Shown here piece after piece: positions 1-64,000 of a stretch of DNA of 64,000 bases. The stretch comes from a virus. The notes under the pieces are model-generated. The model saw only the letters and a list, made by a program, of their open reading frames with translations, searched no databases and was not told where the DNA came from. The translations under genes were made by a program, and so were the position numbers. Each line of letters starts with the position of its first letter. Positions within the stretch are counted from its first letter, which is position 1. The stretch covers positions 1 to 64,000 of the IMG/VR virus record IMGVR_UViG_3300037755_001279; one strand, given 5' to 3'.

Positions 1-592
1 CCGCGCTTCGATTGGAGAAATCGCCGTGGCGTAGATGACGTGCTTGCCGTCGATGTGCAGCCGCCACTCAGCTGTGTCGTTCGTTGACAACCGGCAGGGA
101 CCGATTGTGCGTGCGACCTCGTTGATGTAGTCGGAGTACGGATCTGTCCGGCAGCTAGCCGCGGGGCGCCATTCATCGTCACGGCTCACGGGCGGCATCT
201 TTCATCAGCTGCGCGAGCCGTGCGGCTTCGTCAACTACGCTTTTCGGCGGCTCGGAGCATTGATACACCAGGCCGCCCCAACCGCCGAGGGTATCGGCCG
301 CGCCGCAATTGTCACAGACGTAGTCATGCACGCCATCCGAGAATCGGATCTTGTGGCTCGGGTGCGGGCCGCTCATGTCATTGTGCCTTCCTTGAACACG
401 ACGTGTGCATGTTTCAATGTACGCCCGGACCAGAGGCACCCCTGACGCCGCGGGTGGACAAACGTCCCAGGACATTCGGTGCATTCGCCGCTCGACAGCC
501 GCACAGCCCCGACGTGATCAAGGTGCATTTCCACCGGCGCCGCGCAACGGCGGCAGATGTAGTGGATCTCGGGGAGCGGCGCGCGCGCCACG

Positions 593-1687
593 TCAGAGGC
601 CAGACCCATCGTCGTCCTCGTTGACTGCGCCGTCGAGTGTTTTATTGGCGCCTTGCGCCGGCTTGATGTTGTAGTCGACGGCGGTGAACGGTGGCTGCAG
701 CGGAGCTTCTTCCTGGACGTTCAACGGCGGCGCCGGCGGCGGAACAGGCGCGGCGTACCGGTAGCTCGCCGAGCAACCCGATACGTGCACGTCGATGTAC
801 TCCTTGACGGAGATCACGTTGGCGCCGGCACCGATCGTAACCGTGATCTCCGTCGGCGGAACGTTCAGCACCTCGAAGAAGCCGCAGGTGTCGGTGATCG
901 TCTCGACGGCGGTTTCCGGCGCTGGTTCGCCGTACCCGGCCCAATACGACGACCGACCCCAATACACAGCGGGCCACGACACCTTGACAGGGATGCCATT
1001 GACCGGCCAGCCGGTCGCGATGTCGAAAACGTGCCCGTTGAAGTAGCAGGTGCGCGGCTTTGGAGGCGCGGCGCCAAGAATATCCGCCGTGAGCGCCTCA
1101 GCCGGCGTTACATGGCCAATCGTGCCCCATGAACCGGCCGCGCCATCGACCATGCGCGGTTCCTCTTGCAGCTCGCTGGTCACTGTCCCGCCGGTCATCG
1201 GCGGCGTGAACGGTTCCGCCGCGCGCCCTGCGCCCGTGGTGACGTCGCCGCTCAAGATGGCCCTGACGTGCGCGTCGCTGTCGAAGTTGCACAGGTGGCG
1301 GATGTTGTCGAGGCTCACGCCGGCTGCCGCCACGTCCGCGGCGAGCGCACGACGTGCCGCCAAGAACTGCTCCCACAGCATCGGCGTCGGCACGCGGACC
1401 GGCTGCCGCGGCGCCGGCTTTTCGATCACCGGCATCGCCTTGACGCCACCGAGCGCAGCGCGATGTGCGTCGATCAGAGCGTCGATTTGCGGTAGCATCA
1501 TCTCGGAGGTGATGATGGCGAGGCGCAGCTCGTTGCGTTCTTCGAGCGCCTCTTCGAACGCTGCAACGGCCTGCGCCTGCTTGTTGGCCGCGTCCGGCGG
1601 GCGGTGAACGGTGACCGTCTGCCCGGCAAAGCCGGGGTTGGTGATGAGGCCAGGCAGGTTCAACTTGTGAACTGGATCATGTCCCAT
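593..1687 (-). CDS. Hypothetical protein with C-terminal carboxypeptidase-regulatory-like beta-sandwich
   Basis: GHVFDIATGWPVNGIPVKV...TDTCGFFEVLNVPP pattern; own promoter at 1698-1718. Confidence 0.55.
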   Translation of the reverse strand: MGHDPVHKLNLPGLITNPGFAGQTVTVHRPPDAANKQAQAVAAFEEALEERNELRLAIITSEMMLPQIDALIDAHRAALGGVKAMPVIEKPAPRQPVRVPTPMLWEQFLAARRALAADVAAAGVSLDNIRHLCNFDSDAHVRAILSGDVTTGAGRAAEPFTPPMTGGTVTSELQEEPRMVDGAAGSWGTIGHVTPAEALTADILGAAPPKPRTCYFNGHVFDIATGWPVNGIPVKVSWPAVYWGRSSYWAGYGEPAPETAVETITDTCGFFEVLNVPPTEITVTIGAGANVISVKEYIDVHVSGCSASYRYAAPVPPPAPPLNVQEEAPLQPPFTAVDYNIKPAQGANKTLDGAVNEDDDGSGL

Positions 1688-1720
1688 GGTGTCCGGGACG
1701 GTAGCACAACGGTCCGACAG

Positions 1721-1978
1721 CTACGACGGTGCGCGGCCACCGGCCGCCGCCCTTGCGATTTCTAGCGCCTTGACCGCCTCGTCCATTTCACGCTGCCACT
1801 GTTGCCGGCGGTGCAGATGATCAGTTTCCAACATTCGACGCTGCGTTTCCAACGCGTTGTCGCGCATGGTCCGCTCGGCCTCTAACTCCATGACGCGACG
1901 CAGCGTCCGCTCGAATTCAGCGATGAGATCGGCGCGTTCATCGAGCGGGATCGTACCGGGCGGTATGTGGATCGGCAT
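1721..1978 (-). CDS. Small coiled-coil hypothetical protein
   Basis: ORF track; GTCGGA-type promoter 6 nt upstream of ATG. Confidence 0.6.
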   Translation of the reverse strand: MPIHIPPGTIPLDERADLIAEFERTLRRVMELEAERTMRDNALETQRRMLETDHLHRRQQWQREMDEAVKALEIARAAAGGRAPS

Positions 1979-1990
1979 ACATGATCGGTA

Positions 1991-2305
1991 TCACGCGGGT
2001 CCGACGACCTCTACACGTGGGAAGACGTGAGATCGGCCGACCGCGTACCGCGCACGTACTAACGCGCGCGCCGATCGCGGCCAGGTGACCAGCACGAGCA
2101 CGGGTGCGACGCCGAGTTGAAGCGCAGCACGTAGGCGATGTGTACCCTCCAACGTAAACCACACGTCGGTATGCACATCGTAATACGCACGGATGCGCGG
2201 TGGGCCGCGTTGGAGCATCTCGGCGACCACGTGCTGTACGTGGGCCGGCCGGTAGTGCGCATGGAGCGGTGTCACGAGTACGTTGCTCACGCGCATCTCT
2301 GGCAT
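1991..2305 (-). CDS. ParB/Srx N-terminal-like protein
   Basis: PPRI...FTLEGTHRLRAALQLG motif; start coupled to upstream stop. Confidence 0.65.
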   Translation of the reverse strand: MPEMRVSNVLVTPLHAHYRPAHVQHVVAEMLQRGPPRIRAYYDVHTDVWFTLEGTHRLRAALQLGVAPVLVLVTWPRSARALVRARYAVGRSHVFPRVEVVGPA

Positions 2306-2586
2306 TACGTGAGTCCGACGATGTGTAGCAGATCGGTTACGACGATCGCAGGGTCGCGCGGGCGAGACAGCGGCGGCAGGTCGCTGTTGTGCCACAGGGG
2401 TGCACCAAGCGGCCGCGGCCCCAGCGGGACGAACAGCAGCAGCGACCGCGTTTGACTTGCGACGACACGATAGCGGGCCCAACGAATTTCTAGTGGCACT
2501 TCGAGGAGTGCGTGCCAGCGAAACAGCGTAGGGACGACGCCGTACGTAGCGAACGCCGCGTGCCAGGCGATGAGCAAGTCACTCAT
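2305..2586 (-). CDS. 'WHEALAA' paralog family protein
   Basis: LIAWHAAFATYGVVPTLFRW resembles N-termini of ORFs at 8913, 23853, 28748. Confidence 0.6.
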   Translation of the reverse strand: MSDLLIAWHAAFATYGVVPTLFRWHALLEVPLEIRWARYRVVASQTRSLLLFVPLGPRPLGAPLWHNSDLPPLSRPRDPAIVVTDLLHIVGLT

Positions 2587-2593
2587 TCGTTGG

Positions 2594-2890
2594 TCACGGC
2601 TCTTCACCCCAAGCGGCGACGAAGGTTGACGTCAAGCGCGTGCCAGACGTGACCGTCGGGTTGTCGGCGCGTGCTTCGGCTTCGATTTTGTTCATGCACT
2701 TCAAGCAGATGATCGACCAGTTGGGGTGAAACACCATGGCACGGGGTTGCGCCGCGCGTCGTGTGACGATAACGGCGTACATGGCCGCGTTCTCGGTGTC
2801 ACCGTTGCCGCAAAACTCGCAATCGGTCACGTGCGTCGTCGGTTCCAACGAAACGCAGCGGTACGACACGATGGGGGCGCGGGTGCTCAT
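2594..2890 (-). CDS. Zn-finger hypothetical protein
   Basis: CEFC ... CLKC pair. Confidence 0.5.
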   Translation of the reverse strand: MSTRAPIVSYRCVSLEPTTHVTDCEFCGNGDTENAAMYAVIVTRRAAQPRAMVFHPNWSIICLKCMNKIEAEARADNPTVTSGTRLTSTFVAAWGEEP

Positions 2891-3047
2891 GGTTTTACCG
2901 CCTCGGCCGTCGCATGTTGCGCTCCCACCAGTACCGCGTGTAGACGCCGACGCCGATGCCGACGATGAACGTCGCGACGCCACCGATGATTTGATCAAGC
3001 ATGGCGGGAACCCTATCAATTCTCGTTTGCGAAGGCAAGCTCTTGGG

Positions 3048-3626
3048 CTATCGGCGCCGCACCTTGCCTTTGGCCGGCTTGCCGGCCTTGGGCATCACCA
3101 GCTTGACGATCCCGTAGCCCAGGGCCTTGGCCATCTCCTTGAGGTCACGGAGATCCTGTCGCTTCGTCTCGGCGGATGTCAGGATCCGTGCCTGCGGTGC
3201 CGGCGGCGCGTCGTCCCAGCCGCGGGACTTGCGCTTGTCGCGCCACTCCAGGATCAACTTCGCACGGTCGGCCCAGACCGTGGCGCGCTCTTCGTCACGC
3301 TGCGTGGCGCCGATGACATGGCCGACGAGGTCGGCTGCGACGAGGAACAACTCGGCCGGTAGATCCTTGATGAATTCCGGCGCCAGGTTGGCGACCGCGT
3401 GATCAGCGATGCCCTTCAGCGCCTCGATCAGTGCGCCGGCGTCGGTCAAGCGCGCGTCCGGCGTTAGTGCACGCTCGGCTTCCAGTTCACGCCGGAGATC
3501 CTCGGCGCGCATCTCGGCATCGCTGGCGCGCTTCTGCAGCCTGTCGCGCAGCTCGACGGCCATCACGATGGTCTGGCCGCTGGGGTTGTTGAGGTGGCCT
3601 TCGATCTTGTCTTGGGGTGTAGTCAC
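3048..3626 (-). CDS. Hypothetical helical protein
   Basis: ORF track; GTCGGA promoter 7 nt upstream of GTG. Confidence 0.65.
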   Translation of the reverse strand: MTTPQDKIEGHLNNPSGQTIVMAVELRDRLQKRASDAEMRAEDLRRELEAERALTPDARLTDAGALIEALKGIADHAVANLAPEFIKDLPAELFLVAADLVGHVIGATQRDEERATVWADRAKLILEWRDKRKSRGWDDAPPAPQARILTSAETKRQDLRDLKEMAKALGYGIVKLVMPKAGKPAKGKVRRR

Positions 3627-3641
3627 GGCGCGCAGCGTACC

Positions 3642-3941
3642 TCAACCCTCCGACGGCTTGGACAGCAGCCACCCGCTGAAGTCCGCCCAGCTCTGACGCG
3701 CGCCGCAGATGCCGCACGCCTTGCCCTTGATCCACTTCTGCCGGCCGTACCCGTTGTCGTGCTCCCAATTGTATTCCGTCACGAATTTAGCCGGGTGGTC
3801 GCAGTTTTCGGCAAGTTTGATACGCGCGGCGGCGATGCGCATCCTGAAGCGCTTGTCGACTCGCGCTTTCTCGGCTTCGTATACGGTGATCATGCGCTCG
3901 TAAGCGTCGAGCTGCCGCTTGCGTTTGGCTGCTGCCGTCAC
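3642..3941 (-). CDS. Hypothetical protein (CDH...CGIC)
   Basis: ORF track; overlapping start/stop with upstream gene. Confidence 0.55.
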   Translation of the reverse strand: MTAAAKRKRQLDAYERMITVYEAEKARVDKRFRMRIAAARIKLAENCDHPAKFVTEYNWEHDNGYGRQKWIKGKACGICGARQSWADFSGWLLSKPSEG

Positions 3942-4261
3942 TTGGGTAGTTCCGCGGACGCTTCAAGCTGGTCTGCCAGCGCACGCAGCTGCGCCGGCGT
4001 GGCATCCCACAGATACCAGTTGGAGAGCTTGATCTCCGTGCCGTCGTGTAGCTTGAACGGAACGCCGACGTCATGCTTCACGCCGACCGTCGGTGGCAGT
4101 ATGTCTGAGCGCAGTACGTACAGCTCTAACGCGCGCCAGACGCCTTCCAAGTCTGCTCGGTCGATGTTTTCGGTGATCTTCGTGATGATGGTTGGCGCCG
4201 GGTTAGGTGCCAACAACGTCGCTGTCAGCACGGCTCCTGCGGCGTCTTTGGGTGTGGTCAT
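3938..4261 (-). CDS. Hypothetical protein
   Basis: ATG 6 nt after GTCGGA-type promoter. Confidence 0.55.
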   Translation of the reverse strand: MTTPKDAAGAVLTATLLAPNPAPTIITKITENIDRADLEGVWRALELYVLRSDILPPTVGVKHDVGVPFKLHDGTEIKLSNWYLWDATPAQLRALADQLEASAELPK

Positions 4262-4392
4262 CCCTCGTTTGTAGCATCCCGGTCCGACGCCTCGCGGTTC
4301 TGCGTCGCTTGTCCTGAAGCTAAACTCCGGCCGGTGTGGCAGCCGCGGCGGGATCAGCGGCGGTGCATTCAAGCGGGCGCGGTCGCGGCGAC

Positions 4393-4761
4393 TCATGGTG
4401 CAGCGTCACCCCCGTCCGATGCCTCAGGATCTGGCACCGTCCGTCCGAGCTGTTCCATCGCCTTGTCCTGCAACGCTGCGAACAACGGCGTCCACCAGAT
4501 CGACATGAACCCGATGAGCGGCACGACGGCGTAGAGCTGCCAGGTGGCGGTGAGCCCAAGGAACGGCACGTGTAAAACGGCGCCGCTAGCGCCGAAGACC
4601 AAGCCGTACCAAAAGCCGCTGCACGCGGCGCAGTCGGCGACGTGCGCCAAGCGTATGGCAGCGATCAACGCATGGATGGGCTGCATGATGACCGCACGGG
4701 ACAACAGGTAGAACGTCACGGCGGTGAGGATGGGGTAGAGGACGATGCCATCGATGATCAT
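4393..4761 (-). CDS. DUF1360-like membrane protein
   Basis: Several hydrophobic helices with CAACSGFW motif. Confidence 0.55.
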   Translation of the reverse strand: MIIDGIVLYPILTAVTFYLLSRAVIMQPIHALIAAIRLAHVADCAACSGFWYGLVFGASGAVLHVPFLGLTATWQLYAVVPLIGFMSIWWTPLFAALQDKAMEQLGRTVPDPEASDGGDAAP

Positions 4762-4974
4762 GCGTTGGCTTTCTGTTTGGCGTGCGGGGTTTTCATTTGA
4801 CCAGCCCCGGCGGTAGCCAGCCACTCCAGCCACAGCTGCACTGGTACAACCGTACGGTGCCCGGCGTGTAGCTGTTGATGGTGCTGATGGTGTGCGTGTT
4901 TGGGATGCCCTCGACGAGCGCGTGACCTGGCGCGGTGTGCTGTTGCACCCGTTCGCGTTCACGTTTGGTCAGCG

Positions 4975-5229
4975 TCACGGTAGCTTGCCCCGCGGTGTTT
5001 CTACCGGCGTCTTGTCTAACTCGGCGTCGATGTCTTCGAGGCTGACGCACAGCGTTGTCTGACAGACCATGCACCTCGTCCAATGCTCGTCTCCGGTGGG
5101 GCTCTTGCCGAGGTACGCAAATGCGCCGTCGGCGGGGCATTGACGTTTTGCGCGATGAGTTGCGCGCGCAATGCGGTTGGTCGTAAGCGCGGCTGTGATC
5201 ACGGCCTGGTTGTCGTCGCTGACTGACAT
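4975..5229 (-). CDS. Small Zn-ribbon-like protein
   Basis: CPAD...CMVC. Confidence 0.45.
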   Translation of the reverse strand: MSVSDDNQAVITAALTTNRIARATHRAKRQCPADGAFAYLGKSPTGDEHWTRCMVCQTTLCVSLEDIDAELDKTPVETPRGKLP

Positions 5230-5281
5230 CAGCCGGCGCTTCCGCAGGTGTTGCAGGACCAGCCGCACCACTTATTCATGG

Positions 5282-5851
5282 CTAGTTACCGTCGCCGATG
5301 CGATCCTTGCGCTCTTCGCTGGTCGGATCAAGCGCTGCGCCGGCACGCGCGATGCTGGCGCCTTGGACACCGGACCAGCGGTCGCAGAGGTAGTTGTCGG
5401 CAGTGAAGCCGTCGCACTTCTCTGACGTCTTTTCCGTGCACAACCCCTGGATGCCGAGGATCGGGTCACGCTGCAAGATCGATTTCTCGAAACGATCAAG
5501 ATGAACCGCCGCCATTGCGATGCCCTCGGCTTGTTTGAGCAGCTCGTTGGCAGCTTCGTCACGGCGTGCGTGGCAACGCTTGTACTTCTGCCCGGACCCG
5601 CACGGACACAGGGCATTGCGGCCGGTCTGGCGCAGCCGTAGGACAGCGGCCGGGTCGGCGGGCATCGCAGCCACCCGTTGCTTGTGCCCGGCGATGCGCG
5701 CTTCCTCGGCCGGCCGGCTGGCGCGTTTCCAGTGTTCGAAGCTCACTTCGGGCGTCGCACGGCCGGTGCAATTCCAGCACCCTTGGGCGATTTCGAACGT
5801 GCGCCCTGGAATCGGAATGTTGATCTTGTTCGGGTTGTTGACCTTGCTCAC
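5282..5851 (-). CDS. SEC-C motif-containing protein
   Basis: GRNALCPCGSGQKYKRCH exact SEC-C zinc motif inserted in a Cys-containing domain. Confidence 0.8.
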   Translation of the reverse strand: MSKVNNPNKINIPIPGRTFEIAQGCWNCTGRATPEVSFEHWKRASRPAEEARIAGHKQRVAAMPADPAAVLRLRQTGRNALCPCGSGQKYKRCHARRDEAANELLKQAEGIAMAAVHLDRFEKSILQRDPILGIQGLCTEKTSEKCDGFTADNYLCDRWSGVQGASIARAGAALDPTSEERKDRIGDGN

Positions 5852-5962
5852 TAACCTGGTGTATACACTACGGGTCCGACATGTAAAGCTCGCAGGAAAT
5901 CGGCACGGTTCTTGCTACGAAAAAATATAGCGTAGCTATAATAAATCGCGTTGGCGAGTCTT

Positions 5963-5989
5963 GATCGTGTACGCGATCCGGCTTAGGGT
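5963..5989 (+). promoter_or_regulatory. GATCG-N6-CGATC palindrome plus -10 TAGGGT
   Basis: One of 8 perfect intergenic copies; ATG at 6001. Confidence 0.7.
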
Positions 5990-6000
5990 TTGCATCACAA

Positions 6001-8133
6001 ATGCCCCCAGCCAAGCAGCCGCCGCCGCGCCCGGGAATCGACCTCGAAACGCTGCTCAAGATGACGGAACCACTGACGGTTCACGTCATGCGCATCCGAG
6101 GGACCCAGAAAGAGACCATCCCGCTGGAAGCGCGGGAAGGCTACGGCGCGTCCGGCGTCGGGTGGACGATCGAGGACGTTCGCGCCATCGACAACGAGGT
6201 CAACCAGGTTTCCGGTGGCGGCGTCTACGAGGTGCAAGTCATCGACGGCAACCCGAACGGGGCGGTGTCGACACGTTGGACGTTCATCCTCGATCCGAAC
6301 CTGTACCCGATGAAGGCGCCGACGACGATCCCGACGGCGGGCGCGGGGTACGGTTCGCAGGCCATTGGTGGGTACGGCTACATTCCGCCGGCGCCGACAG
6401 CCGCGCCGTACGGCTACGGTCGGCCGGCGCAGCCGCCGGTGATGATGATGCAGCCTCAACCGGCGTACGGCGCGCGCACACCGATCGCCGCGCCGACGGA
6501 CCCGTCGGCCCAGGCTCAGCTCATGCAGATGCAGAACGAGCTTCATCGTCGCGACCTGGCGATGATCGAGGAGCGGCATCGGCACGAGCGTGAGCTGCAG
6601 GTGCAGCAGCAAGCCGTCGCGACGTCGAAGCGTGATCCGCACGTCGAGCGCGAGCTGGTCGAAGCCCGGCGCGTCGCCGAAGAGGCGAAGCGCGCCGCCG
6701 AACAGGAGCGCGAGCGGCATGAGCGCGCCGAGGCCGCGCGGCAGGCCAAGGATGAGCGCGACGCAGTCGAGCGGCGTGCGGAGGACCGTGCACGGCAGAT
6801 CGAGGCGCAGCTTGCTGCCGACCGCAAGGCGGCCGACGATCGCTTCAACGCGATGATGCAGCAGCAGCAGCAGCAGCAGCAGCAGTTTCAGGCGACGCTG
6901 ACGCAGCTCATGCAGCGGCCGACCGGGCCTGACCCGATGGTCACCCTGCTGCTGGAACAGCGCCGTGGTGAGGCCGACGCGGCGCGTGAGACGGCGCGTA
7001 TTGAAGCCGAGACGCAGCGTGAGATCGCACGGCTGCGTACGGAGGCCGAGCGTGCCTCCGCGACCGCGCAGGTCGAAGCTGCCCGCGTCAACTCCGAAAG
7101 CCAGCAGCGGCTGGTCACCACCGTCCAGGCGATGATGGCCCCGAATCAGATGTCGCCGATGGACGCCGCGCGCATCGTCAAGGACGCGTCGTCGGGCGCG
7201 GACGCGATCACGCGGTCGGTGATCGCCACCACCGAACAGATGCTCAACATGAGCCGTGAATTCACGAGCAACATGTTGCAGATGGCGCCGCAGGGTGAAG
7301 GCGTCGCTGGCCGTGTTGTCGGCGCGCTGGAAAACGCCGTGACGACTTGGACGCAGGGGCAGGCGCAGGCACAAGCGGCGCACGCCAACGCCGTGCGTGA
7401 GCAGGCGCGTACCGAGCAGGCGCGCATGAACTGGCAGCCGCCGCCGCCGGTGGCGCCCACGGGCGCCGCTGCGCCGCAGCCCGCGGCGGATCCCGGTGCC
7501 GCACCCAGCGGACCGTTGAACGGCATGGGCCAGGCGCCGGTGAACCCCATCGCGGTGTCGGGCGCCGGTGACACCGTGCGCAATGGCAAGAGCGACAACG
7601 ACTGGTTTGGCCCGGCGTTGCGTGATGTGCTCGTGCTGCGCACGGGCGCCGCCGAGTACCTCGCTGCCGTCGGCAGCCAGCACGTCAACCTCGGGCAACC
7701 GAGCAACGAGCCGGTCACCGTGCTCACCGAGGACGGCAAGGGATCGCTCGGCGCCTCGCCGTTCCGCGCCGCGAAGTACCTGGTCATGGCGGCGGCGGAG
7801 ATCGAGAACAAGCACATCCCTGTCGAAGCCTTCAACTACTTCTACAAGCAGCAGATGTACCCGGCGCTCGTCGAGATCATCCTGCCCGATGTTCCGCGCG
7901 AGTACCGTGACGACGTCCTGCGCTACTTCAACCGGCTGCTGGCCGGCGAACAGGCGCACAACGAGAACGACCCACCGATGTTCGGCATCGATCGATTCCT
8001 CGACGACGAGGAAGGCGAAGAGGAAGCTGACGGCGCAAGCAACGGACACGGCCCGACGGAGATCCCACCGCCGGTGGTCCGTGAGTCAGTGCCGGCCGTA
8101 CGCGGTGCTCGACCGACGCCGGGGCGGCGCTGA
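6001..8133 (+). CDS. 710-aa Gln/Ala/Pro-rich coiled-coil protein (possible assembly scaffold)
   Basis: Long ORF with GC3-type codon pattern, globular ends, central coiled coil and poly-Q. Confidence 0.8.
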   Translation: MPPAKQPPPRPGIDLETLLKMTEPLTVHVMRIRGTQKETIPLEAREGYGASGVGWTIEDVRAIDNEVNQVSGGGVYEVQVIDGNPNGAVSTRWTFILDPNLYPMKAPTTIPTAGAGYGSQAIGGYGYIPPAPTAAPYGYGRPAQPPVMMMQPQPAYGARTPIAAPTDPSAQAQLMQMQNELHRRDLAMIEERHRHERELQVQQQAVATSKRDPHVERELVEARRVAEEAKRAAEQERERHERAEAARQAKDERDAVERRAEDRARQIEAQLAADRKAADDRFNAMMQQQQQQQQQFQATLTQLMQRPTGPDPMVTLLLEQRRGEADAARETARIEAETQREIARLRTEAERASATAQVEAARVNSESQQRLVTTVQAMMAPNQMSPMDAARIVKDASSGADAITRSVIATTEQMLNMSREFTSNMLQMAPQGEGVAGRVVGALENAVTTWTQGQAQAQAAHANAVREQARTEQARMNWQPPPPVAPTGAAAPQPAADPGAAPSGPLNGMGQAPVNPIAVSGAGDTVRNGKSDNDWFGPALRDVLVLRTGAAEYLAAVGSQHVNLGQPSNEPVTVLTEDGKGSLGASPFRAAKYLVMAAAEIENKHIPVEAFNYFYKQQMYPALVEIILPDVPREYRDDVLRYFNRLLAGEQAHNENDPPMFGIDRFLDDEEGEEEADGASNGHGPTEIPPPVVRESVPAVRGARPTPGRR
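6859..6885 (+). repeat. (CAG)9 poly-glutamine tract
   Basis: Nine perfect CAG units in frame. Confidence 0.95.
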
Positions 8134-8504
8134 TGCCGGAGCTGAAGCTGCGCGTGAATCGTGACGCGGGCACGCCGTTCAAATGGTCACGGGTCGTGCA
8201 GCACACGTTGCTGGTCAAGACGGGTACGCGCGGCCTGTCCATCGGGCTGATCGTAGACATCGGCGAGATCACCGTGCTTGCTGTCGAAGCGGCGGCGATC
8301 GATGGTGATCTGCAGGCTGCGCTCGACGATCACGGACACACGGTCATCGGTACATTCCGCAAGCTGCCGCGCGCCAAGGCTGCAGCCGAGCGGTATGCCC
8401 GCAAGTGGATCCGCGGGCAGGTCGCTGCGGCGTCGTGTGGGTGTGCCGAGATTCCGCCGCCAGCGCTGTCGGCGCCGGCGCGCATCAACGCCAAGATCAA
8501 CTGA
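8133..8504 (+). CDS. Hypothetical protein
   Basis: TGATG overlap with previous gene. Confidence 0.6.
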   Translation: MPELKLRVNRDAGTPFKWSRVVQHTLLVKTGTRGLSIGLIVDIGEITVLAVEAAAIDGDLQAALDDHGHTVIGTFRKLPRAKAAAERYARKWIRGQVAAASCGCAEIPPPALSAPARINAKIN

Positions 8505-8515
8505 AGGGACGTTCC

Positions 8516-8929
8516 ATGCAAATCACGTTTTCCGGTTCCGACCTCGCCAAGCTCATCGAAGCGCGGGCGCAGCAGATCCAGACCGACGCTGCCGCTGACT
8601 TGGAGGCGGCGCAGCGTGCGGAGCGCGCGCAGCAAGCGGCGTTTGACGCAGACCCGCCGATCATGCTGCTGGGTGAAGGCCCGCCCGACGAGGCGACAGC
8701 TGCCGCATCGGCGGCAGCGCGCACGGCCAGCGTCAGCGCTGACCGCGAACGCCGCTACGGCAGCTTCACCACGTCGATCGACCGTCAGGTCGGCTGGATG
8801 CGCACCGTTGCCGAGCGCATCGCCAAGATGCCCGAAGTTGCCGTGACACTCGATGCGCTGATCAAGCTCAACCTGTGGCCGTTCGGGTCATCGCCGACGC
8901 CGGGGGGCCAGATCAGGGCGTTGCTCTAA
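8516..8929 (+). CDS. Hypothetical protein
   Basis: RBS-like GAAGGG then ATG. Confidence 0.55.
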   Translation: MQITFSGSDLAKLIEARAQQIQTDAAADLEAAQRAERAQQAAFDADPPIMLLGEGPPDEATAAASAAARTASVSADRERRYGSFTTSIDRQVGWMRTVAERIAKMPEVAVTLDALIKLNLWPFGSSPTPGGQIRALL

Positions 8930-9239
8930 GATCGTCGAGCAGCCGCCGGAGCATCACGACAGCTGCGACGTGGTAGAACCAACCAGCCGGGCTGACGTTG
9001 ATGATGCCGACCCGCCGTCCGGCAGTAGGTCCGTGCACTACGTATAGATGTGCGTCGTTACGTATAAGCGCGCCGGTTTGCCATGCGACGCGATCGGGCG
9101 TGCCGTGCTGCATGTTCCACGTGAATGTCGTCGGTGTGATTCTGCGCGCCGCGAGCGCTTCATGCCAGGCAGCGAGCGGGTCTTCGTCAGTGTGCCGCGG
9201 CGGAGTGGATCGCTGTACCATGTCGAGCCAACTAGACAC
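8913..9239 (-). CDS. 'WHEALAA' paralog family protein
   Basis: LAAWHEALAARRITPTTFTW. Confidence 0.65.
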   Translation of the reverse strand: MSSWLDMVQRSTPPRHTDEDPLAAWHEALAARRITPTTFTWNMQHGTPDRVAWQTGALIRNDAHLYVVHGPTAGRRVGIINVSPAGWFYHVAAVVMLRRLLDDLRATP

Positions 9240-9585
9240 GCTTCAGCCACCGGCGCTCGTCGAGGTACGCACGGTTGATCTGGTACTCGGCGTTCGAGAT
9301 GCGCAGCAGCGTGAAGAGGCTGATGGCACCGCTCGCGATCAACGATCCCAGCAACGCCTTCCGCCAGGGCACGCCGACGGCCAGCATGAACGGGGCGATC
9401 ATGACGGTGCGGGCGACGGTCCAGCCGATGAGTCGGATCCCGGACCCGTTCTTTTTCTCCAGCACGTCGGCGACGGTGTTGTACGTCGGCAGCGCTGGCG
9501 TCTTCGTCCCGTTGGCGTCGCTGCAAGCGCCGCTCGGCAGGTGGCACCAGGCGTTCTTGCGCGGGTCGTAGACGATGTCGCTCAT
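9232..9585 (-). CDS. Small two-TM membrane protein, putative virion component
   Basis: Two hydrophobic segments, basic C-terminus. Confidence 0.6.
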   Translation of the reverse strand: MSDIVYDPRKNAWCHLPSGACSDANGTKTPALPTYNTVADVLEKKNGSGIRLIGWTVARTVMIAPFMLAVGVPWRKALLGSLIASGAISLFTLLRISNAEYQINRAYLDERRWLKRV

Positions 9586-9631
9586 GCCTGCCGACTAGCT
9601 TACCGCGGTGTCGCCGTATGGCGCAACCGGT

Positions 9632-9955
9632 TCACGGCGCGGCAATGGCGGAGCTGTCGTACTGGACGTACGACAGGTTCGGCGCCTCGACGACGGTGAA
9701 CGTCACCGTCAGCTCGCTGCCGATGGGGACACCGGGCGCCGTCACCTTGATGCTGCCGGGCCCAGCGCCGACGCCGGTGATCAGCACCTGACGGTTGTTG
9801 GTGGGATTCACCGCAGCGGACGCGACGAGGGTGTTGTTGTTGGTGAGCTGCAGCGCCTCGGTGGTGTCCGGCGTGACGCCATCGGGGCCGAAGTCGGTCA
9901 CGTTGACGGCCATGATCTGACCAGGTGCGAACGAAGGAAGGACTTGTGTGGACAT
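9632..9955 (-). CDS. Ig-like (BIG2-type) domain protein
   Basis: NNNTLVASAAV...VLITGVGAGPGSIKVTA beta pattern. Confidence 0.55.
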   Translation of the reverse strand: MSTQVLPSFAPGQIMAVNVTDFGPDGVTPDTTEALQLTNNNTLVASAAVNPTNNRQVLITGVGAGPGSIKVTAPGVPIGSELTVTFTVVEAPNLSYVQYDSSAIAAP

Positions 9956-9994
9956 GTTTCGAACGACGCTACACCAACGTGGGTGTGGATGTCA

Positions 9995-10477
9995 TCACCC
10001 TGGATGACAGTATGGCGTGGGAGGGCACCATGGCGTGCGTGGCTTTACCGGGCGACCTGACCGGCGATCTTGCTCGTCGATAGCGGCATCGAGGACGTTG
10101 CAGAGGGCCCACTCGGCGAGATCTTTTCGCCGGGGCGTCCCATGGTTCAGCCCGTCGGGGTCTGCCGCGTAGATAGCTGCGCGGAGGTCTTCGTCGACGA
10201 CCCCGGCGGCATCGACGATGTACTCAAGGCTGCCGTAGTTGCCGTAGTTCGCGTTGGGCCAGCGGCGTGCATCCGTCGTTAGCTCGGGGGTTTGAGCTTC
10301 GCGCCGACCGCTGCGAATCAGCTCGTCGACGTCATCATCGCTGTGGTACCGCCCTGACTGCACGGTGGTCTCGGCGTTGAGGTAGTGTCGCGGCACTGCG
10401 TGGATCTCGACGCCATTCACAATCAATCCGATCTCCGGCTGCCAAACAGTCATGCCACCCACGCGCAGCAGCGCCAT
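9995..10477 (-). CDS. Hypothetical protein
   Basis: TGATG coupling to upstream gene. Confidence 0.55.
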   Translation of the reverse strand: MALLRVGGMTVWQPEIGLIVNGVEIHAVPRHYLNAETTVQSGRYHSDDDVDELIRSGRREAQTPELTTDARRWPNANYGNYGSLEYIVDAAGVVDEDLRAAIYAADPDGLNHGTPRRKDLAEWALCNVLDAAIDEQDRRSGRPVKPRTPWCPPTPYCHPG

Positions 10478-11361
10478 CAGCGCCGACGACGGCGCCGAAA
10501 CCCGCTGATCGACGGCGCCGGCTCCGCCGCCACGGCCGTCCCACGACGCCTGGTTCGCTTTTCGACACCGTACCGGAAGACGTTGATCAGCGCTGTCGAT
10601 GCCACAGCACCGGCGCTGATGATGCCCAGCAGGAACATCCGATCCTGGTGCCGGCGCTGTTCGAGGAGCGACGCCGAGATGGGATCTAGTGGTGGTGGTG
10701 CTACGACGTCATCCGCGTCACCCAGGCCGGCAAATCCGCGGCCGCGCCGCGTCATGAATGCCGGCCCGTACGTCGCCGGTTGACCCTGCGGTGGGATCCA
10801 CGGTGCGGGCGACCACAGACCCTGCGTGAAGGGAATCCACTGTGAGATCACCGGCGTGTGATCGTACTGCGTCGCCAGCTGCAAATCTGTCGGCACGGCG
10901 CCCAGGGTACCGTTGATGCCGCCGGCGGCGCTGTCGGGCTCATACGCCGACGTCTCCCACCAACGGAAGCCGGGGCCGCGCTCGGGCCGCTTGGTGCAGT
11001 ACGTCCCTGGGCCGAAGTCCTTGGTCGCCGAAACCATCTCGTAGCTCGGGTTCGGGCTGCGGTCGCCGTAGGGCGCCAGCACGATGCCGAGGTCGCCTCG
11101 GCGCCGCCGGCCGAACACACGACCCAGGCCGCCGCGCAGCGCCTCGATCGAACCGTACGGATCCATCACCGTACGGATGCGCGCGCCTGCGCGCTGCACA
11201 CCGGCGACGAACTTGCCCGGTGGGTACAACCAGTACCGCTGACGTGCCACCCGTGCCGGGTTTTCGCAGCCGACGGTTTCACCGACCGGCCCGGCCAGGG
11301 TCATCGTGGTGGTGCCCGGGGCGACGCCAACGGACATGGGCAGGCTCTGGGCGGTCTGCAT
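10477..11361 (-). CDS. Putative virion membrane precursor with GLG motifs, TM helix and poly-Arg tail
   Basis: LRGGLG, FAGLGD, TM MFLLGIISAGAV..., C-terminal ISGFRRRRRR. Confidence 0.7.
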   Translation of the reverse strand: MQTAQSLPMSVGVAPGTTTMTLAGPVGETVGCENPARVARQRYWLYPPGKFVAGVQRAGARIRTVMDPYGSIEALRGGLGRVFGRRRRGDLGIVLAPYGDRSPNPSYEMVSATKDFGPGTYCTKRPERGPGFRWWETSAYEPDSAAGGINGTLGAVPTDLQLATQYDHTPVISQWIPFTQGLWSPAPWIPPQGQPATYGPAFMTRRGRGFAGLGDADDVVAPPPLDPISASLLEQRRHQDRMFLLGIISAGAVASTALINVFRYGVEKRTRRRGTAVAAEPAPSISGFRRRRRR

Positions 11362-11412
11362 GGGTGGATCTAGCGTATCACGGCGTCGGGGCCCTGTGGT
11401 AGGCTGACCACC

Positions 11413-11646
11413 ATGGCGCGTTTTTCCTTTCGTCCTAGTGCCGCCGGCGGTTGCTCCGGTTCATGCCCCGCCGGCTGTTGGCTCGAACGCGACGGCAGCG
11501 GCAATTGCTACTGCTACTGCGGCGACACCGGCGCCAAGCTCCGTGGCCTCGGCGCGGCGCTGACGCCGGGCAAGATCGTGCTGGGGACGTTGTTCCTGGC
11601 TGGTGCCGCCGCCGCGGGCAAGCTCATCGCCAACGCGCTGCGGTGA
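11413..11646 (+). CDS. Cys-rich micro-protein with LRGLG and C-terminal TM
   Basis: 6 Cys in N-half, LRGLG, hydrophobic tail; promoter 7 nt upstream. Confidence 0.65.
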   Translation: MARFSFRPSAAGGCSGSCPAGCWLERDGSGNCYCYCGDTGAKLRGLGAALTPGKIVLGTLFLAGAAAAGKLIANALR

Positions 11647-11647
11647 C

Positions 11648-12025
11648 ATGCGGCTGGCCGTCGATGTTCACATCAGCCGGCGTACCTGCGACGCGTTGAT
11701 CGACAGCGGCCATGTGATCGTTACGCGCGCCCGCGACCGCGAGCGTGACGAGGACTTCTTCACGCGTGCCGTTGCTGACGGTGCGGAGGGCATTGTCACG
11801 GCGGACAAAGACTTCGCCGAGATGACGCAGCGAGCGAACGTCTACTGGATCCGCGTGGCAGGCCATGTGTCGCCGCCGACACAGGCGGCGCTGGCGTTGC
11901 TACGGCTCGAAGCAATCGCGCGGCGCAAAGCTGCGCAAATTGCGCGACACGAAGCGCGCCGGGACACAACGGCAGCGACACGCGCCGACGGCGCTGAATT
12001 GCCGCCGTTTGCGCGGCGCTCTTAG
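11648..12025 (+). CDS. DUF5615-like PIN-fold protein
   Basis: MRLAVDVHI...D..F...A...IVTADKDF signature. Confidence 0.75.
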   Translation: MRLAVDVHISRRTCDALIDSGHVIVTRARDRERDEDFFTRAVADGAEGIVTADKDFAEMTQRANVYWIRVAGHVSPPTQAALALLRLEAIARRKAAQIARHEARRDTTAATRADGAELPPFARRS

Positions 12026-12426
12026 AGCAACTTTGCCAGGCGCTCCATGTTGAGCACCATGGCGTCGGCGGCGCCCTTGAGCTTGTTCAGCTCGATCTGC
12101 ATCGACGCGGTGCCGGCCTTGGTGACGGCTTCCTTGCCGATCAGCAGGGCGCGGATCTCGTGCTTTGGATCGACCTCGACACCGGCGATGGTCGCGAGCT
12201 GCTTGAAGCGCTTCAAGAAGTCGGTCACGGCGTCTTCGTCGTCCTTGAAGAGGCCGAGGCGGATGGTCATGACGACGGCGCCCGCGGCGGTGGAGGCCCA
12301 TCGGTCGATCTCGGCGGCAGTGCTCGCGCGCTTCTTGCGCCAGGCGTCGAGGCCGAGCAAGCCGGTCAAGATGGTGATCAGCGGCGCGGCGGTTTCCGGG
12401 TTCGATAGAAATTGCCAGAGGGTCAT
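12022..12426 (-). CDS. N-terminal TM protein (holin-like or virion membrane)
   Basis: TM helix followed by WRKKR; palindrome upstream. Confidence 0.55.
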   Translation of the reverse strand: MTLWQFLSNPETAAPLITILTGLLGLDAWRKKRASTAAEIDRWASTAAGAVVMTIRLGLFKDDEDAVTDFLKRFKQLATIAGVEVDPKHEIRALLIGKEAVTKAGTASMQIELNKLKGAADAMVLNMERLAKLL

Positions 12427-12449
12427 GGTAGGCCGGGACGTTATCACAG

Positions 12450-12465
12450 GATCGCGTGCACGATC
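12450..12465. promoter_or_regulatory. GATCG-N6-CGATC palindrome between divergent genes
   Basis: gatcgcgtgcacgatc. Confidence 0.7.
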
Positions 12466-12488
12466 CGGCTTGTGGTACGCTGCCGATC

Positions 12489-12815
12489 ATGAAGCGGATC
12501 GACGATAGCCATCAGCCGTTCAAGCGCACCCGCAAGATTGGTCCCGGCCCGCGCAAGCGCCCGGCGATCCACGAGAGCAAGACCTTCGTGTGTCGGCGCG
12601 GCAAGCCGACGACGAAGCACTACATCCAGCACTGCGTCTACGTCGGCGCGGACGGCGTGAAGCACCAGACGACGATCAAGACCAAGAAGAAGTGGAAGCG
12701 CAGCTACAACAAGGTCTACCGGGCTTGGGCGCGCAACAAGCGCGCGGCGCTGGTGGCGCGTGGTCCGCAGCGTAGTTATCGGTGCCGGCGGACGGCGCGG
12801 ACGCGCTGTCGCTGA
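12489..12815 (+). CDS. Highly basic Lys/Arg-rich protein (putative DNA-condensing core protein)
   Basis: Very K/R-rich, AAG/CGC codons in frame, extended -10 7 nt upstream. Confidence 0.7.
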   Translation: MKRIDDSHQPFKRTRKIGPGPRKRPAIHESKTFVCRRGKPTTKHYIQHCVYVGADGVKHQTTIKTKKKWKRSYNKVYRAWARNKRAALVARGPQRSYRCRRTARTRCR

Positions 12816-12835
12816 CGCGTGATACTGTCCGTCGC

Positions 12836-13147
12836 ATGTACGAATGGCCGACGGACCGGACGATCCGCACACGCTGGGCGAAGTCAGCGGACATTGAGAC
12901 CCGCTGGCGGTCGGTCACGACCGACGTGCAGGTCATCGTACGTACGACCACGCGGCGGGACACGCGCCGAACCGTCCACGGCGTGCGCAGGCAATGCTAC
13001 ATGCGCCTCAGCGGGGCGATGTACATCCTCGTCGGCGCCGGAGTGGTGCGCTGGCCCAATTTCAACGAAGACGCGGCCGTCAAGCGCGCGCAGCAGTACG
13101 AACGTGCGTTCGAAGCTAGCGCCGGCGCCGTGCGCACTGCGCGGTGA
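12836..13147 (+). CDS. Hypothetical protein
   Basis: ORF track; TGATACTGT -10 just upstream. Confidence 0.5.
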   Translation: MYEWPTDRTIRTRWAKSADIETRWRSVTTDVQVIVRTTTRRDTRRTVHGVRRQCYMRLSGAMYILVGAGVVRWPNFNEDAAVKRAQQYERAFEASAGAVRTAR

Positions 13148-13375
13148 CACGCACGCCCGCGCGTTCGCCTTTTCGTCTCGTTTCAAGCTCCACCAGCGCT
13201 TCGCGCAGCCAAGCGATTTGCTCAAGACTGATCGACTTGACGTATGACCGTGGATCGCGCGGTAGCTTGTCTCGCAGGAACCTGAGCTGTTTCAGCGTGA
13301 TCACGGGGATGGTGCTGATCGTATCATGCTCGTTGACGGCGCATAACGAGCGGGATTCCCCCAACACCTGCGACG

Positions 13376-13708
13376 TCAGCGCCGGTATATGGACAGCGGT
13401 GGCCGTGCTCGCCGCCGACGGCGCGCCGTCTGTAACCTCGACACACGACACAGTGCTTGATTCACACGGCCCGCGGGGATCAGGCGGCCGCCGTTGTCGA
13501 TGAAGATCCGGTGTGCCGCGGTCTTTCGCTGCGCACCTTTCGTTCCACGCTTGATGACCACCTTCCAACCGTCGATCTTGAACGTGCCGTGGAAGTCCGC
13601 CGGGATCTTGCTGTTCTTGAACCCGAGGGCTTGACGGATGCGTGACGTGCCAGTGTCCCACTCCCAGGCGCAGGGGCTCGACGGCAGCGGTTTGTACGTG
13701 AAGGCCAT
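13376..13708 (-). CDS. Basic protein with Arg-rich tail
   Basis: TARRRRRAR tail; TGATACGGT -10 7 nt upstream. Confidence 0.65.
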   Translation of the reverse strand: MAFTYKPLPSSPCAWEWDTGTSRIRQALGFKNSKIPADFHGTFKIDGWKVVIKRGTKGAQRKTAAHRIFIDNGGRLIPAGRVNQALCRVSRLQTARRRRRARPPLSIYRR

Positions 13709-13827
13709 GGTGTTGACCGTATCACGGTAGGACGTGCCGTAAAACGACGTGTCGCGTCGTCACGATGTCGGACCTATGTGGTAGGGTCCGGTTGCCAGCG
13801 GAAGGGGCACGACAGCCCTCTCGTGGG

Positions 13828-13869
13828 ACGGCGCCGGTTGTTGGACCTTCCGGTGCCGTTCTTTTTTTG
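13828..13869 (+). terminator. Rho-independent terminator
   Basis: ACGGCGCCGG/CCGGTGCCGT stem followed by TCTTTTTTT. Confidence 0.75.
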
Positions 13870-13888
13870 TCGGGCGGCTCAATGAATC

Positions 13889-13962
13889 GCCGGCGTAGCC
13901 CAACTGGTAGCGGTAGCGGGTTCAAACCCCGTGAAGTGCAGGTTCGAATCCTGCCGTCGGCA
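13889..13962 (+). tRNA. tRNA-Leu(CAA), short variable arm, no encoded CCA
   Basis: Acceptor GCCGGCG/CGTCGGC, anticodon arm GCGGG-TTCAAAC-CCCGT, T arm GCAGG-TTCGAAT-CCTGC. Confidence 0.9.
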
Positions 13963-14011
13963 CCGCGTCGGTGTCACCAGCTCGTCGGACCCCTGTGCGA
14001 CAATCGTCGGT

Positions 14012-14410
14012 ATGACAGCCGAGCCTGGCGACGTGTACAAGTTCGAGTATCCCGACGAGCCGCAGTTCAACAGGACGTTGCAGGTGGTTCGGATCACCGG
14101 CTACGGGCCGGATGACCTGGTGCTCTTCGAGGACCATTCGCATAGCAAGCAGAAGAACCTGACCGCGGCGATGAAGGCGCCGGGGAAAACCGGCTTGTTT
14201 CGACATGCGGCGAAGCTCGCGCAGCGTGCGCAGGACCGGGGCGACACGATCTTCGTGTTCGAGGCGACGCATCTGGAGGTCAAGCTGCGGACATCCTCGA
14301 CGAGCCCGTTTCATAACTTGTCGGACGGTGCTGTCGTCTACGTCGAGATCGGCGTGGATCCATCCGTTCCCGGCGCGCCGGCAAGTCGAGACCTCGACGA
14401 CCCGCGGTAG
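14012..14410 (+). CDS. Hypothetical protein
   Basis: ATG 7 nt after GTCGGA-type promoter. Confidence 0.65.
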   Translation: MTAEPGDVYKFEYPDEPQFNRTLQVVRITGYGPDDLVLFEDHSHSKQKNLTAAMKAPGKTGLFRHAAKLAQRAQDRGDTIFVFEATHLEVKLRTSSTSPFHNLSDGAVVYVEIGVDPSVPGAPASRDLDDPR

Positions 14411-14454
14411 GCTCCGTCGGACCCGTGTGGCATTCTCCGCACCTGGAGGAACTC

Positions 14455-14916
14455 ATGCGCAAGATGTTCAGGATGGCCTACGAGAGCTGCAGCGGTAGCT
14501 GCTACGCCTACAGCGACGTGATGCGGATCCACAACCTCGGCCTCGACGCCGAGGGTGCGGCCGCGTTCTTGAAGCGGTTGCTCGCCATGCACGCGCCGTC
14601 GTGCGGCAACGGTCACCTGGCGTTTCGGCTCGACGTTGATGATGACCTTGGCGTCTTCGTCGCGTCGTTCCAACGCTACGGCGCGCTCGACCTGTTTGCT
14701 GACAAGACGCCGTTGGGTGCGATGAACAAGCTCATCGACGGCGCGTTGGCGTTCTACGCCACCAACGAGTACAAGCTGGCGATCGCCGCGTTGCCCGGTC
14801 ACGGTCCGGCGGCGTGTCAGCATGGCGACGACAAGAAGCTCGTCAACTTCGCCATCGCGTTCAGCGGCCTGTCCGATGCCGAGCAAGCCGAGCTGCGCGC
14901 GCAGTTCGCGAGCTAA
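14455..14916 (+). CDS. Hypothetical protein
   Basis: GGAGGA RBS and GTCGGA-type promoter. Confidence 0.65.
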   Translation: MRKMFRMAYESCSGSCYAYSDVMRIHNLGLDAEGAAAFLKRLLAMHAPSCGNGHLAFRLDVDDDLGVFVASFQRYGALDLFADKTPLGAMNKLIDGALAFYATNEYKLAIAALPGHGPAACQHGDDKKLVNFAIAFSGLSDAEQAELRAQFAS

Positions 14917-15647
14917 AGCACCGCGCGCGCGCCGCGATACGCCACCACCGACGCACCGATCGCGCCGAACCCGATCGCCGCCATCCCGAGGTACGTCCCC
15001 CACCAGCGCCCGGTCGCGCTCATGAATGCCGACCGGCTGACGCGCACGCCGGCGTTCGGCTCGCTCATCGATGGCGCCACCTCGACGTAGTCCGAGAATC
15101 CGCTGAGGCCCTGCTTGGGCACGGCGAGCCGATAGTTCCGGCTGAAGAGGTCGTAGAACCAGATCGCCTGCGCCGGATTGCCGGGGATGGCGCCGCCGGC
15201 GGTGTAGACGATCGGCGCCGTCACCGTGTTGCTGGTGACGGCGTACGGATTGCCACCGGGCTGCCACAGCGTACCGGCCTTGATCGACGCGGCCGTCGGC
15301 GTCGGCGGTGTCGTCGCCCCCGATCCGATTCGGTATGCCTCCAGGGCGATGATGCCCTTGGAGATGGTGCCTGCGTTGCGCGTGATGATGCCGTAGGCCT
15401 GTTTTTGCCCGTCGGCCGTCGCGAGCAACAGCGCCATGACCGGCGCCAGCGCCCGGATCTCCTCTGGCATCCCGGGGACGCGCGGCAGCATCGCGATCAC
15501 GGCCATGGCCGTGCGTGCACCGACGATGCCGTCAACGGTGCCGGGGTCGGCAGGCGCGTAGCCGGTGAGCTGTACATATGCCTTGAGGACGCGCTGCAGC
15601 TCGGCAACGCCGGAGTCACTCTTGGGGGTAGCGCCGGGGGCGGCCAT
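14913..15647 (-). CDS. Peptidoglycan-binding-domain protein with C-terminal TM
   Basis: VAELQRVL...GTVDGIVGARTAMA (PG_binding_1-like) and hydrophobic tail. Confidence 0.7.
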   Translation of the reverse strand: MAAPGATPKSDSGVAELQRVLKAYVQLTGYAPADPGTVDGIVGARTAMAVIAMLPRVPGMPEEIRALAPVMALLLATADGQKQAYGIITRNAGTISKGIIALEAYRIGSGATTPPTPTAASIKAGTLWQPGGNPYAVTSNTVTAPIVYTAGGAIPGNPAQAIWFYDLFSRNYRLAVPKQGLSGFSDYVEVAPSMSEPNAGVRVSRSAFMSATGRWWGTYLGMAAIGFGAIGASVVAYRGARAVL

Positions 15648-15660
15648 GGTGGTTCTTTCT

Positions 15661-16995
15661 TCAGTGCCGCGTAGCGGCGTAAACGGTCGCGGCGCCGGCA
15701 GCAGCAACGCCGCCGACCATCATACCGATCTTGGTCGTGCTTCGCTGCAGCCACGGCAGCGTTGCGCGCTCCCACTCGGTCTTGTTGACCAGGCGGATGC
15801 CGATTGCAGGTAGCTTGGGCAGCACGCCGGCATTGACCACGCGATGCGTGGTGCCGGGCCCCGGAAACGGCACGGCGACACGGAATCCGCCGGCGCCGGT
15901 ATCGTACCAGGCGATGGACCCTGGTGGGTACGCACCTGCACCTGGGATCTCCGGCGCCGCGCCGCCGGGTGACGGCAGCCGGCCGGCGCTAGCCGGCAAG
16001 CTGGCGCCAGCGGCGCTGGCGGCGTTGCCCCAGGCGGTACCGCCCTTGACGCTCTGGACGACGGCGCCGGTCGTGTTGGTCGGCACGACTGTGGCCGCGT
16101 TGACCTCGCCCGGCACCGGCGGCTGCGGCACGCACGGCGGCTGTGACACGGCGAGGCCGCACATTGACAGGACGACGCCGTGCGCAGCGAGATACGGTGC
16201 AATCGCCGGGAACGCCGTCAAAGCTGCTGTAGTGGCCGCCATGGCTTCAGGGCTCGACGCCAGGGCACACAGCTTACCGAGGTTTTTCTTACCCCAGGCC
16301 TCGACATCGGTGACGGTTTGCCCCCATGCGCCTTTGTACACGAGGCGGATCGTGTATCGGACACTGCGGTCCGCCGGATGATAGCTGCCCCATAGCTCGA
16401 CCTCTTCAACCTTGGACCCCATCCACGGTTGCGGTCCGGTGCGTTGCAACCGACCGCCGGTGCTGATCGTCTTTTCGTCGAGGAGATACCCACCGCGCTT
16501 GATGAATGCGCCCGCAGTTTCACCCGGCAACGGCTGAACCTGAACGGCAAGGTCACCGATGCGTAGCTTCCATTGCGACGTGCTGTACGGGTTTGGCTGC
16601 AGCACCGTCGCCACCGGCAAGTTCTTGTAGTCCAGCGTGTACTTCGGCGCCAGACCAGGGGCTTGTGGGACGGGGCTGCGACCCTTCGAGAATTGCGCTT
16701 GGAACGTATCGCGGCTGCGCGCCGCCATAAGCTTGAGGATCGCGGGCACGCGCGGGTCTTTGAGATCAGCGGTGATTGCCGTTTCCCAATACCGGTTGCC
16801 GCCCGGCGCTTCCCAGCCGCGGGTGATGAAGTCGTTCCACGATACGGCGATCGTGTAGAAGAGGCTGCTGGCGGCGCAGCCGTTGTTGGTCTCGGTGCCC
16901 GGCAAACACGCCGCCGCGAACAGAAACGCCGGGATGTTGCGGCCCAAATTGGGCAGGTCGGACAGATTTGCCCGGGGACAGGGCGGCGGTGCCAT
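15661..16995 (-). CDS. Putative virion protein with C-terminal TM
   Basis: Long ORF, Pro/Ala linker, tail anchor; its IAWYD...FRVAVP segment resembles AIWFYD...YRLAVP in the next gene. Confidence 0.7.
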   Translation of the reverse strand: MAPPPCPRANLSDLPNLGRNIPAFLFAAACLPGTETNNGCAASSLFYTIAVSWNDFITRGWEAPGGNRYWETAITADLKDPRVPAILKLMAARSRDTFQAQFSKGRSPVPQAPGLAPKYTLDYKNLPVATVLQPNPYSTSQWKLRIGDLAVQVQPLPGETAGAFIKRGGYLLDEKTISTGGRLQRTGPQPWMGSKVEEVELWGSYHPADRSVRYTIRLVYKGAWGQTVTDVEAWGKKNLGKLCALASSPEAMAATTAALTAFPAIAPYLAAHGVVLSMCGLAVSQPPCVPQPPVPGEVNAATVVPTNTTGAVVQSVKGGTAWGNAASAAGASLPASAGRLPSPGGAAPEIPGAGAYPPGSIAWYDTGAGGFRVAVPFPGPGTTHRVVNAGVLPKLPAIGIRLVNKTEWERATLPWLQRSTTKIGMMVGGVAAAGAATVYAATRH

Positions 16996-17013
16996 GCCTG
17001 TCAACGTACATCG

Positions 17014-17029
17014 GATCGGGTGCGCGATC
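17014..17029. promoter_or_regulatory. GATCG-N6-CGATC palindrome between divergent genes
   Basis: gatcgggtgcgcgatc. Confidence 0.7.
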
Positions 17030-17060
17030 CACGGGCGTTGTGATACCGTGTTGACTAACC

Positions 17061-17810
17061 ATGGCTCGGACCTCGATTTTCCGCTCGCCGATTTTCTGGG
17101 GTGGCGTCGGCGTGCTTGCTGCGGGCGTCGGGGTGGTGCTGCACCAGCGCCGAAACGAGTTGCTGGGGCGCGGCCGCGGCCCGCGCGCCGCCGGCCCCAC
17201 GCCGGTGTTGATCACGCGCAACCCGGCCAAGATGCCGACGGCCAGTGAGACGCGGCACATCGACGGGCGGACGGTCAAGCGCTTCGACATGAAGTCGATG
17301 TCGATCGACGAGCGTTTGAAGCTCATCCAGGCGCAGACCTGGGACGGCGTGCAGGATCCGCGTATCCGCAAGCTGGCGTTTCAGATCACCGCAGGCTGCG
17401 GGCGGGACGACGGCGATTGCGAGGCGCGGCGCATCTTCGACGCCGTCAAGGCCAAGGTCCGGTACACCGGCGACGTCGGCCCGGTCATCAACCCGGCTAC
17501 CGGCAAGGTCGAGGGCATGGACTACTACCAGAAGCCCTGGGTGACCTGGGAGTACGGCGGCGGTGACTGCGACGACGCGGTCGCCCTGGTGTCGTCATTG
17601 ATGGCAGTGATCGGGCACACGGTCCGTCTGCGCGTCAGCGCTCCGTCGCGGCTGGCGGATTGGGCGCACATCTACCCGGTTTCGATCCTGCCCAAGGACA
17701 ACCCGCGGACGCCGAAGGCCGTGGACATCACGTTGCCGTGGAAGGCGCAGGTCGGGTCCGAGGCGAAGTACGGCAAGGCGCGGGACTACTTGATCGAGGC
17801 GCCGGCGTGA
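17061..17810 (+). CDS. Transglutaminase-like cysteine protease with N-terminal TM (candidate maturation protease)
   Basis: VRYTGD...GDCDD (Cys), WAHIYP (His), AVDIT (Asp) triad. Confidence 0.8.
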   Translation: MARTSIFRSPIFWGGVGVLAAGVGVVLHQRRNELLGRGRGPRAAGPTPVLITRNPAKMPTASETRHIDGRTVKRFDMKSMSIDERLKLIQAQTWDGVQDPRIRKLAFQITAGCGRDDGDCEARRIFDAVKAKVRYTGDVGPVINPATGKVEGMDYYQKPWVTWEYGGGDCDDAVALVSSLMAVIGHTVRLRVSAPSRLADWAHIYPVSILPKDNPRTPKAVDITLPWKAQVGSEAKYGKARDYLIEAPA

Positions 17811-17842
17811 TGCTGCAGCGCGCAACGAAGAGGAGCTAGGAC

Positions 17843-18016
17843 ATGGCGTTCTCACCGAAAATGGCAATGCGGATGGCACACGCGCGCTGCAAGCGCGACG
17901 CGCACAAGTTTCCGTCGTACGTGCGCTGCGTCGGTGCCGTCATCCAACGCATCGCCAAGGGGTCGGGCATCAGCAAGACCGGGCTGCGCGGTGGCCGTCG
18001 ACGGCGGAAGCGTTGA
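17843..18016 (+). CDS. 57-aa basic peptide ending LRGGRRRRKR (below ORF-track cutoff)
   Basis: GAGGAG RBS, ATG 17843, TGA 18014-16; translated by hand. Confidence 0.7.
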   Translation: MAFSPKMAMRMAHARCKRDAHKFPSYVRCVGAVIQRIAKGSGISKTGLRGGRRRRKR

Positions 18017-18192
18017 TGACCAACCACCGTAACGTCAAGCCTGACAACATGTCGCCGTGTCCGCTTTGCAGCGAACCGATGAAAACGCCGATGCGCAACC
18101 CGGACACCGGCAAGTTCTCACGTACGCGTTGTGCGAAATGCGGCACCACGCGTACACTGGTGCCCGCCGAAGACCACACCAGCTGGAACTGA
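18016..18192 (+). CDS. 58-aa Zn-ribbon peptide (below cutoff)
   Basis: CPLC...CAKC; TGATG coupling. Confidence 0.6.
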   Translation: MTNHRNVKPDNMSPCPLCSEPMKTPMRNPDTGKFSRTRCAKCGTTRTLVPAEDHTSWN

Positions 18193-18195
18193 ACC

Positions 18196-18660
18196 ATGAA
18201 CCCCATCGCCGACCTCCGCGCCGCCATTGCACGGCTCGATCACGTCCCCGGTAATACGCCGGTCGAGTTGGCGGCGAGCTATGGCGCGCCGCCGGCGCTT
18301 GCCTACGATGCGCGCATCGGATTGGTGCGCCTGAACGTCGGCGGCGGCAGCCCGGCCGGGCGGCCGACGATGGCGCAGCTGCGCGCCTGGTTCAGCGTGC
18401 CGACGTCCGGTGGTCTTGCCGGGCCCTGGGATTCTGCCCGCGGCCTGGAACAACTCAACTGGCGCGGGCTCTTGGTGCTCGCCAGCGCGCTGATCTCCGG
18501 CTTCCACGGCGTACGACGTAACGGCGGCTCGCCGTTCTGGGGCGTCGTGTGGTTCGGACTCGGCGCGGCGCTGCCCGGCGTGGTGCCGGTCGTGGCGCTG
18601 GCGCAGGGCTACGGTCAATGCGCCAACAATTGTCGGCTGTCGCCGACGGAGCGGCGTTGA
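18196..18660 (+). CDS. Membrane protein, paralog A
   Basis: GFHGVRRNGGSPFWGVVW...ALAQGYGQC. Confidence 0.7.
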   Translation: MNPIADLRAAIARLDHVPGNTPVELAASYGAPPALAYDARIGLVRLNVGGGSPAGRPTMAQLRAWFSVPTSGGLAGPWDSARGLEQLNWRGLLVLASALISGFHGVRRNGGSPFWGVVWFGLGAALPGVVPVVALAQGYGQCANNCRLSPTERR

Positions 18661-18686
18661 TTCGCCGCGCGCAAGGAAATCAACCA

Positions 18687-18944
18687 ATGATGCCCCTCGG
18701 ACTCCTCGATTACCGCGTCGAACAGCGCCTCGGCGCACCGACCTTCGAAACCCCGGGCTTCGGCGTCTGGACCGTGCTCTCGCTCGCCAGCGCCGGCGTC
18801 AGCGCCTACCACGGCAGCAAGCGTCACGGCGGCAGCATCGGCTGGGGTGTTGCCTGGGGCTTGCTCGGCGGCCTCTTTCCGATCCTGACGCCGGCGATCG
18901 GCGCTGCGCAGGGCTTTGGCACGTGCAAGTACGACTGCCGGTGA
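18687..18944 (+). CDS. Membrane protein, paralog B
   Basis: AYHGSKRHGGSIGWGVAW...AAQGFGTC. Confidence 0.7.
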   Translation: MMPLGLLDYRVEQRLGAPTFETPGFGVWTVLSLASAGVSAYHGSKRHGGSIGWGVAWGLLGGLFPILTPAIGAAQGFGTCKYDCR

Positions 18945-18948
18945 CCTC

Positions 18949-19167
18949 ATGGCCGCACGACGTAAGCACCGCGAGCTGATCCCCGGCGGCCTTGCACCTG
19001 GCGGCCGGTGCCCGCGCAACGTTCTCAAGCACGAGCTGCGCCGCGGCATCAACGTGGAGATGGAGCACACACGTTCACGCCGTGTCGCGCGTGAGATCGC
19101 GTGTGACCACCTGACTGAAGATCGGCGGTACTACACCAAGCTCGCAAGGATTGAGCGGCGGCACTGA
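18949..19167 (+). CDS. DUF5661-like protein
   Basis: GINVEMEHT...AREIACDHLTEDRRYYTKL signature. Confidence 0.75.
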   Translation: MAARRKHRELIPGGLAPGGRCPRNVLKHELRRGINVEMEHTRSRRVAREIACDHLTEDRRYYTKLARIERRH

Positions 19168-19212
19168 AAGCTCTCCCCGGAGCTTTGCAAAGATAGCGCC
19201 GCTTTGGGACTT

Positions 19213-19239
19213 GATCGCGTGCGCGATCCCGGCTACCGT
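19213..19239 (+). promoter_or_regulatory. GATCG-N6-CGATC palindrome plus -10 TACCGT
   Basis: Direct reading; ATG at 19249. Confidence 0.7.
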
Positions 19240-19248
19240 CATCACAAC

Positions 19249-19908
19249 ATGGCGAAGCACGGTCCCGAGATGCACTACATCCGCCCCGACGGCGTGTACA
19301 TCACGAGCGTGCTGCAGCCGACCGTCGGCGCTGGCTTCAACCCTGTCCCAGATACCATGGCCATCGCCGCACGCTTCGTCGCGCCGACGGGCCTCGCCGG
19401 GCCGATGGGCCAGATCGCGATCCTCGGTCGCCAGGCCCGCCGCAGCCCGACCCGCGCGTTCATGCCGTTCCAGCGTGCCTTCCGCAAGCCCAAGGGTCTC
19501 GGCTCGCCGATCGGTGACCGCTGGCGCATGTTCGTCGCGCGCGTCCGCGCCAATTTCCAGGCCAATCGATTCGTGCAGGACATGCGCTTCATGCCGGCCG
19601 GCCCCGGCGTGGTGACCATGGACACCTCGCCGCGACCGATCAACACCGACCCAACGGCGCTCGCCGTCCAAAGCGGCTGGGCGCCGTCGCCGCAGTCGCC
19701 CGCGTCGGCCTCGAACTACATGCCGGCTCAGGGCGACCCGGGCAACAACGACGCCACCGTCCTTGCGCTCAACCTCGCGCCGAGCGAAGCCGGCAAGCCG
19801 ATCCAGCTGTGGCAGCGCATCATGCAGAGCGGGTTGCCGCCGATCGTCGCCGCGCGTGCCGAAGACGACATCATCACTCGTTGGTTCAAGGCCAAGGCGA
19901 GCTGGTAA
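19249..19908 (+). CDS. Putative virion core precursor
   Basis: LAGPMG, KGLGSP motifs around an Arg-rich segment; in capsid cluster. Confidence 0.7.
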   Translation: MAKHGPEMHYIRPDGVYITSVLQPTVGAGFNPVPDTMAIAARFVAPTGLAGPMGQIAILGRQARRSPTRAFMPFQRAFRKPKGLGSPIGDRWRMFVARVRANFQANRFVQDMRFMPAGPGVVTMDTSPRPINTDPTALAVQSGWAPSPQSPASASNYMPAQGDPGNNDATVLALNLAPSEAGKPIQLWQRIMQSGLPPIVAARAEDDIITRWFKAKASW

Positions 19909-19910
19909 CC

Positions 19911-20099
19911 ATGGCGACGGCAATCACCCTCGGTGACTCACGCCGGCCGCGCCGGCATGGGCTCGGCGCGCCCGGTGACGTCGCCGGCTGCCGCTGCGTG
20001 CGCGGCGGCCGCAACCGCAACCGGCGCGTTCTGCTCTGCCCCGTCTCCAAGTCCAAGAAACATCGCAGCGGCTGGGCCTTCAGCGGCCCGTGCACCTGA
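19911..20099 (+). CDS. Basic Cys-containing micro-protein with GLG motif
   Basis: TLGDSRRPRRHGLGAPG... Confidence 0.65.
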   Translation: MATAITLGDSRRPRRHGLGAPGDVAGCRCVRGGRNRNRRVLLCPVSKSKKHRSGWAFSGPCT

Positions 20100-20154
20100 T
20101 CGCGTACCCGATCCTGTCACCAACCTCACCAAACTACACGGAGTGGAAGATCCC

Positions 20155-20709
20155 ATGAGCAACACCGACCTCGCCGGCAGCCTCGGCGACTACATGCCCC
20201 GGGGCCTGATGGAGTGGGCGCCGGTTCTCGGCGCCGGCACCGCCGCGAGCGGCACCGTGCTCGCGCGCGTGATGGCACCGGCCGGCTCGTGGTTCTCGCG
20301 CAACGCCGAGATGTCCGGCGTGCTGCTGTCGAGCGCCGTCGCCGCCGCGCTGGCCGCGATGCCGGGCACCCGGCCCGCTGCCTTGATGACCTTCCTCGGC
20401 GGCGTCGCCGCCGGCCTGCCCCGTATCCTCGAACGCTACGCGCTCGGCGGCGGCGTGTCGGGCATCGGGTACTACGCGGCTGAGACCGCCAATCCGCTCC
20501 TCGGCATGGTCCGGGCTGACCAGCTCGGCTACGCCACTGCGGGCCGCCAGCCCCACGCCTACGGCACTGTGCCCGGCGTCGCCGGCGGTGCGCTGGCCGG
20601 CCCGATGGCCGACAGCGGCAACGGTCCGCCCGTGAATCTCCTTGGCCATGGCCACGGCGACCACATGTCGATGGCGTCACGGTTCGGCGCCACGCACATG
20701 AGCCGCTGA
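20155..20709 (+). CDS. Gly/Ala-rich membrane protein directly upstream of capsid candidate
   Basis: Hydrophobic helices; LAGSLGDY, VSGIGYY motifs; palindrome at 20098-20113. Confidence 0.7.
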   Translation: MSNTDLAGSLGDYMPRGLMEWAPVLGAGTAASGTVLARVMAPAGSWFSRNAEMSGVLLSSAVAAALAAMPGTRPAALMTFLGGVAAGLPRILERYALGGGVSGIGYYAAETANPLLGMVRADQLGYATAGRQPHAYGTVPGVAGGALAGPMADSGNGPPVNLLGHGHGDHMSMASRFGATHMSR

Positions 20710-20754
20710 TCTTCACTTCCTGCCGCCGGGTCGGCGGCCGTCACGTGACTTCCT

Positions 20755-20801
20755 CTTGCGGGTGAAGAGCCCGCCCAACCTTGCGGGTGAACAGCCCGCC
20801 C
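20755..20801 (+). repeat. Tandem 22-bp direct repeat, each a hairpin
   Basis: CTTGCGGGTGAA[G/C]AGCCCGCCC at 20755-20776 and 20780-20801. Confidence 0.9.
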
Positions 20802-20820
20802 TTTCACAGGAGACACGCAC

Positions 20821-21531
20821 ATGTCCATGGGCACCGTCGGCGTCGCACCCGGCACCACCACGTTCACCCTGCAGGATGGCACCGTCATCGCGCTCGCCGA
20901 CTGGATCGACGATCGCGTCTACGGTGTGGTCCAGCTCTCCAACGGCCAGTCGGGCTCGCTGGAGTGCTTCGGCGCGGGCATCTCGCAGCAGATCCCCGGC
21001 GGCACGCGCACCCTGAACCTCGCCGACACCAACCTCCAGCGCCCCGGCAGCAACGGCCTGCCGCAGGCGTACGAGCTGCTGGTGTTCTCGATCGGCATCG
21101 ACTTCATCCGCGCCTGCCGCCCGCAGACCGGCCAGTCGCAGCCGGTCGCGAGCGACACCTCTGGCGCGCTGTCGGAGCCGCTGCGCAACGATACGTTCTT
21201 CGGCATCAACCGCCTCACGAACGTGCAGTTCAAGTACCGCGAGAAGGTGTACGCCGAGGGCCTGCCGGTGAACTTCCCGAACGGGCGCGGCGCGTGGATC
21301 AACGTGACCACGTCGGACTTCGAGGTCGTGAACAACGGCTTCGTCGACCCGCGGTCGCGCAACTCGATGGTGCTGCCCATCCGGCTGCAGGAAAACCTGA
21401 GCTTCAAGCTCGTGTTCGGCCCGCAGCAGCCGCTGGTCATCAGCCAGGACGCCACCGACGGCGGCGTCGACCTGACCTTCGTGGACGCGCGCGGCGAACT
21501 CAATGGCCTGTACAAGCGCCCTGTGGTCTGA
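20821..21531 (+). CDS. Candidate major capsid protein 1 (single jelly-roll-like)
   Basis: Strong AGGAG RBS, strongly biased codons, beta-rich, DTNL...GLP..YELLVFSIGI motif; fold not verified. Confidence 0.6.
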   Translation: MSMGTVGVAPGTTTFTLQDGTVIALADWIDDRVYGVVQLSNGQSGSLECFGAGISQQIPGGTRTLNLADTNLQRPGSNGLPQAYELLVFSIGIDFIRACRPQTGQSQPVASDTSGALSEPLRNDTFFGINRLTNVQFKYREKVYAEGLPVNFPNGRGAWINVTTSDFEVVNNGFVDPRSRNSMVLPIRLQENLSFKLVFGPQQPLVISQDATDGGVDLTFVDARGELNGLYKRPVV

Positions 21532-21567
21532 ACCACCATCCGGCGCCGTGCCGGACATGTGAAAGAG

Positions 21568-21596
21568 GGGGTCGAGCTGTAAGGCTCGGCCCCTTT
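21568..21596 (+). terminator. Strong hairpin / probable terminator after capsid candidate
   Basis: GGGGTCGAGC-TGTAAG-GCTCGGCCCC-TTT. Confidence 0.65.
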
Positions 21597-21649
21597 GCAT
21601 TTGACAGAACCGCTTGATCGGTCACGCGATCCGGGCCATGATGCCAACC

Positions 21650-22153
21650 ATGGGACGCCTTGCACAGAGCTTCGCCGGGTTGCTGATCCAGGACATGATC
21701 CCCTACAACGTCCCGAGTGAGCAAACCGTCACGACGGGGCAGCAGGGGCAAGCGTTCCCCAACGCAGACCTGCTCAATTCCGAGGGCCACCCTTTCGCCG
21801 TCCATCGGATGATCATCCGCATCCTGGCGCTCGATAGCGAGGGCCTGGTGCTCGCGACCCAGCCCGACATCGAAGTTCGCGAAACGCTGGTCAAGTTTCG
21901 GTTCGTGCTGCAGGGCTTCAATCAACCCGCGACCAAGGCGCCGGTGCGCATCGGCAACTTGCTCGGCGGCACCACGAGCGAGCGCTACTGGCGCTACGAA
22001 GAGCCCTTCGTGCTGCCCAACAGCTACGGCGTCCTCGCCACCATCGACTGCGACGCCTTCCCGGCGACGTTTGCGGCCTCCGGCATCATCACCCTGCGCG
22101 TGACCATCAACCTGCAGGGCTACAATCTGATCGTCGAAAAGCCCAACGGCTGA
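21650..22153 (+). CDS. Candidate capsid protein 2 (single jelly-roll-like)
   Basis: Beta-rich 167 aa, PFAVHRM...EPFVLP...INLQGY; palindrome 21616-21631 and -10 CATGAT upstream. Confidence 0.55.
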   Translation: MGRLAQSFAGLLIQDMIPYNVPSEQTVTTGQQGQAFPNADLLNSEGHPFAVHRMIIRILALDSEGLVLATQPDIEVRETLVKFRFVLQGFNQPATKAPVRIGNLLGGTTSERYWRYEEPFVLPNSYGVLATIDCDAFPATFAASGIITLRVTINLQGYNLIVEKPNG

Positions 22154-22162
22154 TCGTCTTCC

Positions 22163-22480
22163 ATGGCCATCAATACTTCCATGGGCGTCGTCGCGGTGGC
22201 CACACTCCCCGCGAACACCGTCGGTCCGTTCTACGTCGCGCCGGATCAGACGCCGATGCGTGTGCTCGTCCGTAACCTCGGCGGTTCGGTGGTCTTCCTG
22301 ACGTTCACGTCGGCCGGCATCAACGGCCTGAACGTCACGTCCGAGCACTTCGAGCTGCCGGCCGGCCTGTCGGACGCGTTCGTGCTGCAGCCACGGCAAT
22401 CGCTGTTCGCTGTCGCTCCGGGCGCCAACACGCGGCTCTGCTACAGCGCGTCGGTCGCGCTGCCGGTCCAGGGGATCTGA
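22163..22480 (+). CDS. Small beta-sandwich virion protein (penton/minor capsid candidate)
   Basis: VLVRNLGGSVVFL...FELPAG...LFAV pattern. Confidence 0.55.
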   Translation: MAINTSMGVVAVATLPANTVGPFYVAPDQTPMRVLVRNLGGSVVFLTFTSAGINGLNVTSEHFELPAGLSDAFVLQPRQSLFAVAPGANTRLCYSASVALPVQGI

Positions 22481-23487
22481 TGCCCATCGTCACGCGGTTC
22501 AGCATCGATCCAGCTGCGGCACTGCGGCTCGGCCTGCCCTACTTCGACGTGTTTTTCACCGGGTGGGGTTCCGGTACGGACGTGACGGCCACGTCGGACG
22601 GCAGTGGTTTGATCTACCCGTTCGCCGCCGCTGACGTGCGCCTGCCAGCGCCGCGCGGCATCATGATTCACCCCGAGAGCGACTTCGACCGTGTACTCGT
22701 CGAGACGAGCGTGGGTACGGGTATCGGCGCTACGGTGGCCAAGACGACGGCGCTCAACCGGCAGAGTTTCACGGTTTCGGTCGACGCGCCGTTGATCCTG
22801 GCGCCGCCGACGATCCCGACGGCGACCGGTACGCCGCCGGCGCTGCCGACGCCCACCGTGACGCTGCGCGCGCGGCCGGACGCGATCTACCACAACACCT
22901 ACGCCAAGTCAGGGGTGGCAGCGCTGTCAGCATTCGTCGACGCCATCGTGCCGCTGACTGACCCCGAGCGCAGCGCGTTTGGTTTGCCGCGGCTTGCCCT
23001 GCGCTTTTTCCTGCAGACGCCGCCGGACAAGTTGCTGCGCGCGACGCAGACGTTCCCGCGTGCGCTCGACAACCTGGGCGGCACCGGGCAGTTCTGGGAT
23101 CCGATTGCAGTCGACGTAGTGGCGGCGAGCGGCGAGCAGCTGTTCGCGATCGTTCCGATCCACGGCCGGTGCTGCGTGACGCCGATCTTCCGGTCCATTG
23201 ACTGCGCGCCGTCGGTCCGCATCGCCGTCAACGATTTTGGCTCCGGCATTGCGCCGTCAGCAACGCCCACCGAAGGCGGCGGTCAGGTGCAGACGGAGCG
23301 TACGCTCTTCACGAGCGGCGCGCTCACCAGCAACGTACCGGTGCAGGCATCGTACGCGACGGCGGGCGACTGGTTGATGCTCTATTACACGCCGGCCGAC
23401 GGTGACGACGGCTTGCTCATGTGGCAGGTGCGGACGGGCGGTTGTGCGTGCACGGCGCCCGCGACGATCCCGGCACCTGGGGTTTGA
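22480..23487 (+). CDS. Beta-rich putative vertex/turret protein
   Basis: Coupled to previous gene, beta-rich composition. Confidence 0.55.
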   Translation: MPIVTRFSIDPAAALRLGLPYFDVFFTGWGSGTDVTATSDGSGLIYPFAAADVRLPAPRGIMIHPESDFDRVLVETSVGTGIGATVAKTTALNRQSFTVSVDAPLILAPPTIPTATGTPPALPTPTVTLRARPDAIYHNTYAKSGVAALSAFVDAIVPLTDPERSAFGLPRLALRFFLQTPPDKLLRATQTFPRALDNLGGTGQFWDPIAVDVVAASGEQLFAIVPIHGRCCVTPIFRSIDCAPSVRIAVNDFGSGIAPSATPTEGGGQVQTERTLFTSGALTSNVPVQASYATAGDWLMLYYTPADGDDGLLMWQVRTGGCACTAPATIPAPGV

Positions 23488-23508
23488 CCCGGCTCGGCGG
23501 CGTGATTC

Positions 23509-23817
23509 TCACGGCGCGCACACCGTCGGCTCGCCAGGTGCGCTGCACACGCCAGCGCCCGGGGCGCAGCCGATCTGCGTGCACGTCGGCGTGCAAACAA
23601 CCGGGCTCCCCGTCGCGCTGCAGGTACAGCTGCCGCCGGCGCAGTGCGGCGTCACCCGGCGATCGGTGTCTGACCCAGGGCAGCCAAGCGCTGGACAGCT
23701 TGACGCGGCCGCGGCGTCCAGCTGGCCGCCGCCGCCGGTGGCGCCCGGGTCGTCGGTTTGAGTGCACGCGGCGACAGCAACCGCAATCGCAAACGAGAAA
23801 TATCTCATGCCGGTCAT
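23509..23817 (-). CDS. Cys-rich lipoprotein
   Basis: MRYFSFAIAVAVAAC lipobox followed by about ten Cys. Confidence 0.65.
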   Translation of the reverse strand: MTGMRYFSFAIAVAVAACTQTDDPGATGGGGQLDAAAASSCPALGCPGSDTDRRVTPHCAGGSCTCSATGSPVVCTPTCTQIGCAPGAGVCSAPGEPTVCAP

Positions 23818-23852
23818 GGTGCACCGTCGGACGACGCCTGTGGAGAAATTGT

Positions 23853-24176
23853 TCATTCCGGTAGGCGGTCGTGGGCGTACCCTAGCAAATCAAAAAGGAT
23901 ATTGATGGGTTGGCGACAAAGCATGGAATCATGCACGGGCTGCGTCAAGAGAAACGATCGTGACGTCCGGGCGCGTCGCGCGTACCACAGCGCGGCGCCG
24001 GCGTATACGATGGCGCCATTGGGCCACGCGACGTACAGCGGACAGCCGTGAACCGCGTGCCATATAAATTCCGTCGGCACGATGTTGTACGCAGCCAGCG
24101 CTTCGTGCCAGGCGATCAGGTGTGCACCGTCGTCGATGCTTTCTCGTGTGGAAAAAATGTCAGTAGAAAGCGGCAT
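23853..24176 (-). CDS. 'WHEALAA' paralog family protein
   Basis: LIAWHEALAAYNIVPTEFIW. Confidence 0.65.
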   Translation of the reverse strand: MPLSTDIFSTRESIDDGAHLIAWHEALAAYNIVPTEFIWHAVHGCPLYVAWPNGAIVYAGAALWYARRARTSRSFLLTQPVHDSMLCRQPINILFDLLGYAHDRLPE

Positions 24177-24772
24177 CACGGCGTAATTACAGGCGTTTTT
24201 ACCTGTGGACAAAATGTTGGTGGCCACGGATACCTAAGCTGATCTGGGCGTTTCGACCATTGGTCCGGCATCGGCGCTGGCGAAACGCAGCGGCGCATCA
24301 GCCGGTTGCCGTCTTGGATCCAATCGAGCGTGAGCTGTGTGCCCTGGAATGCCGCAGCGCCGAAACCTTCGGGGTACTCGAACCACACCGTGGACGACCG
24401 CCGCCCTACGGGGTGCTTGTCGTGCCGTGTTGGCCGGTCACCGCGGTGTACGTAAACACAGCGAAGGTCCCGTTCGCGCGTACGCAGCTCGTCGGTGCGT
24501 CGAACAGCGACGTAGCCGGTGGTTGTTTCGTCTCGGGTTGAGACGTAGTCAAGGCTGCGGGCGACTGGCAGGCCGTACGCCGCGGCGTGGCGCAACAGCT
24601 TGACGTCGAGCCGGGCCCTGTCCATCCACCATACGAACGTGTTCATCCCGCCGCGAAACGTCAGGTGGACCGTGCTCGGTTGTCGCAGCTCAGCATTCCA
24701 CGTGAAGCGCATGACGTTGGCGTCAATCCCTGTGGCCCAGCGCCACCAATCTTCGACGGATTCGATGATCAC
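24176..24772 (-). CDS. Hypothetical protein
   Basis: ORF track; coupled overlaps both sides. Confidence 0.55.
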   Translation of the reverse strand: MIIESVEDWWRWATGIDANVMRFTWNAELRQPSTVHLTFRGGMNTFVWWMDRARLDVKLLRHAAAYGLPVARSLDYVSTRDETTTGYVAVRRTDELRTRERDLRCVYVHRGDRPTRHDKHPVGRRSSTVWFEYPEGFGAAAFQGTQLTLDWIQDGNRLMRRCVSPAPMPDQWSKRPDQLRYPWPPTFCPQVKTPVITP

Positions 24773-25191
24773 GATTCACCGCCGAGGTCGACCCACCACT
24801 CATCGTTCGGCGCGTTGTACCACGTAGCCCAGATCTTCCACGTGTCTCGGGTCCAAGTCTCGTAGTCCCACCGGTGCCCGAAAAAGCCGAGGGTGCCCTC
24901 GTCGAGGCGAAACAGCATCATGTGAGCACGATGTCCGGTGGCGCGACCGGGGCGTACGCGTGCACCCTGCGCGTCAAATGAAAGTGCAGGCACGCAGGGC
25001 AGACGTAAGGGCGCAGCTGAAGGTTTTCGACCTCACTCACGCGCTTTGCCTTGTAGGCTGCGACGGCGTGGGTGCGCCAGCCGCGCTTGCCAGTCCACGG
25101 GCACGTTATCGCCGGCGTGGTCTGCATGTGCGTATGTGGTCCCATAGCGTGACCCAGACACCGCAGCGTGGGCACTTGAATTGGCGCACCG

Positions 25192-25632
25192 TCATTGAAT
25201 CCGCTCGCCGTTCGGGCGTAGCCGTATGCCGGCGCCGCCAGCGTCACACGGATGGTGTCCGTTGGTGGCGAAGTACCGGTCGCGCTTCCACAGCTTGCCG
25301 TCGACCCAGAAGCCCCAGCGGCGCCGCGGGCGCCCGGTGATCAGCAGCGTCCACGTGCCGGGCCGCTGAACCTCGACGGTGTGTTGGTGGTCCGCGCGCC
25401 GAAACCGAATCGAGCCGAGGCGTAGCCGATCGCGCTCCGCCGGTGACACGTCGACGTACGATCCCCACAAAACCAGCGTCAGAAACCACCAGGCGTGGTC
25501 GTGGAACGCGCGCGCGTCGTCTGATGCCTGCCAACGATGTAGCCGAACGGCGAACGGCCCGCAGTCGATCACCCAGCGGCGCATGTACGGGCAGCCTGGA
25601 AGCCCAAGCCGCTGACCCCAAATCAGCTTCAC
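25192..25632 (-). CDS. Cupin-like phage protein
   Basis: RLHRW..SDD..AFHDHAWWF.TLVLWGSY...HQHTVE...WTLLITG...WGF. Confidence 0.75.
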   Translation of the reverse strand: MKLIWGQRLGLPGCPYMRRWVIDCGPFAVRLHRWQASDDARAFHDHAWWFLTLVLWGSYVDVSPAERDRLRLGSIRFRRADHQHTVEVQRPGTWTLLITGRPRRRWGFWVDGKLWKRDRYFATNGHHPCDAGGAGIRLRPNGERIQ

Positions 25633-26132
25633 GTCGCCGGAGTTTCCGGCGGCGAGATGCTCGCGCTGATGTTCAGCTGGACGCGACGGTCGAGGAAGGC
25701 GCGAACCTCGGCGCGAACGAGGTTTTCGAGGGTTCGGTTGATGACCACACGCGCAGCCTCACTGATGAAGTCGCGCATGGCGCGCCCGTTCAGCCATTCG
25801 GTCGCCGCTTTCTCGGCGTCGATCTTCATCGACGCGCCGATTTGCGCGATGACCGCGGCCTTGTCGAGTCCCCACTCGATCATGAGGTTCCGGATCGCAC
25901 GGTGAACGACGCGTTCGGGGCGCGTGCCGTCGATGACGGCGGCGGTATCGGCGAGAATGCGACCGTCCGCGGCGTCATCCGTGTCGAGGCGTGTCAGCTC
26001 ATCGGCAAGGGCCGTACGCTCGACCGCGTGCAGGCAAGACGGATCGCTGAGTGCCTTGACCAGCGCTGCGCGCCGATCGCGTCGTGCGTGAATTCGGCCG
26101 GCAGCGGTGCGAAAATCGTCGGTGTTGGGCAT
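25629..26132 (-). CDS. Hypothetical helical protein
   Basis: GAGGAAG RBS directly after tRNA-like gene. Confidence 0.6.
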   Translation of the reverse strand: MPNTDDFRTAAGRIHARRDRRAALVKALSDPSCLHAVERTALADELTRLDTDDAADGRILADTAAVIDGTRPERVVHRAIRNLMIEWGLDKAAVIAQIGASMKIDAEKAATEWLNGRAMRDFISEAARVVINRTLENLVRAEVRAFLDRRVQLNISASISPPETPAT

Positions 26133-26143
26133 CTCTTCCTCGG

Positions 26144-26216
26144 TCAGGGGGCGTCGATTCGAACGACGGACCTCACGGGCTGTATTCCCGGCGCTCTTCC
26201 ACTGAGCTACCCCCCG
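26144..26216 (-). tRNA. Non-canonical tRNA-Val(TAC)-like gene
   Basis: CGGGGGG/CCCCCTG acceptor, GCTC-AGTGGAA-GAGC D arm, CGTCG-TTCGAAT-CGACG T arm; anticodon loop AATACAG lacks U33. Confidence 0.75.
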
Positions 26217-26236
26217 TCGGTTTTGGCTGCCCCCGG

Positions 26237-26279
26237 AACCTAAGATCGACTTGTGCGTCTGTCAATTCTCAAACGAGAA
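26237..26279 (-). promoter_or_regulatory. Sigma70-type promoter TTGACA-17-TAGGTT with adjacent TTCTC-N4-GAGAA operator
   Basis: Direct reading; points into the tRNA-like gene. Confidence 0.7.
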
Positions 26280-26339
26280 ACGGCGTCCCTTTTCACGGGG
26301 ACGCCGTCTCACGGCCGCAAACGTGCGAAGCGTGCCGGC

Positions 26340-26435
26340 TTAGCGCCGGCGCCGCCCCACGCGCTTCTTCCGGCACCGGCCCTTGCGGGGGCCGCTCTTG
26401 ACGCGACCCTTGGGGCAGCTCGAACGCTTCGCCAT
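26340..26435 (-). CDS. 31-aa protamine-like peptide MAKRSSCPKGRVKSGPRKGRCRKKRVGRRRR
   Basis: GGAG RBS, hand translation, followed by hairpin at about 26277-26310. Confidence 0.7.
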   Translation of the reverse strand: MAKRSSCPKGRVKSGPRKGRCRKKRVGRRRR

Positions 26436-26542
26436 GTTGCTTTCTCCGTGCGATGGCTCGGGGTTTGCCCGAGCAGGTTGAGCCCGTAGCGTCGCATGGT
26501 TAGACGCCTCGGTCAACCGTGTGCTGTGCTACTGTCGCAGAC

Positions 26543-27457
26543 ATGGCCTTGACGACGCGGCCCGCCGCACAGTGTCAGCTGGTCGCCGACCTTGCCGCGC
26601 AGGCGGCGCCGTTTCGGCTGCCGCTGACGTTCATCCGTACCATCGCAGCGGTAGCACCCGTCGGTGCTGTTGCCGCGGCCGCACGTCTAATCCAGCTCAC
26701 GTATGATCTGCCACCGCCGCCGGTCACAGTGATCCGGGATCTACGCACGGAGGGTGGGGCCATGACGTTGACGACGCCGTGTCCTGGCGAAGCGCGCGAT
26801 ATCGTCGACCGCGTCAAGCTCTTGACGGGCATTGCGCGATGGGGCGCCAAGTCTAGCTTCGGTCAATACGGGTTGATCCCGACGGTGGGGCCGGCCATTG
26901 TCACGGTGCTGTCTAAGCCGATGCCGTCCGCCGGCGGTGGTGAAATGGACGACTGGCGAAACCAAGCGGTCTACGCCGCAGCGCAAGTCGTCTTGGATTC
27001 CAAAGACAGCTCGCTGGACGCGCTAACCTGGCTGCTGCTGTGGCAATGGGCCGTCGGCGGCCCGAACGGCAACGCGTCGCCGCGCACCCGCGTGCTGGCC
27101 ATGAAAGCCATCCAGGCGGTTCTGCGGCGCAAGGCGTTGCTCCCCGGGCAGATCCGGGCGGCGAACAGCCTTGCGGCTGTGCTGCAACAGCTGGTCGTCG
27201 CGCGCGCGCCGCAGGTGTCGGCAGCTGAGCGCGATTGGTTCTTGTCGGAGGCGGATGCTACTGTCGGTGCCGTGGCATCGGCACAATTCGAGGTCGAGTC
27301 GGCAGGGTATTTTCCAGACGTCAACACGCCGGCGCTGCCAGCGGCGGTCATGCCGAGCTGGATTCCGGTGGCGGCGGCTGCCGGCGCTAGTCTAGCCCTC
27401 GTCGGTGGCGCAGTTTTGATTGCGGCGCGGCGGCTGCGCGGCGTGAAAGCATCATGA
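26543..27457 (+). CDS. Putative virion protein with C-terminal TM
   Basis: Tail WIPVAAAAGASLALVGGAVLIAARR; TGCTACTGT -10 7 nt upstream. Confidence 0.65.
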   Translation: MALTTRPAAQCQLVADLAAQAAPFRLPLTFIRTIAAVAPVGAVAAAARLIQLTYDLPPPPVTVIRDLRTEGGAMTLTTPCPGEARDIVDRVKLLTGIARWGAKSSFGQYGLIPTVGPAIVTVLSKPMPSAGGGEMDDWRNQAVYAAAQVVLDSKDSSLDALTWLLLWQWAVGGPNGNASPRTRVLAMKAIQAVLRRKALLPGQIRAANSLAAVLQQLVVARAPQVSAAERDWFLSEADATVGAVASAQFEVESAGYFPDVNTPALPAAVMPSWIPVAAAAGASLALVGGAVLIAARRLRGVKAS

Positions 27458-27792
27458 CTCGGCCGTTCCCAACGACGGTGTACCGCGTGTGGGCGACGTA
27501 CAGTCCCAAGGCCGCGCCGCCTTGCCGTTTTACGGCGATGGCGTCGGTGGCGTACGAGAAACCGGAGCGCGCGGCGGCGGACATGGTCAAGTGCGCTGCT
27601 GCGGCGGCGACGCAGACGACCGCGATGTCACCCCGCGTCCGGCTCGATTTCTTGAAGCGCTTCGGTGAAACGGCCTTCGAGGTGCGCCCGGAACCGGTCG
27701 GGCAGTCCGTCGTCCTTGGCAACGACGACGAATGGACCCCGGCGCCGCAGGCGTGCGGGTGCAAGGGCTCGACCCCGGCCCCGCCGGAGTGA
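27454..27792 (+). CDS. Hypothetical protein
   Basis: ATGA overlap. Confidence 0.55.
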   Translation: MTRPFPTTVYRVWATYSPKAAPPCRFTAMASVAYEKPERAAADMVKCAAAAATQTTAMSPRVRLDFLKRFGETAFEVRPEPVGQSVVLGNDDEWTPAPQACGCKGSTPAPPE

Positions 27793-27805
27793 TATCCTAC
27801 CCGCC

Positions 27806-28747
27806 ATGGCGCAGCAGCTCACCCAGCAAATGGCGACCGACATTCAGGCCATGATGGCGAACGTCCAGGTCGGCTACGAACAGACCAACGCCGCCCGGAC
27901 GGCGCTGTCGACGCTGATCAGCTCCGGCGTCGCTACCTGCCGCGACGTGCAACTCTACAACCTGCAGGTGAAGGCCGTCTACGCCTACCAGGCCAGCGTC
28001 GCAGGTATCATCCGAGCCAACGGCGGCGCGCCGCCGAGCGTTCCCGCGCCCATCTACGTTGGCTGGCGCGGTGTGGCCGGCGATGCCTTCGCCAACGTTG
28101 ACTGCAACGCCGCGCAGATGCGCGGGTCCGCGCCTGTATCGCCGACCCTCGGCGCGCCCAACAATTTCTACATCAACCCACAGCAGGTCGAGTGGCGCCA
28201 GGGTGCACTGCCGTCCGACAACACCGTCGTGTCGCAGGTGGTTGCCGCGGCGGGTAATGCTGCGGTGACGGCCGGCCAGCTGGGTGCCGTGCAGCTCTTG
28301 GCCGTCATCCCGATCATCATCATCGGCATCATCGTCATCGTCGCCGCGACGATCGTGCTCAAGATCGTCGAGGCGTTGACGGACATCCCCGGCAAGCGCG
28401 AGACCACCAAGCAGGTCGCGATCCAGGCCGAGCAGCATCGGATGACCCTGGAAGCTCGCGCGGCGTGTCAGACGGCGTGCGTAGCCGCGGGCAAGGACCC
28501 GATCGAGTGCGCCAAGGGCTGTACCCGATCGCTGCCGGACTTCGTCGCCAAGTTTCCTGGTGGCGGCTGGGGCATCTTCGGCACAGTCGCCGGCGTCGCT
28601 GTGCTTGGCCTGGCTGCGTACGCGGGCTTCAAGTACGTCAAGGCCGGTGGTGGTGGCCGGGCTCACAGCGGTGGTGGCGTGAAGTACGCACTCACGCAGC
28701 GCGACAAAGACCGTGCTATCGACGCGGATTACGACGAGGTGGCGTGA
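27806..28747 (+). CDS. Two-TM putative virion membrane protein with Cys cluster
   Basis: Ile-rich TM, CxxxC...CxxxC, second TM; -10 TATCCT 7 nt upstream. Confidence 0.75.
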   Translation: MAQQLTQQMATDIQAMMANVQVGYEQTNAARTALSTLISSGVATCRDVQLYNLQVKAVYAYQASVAGIIRANGGAPPSVPAPIYVGWRGVAGDAFANVDCNAAQMRGSAPVSPTLGAPNNFYINPQQVEWRQGALPSDNTVVSQVVAAAGNAAVTAGQLGAVQLLAVIPIIIIGIIVIVAATIVLKIVEALTDIPGKRETTKQVAIQAEQHRMTLEARAACQTACVAAGKDPIECAKGCTRSLPDFVAKFPGGGWGIFGTVAGVAVLGLAAYAGFKYVKAGGGGRAHSGGGVKYALTQRDKDRAIDADYDEVA

Positions 28748-29089
28748 TTGGCTGACGCTGCGATGGAGATGGTCGATCACTTCGCCGCGGCTGACTTGCC
28801 GGCCTGGCATGAAGCGCTTGCCGCCGCTGGTTTGTGCGTGACGCGCTTCGAGTGGGAATCACACCCAACCCTGTCGTTCGGCTGGCCCGCGCTGCTCACC
28901 TGGGTCACGGCCGGGCACCAGTGGTCGGTTAGTCGAGATTTGCAGGGGCCGGCGCTGCTGCTTATGCGGCTGCACGATCGACGACATGAATACGTGCGAA
29001 TTCCGATGTTCGCGCAGAGTCCTCCCCCGTACGTATACCCGCGTGCGGCCCGTGTGATCTTGCAGGATTTGCTGCAGGCTACACAGTAG
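28748..29089 (+). CDS. 'WHEALAA' paralog family protein
   Basis: LPAWHEALAAAGLCVTRFEW. Confidence 0.65.
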   Translation: MADAAMEMVDHFAAADLPAWHEALAAAGLCVTRFEWESHPTLSFGWPALLTWVTAGHQWSVSRDLQGPALLLMRLHDRRHEYVRIPMFAQSPPPYVYPRAARVILQDLLQATQ

Positions 29090-29128
29090 GTTGCACCTGT
29101 AGCTGCCGCCGAGCTAGGCTAGTTCACC

Positions 29129-29470
29129 GTGAGCGGCATCTTCGTCGATGAAATTCCTACGGGTGCACCGGTCGTCGTGGTGCTAGCTGAGCAAGCAGGC
29201 TGCGAAGCCTGTGAGCAGTACCACCCGGTCTTCGTCCGCGCCGCTGCAGCGTACGCACGTGACCTGCCAATTTACAGGCTGGACGTGACGCGCACCGACG
29301 CCATGGCGCTGCTGTTCATGAACACGCACGGCATCGAGTCAACGCCGACGGTCATCATCGCGTCGTTCAATCGGTACCCACTCGGGCGTCTCGAAGGCGT
29401 CGTGACGGAAACCGAAACCCGGCGCTTGCTGGACGTCGCGCGCGCACACAATCGACCGCGCGAATTCTAG
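29129..29470 (+). CDS. Thioredoxin-like protein
   Basis: GCEACE active site, LDV, GIESTPT cis-Pro loop. Confidence 0.8.
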   Translation: MSGIFVDEIPTGAPVVVVLAEQAGCEACEQYHPVFVRAAAAYARDLPIYRLDVTRTDAMALLFMNTHGIESTPTVIIASFNRYPLGRLEGVVTETETRRLLDVARAHNRPREF

Positions 29471-29982
29471 GCCTGGGCGTCGATCGCATCTGTTGTGATG
29501 CCCGGCGCCGCGATGGTGATCGTCTCGTCGGGGTGCAGCCGCGCGATGGCCATGGTCAGCTCGTTCAGCCCCACGTGCGGCTCGATCACGGTATTCCACA
29601 CCAGCTCACCGCAGCAGTTCGTGACCTGCCGCTCGACGTCTGGCAGCGCGTCGCTGTAGCAGCACACGCGATACGTCACGCCGGTGCCGAAGATCAGGAC
29701 CACCGCGCGCGTTTCGTCGCCATCATCGGTCAGGTCGATGACCTGGTTGGCGTGTAGCTTGAGCAGCACACCGTCCCACAGCGGCGTGGTGATGGGGTTG
29801 GGCTGAAGGCCGAACGGTACCCAGGTGGCGCCGTTGACGGCGTGGTGCAGAACGACGTCGTAGAGATCTCGGTGTCGGCTGCACAAACGGTACGGGGTGC
29901 CTTCATCATCGTGCGTCACGATGATCACGGCGCCGTCCGTCGGAACGTTGCTCGGCGGGATGGCCTCGACTATTTCGGTCAT
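29467..29982 (-). CDS. Hypothetical protein
   Basis: ATG 7 nt after GTCGGA-type promoter. Confidence 0.65.
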   Translation of the reverse strand: MTEIVEAIPPSNVPTDGAVIIVTHDDEGTPYRLCSRHRDLYDVVLHHAVNGATWVPFGLQPNPITTPLWDGVLLKLHANQVIDLTDDGDETRAVVLIFGTGVTYRVCCYSDALPDVERQVTNCCGELVWNTVIEPHVGLNELTMAIARLHPDETITIAAPGITTDAIDAQA

Positions 29983-30013
29983 GCCGCGGACCTTACCAGG
30001 CCCCTCCGACGGT

Positions 30014-30322
30014 CTACCGCGGCTTGCGTGGCGACCGCACGAATCGTGCAATGCGCGCAGGTACCGGCGGCGCTGATCCCTCAGGCGGCGTGCCGCTTGC
30101 CGGCGGCGTCACGGTGGCAGCCCTTACCCGCCGCGTGACGCGCTTCAGGTCCGCGATGTGCTGCACGACCGACGGATCGTCAAAGTTCATGTCGGCGATC
30201 ACGTCGGCACTCTCGTCGATGGCCTTGACGGCATCGTCGATTTTCCTGCTTGCCTCCGCCCCGCGACGCTCCATCTCCTGGATCGTCGCTTCGATGGGCG
30301 GAGAGAGCGCCAAGGCCATCAC
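30014..30322 (-). CDS. Coiled-coil hypothetical protein
   Basis: Coupled to upstream holin-like gene. Confidence 0.5.
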   Translation of the reverse strand: MMALALSPPIEATIQEMERRGAEASRKIDDAVKAIDESADVIADMNFDDPSVVQHIADLKRVTRRVRAATVTPPASGTPPEGSAPPVPARIARFVRSPRKPR

Positions 30323-30702
30323 CGCCGGTTCCGGGTGATGGAGTCGGCGAGCGCCGACATCTTGTCCGCGAGGGAAGTCATGATGTTGAAGCTCCGTTGC
30401 GCCGCCTCGGCCATTTGCCGTTCGTGTCGGTCGGACTGTTCGCGCAGCTGCTGCGCGAAGGTTGCGGCGGCAGCAGTAGCGGCCGCCGTTGCACCAGTGC
30501 CCATCGCCTCGGTTTTGGCGGCGTGGTTCTCGTTCAGCTCGGCGATCTCGGCGGCGTGGGCCTTGTGCAGCTCGGCGGTGTTGAGCGCGTACGTATCACG
30601 CAGCCGCCCGATGTCGCGGTACAGCGACACCAGGCCGATGGTGACAGCGATTGCCCAGACACCGAGCGGCCCGTAGACCGCGAGATCAGACAGCGGTTCC
30701 AC
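30319..30702 (-). CDS. Holin-like protein (N-terminal TM plus coiled coil)
   Basis: YGPLGVWAIAVTIGLVSLYR then heptads. Confidence 0.5.
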   Translation of the reverse strand: MEPLSDLAVYGPLGVWAIAVTIGLVSLYRDIGRLRDTYALNTAELHKAHAAEIAELNENHAAKTEAMGTGATAAATAAAATFAQQLREQSDRHERQMAEAAQRSFNIMTSLADKMSALADSITRNRR

Positions 30703-30717
30703 AGGTCACCCTGCGGA

Positions 30718-30957
30718 TCAGCCGTGCACAGACTTCAGCGCATCCTTCATGCACCGACCGAACGCCTTGGTGCCGCCGCCGAAGCGGCGCGCGCACTGCG
30801 GCGAGGCCTTCTTCATGACGGCCTTCCATGGGCGCAGGTGCGCGGTCGACGGCTTGCGCCGCGGCGGACAGCTGGAACCCTGACGGCCCATGAAGTCGGC
30901 GATGACCTTGCGGCCCTTCTTGATGATGATGCGCTTGCGGGTGCACTTGGCGGCCAT
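30718..30957 (-). CDS. Basic Lys/Arg-rich micro-protein
   Basis: MAAKCTRKRIIIKKGRK...; purine-rich RBS. Confidence 0.75.
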   Translation of the reverse strand: MAAKCTRKRIIIKKGRKVIADFMGRQGSSCPPRRKPSTAHLRPWKAVMKKASPQCARRFGGGTKAFGRCMKDALKSVHG

Positions 30958-31020
30958 GGGCGTGCTTCTTTCTTTGCGTGATGTTCTACGGCTTGATGTC
31001 GCGGTGGACGATGGGCTGCG

Positions 31021-31152
31021 TCAGCGAGCGGGTGGCCGGCGCGGCGGCATCGGGCGCCCAGGCGAGCCGGGGATCTTGGGACGCGTGCAACACGGTGGCT
31101 GCGGGCGTGGTGGCGTCGGACGGGACGGGGGGCTGAACATGGGGCGGCGCAT
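31021..31152 (-). CDS. Possible 43-aa Pro/Arg-rich peptide
   Basis: GGAG RBS; MRRPMFSPPSRPTPPRPQPPCC... fills the gap between co-oriented genes. Confidence 0.4.
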   Translation of the reverse strand: MRRPMFSPPSRPTPPRPQPPCCTRPKIPGSPGRPMPPRRPPAR

Positions 31153-31164
31153 AGCGGTTACTCC

Positions 31165-31761
31165 TCAGCTCTTGGGCGTCATGAGGATGACGCCGGCGGC
31201 GATGACCCCGACGAAAAGGATGGCGCCGCCGATGATGTACGGCAGCTTGCTCTTGGTGGCGGCAGACGTCGCCGGAAAGGTCGTCGGGATGACTGGCGTT
31301 GGGTAGGACGACGGGATCGTCAGGATGGGAACCGGCGCCGTCGCCGGCAACGTGCCGCTGATCTGCTTGAGGATGTCGCGGATCTTGTCAGCGTTCTTGG
31401 CAACCATCTCCGGGTTGACGTATCCAGGGAGCACCGACGCCATGGCGTTGCCACGGCTGACGGCGACGGCGGCGACCTGCTGCAGCGCCTGCACCGTCCC
31501 GCTGCCGACCTTGCCGTCGGCGGCAATCTGGACGCCGGCGCCAAGCTGGCCGGACACACGGTTGATCTGCCCCTGCATCTCGCGGATGGCGACGTCGCAG
31601 CTGGAACAGTTGCTCGATGCCCAGATCGCGCCGTACTGCGCGACGCCGACGCTCTGCGCCGTGGTCGCGGCGCCGAGGTACTGGTTCAACGGCGCTGCGT
31701 TGGGTACCCCGACCTGGCCGAAGCCAAAGCCGCCACTGAATCCACCGCCGTTGAAAGGCAT
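31165..31761 (-). CDS. Peptidoglycan-binding-like protein with C-terminal TM
   Basis: MQGQIN...IAADGKVGSGTVQAL; tail LPYIIGGAILFVGVIAAGVILM; palindrome 31779-31794 upstream. Confidence 0.7.
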   Translation of the reverse strand: MPFNGGGFSGGFGFGQVGVPNAAPLNQYLGAATTAQSVGVAQYGAIWASSNCSSCDVAIREMQGQINRVSGQLGAGVQIAADGKVGSGTVQALQQVAAVAVSRGNAMASVLPGYVNPEMVAKNADKIRDILKQISGTLPATAPVPILTIPSSYPTPVIPTTFPATSAATKSKLPYIIGGAILFVGVIAAGVILMTPKS

Positions 31762-31834
31762 GGGGGTTATCTTACACGGATCGCGTGCACGATCTAGACC
31801 TAGAACGCCACGTTGAGGTGGTACGCTGGCTACC

Positions 31835-32719
31835 GTGAGCATTCCGTCGGTCTCCGAGCTGTTCGCGCCCGTGACGTGTATGCCGGCGTGGATGACCCAC
31901 TACGCCGCGGCGCCGAACGTCACCGTGTCCTCAGGGTGCAGCACCAATGCTGCCGGCAACGTCAACTGCGACCCGGCGGCGATGGCGCGCGCCGCGGCGA
32001 CCAAGACGGGGTTGCCGGTGTCGCTGGAGGCGTACACGCTGGCACGCTACGTCACCAGCGAGGTCGGCACGCGCGCCGTTGGTGAGCGCGTGGCGGTGGC
32101 CCAGGCTGCCGTCAACCGGGTGCACTACGTTGACCGGACCGGAAGTGTCCTGAACTTGCTCCTGTACCGTCAGAAGGCCGGACACCCGAATCGGGGCTTC
32201 TACGGTCCGATCCACGGCGACGGACTGAGCGCGCCGTACGGGCGCTGGGCGGCGACGTCACGTGACCCGGCGCTCAGCAACCTGATGATCGCCATCGACG
32301 TCCTGAGCGGCAAGATCCCGCCGGGCTTTGCCAAGGGCGCCGATGATCAGTACGGCCCGGAGATTCTCGTTGCGCGGCAGGGCCTGGCCGTGACGCAGAA
32401 CGGTGTGAAGACCCGCGGCGCCGACCGCAAATATTGGGTCGGTCCGTTGCCTGGTGTCGATCATCAGCGGACGTTCCTCTACACGTTTCGGCGAGACATC
32501 GACCCCAAGAGCGACAACGGCAAGCTGCTCATCGCGCGCGGCGTCGCAGCGATGGCGCAGCCCCGGCCCAACTGGTCCGGGTTGCCGACCTGCCCTGAGG
32601 GCTCGGCGATTCCGGCCATTCCGGGCGGCAGTACCACCGCTGCGGTGATCGGCGGCGCGGTGCTGGCGACGGCGGCCGTGGTCGGCGCGGCGGTATGGCG
32701 CCGGCGTCAGGACGCGTGA
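31835..32719 (+). CDS. SleB/Hydrolase_2-like cell-wall hydrolase with C-terminal TM
   Basis: LARYVTSEVG...ERVAVAQAAVNRV catalytic-Glu signature. Confidence 0.7.
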   Translation: MSIPSVSELFAPVTCMPAWMTHYAAAPNVTVSSGCSTNAAGNVNCDPAAMARAAATKTGLPVSLEAYTLARYVTSEVGTRAVGERVAVAQAAVNRVHYVDRTGSVLNLLLYRQKAGHPNRGFYGPIHGDGLSAPYGRWAATSRDPALSNLMIAIDVLSGKIPPGFAKGADDQYGPEILVARQGLAVTQNGVKTRGADRKYWVGPLPGVDHQRTFLYTFRRDIDPKSDNGKLLIARGVAAMAQPRPNWSGLPTCPEGSAIPAIPGGSTTAAVIGGAVLATAAVVGAAVWRRRQDA

Positions 32720-32732
32720 TAGGGTAGGCGGC

Positions 32733-33104
32733 ATGGCGCGTGAAAAAGAAACCTTCGTCGCGCGCGTGCACCATCAGCGGTATGGCGGCACGCACGGTTA
32801 CGACTTCGAGTCGCCGCCGAAGACGTCCGTGCAGTCAGCGATGGCGACGGTCGATGCGCAGTGCAAGGCGGGCAAGTACATCACCGTCAAGAGCAACTAC
32901 ACGTCCAACGGCGATCACTGGCCAGGTCACCGCGGCCGCATCATGGCGACCTGTGAGCGCAAGGCGTGGTTCGTCGAGACGTTTCCACCGGGTGATCACG
33001 GCGATCCGAGCGGACGCTTGAAGGGCGCACGCGGGCGCTGCCCTGCCAACATCGGCCGCAAGCGCGCACCGGCCAGGCTGCGTCGCAAGCGTGGTGCACG
33101 ATGA
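32733..33104 (+). CDS. Hypothetical protein with LKG motif and basic tail
   Basis: GRLKGARG...RLRRKRGAR; TGATAGGGT -10 7 nt upstream. Confidence 0.65.
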   Translation: MAREKETFVARVHHQRYGGTHGYDFESPPKTSVQSAMATVDAQCKAGKYITVKSNYTSNGDHWPGHRGRIMATCERKAWFVETFPPGDHGDPSGRLKGARGRCPANIGRKRAPARLRRKRGAR

Positions 33105-33418
33105 GTGCGCCGACGCAGCAGCAGGTGGCCGAGGCCGCGGCGCGGTACTGCGCTACAGAATTCACGACGTTCACGTCGTGGTTCAGTTATGAGGACGAGC
33201 TGGCTCGCGAGCTGATGAAAGACGACCAGTTTCGCTGCGCAGTTGACTACGCCACCAAGCAGGTCATGACGATGATCAGCTACAACAAGACGATGTCCGT
33301 GACCGCCGCGCAGCACGGCGGCGGCGCGCGTGGAATAGCTGTCGTTGTCGGCCACATCGTCGGTGAGTGGCTCGCCGGCAAGACGACGACGATCGATCAG
33401 GAGTTGATGACGTGGTGA
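33101..33418 (+). CDS. Hypothetical protein
   Basis: ATGA overlap. Confidence 0.55.
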   Translation: MSAPTQQQVAEAAARYCATEFTTFTSWFSYEDELARELMKDDQFRCAVDYATKQVMTMISYNKTMSVTAAQHGGGARGIAVVVGHIVGEWLAGKTTTIDQELMTW

Positions 33419-34476
33419 CGTTCACCGACCTGCTGAGCGCAGCCAAGCGCGCGTTCCGTGCGCGCGACTGCGGTGCCGCCCGAGACGCCACGCGGCGTCT
33501 TTTGATCACCGCGCGGACGCCCAAGGAACGCGAGACCGTCATGCGGCTGCAGAACGCCGTGCGGCGCTGCAAGGTCCGGCCGTTGGCCGGGCCAACGCGG
33601 TCGTCGAAGCGTCGCCGGCGCGCAACGCGCCGTGGCCTCGGTGCGATCACGGTGACGTCGGATGCCATTGCCGACCGCATGGAAGCGATCAAAGAGAACC
33701 CGGAGCCGACACGGTTGGCAGCGCAACGCATTCAGACGATCGCCAATGAGCTTGCAGCCGCCGGTGACAGCTTCGGCGGAAAGGTGTTCATCTCTGACAT
33801 CGCGCGGCGGCTCGACTCATCGGTGAAGCGCCTGGCGCCGATCCTGCTTGCAGCCAATCGGAAGGGCTGGCTGTCGATGGCGCGTGCCGACCTGCGGGGT
33901 GCCATGGACCCCGTCAAGGTCGACGCAAGCGAGATCCGTTACCTGAACAGCGAGGTGCATTTCGTGACCGTGCCGCCGGAGATGATCAAGGACGTTCCTG
34001 CGCCGCCCGACCCGCCGCCGCGTCGCGCGGCTGCACGGCCAGCTGCGCGGCGTGCTGAAGCCGCCATCGAGCCGGGCAGCCTGACGCGGGCGCAGCTGAA
34101 GACGTTGTTTCAGATTCGTCGCAGCGTCGGCGACCACGAAAGCGCTGCGATCGTCGAGGCGGCGCTGTCGCCGAACGAGGCGACCGACCAATACGGCGAT
34201 CCGTTGTTCGACGCGGCGGGCGTGAAGATTACGCGAACGCAGGCGGTCAAGCAGGCGCGGACGATCTGGGCTCGCAACGCACCGCGCGCGTTGGAGTGGT
34301 ACAACGTGGCGGTGTCGAGGGCTGTGGCCGCTGACGTGGTCCCCGCTGAGTGGACGGCGATTGCCGATGCGATTCACCGTGAAACGCCGGCGGTCGACGT
34401 TGCGGACATGGCGGCCCGCGAGCAAGACGCACGAGCGCGCGCGCGCGGGGCGCCAGGCGCTAGGCGACGAAGATGA
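33412..34476 (+). CDS. Multidomain protein: basic leader, GLG motif, winged-helix-like domain
   Basis: RRRRATRRGLGAIT then KVFISDI...LSMARADL..AMDP. Confidence 0.65.
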   Translation: MVTFTDLLSAAKRAFRARDCGAARDATRRLLITARTPKERETVMRLQNAVRRCKVRPLAGPTRSSKRRRRATRRGLGAITVTSDAIADRMEAIKENPEPTRLAAQRIQTIANELAAAGDSFGGKVFISDIARRLDSSVKRLAPILLAANRKGWLSMARADLRGAMDPVKVDASEIRYLNSEVHFVTVPPEMIKDVPAPPDPPPRRAAARPAARRAEAAIEPGSLTRAQLKTLFQIRRSVGDHESAAIVEAALSPNEATDQYGDPLFDAAGVKITRTQAVKQARTIWARNAPRALEWYNVAVSRAVAADVVPAEWTAIADAIHRETPAVDVADMAAREQDARARARGAPGARRRR

Positions 34477-35074
34477 CGCCGAGGTTGCCGTTGACGCCGA
34501 CCACCTTGCCGAGGGTGTGGCCGCGCGCCTTGATAACTGCGCGCTCCAATGTCCCGGCCATCACAAGGAGCCGCACGCGGGTGCCTGTCGGCGGCTCGAC
34601 ATCGATCTGCCACAGCGTCGGCTCGGACATGTCGACGTAAAGGCCGTCGTACTGGTTCTGGAGGGTGCCGAACTGCGTCTGCAGCCGGCTGAGGCTGCGT
34701 AGCGCGGCCGCGGTCTCGGCTTGGGCGGCGGTCACCGCCGCATCAGCCGCCTGCAGCGCATCAGCCGTAGCGGCAGCGGCGGCCGCGGCGTCAGCCTGGG
34801 CCATCGCGGCAATGTCGGCCGTGGCCGTTTCCTGTGCCGCGAGTCGCTGCTGCAGCTCGATGATGGACTGGAAGGCCGCGGCAACAGCCTCTTCAGCGGC
34901 CGCGAGTGCCACGAGGCTGGGGTCAAGCGGCTCGGGTTCGGATGCGGGCGCCGCGTCCGCCGCCGCCGCGGCATCGTTGCCCGCACCATCTTCGGGCGCA
35001 CCGGCCGGGTCCGTTGACGTGGTCTCGGGCGATTCGGTGGATTTGGCGTCGGTGAGATCCCAATGCTCGGACAT
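34460..35074 (-). CDS. Acidic Ala-rich coiled-coil protein
   Basis: ORF track; -10 TACCGT 6 nt upstream. Confidence 0.65.
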   Translation of the reverse strand: MSEHWDLTDAKSTESPETTSTDPAGAPEDGAGNDAAAAADAAPASEPEPLDPSLVALAAAEEAVAAAFQSIIELQQRLAAQETATADIAAMAQADAAAAAAATADALQAADAAVTAAQAETAAALRSLSRLQTQFGTLQNQYDGLYVDMSEPTLWQIDVEPPTGTRVRLLVMAGTLERAVIKARGHTLGKVVGVNGNLGVIFVA

Positions 35075-35147
35075 GGTCGTACGGTACGCTGAGCCGCTCA
35101 GCGCGTCTAGGTGGATCGCGCATACGATCCGGTGCTAGCATCCCTAC

Positions 35148-35711
35148 GTGGCGAATACCCTCAAGTCTCAGCTGACGTACACGTTGGCCGCCGGCGCGAG
35201 CCTTGCTCTTCCCCACAACCTCTCGCTGAACGGCACAGGAGCCGAACCGGACTTTATCTCGATCGAGAACCCGGACTTCGACTACGTATCGTCGACGACC
35301 ACGACCGTCACCATGATCAACAACGGGTTGGTCTTGGCGTCGTGTCGAATCCTGTGCGAGCTGTGGCATACCATCGAGCGCGTCTTCGGCGATGGCACGC
35401 CGGCGCTGCCCGCTGGGCCGTTCATCAGCCGCGGCGTCAACATGTCCGGCGGCGCCACGACGCCCGACCAGGTTTTCACCTATACCTGCACGGGGGCTGA
35501 GGGTTCGGACTTCTTCATTGTGCTGCCCGTCGCGCGCCCGGATGACGACTACGTCCCGCAGGTTTCGTGCGGCGGCGTCACCGGCATCTTGACGTTCGAC
35601 ATGCCCGACCTCGTCGCGCTCGATCGTACCACGACGCAATTTCGCGTCGTCTCCTCGGCCGTCGTTCAGCTGGCTGACCGGCTCGACGTGACCGTCCAGC
35701 AGCGGAGCTGA
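35148..35711 (+). CDS. Putative spike adaptor/vertex protein
   Basis: Beta-rich, first gene of spike operon; palindrome 35114-35129. Confidence 0.65.
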   Translation: MANTLKSQLTYTLAAGASLALPHNLSLNGTGAEPDFISIENPDFDYVSSTTTTVTMINNGLVLASCRILCELWHTIERVFGDGTPALPAGPFISRGVNMSGGATTPDQVFTYTCTGAEGSDFFIVLPVARPDDDYVPQVSCGGVTGILTFDMPDLVALDRTTTQFRVVSSAVVQLADRLDVTVQQRS

Positions 35712-35716
35712 TTTCC

Positions 35717-37726
35717 ATGTCCAAGCCATTGACCACTGACGCGCTCGGCGCCGGATTTTCAGCTGACCCGTCGGCCGTTGGGTACGCCGCGCCGACGGGA
35801 TCGATCATCCCGCGGTTGGGAACGACCGAGATCTGGCAAAAGTTCGGCGCTGCTGCTACGGACTGGCAGCTGACCGGCGGCACGTCGCTCGACGGATTTA
35901 CCACGGTAGATAACACGGGCCTGGGCAACGCCGCCGGTGACTCAATCACGACCGGCGACCGGAACACGGTTATTGGCGTCAACGCCGGCACGGTGATCAC
36001 CACCGAGAACGACAACACTGCCGTAGGCAACAATGCGTTAGCAGCGAACGCTGCCGCTGGCAATACCGCGGTAGGTTCGGGCGCTGCGGATCTCAACACG
36101 AGCGCGACCGGTATCGTCGCTGTGGGCTTCAACGCGCTCGGTGCCAACCTGACCGGCGCGAACAACACTGCCATCGGTGTGAGTGCGCTACTGCTCGCGA
36201 CGGGCGCCGGTCACACGGCGGTCGGTGCCGGCGCGCTTGATGCGGTGACGACGAACACCAACTGCACGGCCGTTGGTCTCAATGCCCTCGGGCTCAATAC
36301 GGCCGCCAACAATACTGCTGTCGGAGCCGGCGCTGCGGACGCTGTTACCTCAGGCACAGGGCACACCGCCGTCGGAAGCGACGCCCTGGGTGCCATGTCG
36401 ACGGGCCTGGATGGCACCGCGGTCGGCTTCAACGCGCTCTTGCTGGCCACGGGCAACGGCAACACGGCGGTGGGCGCGCGTGCCGGCGACGCGATCTCGA
36501 CTGGCACGGCGCACACCGCGGTCGGCACCGATGCCCTGAGCGCGGTCACCACTAACAGCAACAGCACGGCGGTTGGAAACGGCGCGCTCCGGTTAGCGAC
36601 CGGCTCGCAAAATACGGCCGTCGGCGCGGCGGCCGGCGACGCAATCACAACGGGTGCGAGCAACGTCGCCGTGGGGTACAACGCCCTGGGCACGCTTAGC
36701 ACGAACGACGGCTGCACGGCGGTCGGCGAAAACGCGCTTGCTTCATGCACCGCCGCTGGCAACACGGCCGTCGGTCAGAGTGCTGGTGACTTGATCTCGA
36801 CCGGACAGCGGCACGTCGTCATGGGGCAGGACGCGCTCGGTTCCATGTCGACGAACAATGACTGCACGGCGATCGGATGGCAGTGTCTGCAGTCGGCTAG
36901 CGGTGGCAGCAACACGGCCGTTGGTGCAGCCGCACTACGAACGCTAACGTCGGGCACCGACTGTACAGCGATGGGACACAACGCGCTGGCGGTCAACACG
37001 GGCACCGGAAACACGGCCATCGGTTCAGCGTGCGCGGACGCAGTCACGACTGGCACCGGACATACGGCGATGGGGCACAATGCCCTCGGCACGATCAGTA
37101 GTGGCAGCAACTGTACGGCGATCGGGACCAGCGCGTTGCTCACCGCTACGGGCGGCGGCAACACGGCGGTCGGTAACACCGCCCTGGATGCCATCACCAC
37201 CGGCACGAACAACACCGGCATCGGCTTCGGTGTTGACGTCTCGGCGAACAACCGAACGGGCAGCATTGCCATCGGCATCAACACCGCCGGCACAGCAGCG
37301 AGCGCGACGGTCAACGACGGGCTCTTCTTTCATACGTCACTTGACGATCTTGCGCTTGCCGCGGCTGTCACCTACGACGCGGCGACGGGCCAGATGGGGC
37401 CTGTGACGTCGTCGGCGCGATGGAAAACCAACATCACCGATCTCGAACGCGGCGTCAGCGAAAAACTATGGCAGCTGCGCCCCGTGTCATACGACAAGGT
37501 GGTCGTGGAAGGAAAGCAGTCGGTGCCGCGGCAGTTCGGCCTCATCGCTGAAGAGGTGGCCGAAATCCTTCCTGAGATCGTCCCGCGGGATGGCCTTGGG
37601 CTGCCGTACTCGGTCGACTATAGCCGGCTGGTCGTCTTGGTGCTCACCGAGATGCGCCAGCTGCGTAATCGGGTCGCTGAGCTTGAAGCTCGGCTGGGTC
37701 TTGAGATCGGGCACGCGATCCGCTAA
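35717..37726 (+). CDS. Trimeric spike/fibre with about 14-aa NTAVGxxAL repeats and C-terminal S74 intramolecular chaperone
   Basis: More than 30 repeats; SSARWKTNI...LRPVSY...GLIAEEV...VDYSRL and terminal coiled coil. Confidence 0.85.
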   Translation: MSKPLTTDALGAGFSADPSAVGYAAPTGSIIPRLGTTEIWQKFGAAATDWQLTGGTSLDGFTTVDNTGLGNAAGDSITTGDRNTVIGVNAGTVITTENDNTAVGNNALAANAAAGNTAVGSGAADLNTSATGIVAVGFNALGANLTGANNTAIGVSALLLATGAGHTAVGAGALDAVTTNTNCTAVGLNALGLNTAANNTAVGAGAADAVTSGTGHTAVGSDALGAMSTGLDGTAVGFNALLLATGNGNTAVGARAGDAISTGTAHTAVGTDALSAVTTNSNSTAVGNGALRLATGSQNTAVGAAAGDAITTGASNVAVGYNALGTLSTNDGCTAVGENALASCTAAGNTAVGQSAGDLISTGQRHVVMGQDALGSMSTNNDCTAIGWQCLQSASGGSNTAVGAAALRTLTSGTDCTAMGHNALAVNTGTGNTAIGSACADAVTTGTGHTAMGHNALGTISSGSNCTAIGTSALLTATGGGNTAVGNTALDAITTGTNNTGIGFGVDVSANNRTGSIAIGINTAGTAASATVNDGLFFHTSLDDLALAAAVTYDAATGQMGPVTSSARWKTNITDLERGVSEKLWQLRPVSYDKVVVEGKQSVPRQFGLIAEEVAEILPEIVPRDGLGLPYSVDYSRLVVLVLTEMRQLRNRVAELEARLGLEIGHAIR

Positions 37727-37784
37727 GCTCCGGGGGAGCCTTGGGCCTTGACCTGGGGCCCAACCCTCACACGGAGCACGACCC

Positions 37785-38255
37785 ATGGCCCTGACCGCCA
37801 CCCTTGTCAACGTGACCGCCAACGAGCTGGTCTACCTGATCGTCAACGCTGCCACCCTCGGCACCACGGCAACCATCCCGGCCACGGGCGGTGCCACGCC
37901 GGATCTCGCGACCGACTGCGTCACCAACACCTGGGGCCGGGCCGCGTGCTCGAAGCTCCGCAAGGTTTGCCGCGCCGGCCTCGATGGGCTCGGTGCGCAG
38001 GCTGCCGGCGGCTGGATCCAGGCCGAGGCCCGCGACCTGCTCCTGGGCAACGGTGCCACGCAGGCAGGCTCGCCGCTCATGCCGCGCGCTGAGATCGACC
38101 TGCAGCCACTGTCTGGCGTCGCTGGTGGTGCGCTGGCCGAGGCTGACGTCGATGTCGACGCCGGCGGCATCCCGGAGATCAACCTCACCGCCGTTGCGGT
38201 GGCGGGCGAGTGCATCATGCGTATCCGCCTGCGCTCGACGCCCGGCGTGAAGTGA
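37785..38255 (+). CDS. Putative virion protein
   Basis: GGAG RBS, biased codons, in spike operon. Confidence 0.65.
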   Translation: MALTATLVNVTANELVYLIVNAATLGTTATIPATGGATPDLATDCVTNTWGRAACSKLRKVCRAGLDGLGAQAAGGWIQAEARDLLLGNGATQAGSPLMPRAEIDLQPLSGVAGGALAEADVDVDAGGIPEINLTAVAVAGECIMRIRLRSTPGVK

Positions 38256-38268
38256 TGCGCCTGCTGGC

Positions 38269-38652
38269 CTAGCGCCGGCGTTTGGTCTTCGAAGCCGCCC
38301 GCTCGGGCGGCTTTTTGTGTTTGACCGGGACCTCGCTGAAGTGCCTGTGGAACGACGTGTGGTCGTACACGCCGCGGTGCACCCCTTCGGGGATGATCCA
38401 GTAGCCCGATTTCAGGCCGTACCCGCGCGATTGCACGTCGTCCCACCAATAGAATGAAAAGCCGTCGCGGTGTAGATTCATCACCTCTTGGTCGGCCTGC
38501 GCCCGTCGCATTCGATGCAATGTCGATTCGTTCAGGTAGTTGCACTCCGGCGGAGATGCCCACGTTTCATGAACGCGTGCGGGCCATGGTTTGACGTCGA
38601 CGATGAACTGCACCGCCTTGATGCGTGTCGTGACGTAGACGACGCGGCTCAT
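38269..38652 (-). CDS. Hypothetical protein
   Basis: ATGA overlap with glycosyltransferase. Confidence 0.55.
   Translation of the reverse strand: MSRVVYVTTRIKAVQFIVDVKPWPARVHETWASPPECNYLNESTLHRMRRAQADQEVMNLHRDGFSFYWWDDVQSRGYGLKSGYWIIPEGVHRGVYDHTSFHRHFSEVPVKHKKPPERAASKTKRRR
38292..38317 (+). terminator. Rho-independent terminator ending spike operon
   Basis: GCCGCCC-GCTC-GGGCGGC-TTTTT. Confidence 0.7.
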
Positions 38653-39464
38653 TTCGGCAGCCACGCCGGCACCGCGGCTTCGTACGCGCGCAACGTCGGC
38701 TCACCGATGATCTTGGCGGCGGCGGCGCGCCCGCCGACTAGCTTGAATTCGACCGGGCCATCGAACACCGTACCGTCGGCGTCGTCGACTTTGAACGGCC
38801 GCGCCATCGTCGCGTTTGTGCCGTGGATCATGGCGACGTATCCGAAGTCGACGGTGTGTACCGTCGCGCCGTCGATGACATGGCGGACGATCCAGTCGCC
38901 GACGTTGCCCGGATCCGGCTTGCCGTCGTACCGCGGTATCAGGCGGAATGGTTGCTGTTCCCACAACGCGCGCCGGAACGCCGACGCGCCGTCCACCACG
39001 TGCGCCGGCGTGGTGAACTTGACCAGGCGGCGCTTGTCACCGATCAGCTCATGGTAGTGGATCATCGGCGGCCCGATGATGTCGAAGGCGTCGAGGTCGT
39101 TGATCGCCGTGGCTGTGACGGCAATGCGATCCGGCGCCGACCAGTCGTCGTCGTCCCACAGCATCACCCACGGCGCCTTGGCTTTGTCGATCGCCGCGTT
39201 CTGTTTGGCGGTGATGCTGTCCCACGGACCGTAGATGACCTCGCGCGGCACGCCGCTGTCCACGATGAGCTTGGCCTCGTCGAGGGTCAGGCTGCCGCCA
39301 TCGTCCATCGCGATGATCAGTTCGATGGGCGGTCGGTCCTGCTGCTTGAACAGGCACTCCAGCGCCAACTTTCGCAGGGCGGCGCGTGACGGCATGGTCA
39401 GCATCACGACTGAAATCAATGGCTTGCGCACGGCATCGTGCGCCGGCAGTGAAGCATTGGTCAT
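38649..39464 (-). CDS. Family 2 glycosyltransferase
   Basis: PLISVVMLT...IIAMDD...KQNAAI...WDDDDW. Confidence 0.85.
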   Translation of the reverse strand: MTNASLPAHDAVRKPLISVVMLTMPSRAALRKLALECLFKQQDRPPIELIIAMDDGGSLTLDEAKLIVDSGVPREVIYGPWDSITAKQNAAIDKAKAPWVMLWDDDDWSAPDRIAVTATAINDLDAFDIIGPPMIHYHELIGDKRRLVKFTTPAHVVDGASAFRRALWEQQPFRLIPRYDGKPDPGNVGDWIVRHVIDGATVHTVDFGYVAMIHGTNATMARPFKVDDADGTVFDGPVEFKLVGGRAAAAKIIGEPTLRAYEAAVPAWLPK

Positions 39465-39470
39465 GTCGTT

Positions 39471-39526
39471 TCCGTAACATGCCCCTCCGACGTGTCGGAG
39501 GGTCGTGCTAGCTTCGCGTCTGCGAA
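39471..39526. promoter_or_regulatory. Back-to-back GTCGGA promoters with TTCGC-N4-GCGAA operator
   Basis: Palindrome CCCTCCGAC-GT-GTCGGAGGG, each arm followed by TG-n-[-10]. Confidence 0.7.
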
Positions 39527-39984
39527 TGCCCGAACCTGTAAAATGTGACGGCTGCGGCGCTGTCGGTGTGCGCGGGCTGCGGTACCCCTGCCCCACAGAT
39601 TGGTTCTATGCGCACGTCGTCGTGGAGGATCTCGACGTTGGTGCGAACGGTGGCCCGTCCACGGTCGTCATCTATGCGTGCGCCGAGGCGTGCCAGAAGC
39701 TGATCTGGCAGCGGGGGCCTGGTCCACAGATCCCCGGCGCCGACAAGTACATCGAGCGGCTGCGCGGCACGTATGCCGAGCCGTTGCCGGCGGCGCCGTC
39801 GCCGTTGACGGCCGCGCCAGCTGGGAAACTCACGCTGGCGTTCCACGGCCAACCCGTCATGAACGCCGCAGGCGACGTCATCGGTTACCTGAAGCCGCCA
39901 CCGCCAGCGCCGTGTTTGGTGCAGGAAGGCAACTGCAAGGCCTGGAACTGCCCGACGCACGGCAATCTGTCCGGTGACGGCTGA
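39526..39984 (+). CDS. Cys-containing hypothetical protein
   Basis: CDGC...CAEAC, C-terminal CPTHG. Confidence 0.6.
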   Translation: MPEPVKCDGCGAVGVRGLRYPCPTDWFYAHVVVEDLDVGANGGPSTVVIYACAEACQKLIWQRGPGPQIPGADKYIERLRGTYAEPLPAAPSPLTAAPAGKLTLAFHGQPVMNAAGDVIGYLKPPPPAPCLVQEGNCKAWNCPTHGNLSGDG

Positions 39985-40274
39985 TGTCGGGCGTCAAGAT
40001 CCCGCGGATCAATGATCGTGTGTTCGTCTTCAATGTCAACAAGTCGAATGCCGCAGCGCCGTACGCAGCGATCGTCACGGGTTCATGCACCGAGTGGACG
40101 GTGATGGCCATGCCGCTGGCCATCTTCATGCCCGATAGCTACGCGGCCATCGGCTATGTGCAAGACTCGGCGCTCGACAAGATCAATTTCGGAACGTTGC
40201 CGCACCGAACGCTGCGCGATCCCGCCAACCACGGCCCGCTGGTGTGGGACTGGCAGCCGACGGCGTCGGAATGA
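39984..40274 (+). CDS. Hypothetical protein
   Basis: TGATG coupling. Confidence 0.55.
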   Translation: MSGVKIPRINDRVFVFNVNKSNAAAPYAAIVTGSCTEWTVMAMPLAIFMPDSYAAIGYVQDSALDKINFGTLPHRTLRDPANHGPLVWDWQPTASE

Positions 40275-40768
40275 CGCAGCCGCCGCAAGACGTGATCGAC
40301 GTCGCCGTCATCATGGCGCGGCAGTCGCCGTGCGCCAAGAGCAAACGCGGCGTGGCGTTGTACATCGACGATGTCATCTTCGCAGGTGGTTTCAACGGGC
40401 CGCCAGGCGACGAACGCTGCCTGATGGACGCGTGGTGCCGCGCGGTGTGCGCCGATCGCTGTTCGCACGCTGAGGCACGTGCGATCCGCAATTCCGGGCT
40501 GCACACGTTCGTTCGCGCAACCGCTGTACACGTCAAGCTCGATGGTGACGACAAGCTCGTAGCTGGTGGTCCGCCGTCGTGCCGGCCGTGCGCACGTGAC
40601 GTGTTGGACATCCAGCTTGCCGGGTTCTGGTTGTACGAAGCGGACAAGCGCAAGACGATTGCCGATCCGACGGCACGCACGTGGCGCCTTTACACGGCAC
40701 GGGAATTCTACGATGCGACGATGAAGAACGCGCCGCTGCCGAAATCGTACGAGAGGGAATGGCCGTGA
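40271..40768 (+). CDS. dCMP/cytidine deaminase-family protein
   Basis: SPCAKSKRG...GFNGPP...HAE...SCRPC. Confidence 0.8.
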   Translation: MTQPPQDVIDVAVIMARQSPCAKSKRGVALYIDDVIFAGGFNGPPGDERCLMDAWCRAVCADRCSHAEARAIRNSGLHTFVRATAVHVKLDGDDKLVAGGPPSCRPCARDVLDIQLAGFWLYEADKRKTIADPTARTWRLYTAREFYDATMKNAPLPKSYEREWP

Positions 40769-41346
40769 TCGAAGCAACCGAAGCGATCAAACCGGCGTGC
40801 CTCAATTGCAAGACGCCGATCGAAGGCGGCGTGGTGTGCCGTGACCACCTGGCGTGGTTCGTCGAGCGGGCGAGCTTCAGCGTGCGCATGGACCCACAGG
40901 ACCCGAACGTGGTCCTCACGGAGTACCGGCGCGTGAACGCGCCGTTGCGCGGGTACCACGTCACCGGCGACGCGGCGCTGGTGGCGCTCACCCATTTCTG
41001 CATCCACTACCTGCACGGCATCGGCGTCTTGCCCGACGATTTTGCGTTTGGGCTCGTCGAGAGCCTTGGACCGCAACCGGAGACCGACGCGTTGCCGTGG
41101 GCTGCATCCGTCGATCTGCCGACGACCGACCCGTCGGTGTCGCCGACTTGTGAGCATGACAAGTATCCCGGCAAGTACCTCGTTGACGGGTCTGCCGCGG
41201 CCGCACCGGACGACAAGCTGCCACCCAAGCCAAAGCGCGGTCGCCCCAAAGATTCGCCCGTGCGTCTCGTGTCATCATCCATGGGCGACACCGTTGCGGT
41301 GATGCCCGACGATGATGACGACGACCAGACCAAGGAACCGCCGTGA
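40759..41346 (+). CDS. Hypothetical protein with AT-hook-like KRGRPK
   Basis: CLNC...CRDH, PKRGRPK. Confidence 0.55.
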   Translation: MAVIEATEAIKPACLNCKTPIEGGVVCRDHLAWFVERASFSVRMDPQDPNVVLTEYRRVNAPLRGYHVTGDAALVALTHFCIHYLHGIGVLPDDFAFGLVESLGPQPETDALPWAASVDLPTTDPSVSPTCEHDKYPGKYLVDGSAAAAPDDKLPPKPKRGRPKDSPVRLVSSSMGDTVAVMPDDDDDDQTKEPP

Positions 41347-41657
41347 CCAAACCAAAAAAGGAGACCCTCAAGCGCGCCCGGATCACCGGCAAGCAGATCG
41401 CAGGCCTACGCGCGCGGATGTACCTCAACGTGCAGGAATTTGCGGGCGCGCTCGGTGTGCACGCCAGCAGCGTTTACCGCTGGGAAGCGACGGCGCGGCC
41501 TGCGTTGCGGCCATCGATGCAAGCGATCATTGAGCGGCTGCTGAAGCTCGACGACGATCACCTGAAGCTCGCCGGTGAGGCGATCAAGCTCGCGCTCGCG
41601 GCCGAGCAAACGGATCAGCTGCAGGTGATGCAGCGGACGCTGGCTGCGGTGGCGTGA
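41343..41657 (+). CDS. Cro/XRE-family HTH regulator
   Basis: IAGLRARMYLNVQEFAGALGVHASSVYRWE. Confidence 0.85.
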   Translation: MTKPKKETLKRARITGKQIAGLRARMYLNVQEFAGALGVHASSVYRWEATARPALRPSMQAIIERLLKLDDDHLKLAGEAIKLALAAEQTDQLQVMQRTLAAVA

Positions 41658-41807
41658 TTTACACCGTCGATCGTCACGACCGCTAACCGGGCTATTCCTC
41701 GTTGGTGGCGATAGCCCGTATGGTCGCGTTCGCGCCGCTGAGCTTTTGCCGTTGCTGAACGTGTCAGGTCGTGACGTTGATGACTTCGAGATCGTCGAAG
41801 TCCCTGA

Positions 41808-42089
41808 CTAATCCTCGCCGGGGATCTCGCCGTCCTTGTGCGACAAGATGTACTGCTGCAGGAACGTCTCGAAGGCTCGCTTGAATTCGCCCGTGCCGAC
41901 ACGGAAGCCTTCGCCCCAGCCGGCCTCGAACGGGTCGTGTGCGCCGCCGTGCAGCCGCTGATCGATCAGCAGCCGCAGGTATTGGCTGACCGAGACCTCT
42001 TCGCCGGTGGCCTGCTTGAGCGCCTCACGGTCGTGGTCGACCTTGTGGCCGGTTTCCTCGTCTACCTGGACTGAAAAAATGCGGGGCAC
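41808..42089 (-). CDS. Ribbon-helix-helix-like regulator
   Basis: RIFSVQVDEET...SVSQYLRLLIDQRL. Confidence 0.6.
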   Translation of the reverse strand: MPRIFSVQVDEETGHKVDHDREALKQATGEEVSVSQYLRLLIDQRLHGGAHDPFEAGWGEGFRVGTGEFKRAFETFLQQYILSHKDGEIPGED

Positions 42090-42169
42090 GTGGAGCTTTC
42101 GACAGAGCCTGGGCGGAGCTTTGCGCACCCCAACGTATCGCCGCGCGCCGCCGGCGCCAAGGGGATCCG

Positions 42170-42495
42170 GCACGCGATCTCCGACGGTGGACCGTCGAAG
42201 ATCCGAATTCGGGGGATTCGAACATGCGAAAGGGTCCGAATCGACGTCGAATCCGGGACCTATGAGCGCCGCGCTGATTCGGAAAGCATCCGAAAAATGG
42301 CCTGTATTATCCGATAGTTATACGATAAATCCACGGGTTTCATTCGAGAATCCACCGGTTTTACCGAATGAAATCCGATACTTGGACCACTAATCCACGG
42401 GTTACCATCACCCGTGAAACCCTCGGATCTGGCACTGGAGAACCAACTAAGAATCGAATAAATTCGCATAGTTACGGCTTTTAGCGAAGTACCGA
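42170..42495. repeat. AT-richer non-coding junction with short repeats (possible origin or genome-end junction)
   Basis: AATCCAC[G/C]GGTT at 42328, 42349, 42392; several ATCCGA. Confidence 0.6.
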
Positions 42496-42496
42496 C

Positions 42497-42562
42497 TTGT
42501 GCTTTGGCTTGTCAGGCCTCATGATGGTTCTTGCCCGGCACTTTCCACCCCGGGCAGGAAGG
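42497..42562 (+). promoter_or_regulatory. Promoter TTGTGC-17-CATGAT, leader hairpin, RBS
   Basis: Hairpin GCCCGG-11nt-CCGGGC conserved at 46229 and 52009. Confidence 0.7.
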
Positions 42563-42572
42563 CACGAACCCA

Positions 42573-44423
42573 ATGGACACCGGAGCCGACGACGACCTTT
42601 TCGACATGCGCGGATCAGCCCCCTCGGATCCCCGCTTTCGCGCACTGACGCCCCCGGGGGGCGTCCCGTCGCCCTGGCTCTCGCCGCCGTCGGCGGCGCA
42701 GCTGCCCGGCGAGATCACCCTGCCCGCGGCACGTGCCGAGCGCGTCGCCCTGGGGCTATTCATCGCCGCGTTCCTGCGCGCCATGTGGTTCACCTGGGGT
42801 GCGCTCGCCGAGCGCGCTCGCATGGCGCCCGTGGCAGCGCCCGTGACGGCGCCCGCGCCCGCCGCCTTGCCGCCGGTGGTGGCGCCCGTGGTGGCGCCCG
42901 TCGTCGACTCGGCGCCCGTGCGCACCGACCTGTACATCCGCGCGCTGCCGGACGGCACGCTAGCACTCGTCGCTCCGTACATCCGCGGCGCCGACGGCTA
43001 CACGGCGCGCCCTGCACTCAAGGCCGCCACCGGAGCCGAGTTTCTGCGTGGTACACCGACGCTGCGTGCTGCCGGCCTCACCGAGGCGTGGGTGGTGCCC
43101 GCGGGTGGCCTTGCCGCTGCTCGTGCATGGCTCATGCAGTGGTTTGGCTACAGCGGCGGCTCGGTGCAGGGCACCACGGCCAGCCTGACGGACGCGCCCG
43201 CGGCACCCGCCGTGGCGCCCGTGCCCACGGCTAGCGAGCGCCAGGCAATCCCCGCCGCTACGATCACAGCGGCCGTGGTGTCAGCCGATGCCACCTCCGC
43301 CGCCATCATCGAGCGCGCGCGCAGCCGCCGCGCCGCGACTCCGCCGCCCGTCGCGGCGGGCAACGCAGCGCTTGCCGCGCTCGATGCCGCGCTCGGCGGT
43401 AACACCATGCTGACGGAAACCCGCGCCGATGTCGGCGAGGTCAACGGCGCCACCCTACGTGCCGGTGAGCTAGTCGCCGGTGCCCGCACCGACGGTCAAG
43501 GTGTGCTCGTCGGCTGGACCGGCCGTAAGGAGCGCACGCGGTCGCAGATCATCGCGGCGCTTGCCGCCGCGGGTGCCCCGTCGGATTGGGCGCCGAAGAG
43601 CAAGAGCGCCCATGCCCACGCTGGTAACGCCGTCATGCGGCTCAGCCGTGAGGGCCTCATCCCGCGCATGGCGCGCGACGTCAACGCCGACGATCGCCGC
43701 CGCGGTGTCGCCGCCCGTTGGATCGTCGGCCGCGCCAACTTCACCGGTGATGTCGGCGATGCCATGGGGCGGATCGCCCTGACGGCCGAGCTGGTCAACA
43801 GTGACCTCCGGCTTGACGGTGACCCGGCGCTTTGCGCCGAAGTCCGCGAGGAGTACAACCGCCGTGCGGACGCGGACGTGTACGGCGCCGCGGACGTGAC
43901 GGCGTGGTTGTCCGGCGTGCTGCGCGAGCATCTCGGCGCCGTGCGGCTGGCACAAGCGTGGTACGTGCGGAATCAGCACGCCACGGTGGCCGAGCGCCTC
44001 TGTCAGGTCATCGCGGACGGCGACAAGTCGATCGCGCTCACCGGGTGGGGGTGTGACTGGCTTCTGCCCGCGCTGCCGGTGGCGACCAGCAAGCAACTCC
44101 GTACGGGCCTGGCCCGCGGGTTCATCACCGAGGCGACCGACGTGCTCGACGAGCTGGAAGCGGCGCAAAAGGTCGCCCGCGATGCCGGCCGCACGGGCAT
44201 CGGCACCCGCGCCGCGGCGACCTTGCTCGGCAAGTTGCGCACGGTCAGCGAGCGCGCCGCGCAGTACATGACGATCCTCGGGGCGGAAGCGCTCGGCGAC
44301 ATCAGGGTTCAGATCCGGGCGGCGCTCGACGTTGTCGAGCCGCTCTGTGATGACACTTCGCAGCGCGGCGCTCTGCTGGAATTGGACGACGCGCCGCGCG
44401 ATTCCGGCGCGCGCCGCGACTAG
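42573..44423 (+). CDS. First early-region protein (C-terminal half reminiscent of DUF6744-type phage proteins)
   Basis: AGGAAGG RBS; long ORF; family guess weak. Confidence 0.7.
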   Translation: MDTGADDDLFDMRGSAPSDPRFRALTPPGGVPSPWLSPPSAAQLPGEITLPAARAERVALGLFIAAFLRAMWFTWGALAERARMAPVAAPVTAPAPAALPPVVAPVVAPVVDSAPVRTDLYIRALPDGTLALVAPYIRGADGYTARPALKAATGAEFLRGTPTLRAAGLTEAWVVPAGGLAAARAWLMQWFGYSGGSVQGTTASLTDAPAAPAVAPVPTASERQAIPAATITAAVVSADATSAAIIERARSRRAATPPPVAAGNAALAALDAALGGNTMLTETRADVGEVNGATLRAGELVAGARTDGQGVLVGWTGRKERTRSQIIAALAAAGAPSDWAPKSKSAHAHAGNAVMRLSREGLIPRMARDVNADDRRRGVAARWIVGRANFTGDVGDAMGRIALTAELVNSDLRLDGDPALCAEVREEYNRRADADVYGAADVTAWLSGVLREHLGAVRLAQAWYVRNQHATVAERLCQVIADGDKSIALTGWGCDWLLPALPVATSKQLRTGLARGFITEATDVLDELEAAQKVARDAGRTGIGTRAAATLLGKLRTVSERAAQYMTILGAEALGDIRVQIRAALDVVEPLCDDTSQRGALLELDDAPRDSGARRD

Positions 44424-47400
44424 CATCCCGCGGGGGGCGCCGGGTGGGTTGGGCCGTGACGCGGGCGATTCTGCCGCGCGTGTACGGTTCGACGGCCCGG
44501 AGCTGCCAAATACGGAGCCGTCGCCCGGCGCCCCCCGCACCTTCCTTTTTCTTCCTGCCACCTCGGAGTCAAGCCCCATGGCTATCGTCACCGCGTTTCA
44601 CTTCACCGCGCAAACCGGCGCGATCGACTACGCCGAACCCAAGGCGCCGTCCAATTTCTACCGGTACACCTTGCCGGCCGCGTGCCTTGGGCGCGTCAAA
44701 CTGGCCATCGATGCCGCCGCCGTCGGGTCGGGTGGCCTGGAGTACCCCGCCGACTTCCTCGTGTGGCTTGCCGCGAACGATGCGCCGCGCGCGGCGCTCA
44801 CGTGCCGCCACTGCGCGAAGCCGTGCCCTCCACAGCACGTGACGTGCGACGGTAGCGAGTGCCAGGAAGCCGAGTACCACGCCAACGCTGAGCGCGCTGC
44901 AATGCGGCGCCGCACGCGGCGCTAGGAGCCAAGCCATGCCGATCCGTCAATACATCACTGACATCGAGGCCCTGTGGGACAACGGCCGCGATCTCCACCA
45001 AGTCGTCGACGACTACATCGACCAACTGCAGGACGAGGAGCGCGCAGAGATCTTGGCGCTGTACGGTGCACGGGACCTGAGCGAGCCGACGCCAGAGGCG
45101 TTCGACAAGCGCGGACCGTTCGACAAGACGCCGCCGCCGCTGCAGCAGGGGTGGGACGCGATGCAGCGCTGGTGGGAACGTGTGCAACGGCAGCTCGCCT
45201 TCAACGCGCTCTATCAAGCGGCGTGCGCCGTCTTGGACGGCACCATGACCCCCGAGGAAGCAGGTTTGCCGTGACCACCGCACCCACCCCCGAAGCGTCC
45301 GAAGAGCTTTACATCCCCGCCGCCCGCGACGCGGTGATCGCCTACTTCGGGCGCCCCGCGCACGGCGGCGCTGGGCTGCGCACCCACTGCAACACCTGCA
45401 TCGCCGCCGGCCACGCGTTGCACGGCTACGACGGCCGCGCGGAGCCCGACAAGGTGCACGGCGATCTGCTGACAGCGCGGTCCGACGGTCGCGACGGCGA
45501 CATGTTGCCGGACACCGAGGCGTGCGACGTCTGCGACGTGCTGCTCTCGACGATCTCGGCACAGTGCCAGGCTGAGCACGATGCACAACAAGCGCGCTGG
45601 GCACGCATCGCACGACCGACCGTGCTGATCGAGTACGGCATCCCGGCGTTCATCCGCTGCCGGGTGTACTGAGGAGTCTATCCATGTCACGCAAGCAACA
45701 CACTGAGAGCCGGAGCCGGCCCTACTTCACCCTCTGTGGCCGCGAGATGCCGCAGGATCAAGATCCGTGGTCGCCGGACGCGGAAAGCTGTGAGGCGTGC
45801 GCGCGCGTTGTGCGCCTTGCCGATGCCCGACGCAATCAGCGTGCGCCGCGTACCTTCGGCGGCGATCGTTAGCCCACCCCATAACCAACCACCGCTAAGG
45901 AGCAACACGACCATGGAACCGTCGACCACTACCGCCGCCACTACCACCGCCGCCACCGCCGCTTCGGACGACGGAACGCCGCTCGTGCAAGCCGCGCTGC
46001 GCGCCTTGCCGTTGCTGGTCCAGCTTGGTGATTACATTGGCAACGGCCCCGTCGACTCCAGCAACCCGCAGTCCCTCGGTGAGCGCTGTGACGTTGTCGA
46101 GGCGTTGCGCGCGGCGCTCGGCGCTCTCGGCGTGTCCGAGTCGGACATGGCGCCCACGAAGGGGCGCCGCGCGTAGGCCAATTTTGCCAGAGTGAATTTC
46201 GCAAACGCGAGCGACGTCTGATACAACAGTCGGGCATTTCAAACCCCCGGCAGGAAGGCAGGGCCCCGTGGCCTACCAGTACACCACGACTGAGACCGAG
46301 GCCGAGCACGCCGAGCGCATCGGCGTCGATGAGACCAGCGAAGAGACCCGCTGGTGCGACACTTGCAGCGTGTGGGAGGCGGCCGAGCTGGTGTGCGAAA
46401 AGGCGGTGGCCGCCGCGCTTGCTGCCGAGGAAGCGGCGATCCTGGCCAACCGCCCGCCCCCGGCGCGCATCGTGGCGCGGATGCGGCGGCAGACGCTCAT
46501 CTGTTCGTGCGGCCACCGTACGTGCCGCATGATCAACAGGTACGGCCTGACCGTCCCGACGTTCCGCGGTGACATCGAGCCGATCCCGTCGCAGTACGCG
46601 CGGGACCGGCGCGCGCTGGAGATCAAGGCCGGGGGTGGGTTGTGATCGAGATACCCTCGGCGGAAGCCAGCCGTCGCCTGGCGATCATAATGCAGCGCGC
46701 CCCGCAACTGTACGACGCGGTCCTGGTGGACGCGCACGGCGCCATCGCCGCCGTGTGCTGCGTGTGGTGGGTGGGCGACGTCATCGAGGATGCCGGCGAG
46801 AGCTGGACCGGCTATGTGCTGATGCCTGGGGGTGGGTTGTGACGCGAACCCGCAACCCCGAGCACATTGCCGGCCGCAAGGTGCCCGGTTGGGGCGCCCG
46901 GCGCATCGCTCAGATTCCGCCCTGCGCTGCCAGCATGGGCTGTCTCTGTGCAGGCCACGCGCGCGGCAATGCTGCGACGGCGCCGTGTGACACCAGCGAG
47001 ATCGCACCGACCGCGTCAACGCGGGCAACCCGCCCGCCCACCATGACCGACTTCGAGGCCTGGATGCGCGACATCTATGCCAAGTCGCGCAAGATCGACC
47101 CTGACGAAGAACGTGACTGGAACGCGATGGCGCTCGGGTTCATGGTCGCGCGCGGCGTCGACTACCGCGTAGCTGTCGATTGGGAGCTATGCTCGGCGTT
47201 CACCTGCGGCGATCGGCCGCGCGCCGAAGCGGCGACGGCGATGTCAGAGCGCGTGTGGCTCGCGCATGATTGGGCCGACCGAGTTGGGTACCGTGCCGCA
47301 TACCGTACGGCACTCGTCGCAGCCGCGGACGCCACCGAACCACCGGCCGGTATCGACGTCGCTCTGTGGGTGCGCTCACTCGATGATGCAGCGTGGGAGG

Positions 47401-48468
47401 CGGCGCGGGTAGCGGTACCGGTTGAGCTGCCCAAGAAACGCAACGCACGGTCAGCGGCTGCGCGCGCGCATCTTGACGCCGTCGCGGCTGCCGGCCATAC
47501 GGCGCGACTTGCAGCCAGCTCGCACGCGTTCAACCAACGCTTGATCGCCGGCTGGAATGTCGCCGGTACGCCGCTACCGGAGTGCGCTGCGGCTGACCTA
47601 TGCGATCCGCACCGTCGCGGATACCCGACGACGACGCCATGCGCGGACCTCCGCATGTTCGACCCCAACGCCCCGAAAGGCGCCTGACTCCATGCTGTTC
47701 ATCGTCAACTGCGAGACCTTCAACGCCGACGGCCCGACCCGGGAAGAGACGCTCTTTGTCGTTGCATCCGACCGGATGGCCGCGATCAACGAAGCGCGGC
47801 GCGCCGTCAAGCGATGGCCCGAGAGTGCGGCCCTCAAGGCCGGCATCTTGATCACCGGTCCGCGTCCGGTGTTCCTGTCCGTCGGGCACTGCGCCCGCGA
47901 GCTGCTGGCCGCGGACCTGGCTTACCTGATCGGTTACATGGTTGCCGATGGCGATGACGCCATGGAGCTGGATTACGCTTCTGGCTACATCGCGTGCGCG
48001 CTTTACGGCGGCGCGGACTGCGACGTCGATTGGATGGCGACCGACGAGATCATCAAGCCGCGTGTCGCGGCAATGATGCGCGCGGCGGCAGCGGCGCGGC
48101 GCGCGGACTTGGTTCCCGAGGGGTTGGTGTCATGAGCGGTTTGCATCGAGCGCTCACTGCCGCAATCCTGCAGTGCAACGCGGCGATCGACGCGTACCCG
48201 GACCTGACGCGGGCCGATGTTCGACACCCGGGTCAAACCGAATCCACCGTCGTCACCGTGACGCAGGTACACGGCGAGCTTCAGTGGCACGTCGAGTGCC
48301 GCGTCAGGTTGCTCAAATCGCCGCGTCGCACGGCGGCGCGCGGTCGCGTGGCGGCGCGCGGTGTGATGAGTGCGTGTAAAGACACGCTGACCGCCACCAT
48401 CGCGTCGTTCTGCGACCCCACGCAGATCGGCTACCTCGTCGACGTTTTGAAAGAAATCTAGGAACACC

Positions 48469-48615
48469 ATGACCGTCTTCCTCAACAACACCCACCACTC
48501 CAGCGGCAACAACAAGGGCCAGGTCCGCCGCGCCTGGCGTCGCATCGCGCGCAAGCGTGACCGTGCCGCGGCGCGCCGCGAGCTGCGGCTCGCGCTCGCT
48601 GGGGAGGGGTTCTAG
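48469..48615 (+). CDS. 48-aa Arg-rich peptide (below cutoff)
   Basis: AGGA RBS; ...GQVRRAWRRIARKRDRAAARRELR... Confidence 0.6.
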   Translation: MTVFLNNTHHSSGNNKGQVRRAWRRIARKRDRAAARRELRLALAGEGF

Positions 48616-51600
48616 GTCATGCCCCGCGCCTGCATCATGTTCGCCCACGCCGATGGAACCGAGGGCAACCACGCCACCATCGAGGGTGACGAAGCGCGCA
48701 TCCGCGTGGCGCTTCATGGCTGTCTCGGCGTCAACAATGCGGCCCGAGCGTGGGCTACCGACGCACGCACCGGTGAGCTGATCGCCGGTGTCTACTACGA
48801 CGGCCGCGCGCTGACGTCACTGCCGACTACGCAATACGCCGTGTGGATCGGCGCCTTCAAGGGTGAGATGCGCGGCGGAGTGTGGGACGCGCACGGGGGC
48901 GGGCGCCTTGTCCGACCGCCGCTCGCGCGCATCATCGAGCGCGACGCGTCGCATGTCTACCGCGCCGTGCGCGGCGGCGGCAACCGCATGGTGCTGGTCT
49001 ACATCAACGGGCGCTGCATCGGCCACGCTGATCCGATCGACCTGGGGTTCACGGGCACCGATGCGATGATCGCCGCGGGGGCTGCGTCATGAGTGGGAGC
49101 AAGATCACCACGCGCCACCCGTCCACGCCCGAGATCACCGCGTTCGCCGTGGGCGCTAACGGCACCCGTAACCGCGGCTTTGATCTCGATGGCGTGCGCG
49201 TGCTGGTGTCTGGCGACGACGACGCGCAAATCGCCGCGGTGGCCTTCAACCTCGCCAACGCAGGTGCTGCACTGGAACAGGCGCGCGCGCGGCATGTCGA
49301 GCTGCAGGCAGAGATCGAACGCGTCGAGTCACCCACCGCACGGTGGGCACGGCTGCACGCGCAGCACGCGCAGCTTTCAGCTGCACCACCCAAGCGCCCC
49401 GCGCGACTCTTGGGCCCCGGTGTGGTCCGTTTCGATCCGGCGATGGGCAAGCCGTGGCTGCTCAACAAGCGTGAGCCGGGGTGGTCATCCTGGGGCGTGG
49501 TTTGCGACGATTGGGATGATCTATTTCGCCGCTTCAACGTTCGGGTTACCGGACACGGCACCGACGAGCACGGTGCATGGTGGGAGGTCACGCCGATCAT
49601 CGAGGAAGCTACGCCGTGAAGGGCCCCAAGATCACACCCCGTGCGGGGCGGCGCTACAATTTCGCCGATGTCACCTGGCCTGCCGATCAGACTGCGTGCT
49701 TTGCACGTTGTGAGATCGCTGCGTCGCGTGCCACCGACGGCACGCCGGTGCTCGACGTCATCATGATCTTCAACCCCGCGGTCCGCGTGCGCGTGCCGTA
49801 CGAACAGCTTGCCGCGATGCACGTGAGCGATGCGCTGGTAGAACGCGCGCTCGCTGCGTTCGTGGCAGTGCCGCCGTGCAACGGCGACGCAGCACCGCTG
49901 GAAGCGGCGATGCGCCGTGCGCTCGAAGCAGTGCTGAAGGGTGGGCGGCCGTGACGTCCGCAGGCGGGATCAGAATGCAGTATCACCCAGCTACAGGAGA
50001 TCGACCATGACCGCTACCCCCAGGACCGCCGCCGACCATGGCGCCGACGACGCGACCACCGCCTACAACGAGTGGAGCGACGACGTCAGCCCGATCGAGT
50101 CCGTCGCCGCGATGCGCGCCGGTCGCGAGGAGTTGCCGGACGAGGCGCTGATCAACGCGATGGGCGCGAACTGGATCATCCAGCAGGCGACCGGCGACGA
50201 GGCCGCCGAGCAGACGGACGAGAATTGGGAGATGATCGGCCTGCCGTGGTGCGCGGCGTACAACGCGGCGTATCTCGCCCGCCTCCAGGAACTGGCGTCC
50301 GCCGCCGCGCAGGGCGAGTAGGCCCGAGCGGTGAGCATCGACCCCGAGCACCGCATCCGCTCCCTCGCTGGCGAGGACTACCACGGCGACCACCCAACCT
50401 CGCCGGCCCGCGCCCGCATCGAGTGGCACGCCAACGACGAGGACATCGCCGAGGCGGTCGCGCGGGTAGGCGGCATCGACTACGCGGCCACGCTGTACGC
50501 CGAGGAGCTGGCGGAGATCCGGCGGTACGAGGCGAGAGAGGAAGGCTGAGATGGGCAAGGACGGGGATAGGACTGCTCACTGGATGCGCCGGCCGTGCGT
50601 CTGCGGCAGACCGTTTGGCGCCCACCGCGCGGCGCCGCCCCACTCTCACGGCGACGACTGCCCGGGATTCCACGCCAAGAGCGAAGCCCCACCCGCCACC
50701 AAGGAAGAGTAGGAGGAGACGATGACTGAACGAGACGACAAGGCAAGGTTCATCGGGCGCCTGCGCCACTTCGCGGCCACCAACGGCGCCGACACCCCCG
50801 ACGGCTACGGTCGCATCGGGTACCGCCCGGGGCGCGGATTGACGGTCCTGGCGGTCGGCATCGCGCAGTACCTCGACGACCCGGCGATCCCCGGTCCGTC
50901 CCTCGGGCTCAACTGGCTGCGCGATCTTCCGCTGTACCTCACCGAGGCGTTCCGCGCCTTCCGCGAGTCGCCGCGGTGGGACGACTTGCGGCGGGTCTAC
51001 AGGGAGCACGCCGACCACGAGATCCCGAGCCTCGTCAACATCCACGAGGGCGGCCTCCATCGCTCCATGGTAGCGCATGACATCGTGCGGCTCGTGCCGA
51101 TCCTTGCCGATGCGGAGTGGCTGGCGGCTCGGCTCGCCGAGCACGTCAACGCACAGTGGGGCGTTGTCACGCAGGCGTGGCAAGACTTCCTGCGCGTCAT
51201 CTACCGCGAGGTCATGCCGCGCATCAAGGCCGAGACCCACTGCGGCGAGTTCGGAGCGACGACCCTGCTGTCGTTCGCCTGCGCTGGCCGCGTGATGTTC
51301 ACGTTCAACCGCGGCGATGACTCGCTCACGTACGTTGCCGACGATTCGGACATGTACGGCGCGCGTTCCGGCCCGAACGCGACCGCCACACCGTACGAGC
51401 GGTGCGTCGCGATGATCCGCGATGTGGTCGACGGCTGGGGGATGGAGAGGTTCGCGCGGTCCGACAGCGTGGGGATCGGATGACCGCCCCGCTGACCGAC
51501 GACGAGCGCGACGGCGCGGCGGCGCAAGCCGAGGCGGACGCCGACGGCTACGACCGCGGCCTCGAATACAACACGGTCATGAGGTACTACCGCTACTTCA

Positions 51601-51957
51601 TGTTGCCGGAGAAACGGAACCGCTTCGGGTATGAGCTGCGCTGCGAGGTCGTGTCGTGCACGGACTACGACAAGATCAAGCCGGGGCACGGCCCGTGACC
51701 CGCGGACACAACACGCGCGCCTCGACGATCACGCACGGCCGACAGTATGCCGTCAACGTAGTCGACACCGTAGTCACCTTCGAGTGCGCACGCGCGCAAC
51801 ACAACTACAAGATCGATTTCGCGAAAAAGCCGCTGCACAGGCGGTTGAGCACAACGGCGTGCAAGATGATGGCGCGTTGGTGGAGTCGTGAACGCGGCGG
51901 CTGTATCGGCGAGTGTCCGAAGTGCCGCCGTGCCGAGCTGAAGTTGAAGCCGCCCCC

Positions 51958-52040
51958 TTGACTCCGCCCTAACCAAGCACTATTCTCATCTGCGAAACTG
52001 GAAACCCCGCCGGGCACTTCTCACCCCCGGCATCGAGGAG
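51958..52040 (+). promoter_or_regulatory. Promoter TTGACT-17-TATTCT, operator, leader hairpin, RBS
   Basis: Near-consensus sigma70 boxes; TTCTC-ATCT-GCGAA overlaps -10. Confidence 0.8.
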
Positions 52041-53744
52041 CGAGACCATGATACTCACGAAGTTGTTCAAGTGCGGCCACACGTACTACCGCGACCCGGC
52101 CGCGAACCGGTACTACGTCACCGACGCCTCGACGGCTGCCAGCGGCGCCGTCCAGATCGACACCACGCGACCGATCATCATCGGCGACTGCGGCGGCATC
52201 AGCCTGCCGCTCGCCGACGGCGGCGCCACGCCGATCTCGGGCATCGAGGCGGCAGCGGCGGTGCTCAACCTCGGGATGACCGTCCGACTCGGCGAGCTGG
52301 GCGACCACGTGATCCTCACGCAGGCGGATTGAGCCATGTGGACCCTCGACGACGTCAAGGCGCTCGTCGCCACCGGTGAATTCCACCACGCGACGGCACG
52401 CACGATCGGTGAGCCGCGGTTGTTCATCTACCGTCGCAATGGGGCGGGCTTTCGCGGCTACGAGCTGGTGGCGTCTATCCCCGACACCGACGAGAACCGC
52501 GCGTACTTCGCATCCATCAAGCACGGCGTCTCTGTGGGCGCCTACGGAGCAGGCTGATGAGTGCCGACCTGATGACCCCGAGCGTCCACCTCAACGGCAC
52601 GAGCGGCGAACAGTTGTTCGAGCAAGTGTGCGGTGTCCTCGACGTGCTGCGCGCTTTGCGCAAGGCGATGGATGACGCCTCGCCCAACGCCCGCGACTAC
52701 TACATCCAGGGTGACGACGCCTTCAAGATCGCGGTGCTCCAACACGACGCCCGCGGCTTCAAGGTCACCGTCCTCATCGAGGAGTACCAGGCCCTCGCCG
52801 AGGGCATCGCTGACCAGAGGGGTGTGTAAAAGCCATGTCCGAATTCCTCAACAACGACATCGACACCGACTCGCTCACTGAGTCAGAGGTTCGCCGGCTG
52901 TGGCGCGAGCATCTGATCGACAGCGGCACCCGGGAATCCGCCTATCAATTCATCCGGCAGCGCAGCGACGTGACCACGCATCGCGCGGATCGCGTCCAAG
53001 CGGCGATGCGCTGTGTTGAGTTGCTGCGCCAACGCCCGGAGCATCAAGACGCCGTCAAGGCGCCGCCGGTCAAACCAGGCCGAGCCGAAGCAACCAGCCT
53101 CACAACCGACGGCATGATCATGCTGCGCGCGCTCGTGCACGTCGAGCTGAACCGGCTGCGCGCGCAGTTGGCGGGCGTCGAGGAGATATGCGGAACCTAC
53201 TACCCGCACGCGCCGCAGCTTGCGACATCGCGCAAACGCGTCGAGGAAGCTGAAGCGCTATACGGCAGCCTCGAAGATCTGCACAAGCTCTTCGATCAAC
53301 GGTCGGACGCCATCCGCGCCGAGAACGAGGCGCGGGAAGAGGTGCGGCTGCTGCGCGCCGCGCTGCAGGCGGAGCGCGCCACGGGGCTGGCGAGCAAGGA
53401 CAAGTTGTGACCAAACTCCTACGCCAAGACGCCGCGGTCATCATCTACCAGTGGCAGCGTCAGATCGGCGATCACTGGTCGTGCATTGCACTGCCGCCCA
53501 CCGGGAACGGGCACAACAGACCGTTGCACCCCAAGGCGTGGACTGAACACACAGCCAGCGGTGAAGCCTGGCAGCGTCACGGCATCCACGGCTTTCTGGA
53601 CAAAGACAAGGCGTTCGCTGCGATGCCGCTCGTCACGGCGTTCATTCGCACCGAAGCCGAGTATCCGCAGTATCGGCTGGCGCAGCTGCAGCTCACCCAG
53701 GTGACCACGGCGCTGGTGACAGCGACGGTGAAAGACCTCACGCC

Positions 53745-54404
53745 GTGACCATCACCGATCTCGTCCCGAGCCTCAGCATCGACAACTTCCTGGCGCAGCG
53801 TGACGCGATGATCGAGCGGGCGCACGAGGTGCGCCGGTTGTTGCTGGAGATCAGCGACATCGCTGACACGATGCCGGCAACGACAACCTCGTCGTCCTGG
53901 TTTCGCCTCGCGTTGAACACGTACCCCGCACAGCGTGACTTCGCTAGCGAGGACGGTTTCACGCCGTACATCAAGGCGATTGACGCCGCGTGTTGGGCGC
54001 GTCTCCTCGACCTGTCCGGCCTGCGGACGTTCATGGATGCCGCGGCGCGCGCAGCCTGGGATGAGAACATCGACAAGCAAAACGTCCCGGAGCTGACCTT
54101 CAGCAACGTCGAGGCGACGTTCCAGGAGTTGTACGCCGTGCGCGGCGACATGTTCGAGCGCGGCGTCGTCGCTGTCTTCAAGTCGCTGTCGTGGGACTAC
54201 AAGACCAACAACCCGGTGATGTTCGGCAAGCGGATCATCCTCCGCTACGTGTACAGCACGTGGGGTACGGGCAAGCAACGGTACACCAGCGTCAACCATG
54301 ACGGCACCAACAAGCTCGACGACCGTCTGCAGCAGCACCCGCGGCTGGTGACGCTGGAGATCACCGGCGAAGCGCCGATCGAAACCACCGAGGTTACCTC
54401 GTGA
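53745..54404 (+). CDS. DUF4942-like protein, apparently C-terminally truncated
   Basis: W..L....G....M...AR..W...MFERGV..VFKSLSWDYKTN.P..FGKRII. Confidence 0.7.
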   Translation: MTITDLVPSLSIDNFLAQRDAMIERAHEVRRLLLEISDIADTMPATTTSSSWFRLALNTYPAQRDFASEDGFTPYIKAIDAACWARLLDLSGLRTFMDAAARAAWDENIDKQNVPELTFSNVEATFQELYAVRGDMFERGVVAVFKSLSWDYKTNNPVMFGKRIILRYVYSTWGTGKQRYTSVNHDGTNKLDDRLQQHPRLVTLEITGEAPIETTEVTS

Positions 54405-54841
54405 CCCCCCTCGACGTCATCAAGAGCTGGGCGGAGACCTGGCGGTCGCTCGCGGCATGGCGCGCGCCGCTCAACGTGGAGATCACCGTCAAGCCGCAAC
54501 CGAAGCACGTCCGACGTCTGGGCACGGCGCAGGCGCGCCAGAAAACTGCCATCATCTACGCCATCGGCGACCTGGCCGAAGACCTCGGTACGGCGCTGCA
54601 CGAAATGGCGCACCTGGCTGCGCCGGTCTACGTGGCGCACGAGCGGCCGTGGCGTGAGATCTTCGTCGCTGCAGCCACCGAGGCGCTCGGTTGCAACGCC
54701 GACCTGTTCGACCTCGACGTCACCGTCGTCGATCTGGACGCGCAGGTCGTGGCGGCGGTTGACGGCTGGCTGGCGCGCACCGGGCAAATCACCGTGCTGC
54801 GCGCGCTGGGCATCATCCCGGCGCGGGCGGTGGGGCGATGA
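54401..54841 (+). CDS. HExxH zinc metalloprotease-like (SprT-like) protein
   Basis: TALHEMAHL...HERPWR. Confidence 0.65.
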   Translation: MTPLDVIKSWAETWRSLAAWRAPLNVEITVKPQPKHVRRLGTAQARQKTAIIYAIGDLAEDLGTALHEMAHLAAPVYVAHERPWREIFVAAATEALGCNADLFDLDVTVVDLDAQVVAAVDGWLARTGQITVLRALGIIPARAVGR

Positions 54842-55479
54842 GCTGCCGCGGCTGTCAGAAATCGGCGCGCCAGGTCGAGCACCTGATCGCCATGCTCAAG
54901 CGTGCACTCAGCTACATCGACGGCGTGCGCACGGACGCCGACGGTTTCATTGCGTGGGCCGAAACGCACGATGAGCTGCTCACCGAGATCAACAAGCACG
55001 AACCGGCGTGGTCGCCCGGCGATGTATGATCTTGCACGCGATCGACATGGCGCTTGGCGTTGCGTGGGCGCGGCACGCTGCGATCACCGCATCGACGTCA
55101 GCAGCGCGCGACAACACCTACGCCGCGTACGCCGCGTACATTCGTAACTACGCCCCACTGCAACCCGTTGACACACGGTGCGGCGGCTACGGTAAGACCC
55201 ATGCGCGCGCCTATGCGCGCGCCTGTGCCCCACCCAAGGACTAACCCCATGAAGCTCACCATCCAGTTTTCGCCGATCGACATCGACATCACCGCCGAGG
55301 ACGTCGCCACGTACCTCGACACGGACACCCCGACAGACGCCGACATCAGCAAGGCGCTGGACGAGGCGATCGATGCCGCCCTCGACCAGCACGGCCCCGC
55401 GAGCCGCTATCACCATGGTGGCGAACGGATCACGGCGGCCGTGCGTCGGCACCTCGACGCCGAGCGGCAGGAGTAGACC

Positions 55480-55974
55480 ATGACCATGACCAACAAGATG
55501 CGCCGGCGCTATCACGACTTCGCCGGGGAGATCCGCGACCTGGAGACCAAGCTGGCACAGGCGGGCGCCGAAGCGGACCGCCGCGTCGCTGACGCCGTTG
55601 CCGCGGCGACTGCGCCGATCACCGCCGAGCGCGACGTGATCGCCGCCGCCGCGCGGCTGCTGCAGGTGGCGCTGACCGACGCGGGCACGGCATTGACCGA
55701 CGCCAACGGTCTCATCGACGACCTGCACGGCCAGATCGTCCAACTCAGCCGCGACAGCCTCAACCACCGCGCGACCATCGCCAGCCTCAAGGCCAAGCTG
55801 GCCAAGGTCGAGCCGACGCTGCAAGAGTTGGATGGCATCAACCGCCGGCTGCTCGGCTTCATCACGACAGCGGGCGTGCGGTTGCGCCGCAAGGAACAGC
55901 TGCAGATCGATGCCAACCAGAACCGCCGCGCCGTGACGCGGGCGCTGTACATCGCGCCGCCGGAGGACCGGTGA
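55480..55974 (+). CDS. Coiled-coil protein
   Basis: AGGAG RBS, heptad pattern. Confidence 0.65.
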   Translation: MTMTNKMRRRYHDFAGEIRDLETKLAQAGAEADRRVADAVAAATAPITAERDVIAAAARLLQVALTDAGTALTDANGLIDDLHGQIVQLSRDSLNHRATIASLKAKLAKVEPTLQELDGINRRLLGFITTAGVRLRRKEQLQIDANQNRRAVTRALYIAPPEDR

Positions 55975-56339
55975 CCGCTGACCTCTTCGTCTTCGACACC
56001 GAGCGCAGCTATTGGTTCTGCCGCAACTGCGGCATCGCGCGCGAAGTACACGGCGGCTGCGGTAGGTGCAAACCGTTGAAGCTCATCGTTGCTGCACCGA
56101 CCGCCGCCGTTACCATGCGGATGCGCCGCTTCCGGCTCGTCCGCGACGTGGACGAGACCGGCACGTCCGGCGTCGGAATCGTCGCCGAGGGCTGCGAATT
56201 CAGCAGCGGCATGTGCGCGCTGACCTGGTTGTCGCCCTACCAAACCGTGTCGATGTGGGCATCGATCAAGGCCGTTGAGATCGTGCACGGGCACAGCGGA
56301 AAGACCCGCGTGGTCTGGATCGACCCGGTGCTGTTGTGA
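55971..56339 (+). CDS. Conserved-looking phage hypothetical protein
   Basis: F.L.R..D..G.SG.G.VAEG..F..G.....W...HGH.G.T pattern. Confidence 0.65.
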   Translation: MTADLFVFDTERSYWFCRNCGIAREVHGGCGRCKPLKLIVAAPTAAVTMRMRRFRLVRDVDETGTSGVGIVAEGCEFSSGMCALTWLSPYQTVSMWASIKAVEIVHGHSGKTRVVWIDPVLL

Positions 56340-56490
56340 GGTGCAGCGTTCGTGGGTGCACCGCGCCCGCGTACTGCGGCAACGTGTGCGTGGGCTGCCG
56401 GCTCGGGATTCCGTTCCGCAACGCTGTCGACGATGCCTTGGCCGAGCCGGAACCCGAGACCCTCGGCGCGACCAAGAAAGACCTCGCCCC

Positions 56491-57246
56491 ATGACCAACC
56501 GAGCCCCGATCGTGAAATGCAACACCGCCCTGCCCGGCGCACCCGAGGCGCGAGCTGGAGAGGCCAAGCGGGGGGAAACCTACCGCCGCGTCTTTGTACA
56601 CTTCCACGCCGGCGACGGTCAAGAGGCCGCGGACGTCGTGATCCACGTCTACCGTGATGACGCCGACGGCGCGCCGGTGATCGACGTTGTGGCAGCGCCG
56701 CCGGGCGCCCGCGTTGTCACGCAGTCGACGGCAGCGGCGGAGGCCGCGACGGTACGTGCCGTGCGTGAGGCCGCCAAGGCGTCGGAAATGCTGCCGTGGC
56801 GTGTGCCCACGCCGGTGCTGGACGCCATGATCAAGCCTGACGACGTCCGTTGTCCGCACGACGGCGCCAAGTGTCACCACAACTGCAGCCGCATCGGCTA
56901 CATGCCGGGACTGCCGGCTGACCTGACCGGCCCGACGTGCTACCGCAAGAAGTACGACATGGCGCTGACCTCGCCGTATTCGGGCTTCCCGCAGAACGGA
57001 GATCGCCCGATCGGTGGCGTGCCGGCGCCAGTGCCGCGCGTTGCCGCGTCACACGATGACTTCAGTGCGGTGTGGGCAACGGAGCTGGGTGCAGCTCCGC
57101 GGTGCAATCACCCCGTTCATGGTGCTGTCCACACGCGTCCCGCCGTGTACACCCATTGCCCCGAGCACGGCGATGCGCTGATCAACGGTCGCTGCGGCAA
57201 CTGTGACTCGCCTTTCGATGACGCCGACGCGCCGGAGGTCGGTTGA
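56491..57246 (+). CDS. Hypothetical Cys/His-rich protein
   Basis: CPHDGAKCHHNC and CPEHG...CGNC. Confidence 0.55.
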   Translation: MTNRAPIVKCNTALPGAPEARAGEAKRGETYRRVFVHFHAGDGQEAADVVIHVYRDDADGAPVIDVVAAPPGARVVTQSTAAAEAATVRAVREAAKASEMLPWRVPTPVLDAMIKPDDVRCPHDGAKCHHNCSRIGYMPGLPADLTGPTCYRKKYDMALTSPYSGFPQNGDRPIGGVPAPVPRVAASHDDFSAVWATELGAAPRCNHPVHGAVHTRPAVYTHCPEHGDALINGRCGNCDSPFDDADAPEVG

Positions 57247-58679
57247 TGAAAACGGAGACCATGTGTTTCGTCGTCTACGGTGCGGACTTCACGCGCATGG
57301 CACGTGAACGGCTGCTCGAAGACGACCCGGGCCATGCCTGGCGCATCGCCTCGTGCATCATGGGTGACGAAGGTGCCGAGCGCGTGGCCATCGAGATCTT
57401 GCAAGGCAAGACGCGGCTGACCGGCGACTCGTCGTCGGGGATGACGCCGGAGATTGAGACCGCAGTGGTGCGCGAGGCGCACGAGAACGCGCTGGCGTGG
57501 CTGTACGCCGGCCGTATCAGGATCAACGGCCTGTGGTACCGCCCGATCGCGCACGTCACGGACTGCGGGCCCAACGACATGAAAAATGACCACGGCAGGG
57601 TCGTGCGCCCGCCGTCCAGCGGCAAATTCGGCGGGTACATCAACCGGCCATGGCACTACGCCCGACCCAAGGAAATCGTCCCGGACGAAACCCCCGACAT
57701 CATCTTCGAGCCATGCGGCGAGTTGCCACACTGGATGCAGCCCACGTTGAGCCCGGCGGTAGCGGTGGAAGCCTGGCGCGCAGTGGGCCGGACGTTGGAA
57801 GAACGGTCGCACAGCTTGTGGTACTCGTTTTCGGAGCCGGTAACCGATGAGGCACGGGACGCTGCCGTCGAGGCTGAAGAGCTGGCGGCGGCGTGGGGAA
57901 CGCCAGCGCAGCGTGACGCACGGCGTGACGCCGAGTACGCCGAACAAGATCGCCGCAAAGCTGAACGGCGCGCTGCATGGCGCAGCGCCATCCTCGAACA
58001 AGCCAAGGGCGACCTGATCAAGCTGACGTGGCCCGCGACCGGCAAGCACCCCGCCGGCGAAGCCATGATCCCGCGCACACCGTTTGTTCGCTGGGTGGTC
58101 GAGCGCTACCCCCGCCTGCGGCATCTCGGGGCCCCGACGTGGAACAACGTCTGCCCGTGGGGCATGAAGCTACAGAATGACAGCTCTGATCACTCCGACT
58201 GGATGATCGGCGGCGGGTTGTTCGATGCGCTCGATGACGGGTACCTCCAGCACCCGTCGTACGACGCGGCTATCAGCCTGATGTCCGAGATGCTCGAAGA
58301 GCTAGGGCAGCGCATCAACGATGGCATCTTGATTTTGTCGCCGGGGCATTGCAGCATCACCAGCCGCGTCGTTCACGGCAAGCTGAACACGCCGTCACCG
58401 ATCGGCTCGATCGTCGTCCTGCCAGACCTGCGCCCCGCATACCTCGCAGCGATCAAGGACGCCGCAGCGGTGCTCACGGAAGCCGGCGGTGCAGCGTCGC
58501 ACCTGGCCAACGTCGGGCGTGACTGCGCCTTGCCGATGTTGCTCGTGCCTGACGCGTTGCGGCGCTTCGCAGCGGGTGCGCGCATCACCGTCGATGCTGA
58601 AAACGGTGGCGTTGACCTTGCGCGCGAAGCCAACGACGAGGACGCCCCCGACGTCGGACCCGCCTGTTACCCTTTCTGA
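57246..58679 (+). CDS. Protein with C-terminal PEP-utilising-enzyme mobile (phospho-His) domain
   Basis: IVVLPDLRP...AAAVLTEAGGAASHLANVGR...LP...GARITVDAENG. Confidence 0.8.
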   Translation: MKTETMCFVVYGADFTRMARERLLEDDPGHAWRIASCIMGDEGAERVAIEILQGKTRLTGDSSSGMTPEIETAVVREAHENALAWLYAGRIRINGLWYRPIAHVTDCGPNDMKNDHGRVVRPPSSGKFGGYINRPWHYARPKEIVPDETPDIIFEPCGELPHWMQPTLSPAVAVEAWRAVGRTLEERSHSLWYSFSEPVTDEARDAAVEAEELAAAWGTPAQRDARRDAEYAEQDRRKAERRAAWRSAILEQAKGDLIKLTWPATGKHPAGEAMIPRTPFVRWVVERYPRLRHLGAPTWNNVCPWGMKLQNDSSDHSDWMIGGGLFDALDDGYLQHPSYDAAISLMSEMLEELGQRINDGILILSPGHCSITSRVVHGKLNTPSPIGSIVVLPDLRPAYLAAIKDAAAVLTEAGGAASHLANVGRDCALPMLLVPDALRRFAAGARITVDAENGGVDLAREANDEDAPDVGPACYPF

Positions 58680-58692
58680 AGGAACTCGTAAA

Positions 58693-59067
58693 ATGTCTGA
58701 CCCTGCCCCTGACCTGACCAAAAACGCCGCCGGCCGCACCATGCACGAGCACGGGCTGCACAGCGCCAAGCTAAGCATCGCGCGCCTCGCGCGCTTCGCG
58801 CAGCTTGACGCCCCGGTCACAATCCTCATCAACGAGCTGCTCATTCTCAAGCGGCGGTTGATGCTGGCTGCGCCCGAAGCCTACGCACGGAGCAGCCTGC
58901 TCGAAAAAATGGAGCACCTGAAGCCGATGTCAGGGTTCTGCGCGACCGTCGACTGCACGCGCACGCTCGCGGACGACCAGATGCGCATCCACGGCGCCGT
59001 TTGCCCGACCTGCAAGACGGAAGACGTCTTCGATGATGACGACGCCGAAGGTGAGGACGTGTCGTGA
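58693..59067 (+). CDS. Hypothetical protein with Zn-finger tail
   Basis: GTCGGA promoter, AAGGA RBS. Confidence 0.6.
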   Translation: MSDPAPDLTKNAAGRTMHEHGLHSAKLSIARLARFAQLDAPVTILINELLILKRRLMLAAPEAYARSSLLEKMEHLKPMSGFCATVDCTRTLADDQMRIHGAVCPTCKTEDVFDDDDAEGEDVS

Positions 59068-59546
59068 GCGAAGACAGCACCCCCGACCCGCGCATCACCG
59101 AGCTGGGCCAACTAGCCGATGAGCTGCGCAAGCGAACGCAGGCGCGCAACGTCGCTGCCGGACTACGCAATCAGATCGAGGCCGATCGCATTCGTGCGGC
59201 CATCGAAGCGGCCCAACCAGGGCTCGCCGTGGTGGCACTGGAACATGACATCGTTTTGATCAAACCCACGCTGTTGCATGAGCGGATCGCGCTGCTGCAG
59301 TTGTCAGGCACGCGCAACGGCGACGTGCCGGAATCGCCGACGACACCATTTCCTCGGTCATTCGTCGTCGACAAAAATGGGTTCATCTACGAAGTCACCG
59401 TAGCTTTCCACGGGCCGGGACAAACGCGTGCGTCGCGCGACGCACTGGATCTTGCCACCATCATCGGGCCTGGCGCCGCGGACGCCGTTGTCAAAGCCCT
59501 GACGGACGCCATCAAGCGCGGCCTCAGCGGCACCCCCGAAATCTGA
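59064..59546 (+). CDS. Hypothetical protein
   Basis: GTGA overlap. Confidence 0.6.
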   Translation: MSEDSTPDPRITELGQLADELRKRTQARNVAAGLRNQIEADRIRAAIEAAQPGLAVVALEHDIVLIKPTLLHERIALLQLSGTRNGDVPESPTTPFPRSFVVDKNGFIYEVTVAFHGPGQTRASRDALDLATIIGPGAADAVVKALTDAIKRGLSGTPEI

Positions 59547-59615
59547 TCTCGCACACGATCCCCCTTGCGGGCTGCCGCCGGACGATCTACAACCAGTTTC
59601 GCAAACGAGAAAACA

Positions 59616-60848
59616 ATGACCACGGCATCCATCGACAGCATCTACTTGAATCTGCACCAAACGGGGGTCGCCATCGCCGCGTGTGCACGCGCAGGCCGCG
59701 TCGCGCTGGTGTTTGGTCCGCCGGGCATCGCCAAGACGACGCTCGCGCGCGCCGTCACACCGGTCGTTGCGCGGCACCTCGGGTACAACACCACAAGCCC
59801 GGACGATCCGATGTACCCGGCCATCGACTGCGTACTGTCGAACCGCGACGCCGTAGACATCGGCGGGTACCCCGTGACGTTCCCCGACGGCGAAGTCCGC
59901 CTCCAGCTGTTCGGCACGCTGCGTCAGGCCGAGCAACGTCCAGGCTTGCTCATCCTCGACGAGTTGACCACCTGCACGCAGGCCGTCCAGGGTCCGGCCA
60001 TGCGCCTGGTGCTCGAACGGTACGCCGGCGAGAATCCGCTGCACAAGGACACACGCATCGTGTGCCTCGCCAACAGGCCTGATCAAGCGCCTGGCGGCAT
60101 CCAGCTGACGGCGACGCTGATCAATCGTGTGATCATCATCAACTGTCAGCCGACGGTGACCGAGATCAGCGATTACTTCTGTGCCGCCCCCGCGGCGCGC
60201 CTTGACACCATGGTCGAGCTGCCGTCGGACGCTGTGTGGCAGGCTCGCCGGCAGCAGCTCATGGCGACGGCAGGGGTGATCTTCACGCAGCGCCCCGATT
60301 TGCTGTGTTTCGATCCGCCGCCGGCGGCGATCAGCGACGGAGAATCCTTCGCCAGCCCCCGCGCCTGGGAGATTTGCTGTGACGTCATCTCGACGTTGCC
60401 CAGCATGAGCGGCGACGATTCCATCGTACAGGCGATTGCGGTCGGCACTCTCGGCGCTGCGCGCGCGTTCGCGTTCCTGTCGATCCTCAAGGCACGTGAG
60501 CACTTGCCGTCGGTCGACGACGTGATCAAGTCCCCGGACACCGCCTTGGTGCCCGACGAGACCAAGATGATCGACGACGGCCAGGGTGGCCGCAAGCAGA
60601 TTGGCCGCGACGTCACCTTCGCGGCCATCCCGCTGGTGATCGAGGCGTCCCGCATCGATAGCTGGGCGGCCTGGGTGTACATCGAGCGGTTGCCCTCCGA
60701 GATCGTCGCTGCTGTGGCCAAGGGCATCACGTCGAACATCTACGCGCCTGCTGCGTCACCTTGGTTGGCACGTGGGCAACGAATCATGCTCGATACCGTG
60801 CGGCAGCTCGGCGGCTTGCCCGCGTCACAGGTCAAAAAGGCCAGCTGA
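59616..60848 (+). CDS. MoxR-like AAA+ ATPase
   Basis: Walker A GPPGIAKT, Walker B LILDE, LANR, LINR, SPRAW. Confidence 0.9.
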   Translation: MTTASIDSIYLNLHQTGVAIAACARAGRVALVFGPPGIAKTTLARAVTPVVARHLGYNTTSPDDPMYPAIDCVLSNRDAVDIGGYPVTFPDGEVRLQLFGTLRQAEQRPGLLILDELTTCTQAVQGPAMRLVLERYAGENPLHKDTRIVCLANRPDQAPGGIQLTATLINRVIIINCQPTVTEISDYFCAAPAARLDTMVELPSDAVWQARRQQLMATAGVIFTQRPDLLCFDPPPAAISDGESFASPRAWEICCDVISTLPSMSGDDSIVQAIAVGTLGAARAFAFLSILKAREHLPSVDDVIKSPDTALVPDETKMIDDGQGGRKQIGRDVTFAAIPLVIEASRIDSWAAWVYIERLPSEIVAAVAKGITSNIYAPAASPWLARGQRIMLDTVRQLGGLPASQVKKAS

Positions 60849-62023
60849 TGCCGCCGTCTGTCATCCCACGCTTGACGCAGCTGAAGCACAACTTGTGCTG
60901 GATCTCACCGTACCTTGCGCCGGCAATCGCGGCGCTCAAAATTATCGAGACCGATCGGTTGCCAGACAAGACGGCGGCTGTCGACAGCCACGGGCGCATG
61001 TTCATCGACCCGCAGTGGAGCACCAAACAGTCCGACGAGGAAATTCGATTCACGATCCTGCACGAATGCCTGCACCTGCTGCTTGGACATCACCATCGTC
61101 GTGGATCGCGGCACTCCGAGATCTGGAACATCGCTGCCGACCTCGTCATCAATGACGCCATCAACGCCTTGAACCTGCGCACGTCAGCACCGGCCGGCGT
61201 GCTCAATCGTGCTGTGCACACACCCGACATCGCACCCAACTTGACCGTCGAAGAGGTCTACGAGCTGTTGATGGCGAGCCACGTCAAGATCATCGCCGGT
61301 CCGGGTCCCGGCAGCGGTTGCGGTGTCATCGATGCCGATGCTGATGCGGGCGACGGCGTGTCGCCGAGTCAGTGGCGCGACCTCAAGCACACCGTTGAAA
61401 CGCTCGTGCGCGGTGCATCGGACGGCACGCGCGCGCTAGTACCGCTCTTGACCGTTCCACCGAGCCGCGTGCGTTGGGCCGCGCTCGTCCGTCAGCTGGC
61501 TTCGACGGCAGTGAGTCAAGCGGGGCGCGACGTCACGACATGGGCGCGGCGCTCGCGACGGTCGCCGTCGAACGTCAACTTGCCGGGCGCGCGGACCAAC
61601 GTGGTCAAGCTGGCTATCGTCATCGATGCCAGCGGTTCGATGTCCGACGACGAAGTGTCTGTGTGCGTGGCCGAAGCGTACGCTGCCGTCATGGCGGCCG
61701 GCGTTGAAGCCTTCCTTGTGGTGCATGATCACGTAGTCCAAAGCACGGCGTGGATCAAGCCTGGAAGTGGCGTCGGCGCCATCGTCAAGCACATCAAGGG
61801 CCGCGGTGGGACGGCGTTCACGCCGGCGTACGCTGCCGTGGCAGAGACTCGCGCCAAGTTCGCGGCCATCACGCATTTTACCGACGGGTATCCTTGTGAG
61901 CTGTGGCCGAACAGGCCGCGCAACTGCGCGCGGGGCATCATCGCGCTGACGCCGGAGGGCCGGCAAGCCGTGATGCCAGGCGGCTGGCGCGTGGTGCCGA
62001 TCGAAGTGCCGGGGAGGGTATAA
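60848..62023 (+). CDS. Metallopeptidase plus vWA-like domain protein (DUF2201 type)
   Basis: LHECLH, WNIAADL.IN, MIDAS DASGSM, GRGGT, FTDG. Confidence 0.9.
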   Translation: MPPSVIPRLTQLKHNLCWISPYLAPAIAALKIIETDRLPDKTAAVDSHGRMFIDPQWSTKQSDEEIRFTILHECLHLLLGHHHRRGSRHSEIWNIAADLVINDAINALNLRTSAPAGVLNRAVHTPDIAPNLTVEEVYELLMASHVKIIAGPGPGSGCGVIDADADAGDGVSPSQWRDLKHTVETLVRGASDGTRALVPLLTVPPSRVRWAALVRQLASTAVSQAGRDVTTWARRSRRSPSNVNLPGARTNVVKLAIVIDASGSMSDDEVSVCVAEAYAAVMAAGVEAFLVVHDHVVQSTAWIKPGSGVGAIVKHIKGRGGTAFTPAYAAVAETRAKFAAITHFTDGYPCELWPNRPRNCARGIIALTPEGRQAVMPGGWRVVPIEVPGRV

Positions 62024-62024
62024 A

Positions 62025-62453
62025 ATGGGCAAGAGTCATCACGACTGCGACGCGCCCGGTTGCGAGGTGCAGATCGCGTGGGCCGACCCACACGCATACT
62101 GCGACAAGCACCGTCGCGATAACATCGTCACCGGGTGCGCACAGGTCGTCGTACCGTTCACCGGCGAACGGCCACAATGGCACGCGCTGACTCGGTCGTT
62201 GTGTGCCCACGGAATTGCGAGGCTTTGTCTACCCTACGAAGTAAAAACGCCGCCGTCGACCGTAGGCGAGCCGCCGTCGATCGCAGGCGAGCTGTACGCC
62301 CGATGCCGGAGCTTGACGGATACCTCTGAACAAGTTGCCGTGCTGCTGCGTGAATGGCTCAGCGCCGAAGGGCTGACCGGTGACGTGGCGGCGCTCGACG
62401 TGAAAGCAGCGATGCCTTGGCTCGGGCAGCATTCACCGCCGAAAAACCCATGA
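62025..62453 (+). CDS. Hypothetical protein
   Basis: GGAGGG RBS; CDAPGC...YCDKH. Confidence 0.55.
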   Translation: MGKSHHDCDAPGCEVQIAWADPHAYCDKHRRDNIVTGCAQVVVPFTGERPQWHALTRSLCAHGIARLCLPYEVKTPPSTVGEPPSIAGELYARCRSLTDTSEQVAVLLREWLSAEGLTGDVAALDVKAAMPWLGQHSPPKNP

Positions 62454-63196
62454 CCCCCAAACTCCGCCCACGTCAGCAAGCGATCCAGATCGCCCCCGGC
62501 CGCGCTGTGCTCAACCTTTCCGGTGCGCGGGGCGGTGTCACCTACCGCACGGAGGTCATCACCGACCGGACGCAGGTGCGGCACAGCCGCCGCGTCGAGT
62601 CCCGCGTCGTCAAGACCATCGACAACGAGGCGCTGGTGCGCGAGATCGACGCGGTCATCAAGAACGTCGACGACACCGTCATGCGGCGTCTGTGCGTCAA
62701 GATGACGTTCGGCCATTTCCTGCCGGAGCACAACGCCGCCGAGCTTCACCAGGAAATCGCGCAGCTGCGTGGGCGCGTTGAAGCACTCAACGCCGCCGCG
62801 GTGGCGATGGGCAGCCGACACCATGGCAGCGTCGGCGTCTTGACGCCAGCGCTCGACATCGATGACCCGCACTTCGTGATGGAGTGCTGCCGCACGGTGA
62901 CGGCCGCGCTGACCGACGTGTACGCGGCGCTCCAAGCGGGTGACATCGACGACCAGCAGGCTGACGGCCGGGTCATTCGAAACGCGCTGAAGCCGGCGCT
63001 GCTGCGCGCCAAGAACATCGAAGCGCTGGCTGAGGGAGACGCCGGCACGCTGCTGCAACAGGCCTTCGCGCGCGTGCGCAGCGTCAAGTCTGAGATCCGA
63101 TCGCTCATCGCTGCGGGCGCACCGCCGGATGAAGCTGGCCGCAACGTCAACCTGCGCGACGTCGAGCGCGCGCTGCAGCTGTTTCAAGTGCCATGA
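62450..63196 (+). CDS. Helical hypothetical protein downstream of MoxR/vWA pair
   Basis: ATGA overlap, biased codons. Confidence 0.7.
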   Translation: MTPKLRPRQQAIQIAPGRAVLNLSGARGGVTYRTEVITDRTQVRHSRRVESRVVKTIDNEALVREIDAVIKNVDDTVMRRLCVKMTFGHFLPEHNAAELHQEIAQLRGRVEALNAAAVAMGSRHHGSVGVLTPALDIDDPHFVMECCRTVTAALTDVYAALQAGDIDDQQADGRVIRNALKPALLRAKNIEALAEGDAGTLLQQAFARVRSVKSEIRSLIAAGAPPDEAGRNVNLRDVERALQLFQVP

Positions 63197-63786
63197 CGCT
63201 TTCGGCCGCGGCTGATTCACTGCTCGTTGAATGGCACGAGACTTTCGTTTCGCAGGCCAACGCCGCCCTCGAAAAATTCGTCTGGGACGCAACACAGGTA
63301 GCGCCGGTATGTACTTCAACCCTGGGCCATTCCTTGCGGACTTACTGACGAATGTTGATGCCTACGTCCGCGGCGAGGGCACGCAGATTGTCTACAGCGC
63401 CGGCAACGATTACACCAGTCGGCATCGCTGCGCCAAACCTCGCACAACTTCCGCCGACCTGCAGCAGGAAGACACGATCCTGGCTGCCTGGCGACAGCAC
63501 GACGAAAGCCCAAAATGACGACACCCCAAAAATGGCACGTGCCGGCCAACCCTATCGCGCAGCAAGCCGAAACGCGCGGTGAACCGATGCCTATCGGTGA
63601 GACGGCCGCGGCGCTCACCGCGCGCGGGTACGACGTGCCGGCAGCGATTCCACCGGCGGCCGTCCTTGCCGCTGTCGCTGAAAGTCCGACGGGGTACGCC
63701 TGGCGCTGGGTAGGGTCGCGATTCGAGGCGGTAGACGCACCGCTCAATGCCGAAGAGCGCGCATGGTACCTCGCAACGTGAAGAAC

Positions 63787-64000
63787 ATGCCCAAACTCAA
63801 GTCGCCCAAGAAACTTGAACGCCGCTTCGTCATCTACGGCGTCAAGCCGACGTCCAAGCTGTTCCCGGCGTGCTGCCGGCTCTGGTTGTCCGTCGACGGC
63901 CGCAAGGTGTCGTTCGACGGGTTCGAGGCTGCGCCCATTTCGCGCCACTACACACCCGGCAGCCTGCCCGAGCGCTACCTGGCGCGCGCGCTGCGGGCCA
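63787..64000 (+). CDS. Partial ORF running off the window
   Basis: ATG 63787, open to the end. Confidence 0.55.
   Translation, partial: MPKLKSPKKLERRFVIYGVKPTSKLFPACCRLWLSVDGRKVSFDGFEAAPISRHYTPGSLPERYLARALRA

Follow-up and report, generated by a model that had tools for sequence, protein, structure and literature searches.

Closest described systems

The adenovirus protease (adenain, peptidase family C5) cuts capsid and basic core precursors at the sites (M/I/L)XGG↓X and (M/I/L)XGX↓G, according to PMC4246237 (the arrow marks the scissile bond here and a putative one in all sites described below). For phage T4 gp21, PMC7411985 describes short N-terminal leaders (about 10-20 residues) that share an ending motif on several unrelated internal proteins; in this and the giant-phage systems, the leaders are removed in the particle and the prohead protease processes itself. 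The endoprotease LapG, a bacterial transglutaminase-like cysteine proteinase, cleaves LapA within a di-alanine, a bond between two small residues, and a TM anchor is predicted for the related DvhG (PMC10990149). The pseudomurein endoisopeptidases PeiW and PeiP of methanogen viruses are virus-encoded transglutaminase-fold Cys-His-Asp enzymes; they are soluble, carry cell-wall-binding repeats and function as lysins against the host wall.

The window analyzed here, a stretch of 64,000 nucleotides (positions 1 to 64,000 of the IMG/VR record IMGVR_UViG_3300037755_001279), comes from a member of an undescribed family of large viruses (about 77-220 kb), the hosts of which are probably bacteria. The family has jelly-roll-like capsid genes and many putative membrane-anchored particle proteins, and a particle of the corresponding type is presumed. 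In the window, three conserved beta-rich genes on the plus strand (20827-21531, 21614-22153 and 22163-22480, within 20827-22480) encode probable jelly-roll capsid proteins that lack the glycine motif described below. The AF2 model of the 20827 protein (pLDDT 65.8) has viral jelly rolls as its best, albeit weak, fold matches (PCV2, E 0.013; SPV1, Z 6.5).

The locus resembles the adenovirus system in the hydrophobic-x-Gly-x-Gly shape of its motif, the consensus of which in relatives coincides with the type-2 site (M/I/L)XGX↓G (compare IVGL↓G of pVI with LNGLG of the present family); in the presence of the motif in many unrelated particle proteins; and in Arg-rich segments flanked by sites (PMC4246237). 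In addition, the major shell protein is not a substrate in the account given in PMC4246237, and here the motif is depleted in jelly-roll-like proteins. In contrast to adenovirus, the candidate enzyme is a TM-anchored transglutaminase-fold Cys-His-Asp protein, the genome contains no match to Peptidase_C5 or C48, the host is probably a bacterium, cleavage is putative, and the motif is weak in the window genome. The T4 gp21 and SPN3US/phiKZ-type prohead proteases share with the present system the location of motifs at leader ends; however, their sites are Glu-based and the enzymes themselves are serine proteases, found in HK97-type tailed phages, whereas the candidate here is a cysteine enzyme, encoded in a genome without a match to Phage_capsid (PF05065) or Terminase_6N (PF03237), the two Pfam models tried. 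LapG and DvhG (BTLCP, Peptidase_C93) share with the viral enzymes the transglutaminase-like fold, the Cys-His-Asp triad and the pattern RY..D...GDC[DE]D, but only 1 of 32 viral family members matches Peptidase_C93 (E 0.019), and LapG has a single adhesin substrate in the periplasm, whereas the present enzyme would have many, in the assembling particle and with a Gly-based site. PeiW and PeiP have no link to a proteome-wide motif.

The membrane-anchored enzyme

The plus-strand ORF 17061-17810 encodes a 249-aa membrane-anchored, transglutaminase-fold Cys-His-Asp enzyme, the candidate maturation protease. An earlier note, made from the sequence alone, had described a transglutaminase-like triad behind a TM helix and an LLG motif, and all these elements are confirmed. 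The N-terminal hydrophobic helix (residues 11-27, IFWGG...VVL, 17091-17141; helix 10-34 in the AF2 model) is retained in 17 of 19 aligned homologues and is followed by HQRRNE and then by the linker LLGRG (residues 34-38, 17160-17174), which precedes the catalytic domain. A homologue search yields 43 sequences, and in two alignments (19/19 and 32/32 homologues) the catalytic Cys170 (GGDCDD, 17559-17576), His203 (AHIY, 17664-17675) and Asp222 (AVDITL, 17718-17735) are invariant.

The window enzyme scores 17.5 bits against Transglut_core (PF01841), under the cut-off of 23, and 30 of the 32 family members match this model, with the best E-value of 5.4e-8. A profile search against PDB sequences identifies LapG as the nearest, weak match among solved structures (E 0.076), with GGDCDD aligned to GAGDCEDY of LapG. 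Comparison of the AF2 model (pLDDT 82.6) using VIA-align gives Z-scores of 12.7 and 10.8 to the putative proteases 3kd4 and 3isr, respectively, 9.4 to FXIII, 9.0 to LapG and 8.6 to PeiP; the Foldseek E-values for LapG are 1.7e-4 to 2.6e-4. As modeled, the fold appears to fit a protease, a transglutaminase, a PNGase or a cell-wall isopeptidase alike and cannot separate these activities. Family searches detect no adenain, Ulp-like, Peptidase_C5 or C48 gene in the genome and, among the matches listed (25 of 32 families), no other protease family is recognized except for a DUF2201_N metallopeptidase-like protein, which also matches DUF2201.

The linker, a candidate self-release site, is LLGRG or LLGAG in close homologues, whereas seven distant loci (L007, L009, L010, L011, L013, L015 and L016) have the canonical h-x-G-L/F-G at the same position, directly after the TM helix and a basic stretch. 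The last Gly is at least 90% conserved among 32 sequences, and LLGRG falls in a low-pLDDT stretch (31-40) of the model.

The glycine motif in related loci

In a blind scan of 589 proteins from 19 related viral loci, GLG is the most over-represented tripeptide (206 in 146 proteins vs 79.1 expected, p=1.5e-32), and GFG ranks fifth (80 vs 30.2). With L favored at -2 (3.4x) and N, S or R at -1, the resulting consensus is [LMIVF]-x-G-[LFM]-G. Outside TM-like stretches, against local 10-residue shuffles, G[LF]G is found 246 times vs 99.1±9.1 expected (z 16.1) and [LM]xG[LF]G 78 times vs 12.3±3.9 (z 16.7), counts that, like all those in relatives, are inflated by the common ancestry of orthologous sites; z is at least 2.7 in 15 of the 19 loci.

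Two complete relatives have the motif confined to the structural module, in the 20 kb that surround the enzyme. The two 10-kb bins around the enzyme hold 26 motifs vs 7.5 expected in G001 (17 vs 18.6 in the other seven), and the respective counts in G004 are 16 vs 7.4 around the enzyme and 24 vs 32.1 elsewhere. In five whole records, all nine LNG[LF]G-coding matches are on one strand and, in the four records with matches, lie within one short stretch each, which in G001 and G004 falls within the enriched bins. Enriched families are F0, F1, F2, F5, F10, F11, F19 and F21, as well as the enzyme family itself (F4, 17 vs 7.2 expected). The jelly-roll-like families F3, F8 and F9 together contain 2 G[LFM]G in 47 relatives vs 9.0 expected (P=0.006). 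Within the proteins, 29 of 143 five-residue motifs end in the first 20 residues (13.0 expected, p=3.1e-5), with no C-terminal bias among the 143, although the leader lengths are uncertain because the gene starts come from a home-made caller. In loci L017-L020, GFG occurs 6, 12, 11 and 7 times vs 1.5-2.0 expected, and 8 times vs 2.7 in L023; such a clade-wide shift of the middle residue over several unrelated families points to one common, putative reader of the motif.

The core is less prominent in L005 (z 1.5), and its L/F/M-centred form is not enriched in the enzyme-bearing loci L010, L014 and L023 (z 0.6, 1.1 and 0.9) or L067, L069 and L070 (z -0.2, 0.7 and -0.7), so that the enzyme is retained where the motif is not evident. 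In the distant clade of L067, L069 and L070, only LGF (24 vs 8.1) and NGF (14 vs 3.5) stand out. The sole record that bears an MCP but has no detectable enzyme, G006 (88% complete), is devoid of the motif as well, a single case that is uninformative.

Candidate sites in the window

The earlier note listed glycine peptides as instances of [LMFI]xG(L/G)G. All are present at or near the positions given, but most deviate from this pattern (LSGFS, LAGPMG, KGLGS, HGLGA, LAGSLG, GQLGA, LKGA and RGLGA), which, against 1000 composition-preserving shuffles, is not enriched: 5 occurrences vs 2.60±1.55 expected at 9-38 kb (p=0.115) and 2 vs 0.97 at 42-64 kb (p=0.258). The same null gives 27 vs 22.0 (p=0.144) for the adenovirus consensus. 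Outside TM-like stretches, the looser core G[LF]G is seen 14 times vs 7.7±2.5 at 9-38 kb (z 2.5), and the remaining 154 proteins contain 10 vs 16.5; the share at 9-38 kb amounts to 16/27 (binomial p=0.0057), for a pattern chosen post hoc. When di- and tripeptides are scanned without bias in 119 proteins of the window clade (window 5-38 kb, L005 and L034), no Gly motif is among the top 14 and RRR is first (62 vs 24.3 expected).

Several of the sites nevertheless appear, from alignments, to be degenerate homologues of sites conserved in relatives: while the spacers around them vary, these sites are kept in the window, L005 and L034 and line up with canonical ones in distant relatives. The tail-anchored 294-aa protein encoded at 10477-11361 (minus strand) has five candidate sites supported by orthologue alignments, namely LRGGLG (11122-11139), DLG↓IVL (11080-11094), TLG↓AVPTD (10894-10908), FAGLGD (10717-10734) and a C-terminal ISG followed by six Arg (10480-10509). 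FAGLGD aligns with LSGLG, LRGLGE, KRGLGE and PSGLGE of orthologues, and TLGAV with LRGLGAMPTD, AGLGMVPTD and others. Common to the window clade are L[RK]G, a variable basic spacer and LG↓IVLAPYG, as well as [IL]SG with poly-Arg; short orthologues of this protein start at M-x-LG-IIL. The tail-anchored 244-aa protein at 14913-15647 (minus strand) contains GLSG↓FSDYVEVAPS (15093-15107), and LSG-F, LAGEY and TLGGY are aligned ahead of the conserved DYVE(V/I)APS in the three clade members; its F11 relatives have N-terminal leaders ending in LSGFG, VRGLG, LSGLG or VPGLG.

Adjoining the enzyme gene are two paralogous two-TM proteins (18196-18660 and 18687-18944, within 18196-18944, plus strand) with GGLAG↓PW (18415-18429). 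LAG[PF]W is common to the window clade, and the 38 relatives in the respective family, F0, contain 46 G[LFM]G vs 10.6 expected, many in N-terminal leaders ending in h-x-G-L-G. The 229-aa protein at 19219-19908 (plus strand), for which orthologues suggest a start at 19249, has LAGPMG (19393-19410) and KGLGS (19492-19506) around an Arg-rich spacer; LAGP is common to the window clade, and the corresponding variable linker of distant orthologues contains LQGLG, LSGLG, MSGLG or FRGLG. The small basic Cys-containing ORF 19911-20099 (plus strand, 62 aa), missed by the gene caller, is conserved in at least 10 loci and is a real gene. It consists of ITLG, an RRPRR spacer and HGLGA (19956-19970), and the alignment shows M-x-x-I-M-T-L-x-G, a basic spacer and then (G)LG(A/D).

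The Gly-rich two-TM protein of 184 aa at 20155-20709 (plus strand) has LAGSLG↓DYMP (20170-20187), VSGIG↓YY (20455-20472), LLG↓MV (20497-20511) and QLG↓YA (20521-20535), the last of which, QLG↓YATA, is INGLG↓YATA in L005 and L034. Its family, F5, contains 59 G[LFM]G in 18 relatives vs 24.2 expected, with tandem LNGLG-[IMFYL]P units spaced 11 residues apart; such spacing would be as compatible with a repeated binding motif as with cut sites. In the 313-aa membrane protein at 27806-28747 (plus strand), GQLGA (28274-28288) lies just ahead of the first TM helix, and all six relatives have x-G-L-G at the aligned pre-TM position.

The ORFs 11413-11646 (plus strand, 77 aa), with the on-pattern LRGLGA (11539-11556) before a C-terminal TM helix, and 17843-18016 (plus strand, 57 aa), ending in LRGG-RRRRKR (17984-18013), lack homologues in all 20 related loci examined and therefore may not be genes. 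The tail-anchored 198-aa protein at 31165-31761 (minus strand), with the N-terminal leader MPFNGGGFSGGFGFG↓QVG (31717-31740), has no homologue in related loci. The 369-aa protein at 33367-34476 (plus strand) combines LAG↓PTRSSKRRRRATRR-GLG↓AITV (33583-33597 and 33631-33645) with a C-terminal RRRR; the module that follows LG is found again in another protein of the genome (81818-83599), behind ALALG↓TVTV.

Possible functions of the motif and the enzyme

We tentatively favor, as a real possibility somewhat short of an even chance, the reading that the motif is a maturation or targeting code cut by a transglutaminase-fold protease, convergent with that of adenovirus. From sequence comparison we infer that the motif is cut, that the 17061-17810 enzyme is the cutter, and where the scissile bond would lie. 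A five-residue tag, hydrophobic-x-Gly-(Leu/Phe/Met)-Gly, would mark the non-shell particle proteins across the family, at the ends of short N-terminal leaders, at the junctions of TM anchors or Arg-rich spacers with folded domains, in interdomain linkers and in tandem units, and would be recognized and cleaved by the only conserved protease-like enzyme that the module encodes. This enzyme would first free itself at its own LLGRG or LxGLG linker and next trim leaders, detach domains from anchors and release Arg-rich peptides during particle maturation, which would make it a convergent analogue of the adenovirus protease and of leader trimming in phage T4. At the homologous positions of the window clade, only LG, LxG or LAGP would be left of the tag. 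The processing programme of the earlier note fits the virus family better than this genome. The blind consensus of the relatives matches its motif, and the confinement to the structural module, the leader-end bias, the enzyme linker, the jelly-roll depletion and the lack of a detected adenain or Ulp-like gene agree with it; the unenriched pattern in this genome, the many off-pattern instances and the unenriched loci L067, L069, L070 and L023 do not support it.

It is rather unlikely, though far from negligible, that the tag is instead an uncut short linear motif for particle loading or for docking on the shell, the membrane or an assembly factor, with the enzyme acting otherwise in the particle. 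The tandem F5 units resemble repeated docking sites, several clades with the enzyme have a weak motif or none, and N-terminal tags can target, as does the T4 capsid targeting sequence, but that targeting leader is also cleaved (PMC7411985). Furthermore, the flexible linker of the enzyme itself carries the motif; a hydrophobic P4-like position combined with small residues is what a protease subsite code typically looks like, and it agrees with the adenovirus site; and the short 10477 orthologues that start exactly at M-x-LG would remain unexplained. A function of the enzyme as a particle-borne or lysis-phase cell-wall peptidase or isopeptidase, similar to PeiW and PeiP, with the motifs cut by another, unrecognized protease or unrelated, is unlikely. 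PeiP (Z 8.6) and PeiW (Z 8.3) are among its fold matches (Foldseek rank 14), its hydrophobic helix is Gly/Ala-rich, and the 18196 and 18687 proteins could be holin-like. However, LapG, 3kd4 and 3isr outscore PeiP, these two-TM neighbors belong to the motif-richest families and are conserved with capsid genes, and no second protease is recognized among the matches listed. The strongly basic stretch HQRRNELLGRGRGPR after the helix also speaks against an exported domain, by the positive-inside rule.

A true transglutaminase that cross-links particle proteins, with the Gly-rich tags as flexible substrate loops, is highly improbable: the enzyme can be aligned with the cores of Factor XIII and TG2/TG3 (Z 9.0-9.4) and Gln is frequent near the tandem units (G-[IM]-P-Q-[IV]), but the motif has no conserved Gln or Lys and GDCDD around the catalytic Cys resembles the protease LapG and, to our knowledge, is unlike the active-site sequence of animal transglutaminases. 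For this genome in particular, it is decidedly unlikely that the listed motifs are chance occurrences in a Gly-, Leu-, Ala- and Arg-rich proteome in which nothing is processed. The shuffling tests of the note's pattern, with equal ratios at 9-38 and 42-64 kb, and of the adenovirus consensus, together with the window-clade scan, are compatible with chance, and a Gly at most 3 residues upstream of 6 of 17 Arg runs is unremarkable because ~22% is expected at 8% Gly. Against chance stand the sites kept within the window clade and aligned with distant canonical ones (FAGLGD and TLGAV of the 10477 protein, GQLGA of 27806, QLG↓YATA of 20155 and the 19219 linker), the excess share of G[LF]G at 9-38 kb and the intact triad of the enzyme.

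A conserved transglutaminase-fold enzyme

In the undescribed group of viruses that includes the source of the window, a family-wide glycine motif is found beside a conserved transglutaminase-fold enzyme. The enzyme of the window (17061-17810, +, 249 aa) contains a hydrophobic helix (residues 11-27; helix 10-34 in the AF2 model), a basic stretch, the sequence LLGRG (residues 34-38) and a globular domain. The transglutaminase-like triad behind a transmembrane (TM) helix that the earlier note had recognized in this protein is confirmed by residue conservation, profile and fold matches. Alignments of 19 and of 32 sequences show no variation at C170 (in the sequence GGDC170DD), H203 or D222, nor at C113, C120, E121, R134, Y135, D138 and D154, and the Pfam profile PF01841 (Transglut_core) matches 30 of the 32 family members, with the best E-value of 5.4e-8. 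Against this profile, the protein of the window reaches 17.5 bits, under the cut-off of 23, and a six-frame search of the genome with PF01841 finds the enzyme once (E-value 1.7e-4). Homologs at E <= 0.001 number 43; their lengths are similar with few exceptions, and contigs of 85-132 kb encode several of them. Profile, triad and core fold place the family in the transglutaminase-like superfamily.

The AF2 model of the enzyme (pLDDT 82.6) aligns with 3kd4 with a Z-score of 12.7 and an rmsd of 2.7 over 136 residues; 3kd4 and another match, 3isr (Z 10.8), are putative bacterial cysteine proteases. Other fold matches are factor XIII (Z 9.4), LapG (VIA Z 9.0; Foldseek E-values of 1.7e-4 to 2.6e-4), the viral pseudomurein isopeptidases PeiP (Z 8.6) and PeiW (Z 8.3), and PNGase. 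A search of PDB sequences with the enzyme profile identifies LapG as the nearest solved protein, with weak similarity (E-value 0.076), and the pattern RY..D...GDC[DE]D is common to LapG and the enzyme family; Peptidase_C93 (PF06035) matches one of the 32 family members (E-value 0.019). According to a passage of PMC10990149, LapG is a true endoprotease whose adhesin substrate is cut between two alanines, and DvhG, a relative of LapG, is predicted to be membrane-anchored. The fold by itself does not establish a protease, and the enzyme is best described as a candidate protease. The Gly/Ala-rich helix also raised the reading of the protein as a SAR-endolysin, which is rated low because the flank following the helix is strongly basic.

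A six-frame search of the 126.5 kb genome detects no match to Peptidase_C5 or Peptidase_C48 (adenain and Ulp-like proteases) at E <= 1. A Pfam scan of 112 window proteins and 90 other proteins yields no other protease except for a DUF2201_N-like one among the families listed, which in one batch are 25 of 32. DUF2201_N (putative metallopeptidase) and the VWA-like DUF2201 each match one protein; as a guess, both matches are placed on 60848-62023, the gene adjacent to one with an AAA ATPase match (59616-60848, +). Among the families listed, DUF2201_N is the sole peptidase-like match in the genome besides the enzyme, and present evidence does not link it to the structural module.

A glycine motif next to the enzyme gene across the virus family

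The proteins encoded within 20 kb around the enzyme gene were called in 19 IMG/VR contigs (589 proteins). In a blind ranking of tripeptides against per-protein composition, GLG comes first, with 206 occurrences in 146 proteins against 79.1 expected (p=1.5e-32), and GFG is fifth. The core is flanked by Leu at position -2 (3.4-fold) and by Asn, Ser or Arg at position -1. Core and flanks together give the consensus [LMIVF]-x-G-[LFM]-G, which is the motif proposed in the earlier note and matches the adenovirus type-2 site as quoted in a passage of PMC4246237. Composition of TM helices was considered as a source of GLG and rejected: only 40 of the 286 occurrences of G[LF]G fall within TM-like stretches, and outside these stretches an excess persists relative to local shuffles over 10 residues, which preserve local composition (G[LF]G, 246 observed and 99.1 expected, z 16.1; [LM]xG[LF]G, 78 and 12.3, z 16.7). 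Individually, 15 of the 19 loci have z >= 2.7, the loci without enrichment being L005, L010, L014 and L023. The five-residue motif is present in 106 of the 589 proteins and 38 of the 240 families, counts that are inflated by shared ancestry.

The motif is concentrated in a particular part of the genome. In the two 10-kb bins around the enzyme and capsid genes, there are 26 motifs against 7.5 expected in the complete related record G001 and 16 against 7.4 in G004, compared to 17 against 18.6 and 24 against 32.1, respectively, in the rest of these genomes; in both complete relatives, over-representation is found in the structural proteins and is absent elsewhere. In five whole records, all nine LNG[LF]G-coding matches lie on one strand, and in four of the five they are found in a single short stretch per record. 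Among the protein families of these loci, the jelly-roll-like ones are depleted of the motif (2 against 9.0 expected, P=0.006), and strong enrichment is observed in membrane and Gly-rich families (F0, F1, F2, F5, F10, F11, F19 and F21), which are represented in the window by the 18196/18687, 10477, 15661, 20155, 19219, 14913 and 27806 proteins, F21 having no window member.

Within proteins, 29 of 143 motifs end no more than 20 residues from the N-terminus, compared to 13.0 expected (p=3.1e-5), and thus close short leaders; no C-terminal bias is found for the 143 motifs. Further sites separate a conserved domain from a TM helix or an Arg-rich spacer, and family F5 contains tandem LNGLG-[IMFYL]P units spaced by 11 residues. 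In seven distant relatives of the enzyme itself, LAGLG, LTGLG, FNGLG, ISGLG or a similar sequence directly follows the TM helix and the basic stretch. The last Gly of this linker is at least 90% conserved among enzyme homologs, and the window enzyme has LLGRG at this position, in a low-confidence stretch of the model. The middle residue of the motif varies by clade: in L018 and L023, GFG is at least as frequent as GLG, and L017-L020 show a strong enrichment of GFG. In the most distant clade, when collagen-like and other low-complexity repeats are disregarded, few enriched words are spread over many proteins, LGF and NGF being two of them. Such a shift, coordinated by clade across unrelated protein families, suggests that the motif has a single common reader.

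Degenerate sites in the genome of the window

In this family-wide perspective, the genome of the window is a weak and degenerate example of the motif next to the enzyme. The observation made in the earlier note holds in part, and its interpretation as a processing program has partial support. All peptides listed there are present, and about half of them depart from the pattern given with them, [LMFI]xG(L/G)G. With 1000 shuffles preserving the composition of each protein as the null model, this pattern occurs 5 times at 9-38 kb against 2.6 expected (p=0.115) and twice at 42-64 kb against 0.97, so that, for this genome taken alone, the enrichment over background on which the proposal had been staked is lacking. 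The adenovirus consensus occurs 27 times at 9-38 kb against 22.0 expected (p=0.144). Outside TM-like stretches, G[LF]G is found 14 times at 9-38 kb against 7.7 (z 2.5) and 10 times elsewhere against 16.5, and the share of G[LF]G at 9-38 kb is 16 of 27 (p=0.0057), for a pattern chosen post hoc; restriction of the motif to structural proteins is, accordingly, weak in this genome. An unbiased scan of the clade of the window (window 5-38 kb, L005 and L034; 119 proteins) reveals no Gly motif, with RRR on top of the list. Gly preceding Arg runs was discarded as a statistic, being found no more than 3 residues upstream in 6 of 17 runs, which is unremarkable at about 8% Gly; retained instead are L[RK]G or [IL]SG beside Arg stretches that are conserved in orthologs.

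In alignments with L005, L034 and the distant loci, several of the sites listed in the earlier note prove to be degenerate homologs of canonical sites. In the 10477-11361 (-) protein, FAGLGD aligns with LSGLG, LRGLGE, KRGLGE and PSGLGE of orthologs, and TLG/AVPTD with LRGLG/AMPTD and AGLG/MVPTD. In the same protein, EAL[RK]G and LG/IVLAPYG are conserved on either side of a basic spacer that varies, its short orthologs start exactly at M-x-LG-IIL, and its C-terminal [IL]SG with poly-Arg is retained in the three close genomes (the window, L005 and L034). In six of six relatives of the 27806 protein, the position of its GQLGA is taken by x-G-L-G preceding a TM helix, and QLG/YATA of the 20155-20709 (+) protein corresponds to INGLG/YATA in L005 and L034. 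A basic, Cys-containing ORF of 62 aa (19911-20099, +), which lies inside a 246-nt "gap" of the gene calls and has conserved counterparts in at least 10 related loci, shows the layout h-T-L-x-G (h, hydrophobic), basic spacer, (G)LG and is a real small gene missed by simple callers.

The latter layout is an instance of a recurring cassette, h-x-G followed by an Arg-rich spacer of 9-25 residues and (G)LG, that is found in the 10477, 19219, 19911 and 33367 proteins. Adenovirus releases mu from pX, and if both ends of the cassette were cut, a basic peptide would be released in the same manner. The general adenovirus scheme is given in a passage of PMC4246237. Outside the window, a 593-aa protein (81818-83599, -) combines a GDSL lipase domain, a TM helix, RRRR-QLNGLG and a C-terminal module that is common to the 33367-34476 protein; in both copies the module starts right after LG.

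Capsid-like and other proteins of the structural region

The structural region has hardly any database matches. A PHROGs search with 10 structural proteins gives no match for any of the 10, and six-frame searches of the genome detect neither Phage_capsid (PF05065) nor Terminase_6N (PF03237). The sole Pfam match placed at 9-38 kb is the S74 fiber-chaperone domain on 35717-37726 (+); a separate batch scan gives families without naming the protein carrying each. This 669-aa protein consists of about 20 degenerate repeats (...NTAVG...) and the C-terminal Peptidase_S74 intramolecular-chaperone domain (E-value 3.4e-11). It is fiber- or spike-like, and the genome encoding it has no detectable tail genes. 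In the most distant clade (L023, L067-L070), the structural region encodes long proteins with collagen-like GAT/ATG/TGA and VAP/PVA repeats.

The best-conserved gene of the region is 20827-21531 (+), with 90% identity in the closest relative and 33-59% in others. The AF2 model of its product is a beta sandwich (pLDDT 65.8) whose closest structural matches, all of them weak, are jelly-roll capsid proteins of viruses: PCV2 (E-value 0.013), SPV1 (Z 6.5), HHIV-2 (Z 5.7) and PRD1 (Z 4.5). Because these matches are weak, the proteins of the structural region are only probably virion proteins of a tailless jelly-roll virus. A divergent second jelly-roll-like gene copy (84745-85437, -; 28-30% identity) is located outside the window, 64 kb from the structural module.

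The N-terminal tag VGVAPGTTT-h-x-L is common to the 20827 protein (20839-20862, +) and the 10477 protein (11305-11328, -). It is found, within the range L005-L022, in the capsid-like protein of 16 of the 19 related loci, in 13 of which exactly one further, small protein carries it, with L-(x)-G, LGLG or LNGLG directly after the tag. This second protein looks like a membrane protein that mimics the N-terminal arm of the capsid protein.

Possible functions of the motif and the enzyme

The five-residue motif is confined to the structural module, avoids the shell proteins, closes N-terminal leaders, and is located at junctions between membrane anchors and domains; the sole protease-like enzyme of the module carries it as well, in its linker. 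The simplest account of this distribution is therefore a candidate protease recognition site, perhaps doubling as a targeting tag. Precedents are adenovirus, with a motif in particle proteins that is read by a protease (in a passage of PMC4246237), and phage T4, with capsid targeting sequences removed by gp21 (in a passage of PMC7411985). Two signals of other kinds fit the sites poorly: Asn-Gly self-cleavage at LN/G was rejected given that Asn occupies position -1 in only 34 of 275 sites, and lipobox or sortase-type signals given that no Cys follows the motif and a C-terminal TM helix is usually not adjacent. The tandem F5 units could also be docking sites.

That the transglutaminase-fold enzyme is the protease that cuts the motif is the favored reading, although at somewhat less than even odds. 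The enzyme, with an intact triad, is kept where the motif is weak or absent, namely, in the clade of the window, in L010 and L014, and in the distant clade (L023, L067, L069 and L070). A co-occurrence test on loci centered on the capsid gene did not discriminate: the related record G006 (88% complete) has neither a detectable enzyme nor the motif, and three enzyme-bearing loci lack the motif as well. A cell-wall isopeptidase or a cross-linking enzyme is equally compatible with the model of the enzyme, the fold matches fitting such activities just as well.

Taken together, these observations can be read, tentatively and with slightly more doubt than the assignment of the cut to the enzyme, as follows: an undescribed family of bacterial viruses of 77-220 kb, probably membrane-containing and of the jelly-roll type, would mature via a TM-anchored transglutaminase-fold cysteine protease that reads an adenovirus-like code drifting by clade (GLG, GFG, LG). 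The code, hydrophobic-x-Gly-x-Gly, would be essentially that of the adenovirus protease, and the enzyme would trim short targeting leaders, cut proteins off their membrane anchors and free Arg-rich DNA-binding peptides from between paired sites.

Among the known site-specific maturation proteases, those of tailed phages and herpesviruses are serine proteases, and those of adenoviruses, giant viruses and their kin are adenain/Ulp-like cysteine proteases. To our knowledge, no maturation-protease system has been described for bacterial jelly-roll viruses, and none with a transglutaminase fold; a full-text literature search found nothing linking a transglutaminase-like enzyme to the maturation of phages or jelly-roll viruses. 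Confirmed cleavage would add a new form of virion maturation by site-specific viral proteases, a known kind of process. If the complete reading is true, it would represent a third, independent enzyme solution to particle maturation. An unrelated enzyme fold would then have reinvented the entire adenovirus maturation program by convergence, with a code so close to that of adenovirus as to be a striking case, and predicted substrates and cut sites would be at hand for a virus family that is wholly uncultured. If it is wrong, few short linear motifs in viral proteomes are as strong as this one and lack an explanation.

The genome, its relatives and a possible host

The record from which the window is taken consists of 126,509 bp (GC content 65.5%), is estimated by CheckV to be 98% complete and is classed as linear, terminal repeats having been looked for and not found; a home-made codon-usage caller yields 205 genes for the whole record. 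The relatives are viral contigs of 77-221 kb. Direct terminal repeats are present in four of five relative records checked (G001-G004), three of which, at 85, 129 and 138 kb, are rated 100% complete. A metagenome search for close relatives retrieved 10 loci, distant and mostly short, that were left out of the counts. The closer relative L034, with an enzyme 66% identical to that of the window, comes from a MAG labeled Tessaracoccus sp., where its contig measures 78.7 kb; the label hints at an actinobacterial host, with the reservation that binning of viral contigs is unreliable.

The replication genes are phage-like, encoding a fusion of family A DNA polymerase with UDG, an SNF2 helicase, ThyX, an SF3-like helicase, methylases and an integrase. 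The Phage_integrase match (E-value 5.4e-18), located outside the window at 64-126 kb of the genome, suggests a temperate lifestyle. The same part of the genome encodes at least two thioredoxin-like proteins.

Follow-up and report, generated by a model that had tools for sequence, protein, structure and literature searches.

The leaders of three rightward operons in an undescribed 126-kb virus, probably of an actinobacterium, carry copies of one hairpin motif, which is real, previously undescribed, small and narrowly distributed. Judged from the sequence, it would act in cis as RNA, and its leading, still tentative interpretation is that of a translational operator serving a virus-encoded trans-factor; the hairpins probably set the translation or the lifetime of the messages of the three operons. 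Coordinates refer to the window, the whole 64,000-nt stretch analysed (positions 1 to 64,000 of IMG/VR record IMGVR_UViG_3300037755_001279), in which the motif occurs as follows.

42533-42555, plus strand: leader hairpin 1, GCCCGG-CACTTTCCACC-CCGGGC, covariance model 53.5 bits, with orthologous copies in two relatives, G001 and G002 (contig 8)
46229-46251, plus strand: leader hairpin 2, GTCGGG-CATTTCAAACC-CCCGGC, with one G-U pair, covariance model 51.2 bits
52009-52031, plus strand: leader hairpin 3, GCCGGG-CACTTCTCACC-CCCGGC, covariance model 48.0 bits

The initial annotation had reported these three strings at 42533, 46229 and 52009, and all were recovered there letter for letter, on the plus strand. 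Each spans 23 nts and consists of a 6-bp GC stem and an 11-nt loop, CAYTTYNNACC. The stems of sites 1 and 3 pair perfectly over 6 bp and that of site 2 has one G-U pair (a T at stem position 2), while the pair at stem position 4 changes from C:G in site 1 to G:C in the other two sites, which are the wobble and the swap originally described. A regular-expression search of the whole 126,509-nt virus genome returned these three matches and no others, all on the coding strand, and a covariance-model search of the genome gave them 48 to 53.5 bits, the next best match reaching 10.6 bits. Similarly, a 19-nt degenerate core was matched three times in the window and never in 100 dinucleotide shuffles. 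The minimum-free-energy structure predicted by RNAfold is the hairpin at all three sites. Its folding energies are ordinary for DNA of 66% GC (z = -2.05, +0.47 and -0.73 at sites 1, 2 and 3) and no better than those of shuffled sequence at two of the three, which counts against the operator interpretation. The signal is thus one of conservation rather than of thermodynamics.

Among all the collections searched, the hairpin is known from three related genomes, namely the present virus (G000) and two relatives, the only ones recovered: one contig from IMG/VR and another assigned to the bin of a Tessaracoccus MAG. These relatives contribute three further copies. The six stems measure 5 to 6 bp and the six loops 10 to 12 nts. 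G is absent from every loop, and the CAYUUYNNACC loop is found in five copies, in which seven loop positions are invariant although the genome flanks no longer align. In the stems, 35 of 35 cells pair and three of the six pairs show compensatory two-sided changes. The covariation score is 0.422 against 0.112 in shuffles, none of 500 shuffles reaching 0.422, for a set of six copies from three related genomes whose alignment was fitted to the model structure and whose relatedness inflates shuffle tests; structures slid by 1 to 3 columns score at most 0.089. At the site-1 locus of the three genomes, invariant columns make up 16 of 23 in the hairpin and 64 of 218 elsewhere (Fisher p = 2e-4), and only a 60-nt island around the hairpin aligns between G000 and G001 by blastn of this region. 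As a control, the 3′ 19 nts of the motif were matched by 119 unrelated metagenome sequences, one of which pairs all four outer stem positions, compared to four of four pattern-matching virus copies.

The loop letters are conserved and asymmetric, whereas the stem letters vary yet remain complementary, a pattern that suggests a protein-read RNA hairpin rather than a dimer operator. The wobble of site 2 is G-U on the plus strand; read from the opposite strand, the two bases would form a C-A mismatch. Rfam 15 at gathering thresholds identified only a single tRNA in the whole window, and a permissive scan of 42300-52300 yielded only a sub-threshold Yfr1 match on the other strand (48316-48387). With no Rfam match, stem covariation in six copies and strand-specific orientation, the initial proposal of an undescribed cis-RNA element is supported. 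A DNA hairpin or cruciform would equally preserve stem covariation, which counts against an RNA operator.

The hairpins sit in an ORFan-rich rightward block, as leaders of three long co-directional gene runs, and are followed by these ribosome-binding sites and first genes.

42556-42562, plus strand: Shine-Dalgarno (SD) AGGAAGG of site 1, directly 3′ of the stem
46252-46258, plus strand: SD AGGAAGG of site 2
52035-52040, plus strand: SD GAGGAG of site 3
42573-44423, plus strand: first gene after hairpin 1, 616 aa, without Pfam or PHROG family
46268-46645, plus strand: first gene after hairpin 2, 125 aa, GTG start, without family
52048-52332, plus strand: first gene after hairpin 3, 94 aa, without family

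The start codons are ATG at 42573, GTG at 46268 and ATG at 52048, which places the stem 17, 16 and 16 nts away at sites 1 to 3, and 17, 18 and 17 nts in the other copies. The SD starts 1 to 4 nts past the stem in the window and 1 to 6 nts across all six copies. The hairpin-1 gene has orthologs 3′ of the hairpin in both relatives (31-33% identity), and a DUF6744-like C-terminal part of its product is only a lead, none of the leader-proximal genes having any family match in Pfam. The homolog of the site-2 gene in G001 is the second gene of the operon headed by the second G001 hairpin, an arrangement that speaks for the operator interpretation, and the hairpin-3 gene opens a run of closely packed small genes that extends to ~57.2 kb.

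On the 5′ side, the following promoter-like features were recognised.

42468-42483, plus strand: AT-rich block ATAGTTAYNNCTTTTA upstream of the site-1 -35, with 11 of 18 columns invariant in the three genomes; a putative UP-like element, a regulator site or part of a divergent promoter
42497-42525, plus strand: promoter-like TTGTGC-17-CATGAT of site 1, the hairpin following 7 nts after the -10
46217-46227, plus strand: two overlapping candidate -10 elements of site 2, TCTGAT or TG-a-TACAAC, read by eye
51958-51986, plus strand: sigma-70-type promoter TTGACT-17-TATTCT of site 3, hairpin 3 starting 22 nts after the -10

The layout of site 1 (-35, 17 nts, -10, 7 nts) is repeated in G001 (TTGCAG-17-TACAAA) and in G002 (TTGCAT-17-CATGAT), and the site-1 transcript is predicted to start on the first base of the stem or beside it. 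A promoter expression of our own making, TTGAC-N16-19 (G002) or N17-19 (G000, G001)-TA[TC][TA][CA]T, matched once in G000 (site 3), once in G001 (before the second hairpin) and not in G002 contig 8. The gap between -10 and stem is thus 7 nts at the site-1 type, 22 nts at site 3 and 26 nts at the second G001 hairpin, the hairpin lying at about +1 of the predicted transcripts in the first case and at about +15 to +19 in the other two. Because the distance to the promoter varies and that to the start codon is steady, the element is tied to the ribosome site and not to the promoter. The candidate -10 elements of site 2 lie 6 nts (TCTGAT) or 1 nt (TG-a-TACAAC) before the stem, and the latter, extended -10-like element would start transcription inside the stem, which counts against the operator. 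The placement between promoter and ribosome-binding site initially proposed holds at all sites on the ribosome side and is supported on the promoter side at sites 1 and 3, site 2 being ambiguous. The hairpins are probable markers of the heads of early transcription units, "early" being deduced from gene content and promoter type.

The anatomy fits the translational operator that the initial annotation had offered as one option, with a constant 16-18 nts to the start codon, an SD abutting the stem and a conserved loop. Hairpin and ribosome-binding site would form one unit, in which a putative trans-acting factor, probably a virus-encoded RNA-binding protein, recognises the stem-borne loop. With the stem abutting the SD, this factor would gate the access of the 30S subunit, and it could control the first cistron of all three operons jointly. 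At the site-1 type, the hairpin is predicted to be the 5′-terminal structure of the mRNA and may also shield it from 5′-end-dependent decay. From these features we infer action as RNA, the transcription starts, the trans-factor and the direction of control. Counting against the operator, no candidate RNA-binding regulator was recognised among ~180 ORFs with Pfam, nor with PHROGs. Furthermore, the second hairpin of G001 keeps shape and position while its stem and loop letters differ, and lacks the CAYUUY loop, so that a single loop-reading factor would miss part of the six copies.

T4 RegA, phage Mu Com and the thrS operator hairpin of E. coli are examples of protein-read translational operators at the ribosome site. 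Such operators are small hairpins that directly precede the SD or overlap it; they carry a sequence-specific loop, control 30S access and allow phages to time expression. An SD-abutting structure with covariation and a conserved loop, as in this class, is found here. No sequence or protein homology to RegA, Com or thrS was found, and here three operon leaders share one motif. The T4 RegB/S1 target, located at the SD of early mRNAs, is described as GGA plus a single-stranded, A-rich motif of 11 nts (PMC1702504). On that description, both it and the present element are short conserved SD-attached signals, and the latter would likewise mark a set of early phage messages for common post-transcriptional treatment. 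The RegB site is single-stranded, begins in the SD and extends 3′ from it (PMC1702504), whereas the hairpin lies 5′ of the SD. No RegB-like gene was recognised in this virus.

A different explanation, which appears rather unlikely, needs no factor at all. The hairpin could stabilise the mRNA, as a 5′-terminal stem-loop at the site-1 type, and/or fix the fold of the leader so that the G-free loop near the SD aids 30S loading in GC-rich RNA, for example via ribosomal protein S1. The predicted start at the first stem base of the site-1 type in three genomes agrees with this, as does the lack of G in all six loops, which should therefore stay unpaired, and so does the second G001 hairpin, retained in shape and position and not in loop letters. 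However, the 5′-terminal geometry of a stabiliser is predicted for the site-1 type alone: at site 3 and the second G001 site the hairpin lies ~15-19 nts into the leader. Removal of the 5′ arm in silico lowered the unpaired probability of the SD in four of six leaders, in agreement with such a role, and had the opposite effect in two, an inconsistent outcome. Such a module leaves the seven invariant loop positions, conserved in five copies with non-aligning flanks, unexplained.

It is also unlikely that a virus repressor binds the repeat GCCSGG-N11-CCSGGC in double-stranded DNA, where it would block RNA polymerase at or just after the start and silence the three operons. The candidates would be a conserved HTH_31 protein (41343-41654) and a small divergently transcribed protein (41811-42173), the latter without Pfam DNA-binding family. 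Both genes lie beside site 1 and are conserved in each of the three genomes, a temperate life style is suggested by a tyrosine integrase gene, and the repeat spans the predicted +1 at the site-1 type and adjoins a -10-like element at site 2. The repressor of the Streptomyces phage phiC31 binds conserved inverted repeats (CIR) near early promoters, and the present motif likewise recurs as an inverted repeat close to early promoters of a probable actinophage. CIR are DNA operators with conserved arms, whereas in the present motif the arms covary and conservation lies in the loop. The ESAS inverted repeats at gene starts of Cluster K mycobacteriophages, read as DNA sites in their description (PMC3203893), provide a further parallel. 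Against a DNA operator, the arms vary yet remain complementary and the 11-nt asymmetric "spacer" is conserved, the reverse of a dimer operator; the G-T position of site 2 breaks the DNA palindrome and leaves the RNA stem intact. Moreover, the hairpin keeps a constant distance from the start codon and not from the -10 (7 nts vs 22-26 nts), and every copy is oriented with transcription.

The other option of the initial annotation, a nut/put-like antitermination signal, fits poorly and is very improbable. In this scheme the nascent hairpin would modify RNA polymerase, directly or via an N-like protein, for terminators to be read through. The lambda nut (boxA/boxB) and HK022 put elements are antitermination RNA hairpins in early operon leaders, and in lambdoid phages such signals lie in leaders of long operons, just as the present hairpins, conserved and covarying, lead three long runs of co-directional genes. 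However, antitermination would have no use for an SD abutting the stem or for a start codon at a fixed 16-18 nts. BoxB has a 5-nt loop on a 5-bp stem, and nut also comprises boxA and an arginine-rich N-like protein, whereas all six copies here have 10-12-nt loops on 5-6-bp stems. HK022 put RNA is a two-stem structure of ~70 nts; RNAalifold of the 75-nt leaders of the six copies gave a single 6-8-bp hairpin and no second stem. Neither an Rfam match nor an enrichment of terminators was found: six terminator-like sites lie between 40 and 57 kb, two of them on the plus strand, against 9.3 +/- 2.7 in shuffles, Rho-dependent terminators being unscannable.

Least probable of all is that the CU-rich loop masks the ribosome site by pairing with the purine-rich SD, in a pseudoknot, an alternative fold or in trans: the 1-nt linker between stem and SD in four of six copies would by general geometry not reach across a 6-bp helix, the alternative fold is much less stable than the GC stem, the second G001 loop offers at most three complementary bases, and random pyrimidine/purine hexamers would by our estimate pair ~18% of the time allowing G-U, so that the pairing of loop positions 3-8 with the SD hexamer at site 1 (CUUUCC/GGAAGG) and site 3 (CUUCUC/GAGGAG), each with one G-U, and the 4-5 pairs at three further copies are weak evidence. 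A precedent is described in the C-rich loops of the actinobacterial sRNA B11/6C, which pair with G tracts near ribosome sites (PMC12395582).

In actinophages, the closest parallel to the proposed operator in placement is SAS/ESAS of Cluster K. As described by Pope et al. 2011 (PMC3203893), these motifs are absent from the host, precede unrelated genes, have an inverted repeat just upstream and were left unexplained in function. In both cases the motifs are short, orientation-specific, located in the non-structural half of the genome and fixed a few bases from start codons with the SD included or abutted; here one orientation, a non-structural region and 16-18 nts to the start codon are found. 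The SAS 13-mer consensus, as printed in PMC3203893, has no match with up to two mismatches in the window, against 1.02 expected. SAS/ESAS are also more numerous (11-19 per genome vs three here), and ESAS has 17-bp arms with a variable spacer instead of 6 bp with a conserved 11-nt loop. In addition, arm changes preserve pairing here, whereas those of ESAS are reported not to, and its authors lean towards DNA binding (PMC3203893). Experimental verification of SAS/ESAS was still called for in a 2025 report (PMC12699233).

Motifs at the gene starts of actinobacteriophages have been on record since 2011 with no mechanism. The present element lends itself to testing, being compact, present in three copies and marked by clear covariation of the stem and conservation of the loop. 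Its reach is narrow: across every collection searched, it was seen in three related genomes. The hairpin marks the probable heads of early units in this virus, nearly all of whose genes defy annotation, and the hairpin-SD cassette could become an expression part for GC-rich hosts. A more specific version of the operator interpretation, which we regard as doubtful, is that the hairpin is the RNA operator of a new virus-encoded translational regulator, which would switch the first genes of all operons transcribed by the host polymerase on or off together via the G-free CAYUUYNNACC loop next to the SD. If true, this would provide the first RNA-level mechanism for the long-unexplained "start-associated" motifs of actinophages, and would reveal, in a virus lineage where hardly any gene is recognisable, a timing circuit resembling those of RegA and Com.

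The three leader hairpins quoted in the initial annotation are found exactly, all on the + strand:

42533-42555, + strand: site 1 hairpin, before the gene of a 616-aa protein
46229-46251, + strand: site 2 hairpin, before the gene of a 125-aa protein
52009-52031, + strand: site 3 hairpin, before the gene of a 94-aa protein

At all three sites, a 6-bp stem closes an 11-nt loop with the consensus CAYTTYNNACC, as had been described. The swap and the wobble claimed for the stems are likewise present: position 4 is C:G at site 1 and G:C at sites 2 and 3, and site 2 carries one G-U pair, the stems of sites 1 and 3 having neither mismatch nor wobble. A 19-nt degenerate core matches three times in the window and never in 100 dinucleotide shuffles; a 20-nt version of the pattern, allowing up to 3 mismatches, adds one unconvincing match, for 0.93 expected by chance. 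Over the full genome (126,509 nt, 65.5% GC), a regular expression returns the three sites only, and the covariance-model search that had been suggested places them at 48.0-53.5 bits, the next match being at 10.6 bits. No Rfam family matches the element. The hairpin is the minimum-energy fold at 3/3 sites (RNAfold), with fold energies that are ordinary for the composition (z = -2.05, +0.47 and -0.73); hence the evidence for the element lies in conservation rather than in stability.

The window covers the first half of a 126.5-kb record (G000), whose completeness is rated 98%. For the majority of its ORFs, neither Pfam nor PHROG gives a family, and the region has no nucleotide match by megablast or blastn among 50,697 phage records. 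The leftward arm (about 84-120 kb) encodes a family-A DNA polymerase with a UDG domain, a ThyX-like protein, an SNF2 helicase, methyltransferases and a phrog_1735 protein, and the rightward block (42.5 to about 78 kb), home of the three hairpins, consists nearly throughout of ORFans. No sigma factor (sigma-70 region 2) was found in a search whose control worked; a search for a single-subunit RNA polymerase (PF00940) gave no match, its own control likewise matching nowhere. Promoters for a virus RNA polymerase were considered and dropped. From gene content and host-type promoters, we infer that the operons are early. The sequencing runs listed for the stretch comprise one DNA run, possibly that of the source sample, and no RNA run. 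Other features of the genome include:

13889-13964 of the window, + strand: tRNA Leu(CAA), found by ARAGORN and reported by Rfam at the gathering threshold
26142-26216 of the window, - strand: tRNA Val(TAC), found by ARAGORN, absent from the Rfam report at the gathering threshold
75346-76341 of the genome: tyrosine integrase

In the DNA polymerase (920 aa; genome 99300-102062, - strand; locus L002 15303-18062), a uracil-DNA-glycosylase-superfamily domain (residues 37-184) is fused before the family-A domain. The phrog_1735 protein (722 aa; genome 118095-120263, - strand; locus L003 14098-16263; 770 bits) is by far the most widely shared gene product seen in an otherwise orphan genome; phages that infect Proteobacteria, Bacillus or cyanobacteria carry relatives 43-46% identical to it, in hundreds of unrelated cases, and its size may resemble that of rIIA. 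The C-terminal part (about residues 257-606) of the 616-aa protein (42573-44423) is DUF6744-like in the ESM Atlas (features 0.81), with TM 0.75 by the hit for predicted structures of DUF6744 virus proteins. With scores below 0.9, this likeness may serve only as a lead. The three orthologs of this protein largely conserve a motif around DDTSQRGxLLELD in the C-terminal part, with 6/13 positions invariant. Nothing was found in the ESM Atlas for the 125-aa protein.

In all collections searched, only two relatives were found. The first, G001, is an IMG/VR contig of 123.9 kb. It has terminal repeats and is syntenic, being about 65-75% identical at the nucleotide level in conserved genes. The second, contig 8 of G002 (78.6 kb), comes from a MAG titled Tessaracoccus sp.; this binning, which is weak evidence, and the GC content suggest an actinobacterial host. 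Two conserved proteins searched against IMG/VR led to G001 as the sole contig, three downstream proteins gave no confirmed relative there, and tblastn with a conserved 156-aa protein gave no match. A GTDB genome scan returned one contig, G002 contig 8, and among 401 genomes of the family of G002 a real match occurs in G002 alone. A metagenome pattern scan gave at least 119 matches, and all those listed were judged by context to be due to chance.

Both relatives carry an ortholog of the site 1 hairpin. It reads GCCCGG / CATTTCTCACC / CCGGGC in G001, with the Shine-Dalgarno (SD) sequence AGGAAGG, and CCCGG / CATTCTCACC / CCGGG in G002, with the SD GGAGAG; in each, the ATG lies 17 nt past the stem. 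The orthologous proteins encoded downstream are just 31-33% identical, and near site 1 blastn aligns G000 with G001 in a single 60-nt island of 85% identity, around the hairpin and the start codon. When the intergenic regions of the three genomes are aligned, 16/23 columns are invariant in the hairpin versus 64/218 elsewhere (Fisher p = 2e-4). Conserved promoter blocks are also seen, in the order AT-rich ATAGTTAYNNCTTTTA, -35 TTGnnn, 17 nt, -10 CATGAT or TACAAA, 7 nt and hairpin. The first of these is:

42468-42483 of the window: AT-rich block, about 13 nt upstream of the site 1 -35, 11/18 columns invariant in G000, G001 and G002

This block may serve as an UP-like element or a regulator site, or belong to the divergent promoter.

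The pairing was assessed on six copies, three in G000, two in G001 and one in G002. These are related sequences aligned to the model structure, and the stems are nonetheless plain in the raw sequence. Standard pairs occupy 35/35 cells, with changes on both sides in 3/6 pairs (4 cells). For covariation, the copies score 0.422, versus 0.112 +/- 0.079 in shuffles, none of 500 reaching this value; structures shifted by 1-3 columns score at most 0.089, with 27-66% of cells paired. Pairing at the four unconstrained outer stem positions is complete in each of the four virus copies fitting the pattern, but in only 1 of the 119 listed unrelated metagenome sequences that match the 3′ 19 nt. RNAalifold predicts this hairpin, and no other structure, in 75-nt leaders. 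Generic scans of the three genomes for hairpins followed by an SD revealed numerous GC hairpins within genes; among leaders from these scans, only the six copies are distinct, with a pyrimidine-rich loop and low-GC DNA upstream. The element is real and under selection, and it most probably acts as an RNA.

An SD directly follows each stem, AGGAAGG 1 nt on at sites 1 and 2 and GAGGAG 3 nt on at site 3, and the start codons lie 17, 16 and 16 nt past the stems (ATG 42573, GTG 46268 and ATG 52048). From the 16-18 nt distances, the hairpin lies between about -17 and -40, counted from the start codon. The upstream settings vary: a divergent intergenic region of 400 nt at site 1, a 91-nt gap behind a co-directional gene at site 2, and at site 3 a gap of roughly 90-160 nt, according to which of the upstream ORFs is genuine. 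Before site 3, TTGACT-17-TATTCT is the sole match in G000 to our promoter expression, TTGAC-N17-19-TA[TC][TA][CA]T; the hairpin starts 22 nt past this -10, thus roughly 15 nt into the predicted transcript. At site 1, the hairpin begins 7 nt past the -10 of the promoter-like TTGTGC-17-CATGAT, which would put the transcript start on the first base of the stem or next to it. The promoter of site 2 is ambiguous. One candidate -10, TCTGAT, lies 6 nt upstream of the stem and another, the extended -10-like TG-a-TACAAC, 1 nt upstream; with the latter, transcription would start inside the stem, and the hairpin would then form solely in RNA that reads through from upstream. The preceding gene has at its end a GC hairpin (GGCGCC-N8-GGCGCC, 46139-46158) with AT-richer DNA behind it, perhaps a terminator lacking a U tract; if so, site 2 would head a separate transcription unit. 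A heptamer-like repeat, TTCGCA / TGCGAA(A), lies in AT-richer DNA before all three hairpins (42459-42467, 46198-46208 and 51991-51997) and before the G001 site 1 copy, and is too short to be judged against chance.

The possible mechanisms were ranked as translational operator, passive module, DNA operator, antitermination and loop-SD pairing. The first, one of two put forward initially, fits a hairpin tied to the ribosome-binding site with a conserved loop. The span of the hairpin falls inside the 30S contact region, where classical translational operators sit; operators of this kind that are read by proteins are functional analogues. A factor would read the conserved loop beside the ribosome-binding site, with 5′-end protection as a bonus at sites of the site 1 type; this is the preferred reading, held tentatively. 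The six loops contain no G in 66 nucleotides, G making up one-third of the genome; this would keep the loop open. In five copies with flanks too diverged to align, seven positions of the loop do not vary, an argument for its being read by something. Among the ORFs searched with Pfam and PHROG, no candidate trans-factor was recognised. A hairpin serving only as a passive stabiliser or loading module is possible but rather unlikely. In silico, removal of the 5′ arm lowers SD accessibility in 4/6 leaders and raises it in 2/6, and the hairpin was rejected as an SD insulator.

A DNA operator is unlikely. In its favour, the repeat overlies the predicted +1 at sites of the site 1 type, site 1 has as conserved neighbours, in each of the three genomes, an HTH_31 gene (41343-41654, + strand) and a small divergent gene (41811-42173, - strand), and the integrase suggests lysogeny; together, these genes look like a lysogeny or lysis switch region. 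The divergent 121-aa protein appears ribbon-helix-helix-like by eye, and Pfam gave nothing for it, even at E = 10. Against a DNA operator, the arms vary yet stay complementary and the 11-nt loop is conserved and asymmetric, the opposite of what a dimeric DNA-binding protein would give. On the + strand the lone non-Watson-Crick pair is G-U, with C-A in its place on the opposite strand, every copy is oriented with transcription, and the spacing to the start codon is constant (16-18 nt) whereas that to the -10 is not (7 versus 22-26 nt), all of which favour an RNA read on the + strand.

Antitermination of the nut/put type, the other mechanism first proposed, is very unlikely: loop size and single stem differ from its defining features, spacing follows the start codon, and terminator-like sites are not enriched (6 found, 9.3 expected). 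Loop-SD pairing is hardly credible, since a pyrimidine hexamer has a chance of about 18% of pairing with a purine hexamer and the 1-nt linker of 4/6 copies is too short to cross the stem, although loops and SDs are complementary (6 pairs, including one wobble, at sites 1 and 3) and the C-rich loops of the actinobacterial sRNA B11 offer an analogue (PMC12395582). Two partners for the loop were also rejected. Best perfect matches to host 16S rRNA fall at different positions for each loop, with none for the G001 loop; antisense matches in the genome are confined, at 0 mismatches, to the hairpins' own opposite strand, those at 1 mismatch being scattered and unremarkable.

The literature searched holds no account of this motif or of Tessaracoccus phages. 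The closest described system is SAS/ESAS of Cluster K mycobacteriophages, orientation-specific motifs fixed a few bases from start codons in the non-structural half of the genome, with an upstream inverted repeat (PMC3203893); their function is still to be established according to PMC12699233. The hairpin element is no member of this system, since the SAS consensus is absent and copy number and repeat geometry differ. In addition, arm changes here keep RNA pairing, unlike those of ESAS as its authors describe them (PMC3203893). Early mRNAs of T4 carry a functional analogue at their SD, the RegB/S1 signal (PMC1702504).

The element is small, of a kind already known (a leader hairpin by the ribosome site) and present in three related genomes. 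Its second copy in G001 (17.5 bits) reads CGCCGG / CCCTAACCAACC / CCGGCG, with AGGAAGG and an ATG 18 nt past the stem, and is preceded by TTGACA-17-TATTCT, closely resembling the site 3 promoter. It heads an 88-aa gene, and the next gene is a homolog of the G000 site 2 gene. The sigma-70-type promoter expression has no match in G002 contig 8 and exactly one each in G000 (window 51958-51989) and G001 (locus L014 14647-14678), the near-identical TTGACx-17-TATTCTCAT, which precedes different genes in the two genomes. With other letters in the same shape and position, the second G001 hairpin points to promoter, leader and gene modules shuffled between genomes, and the promoter-leader cassette seems not to travel with the genes that it drives.
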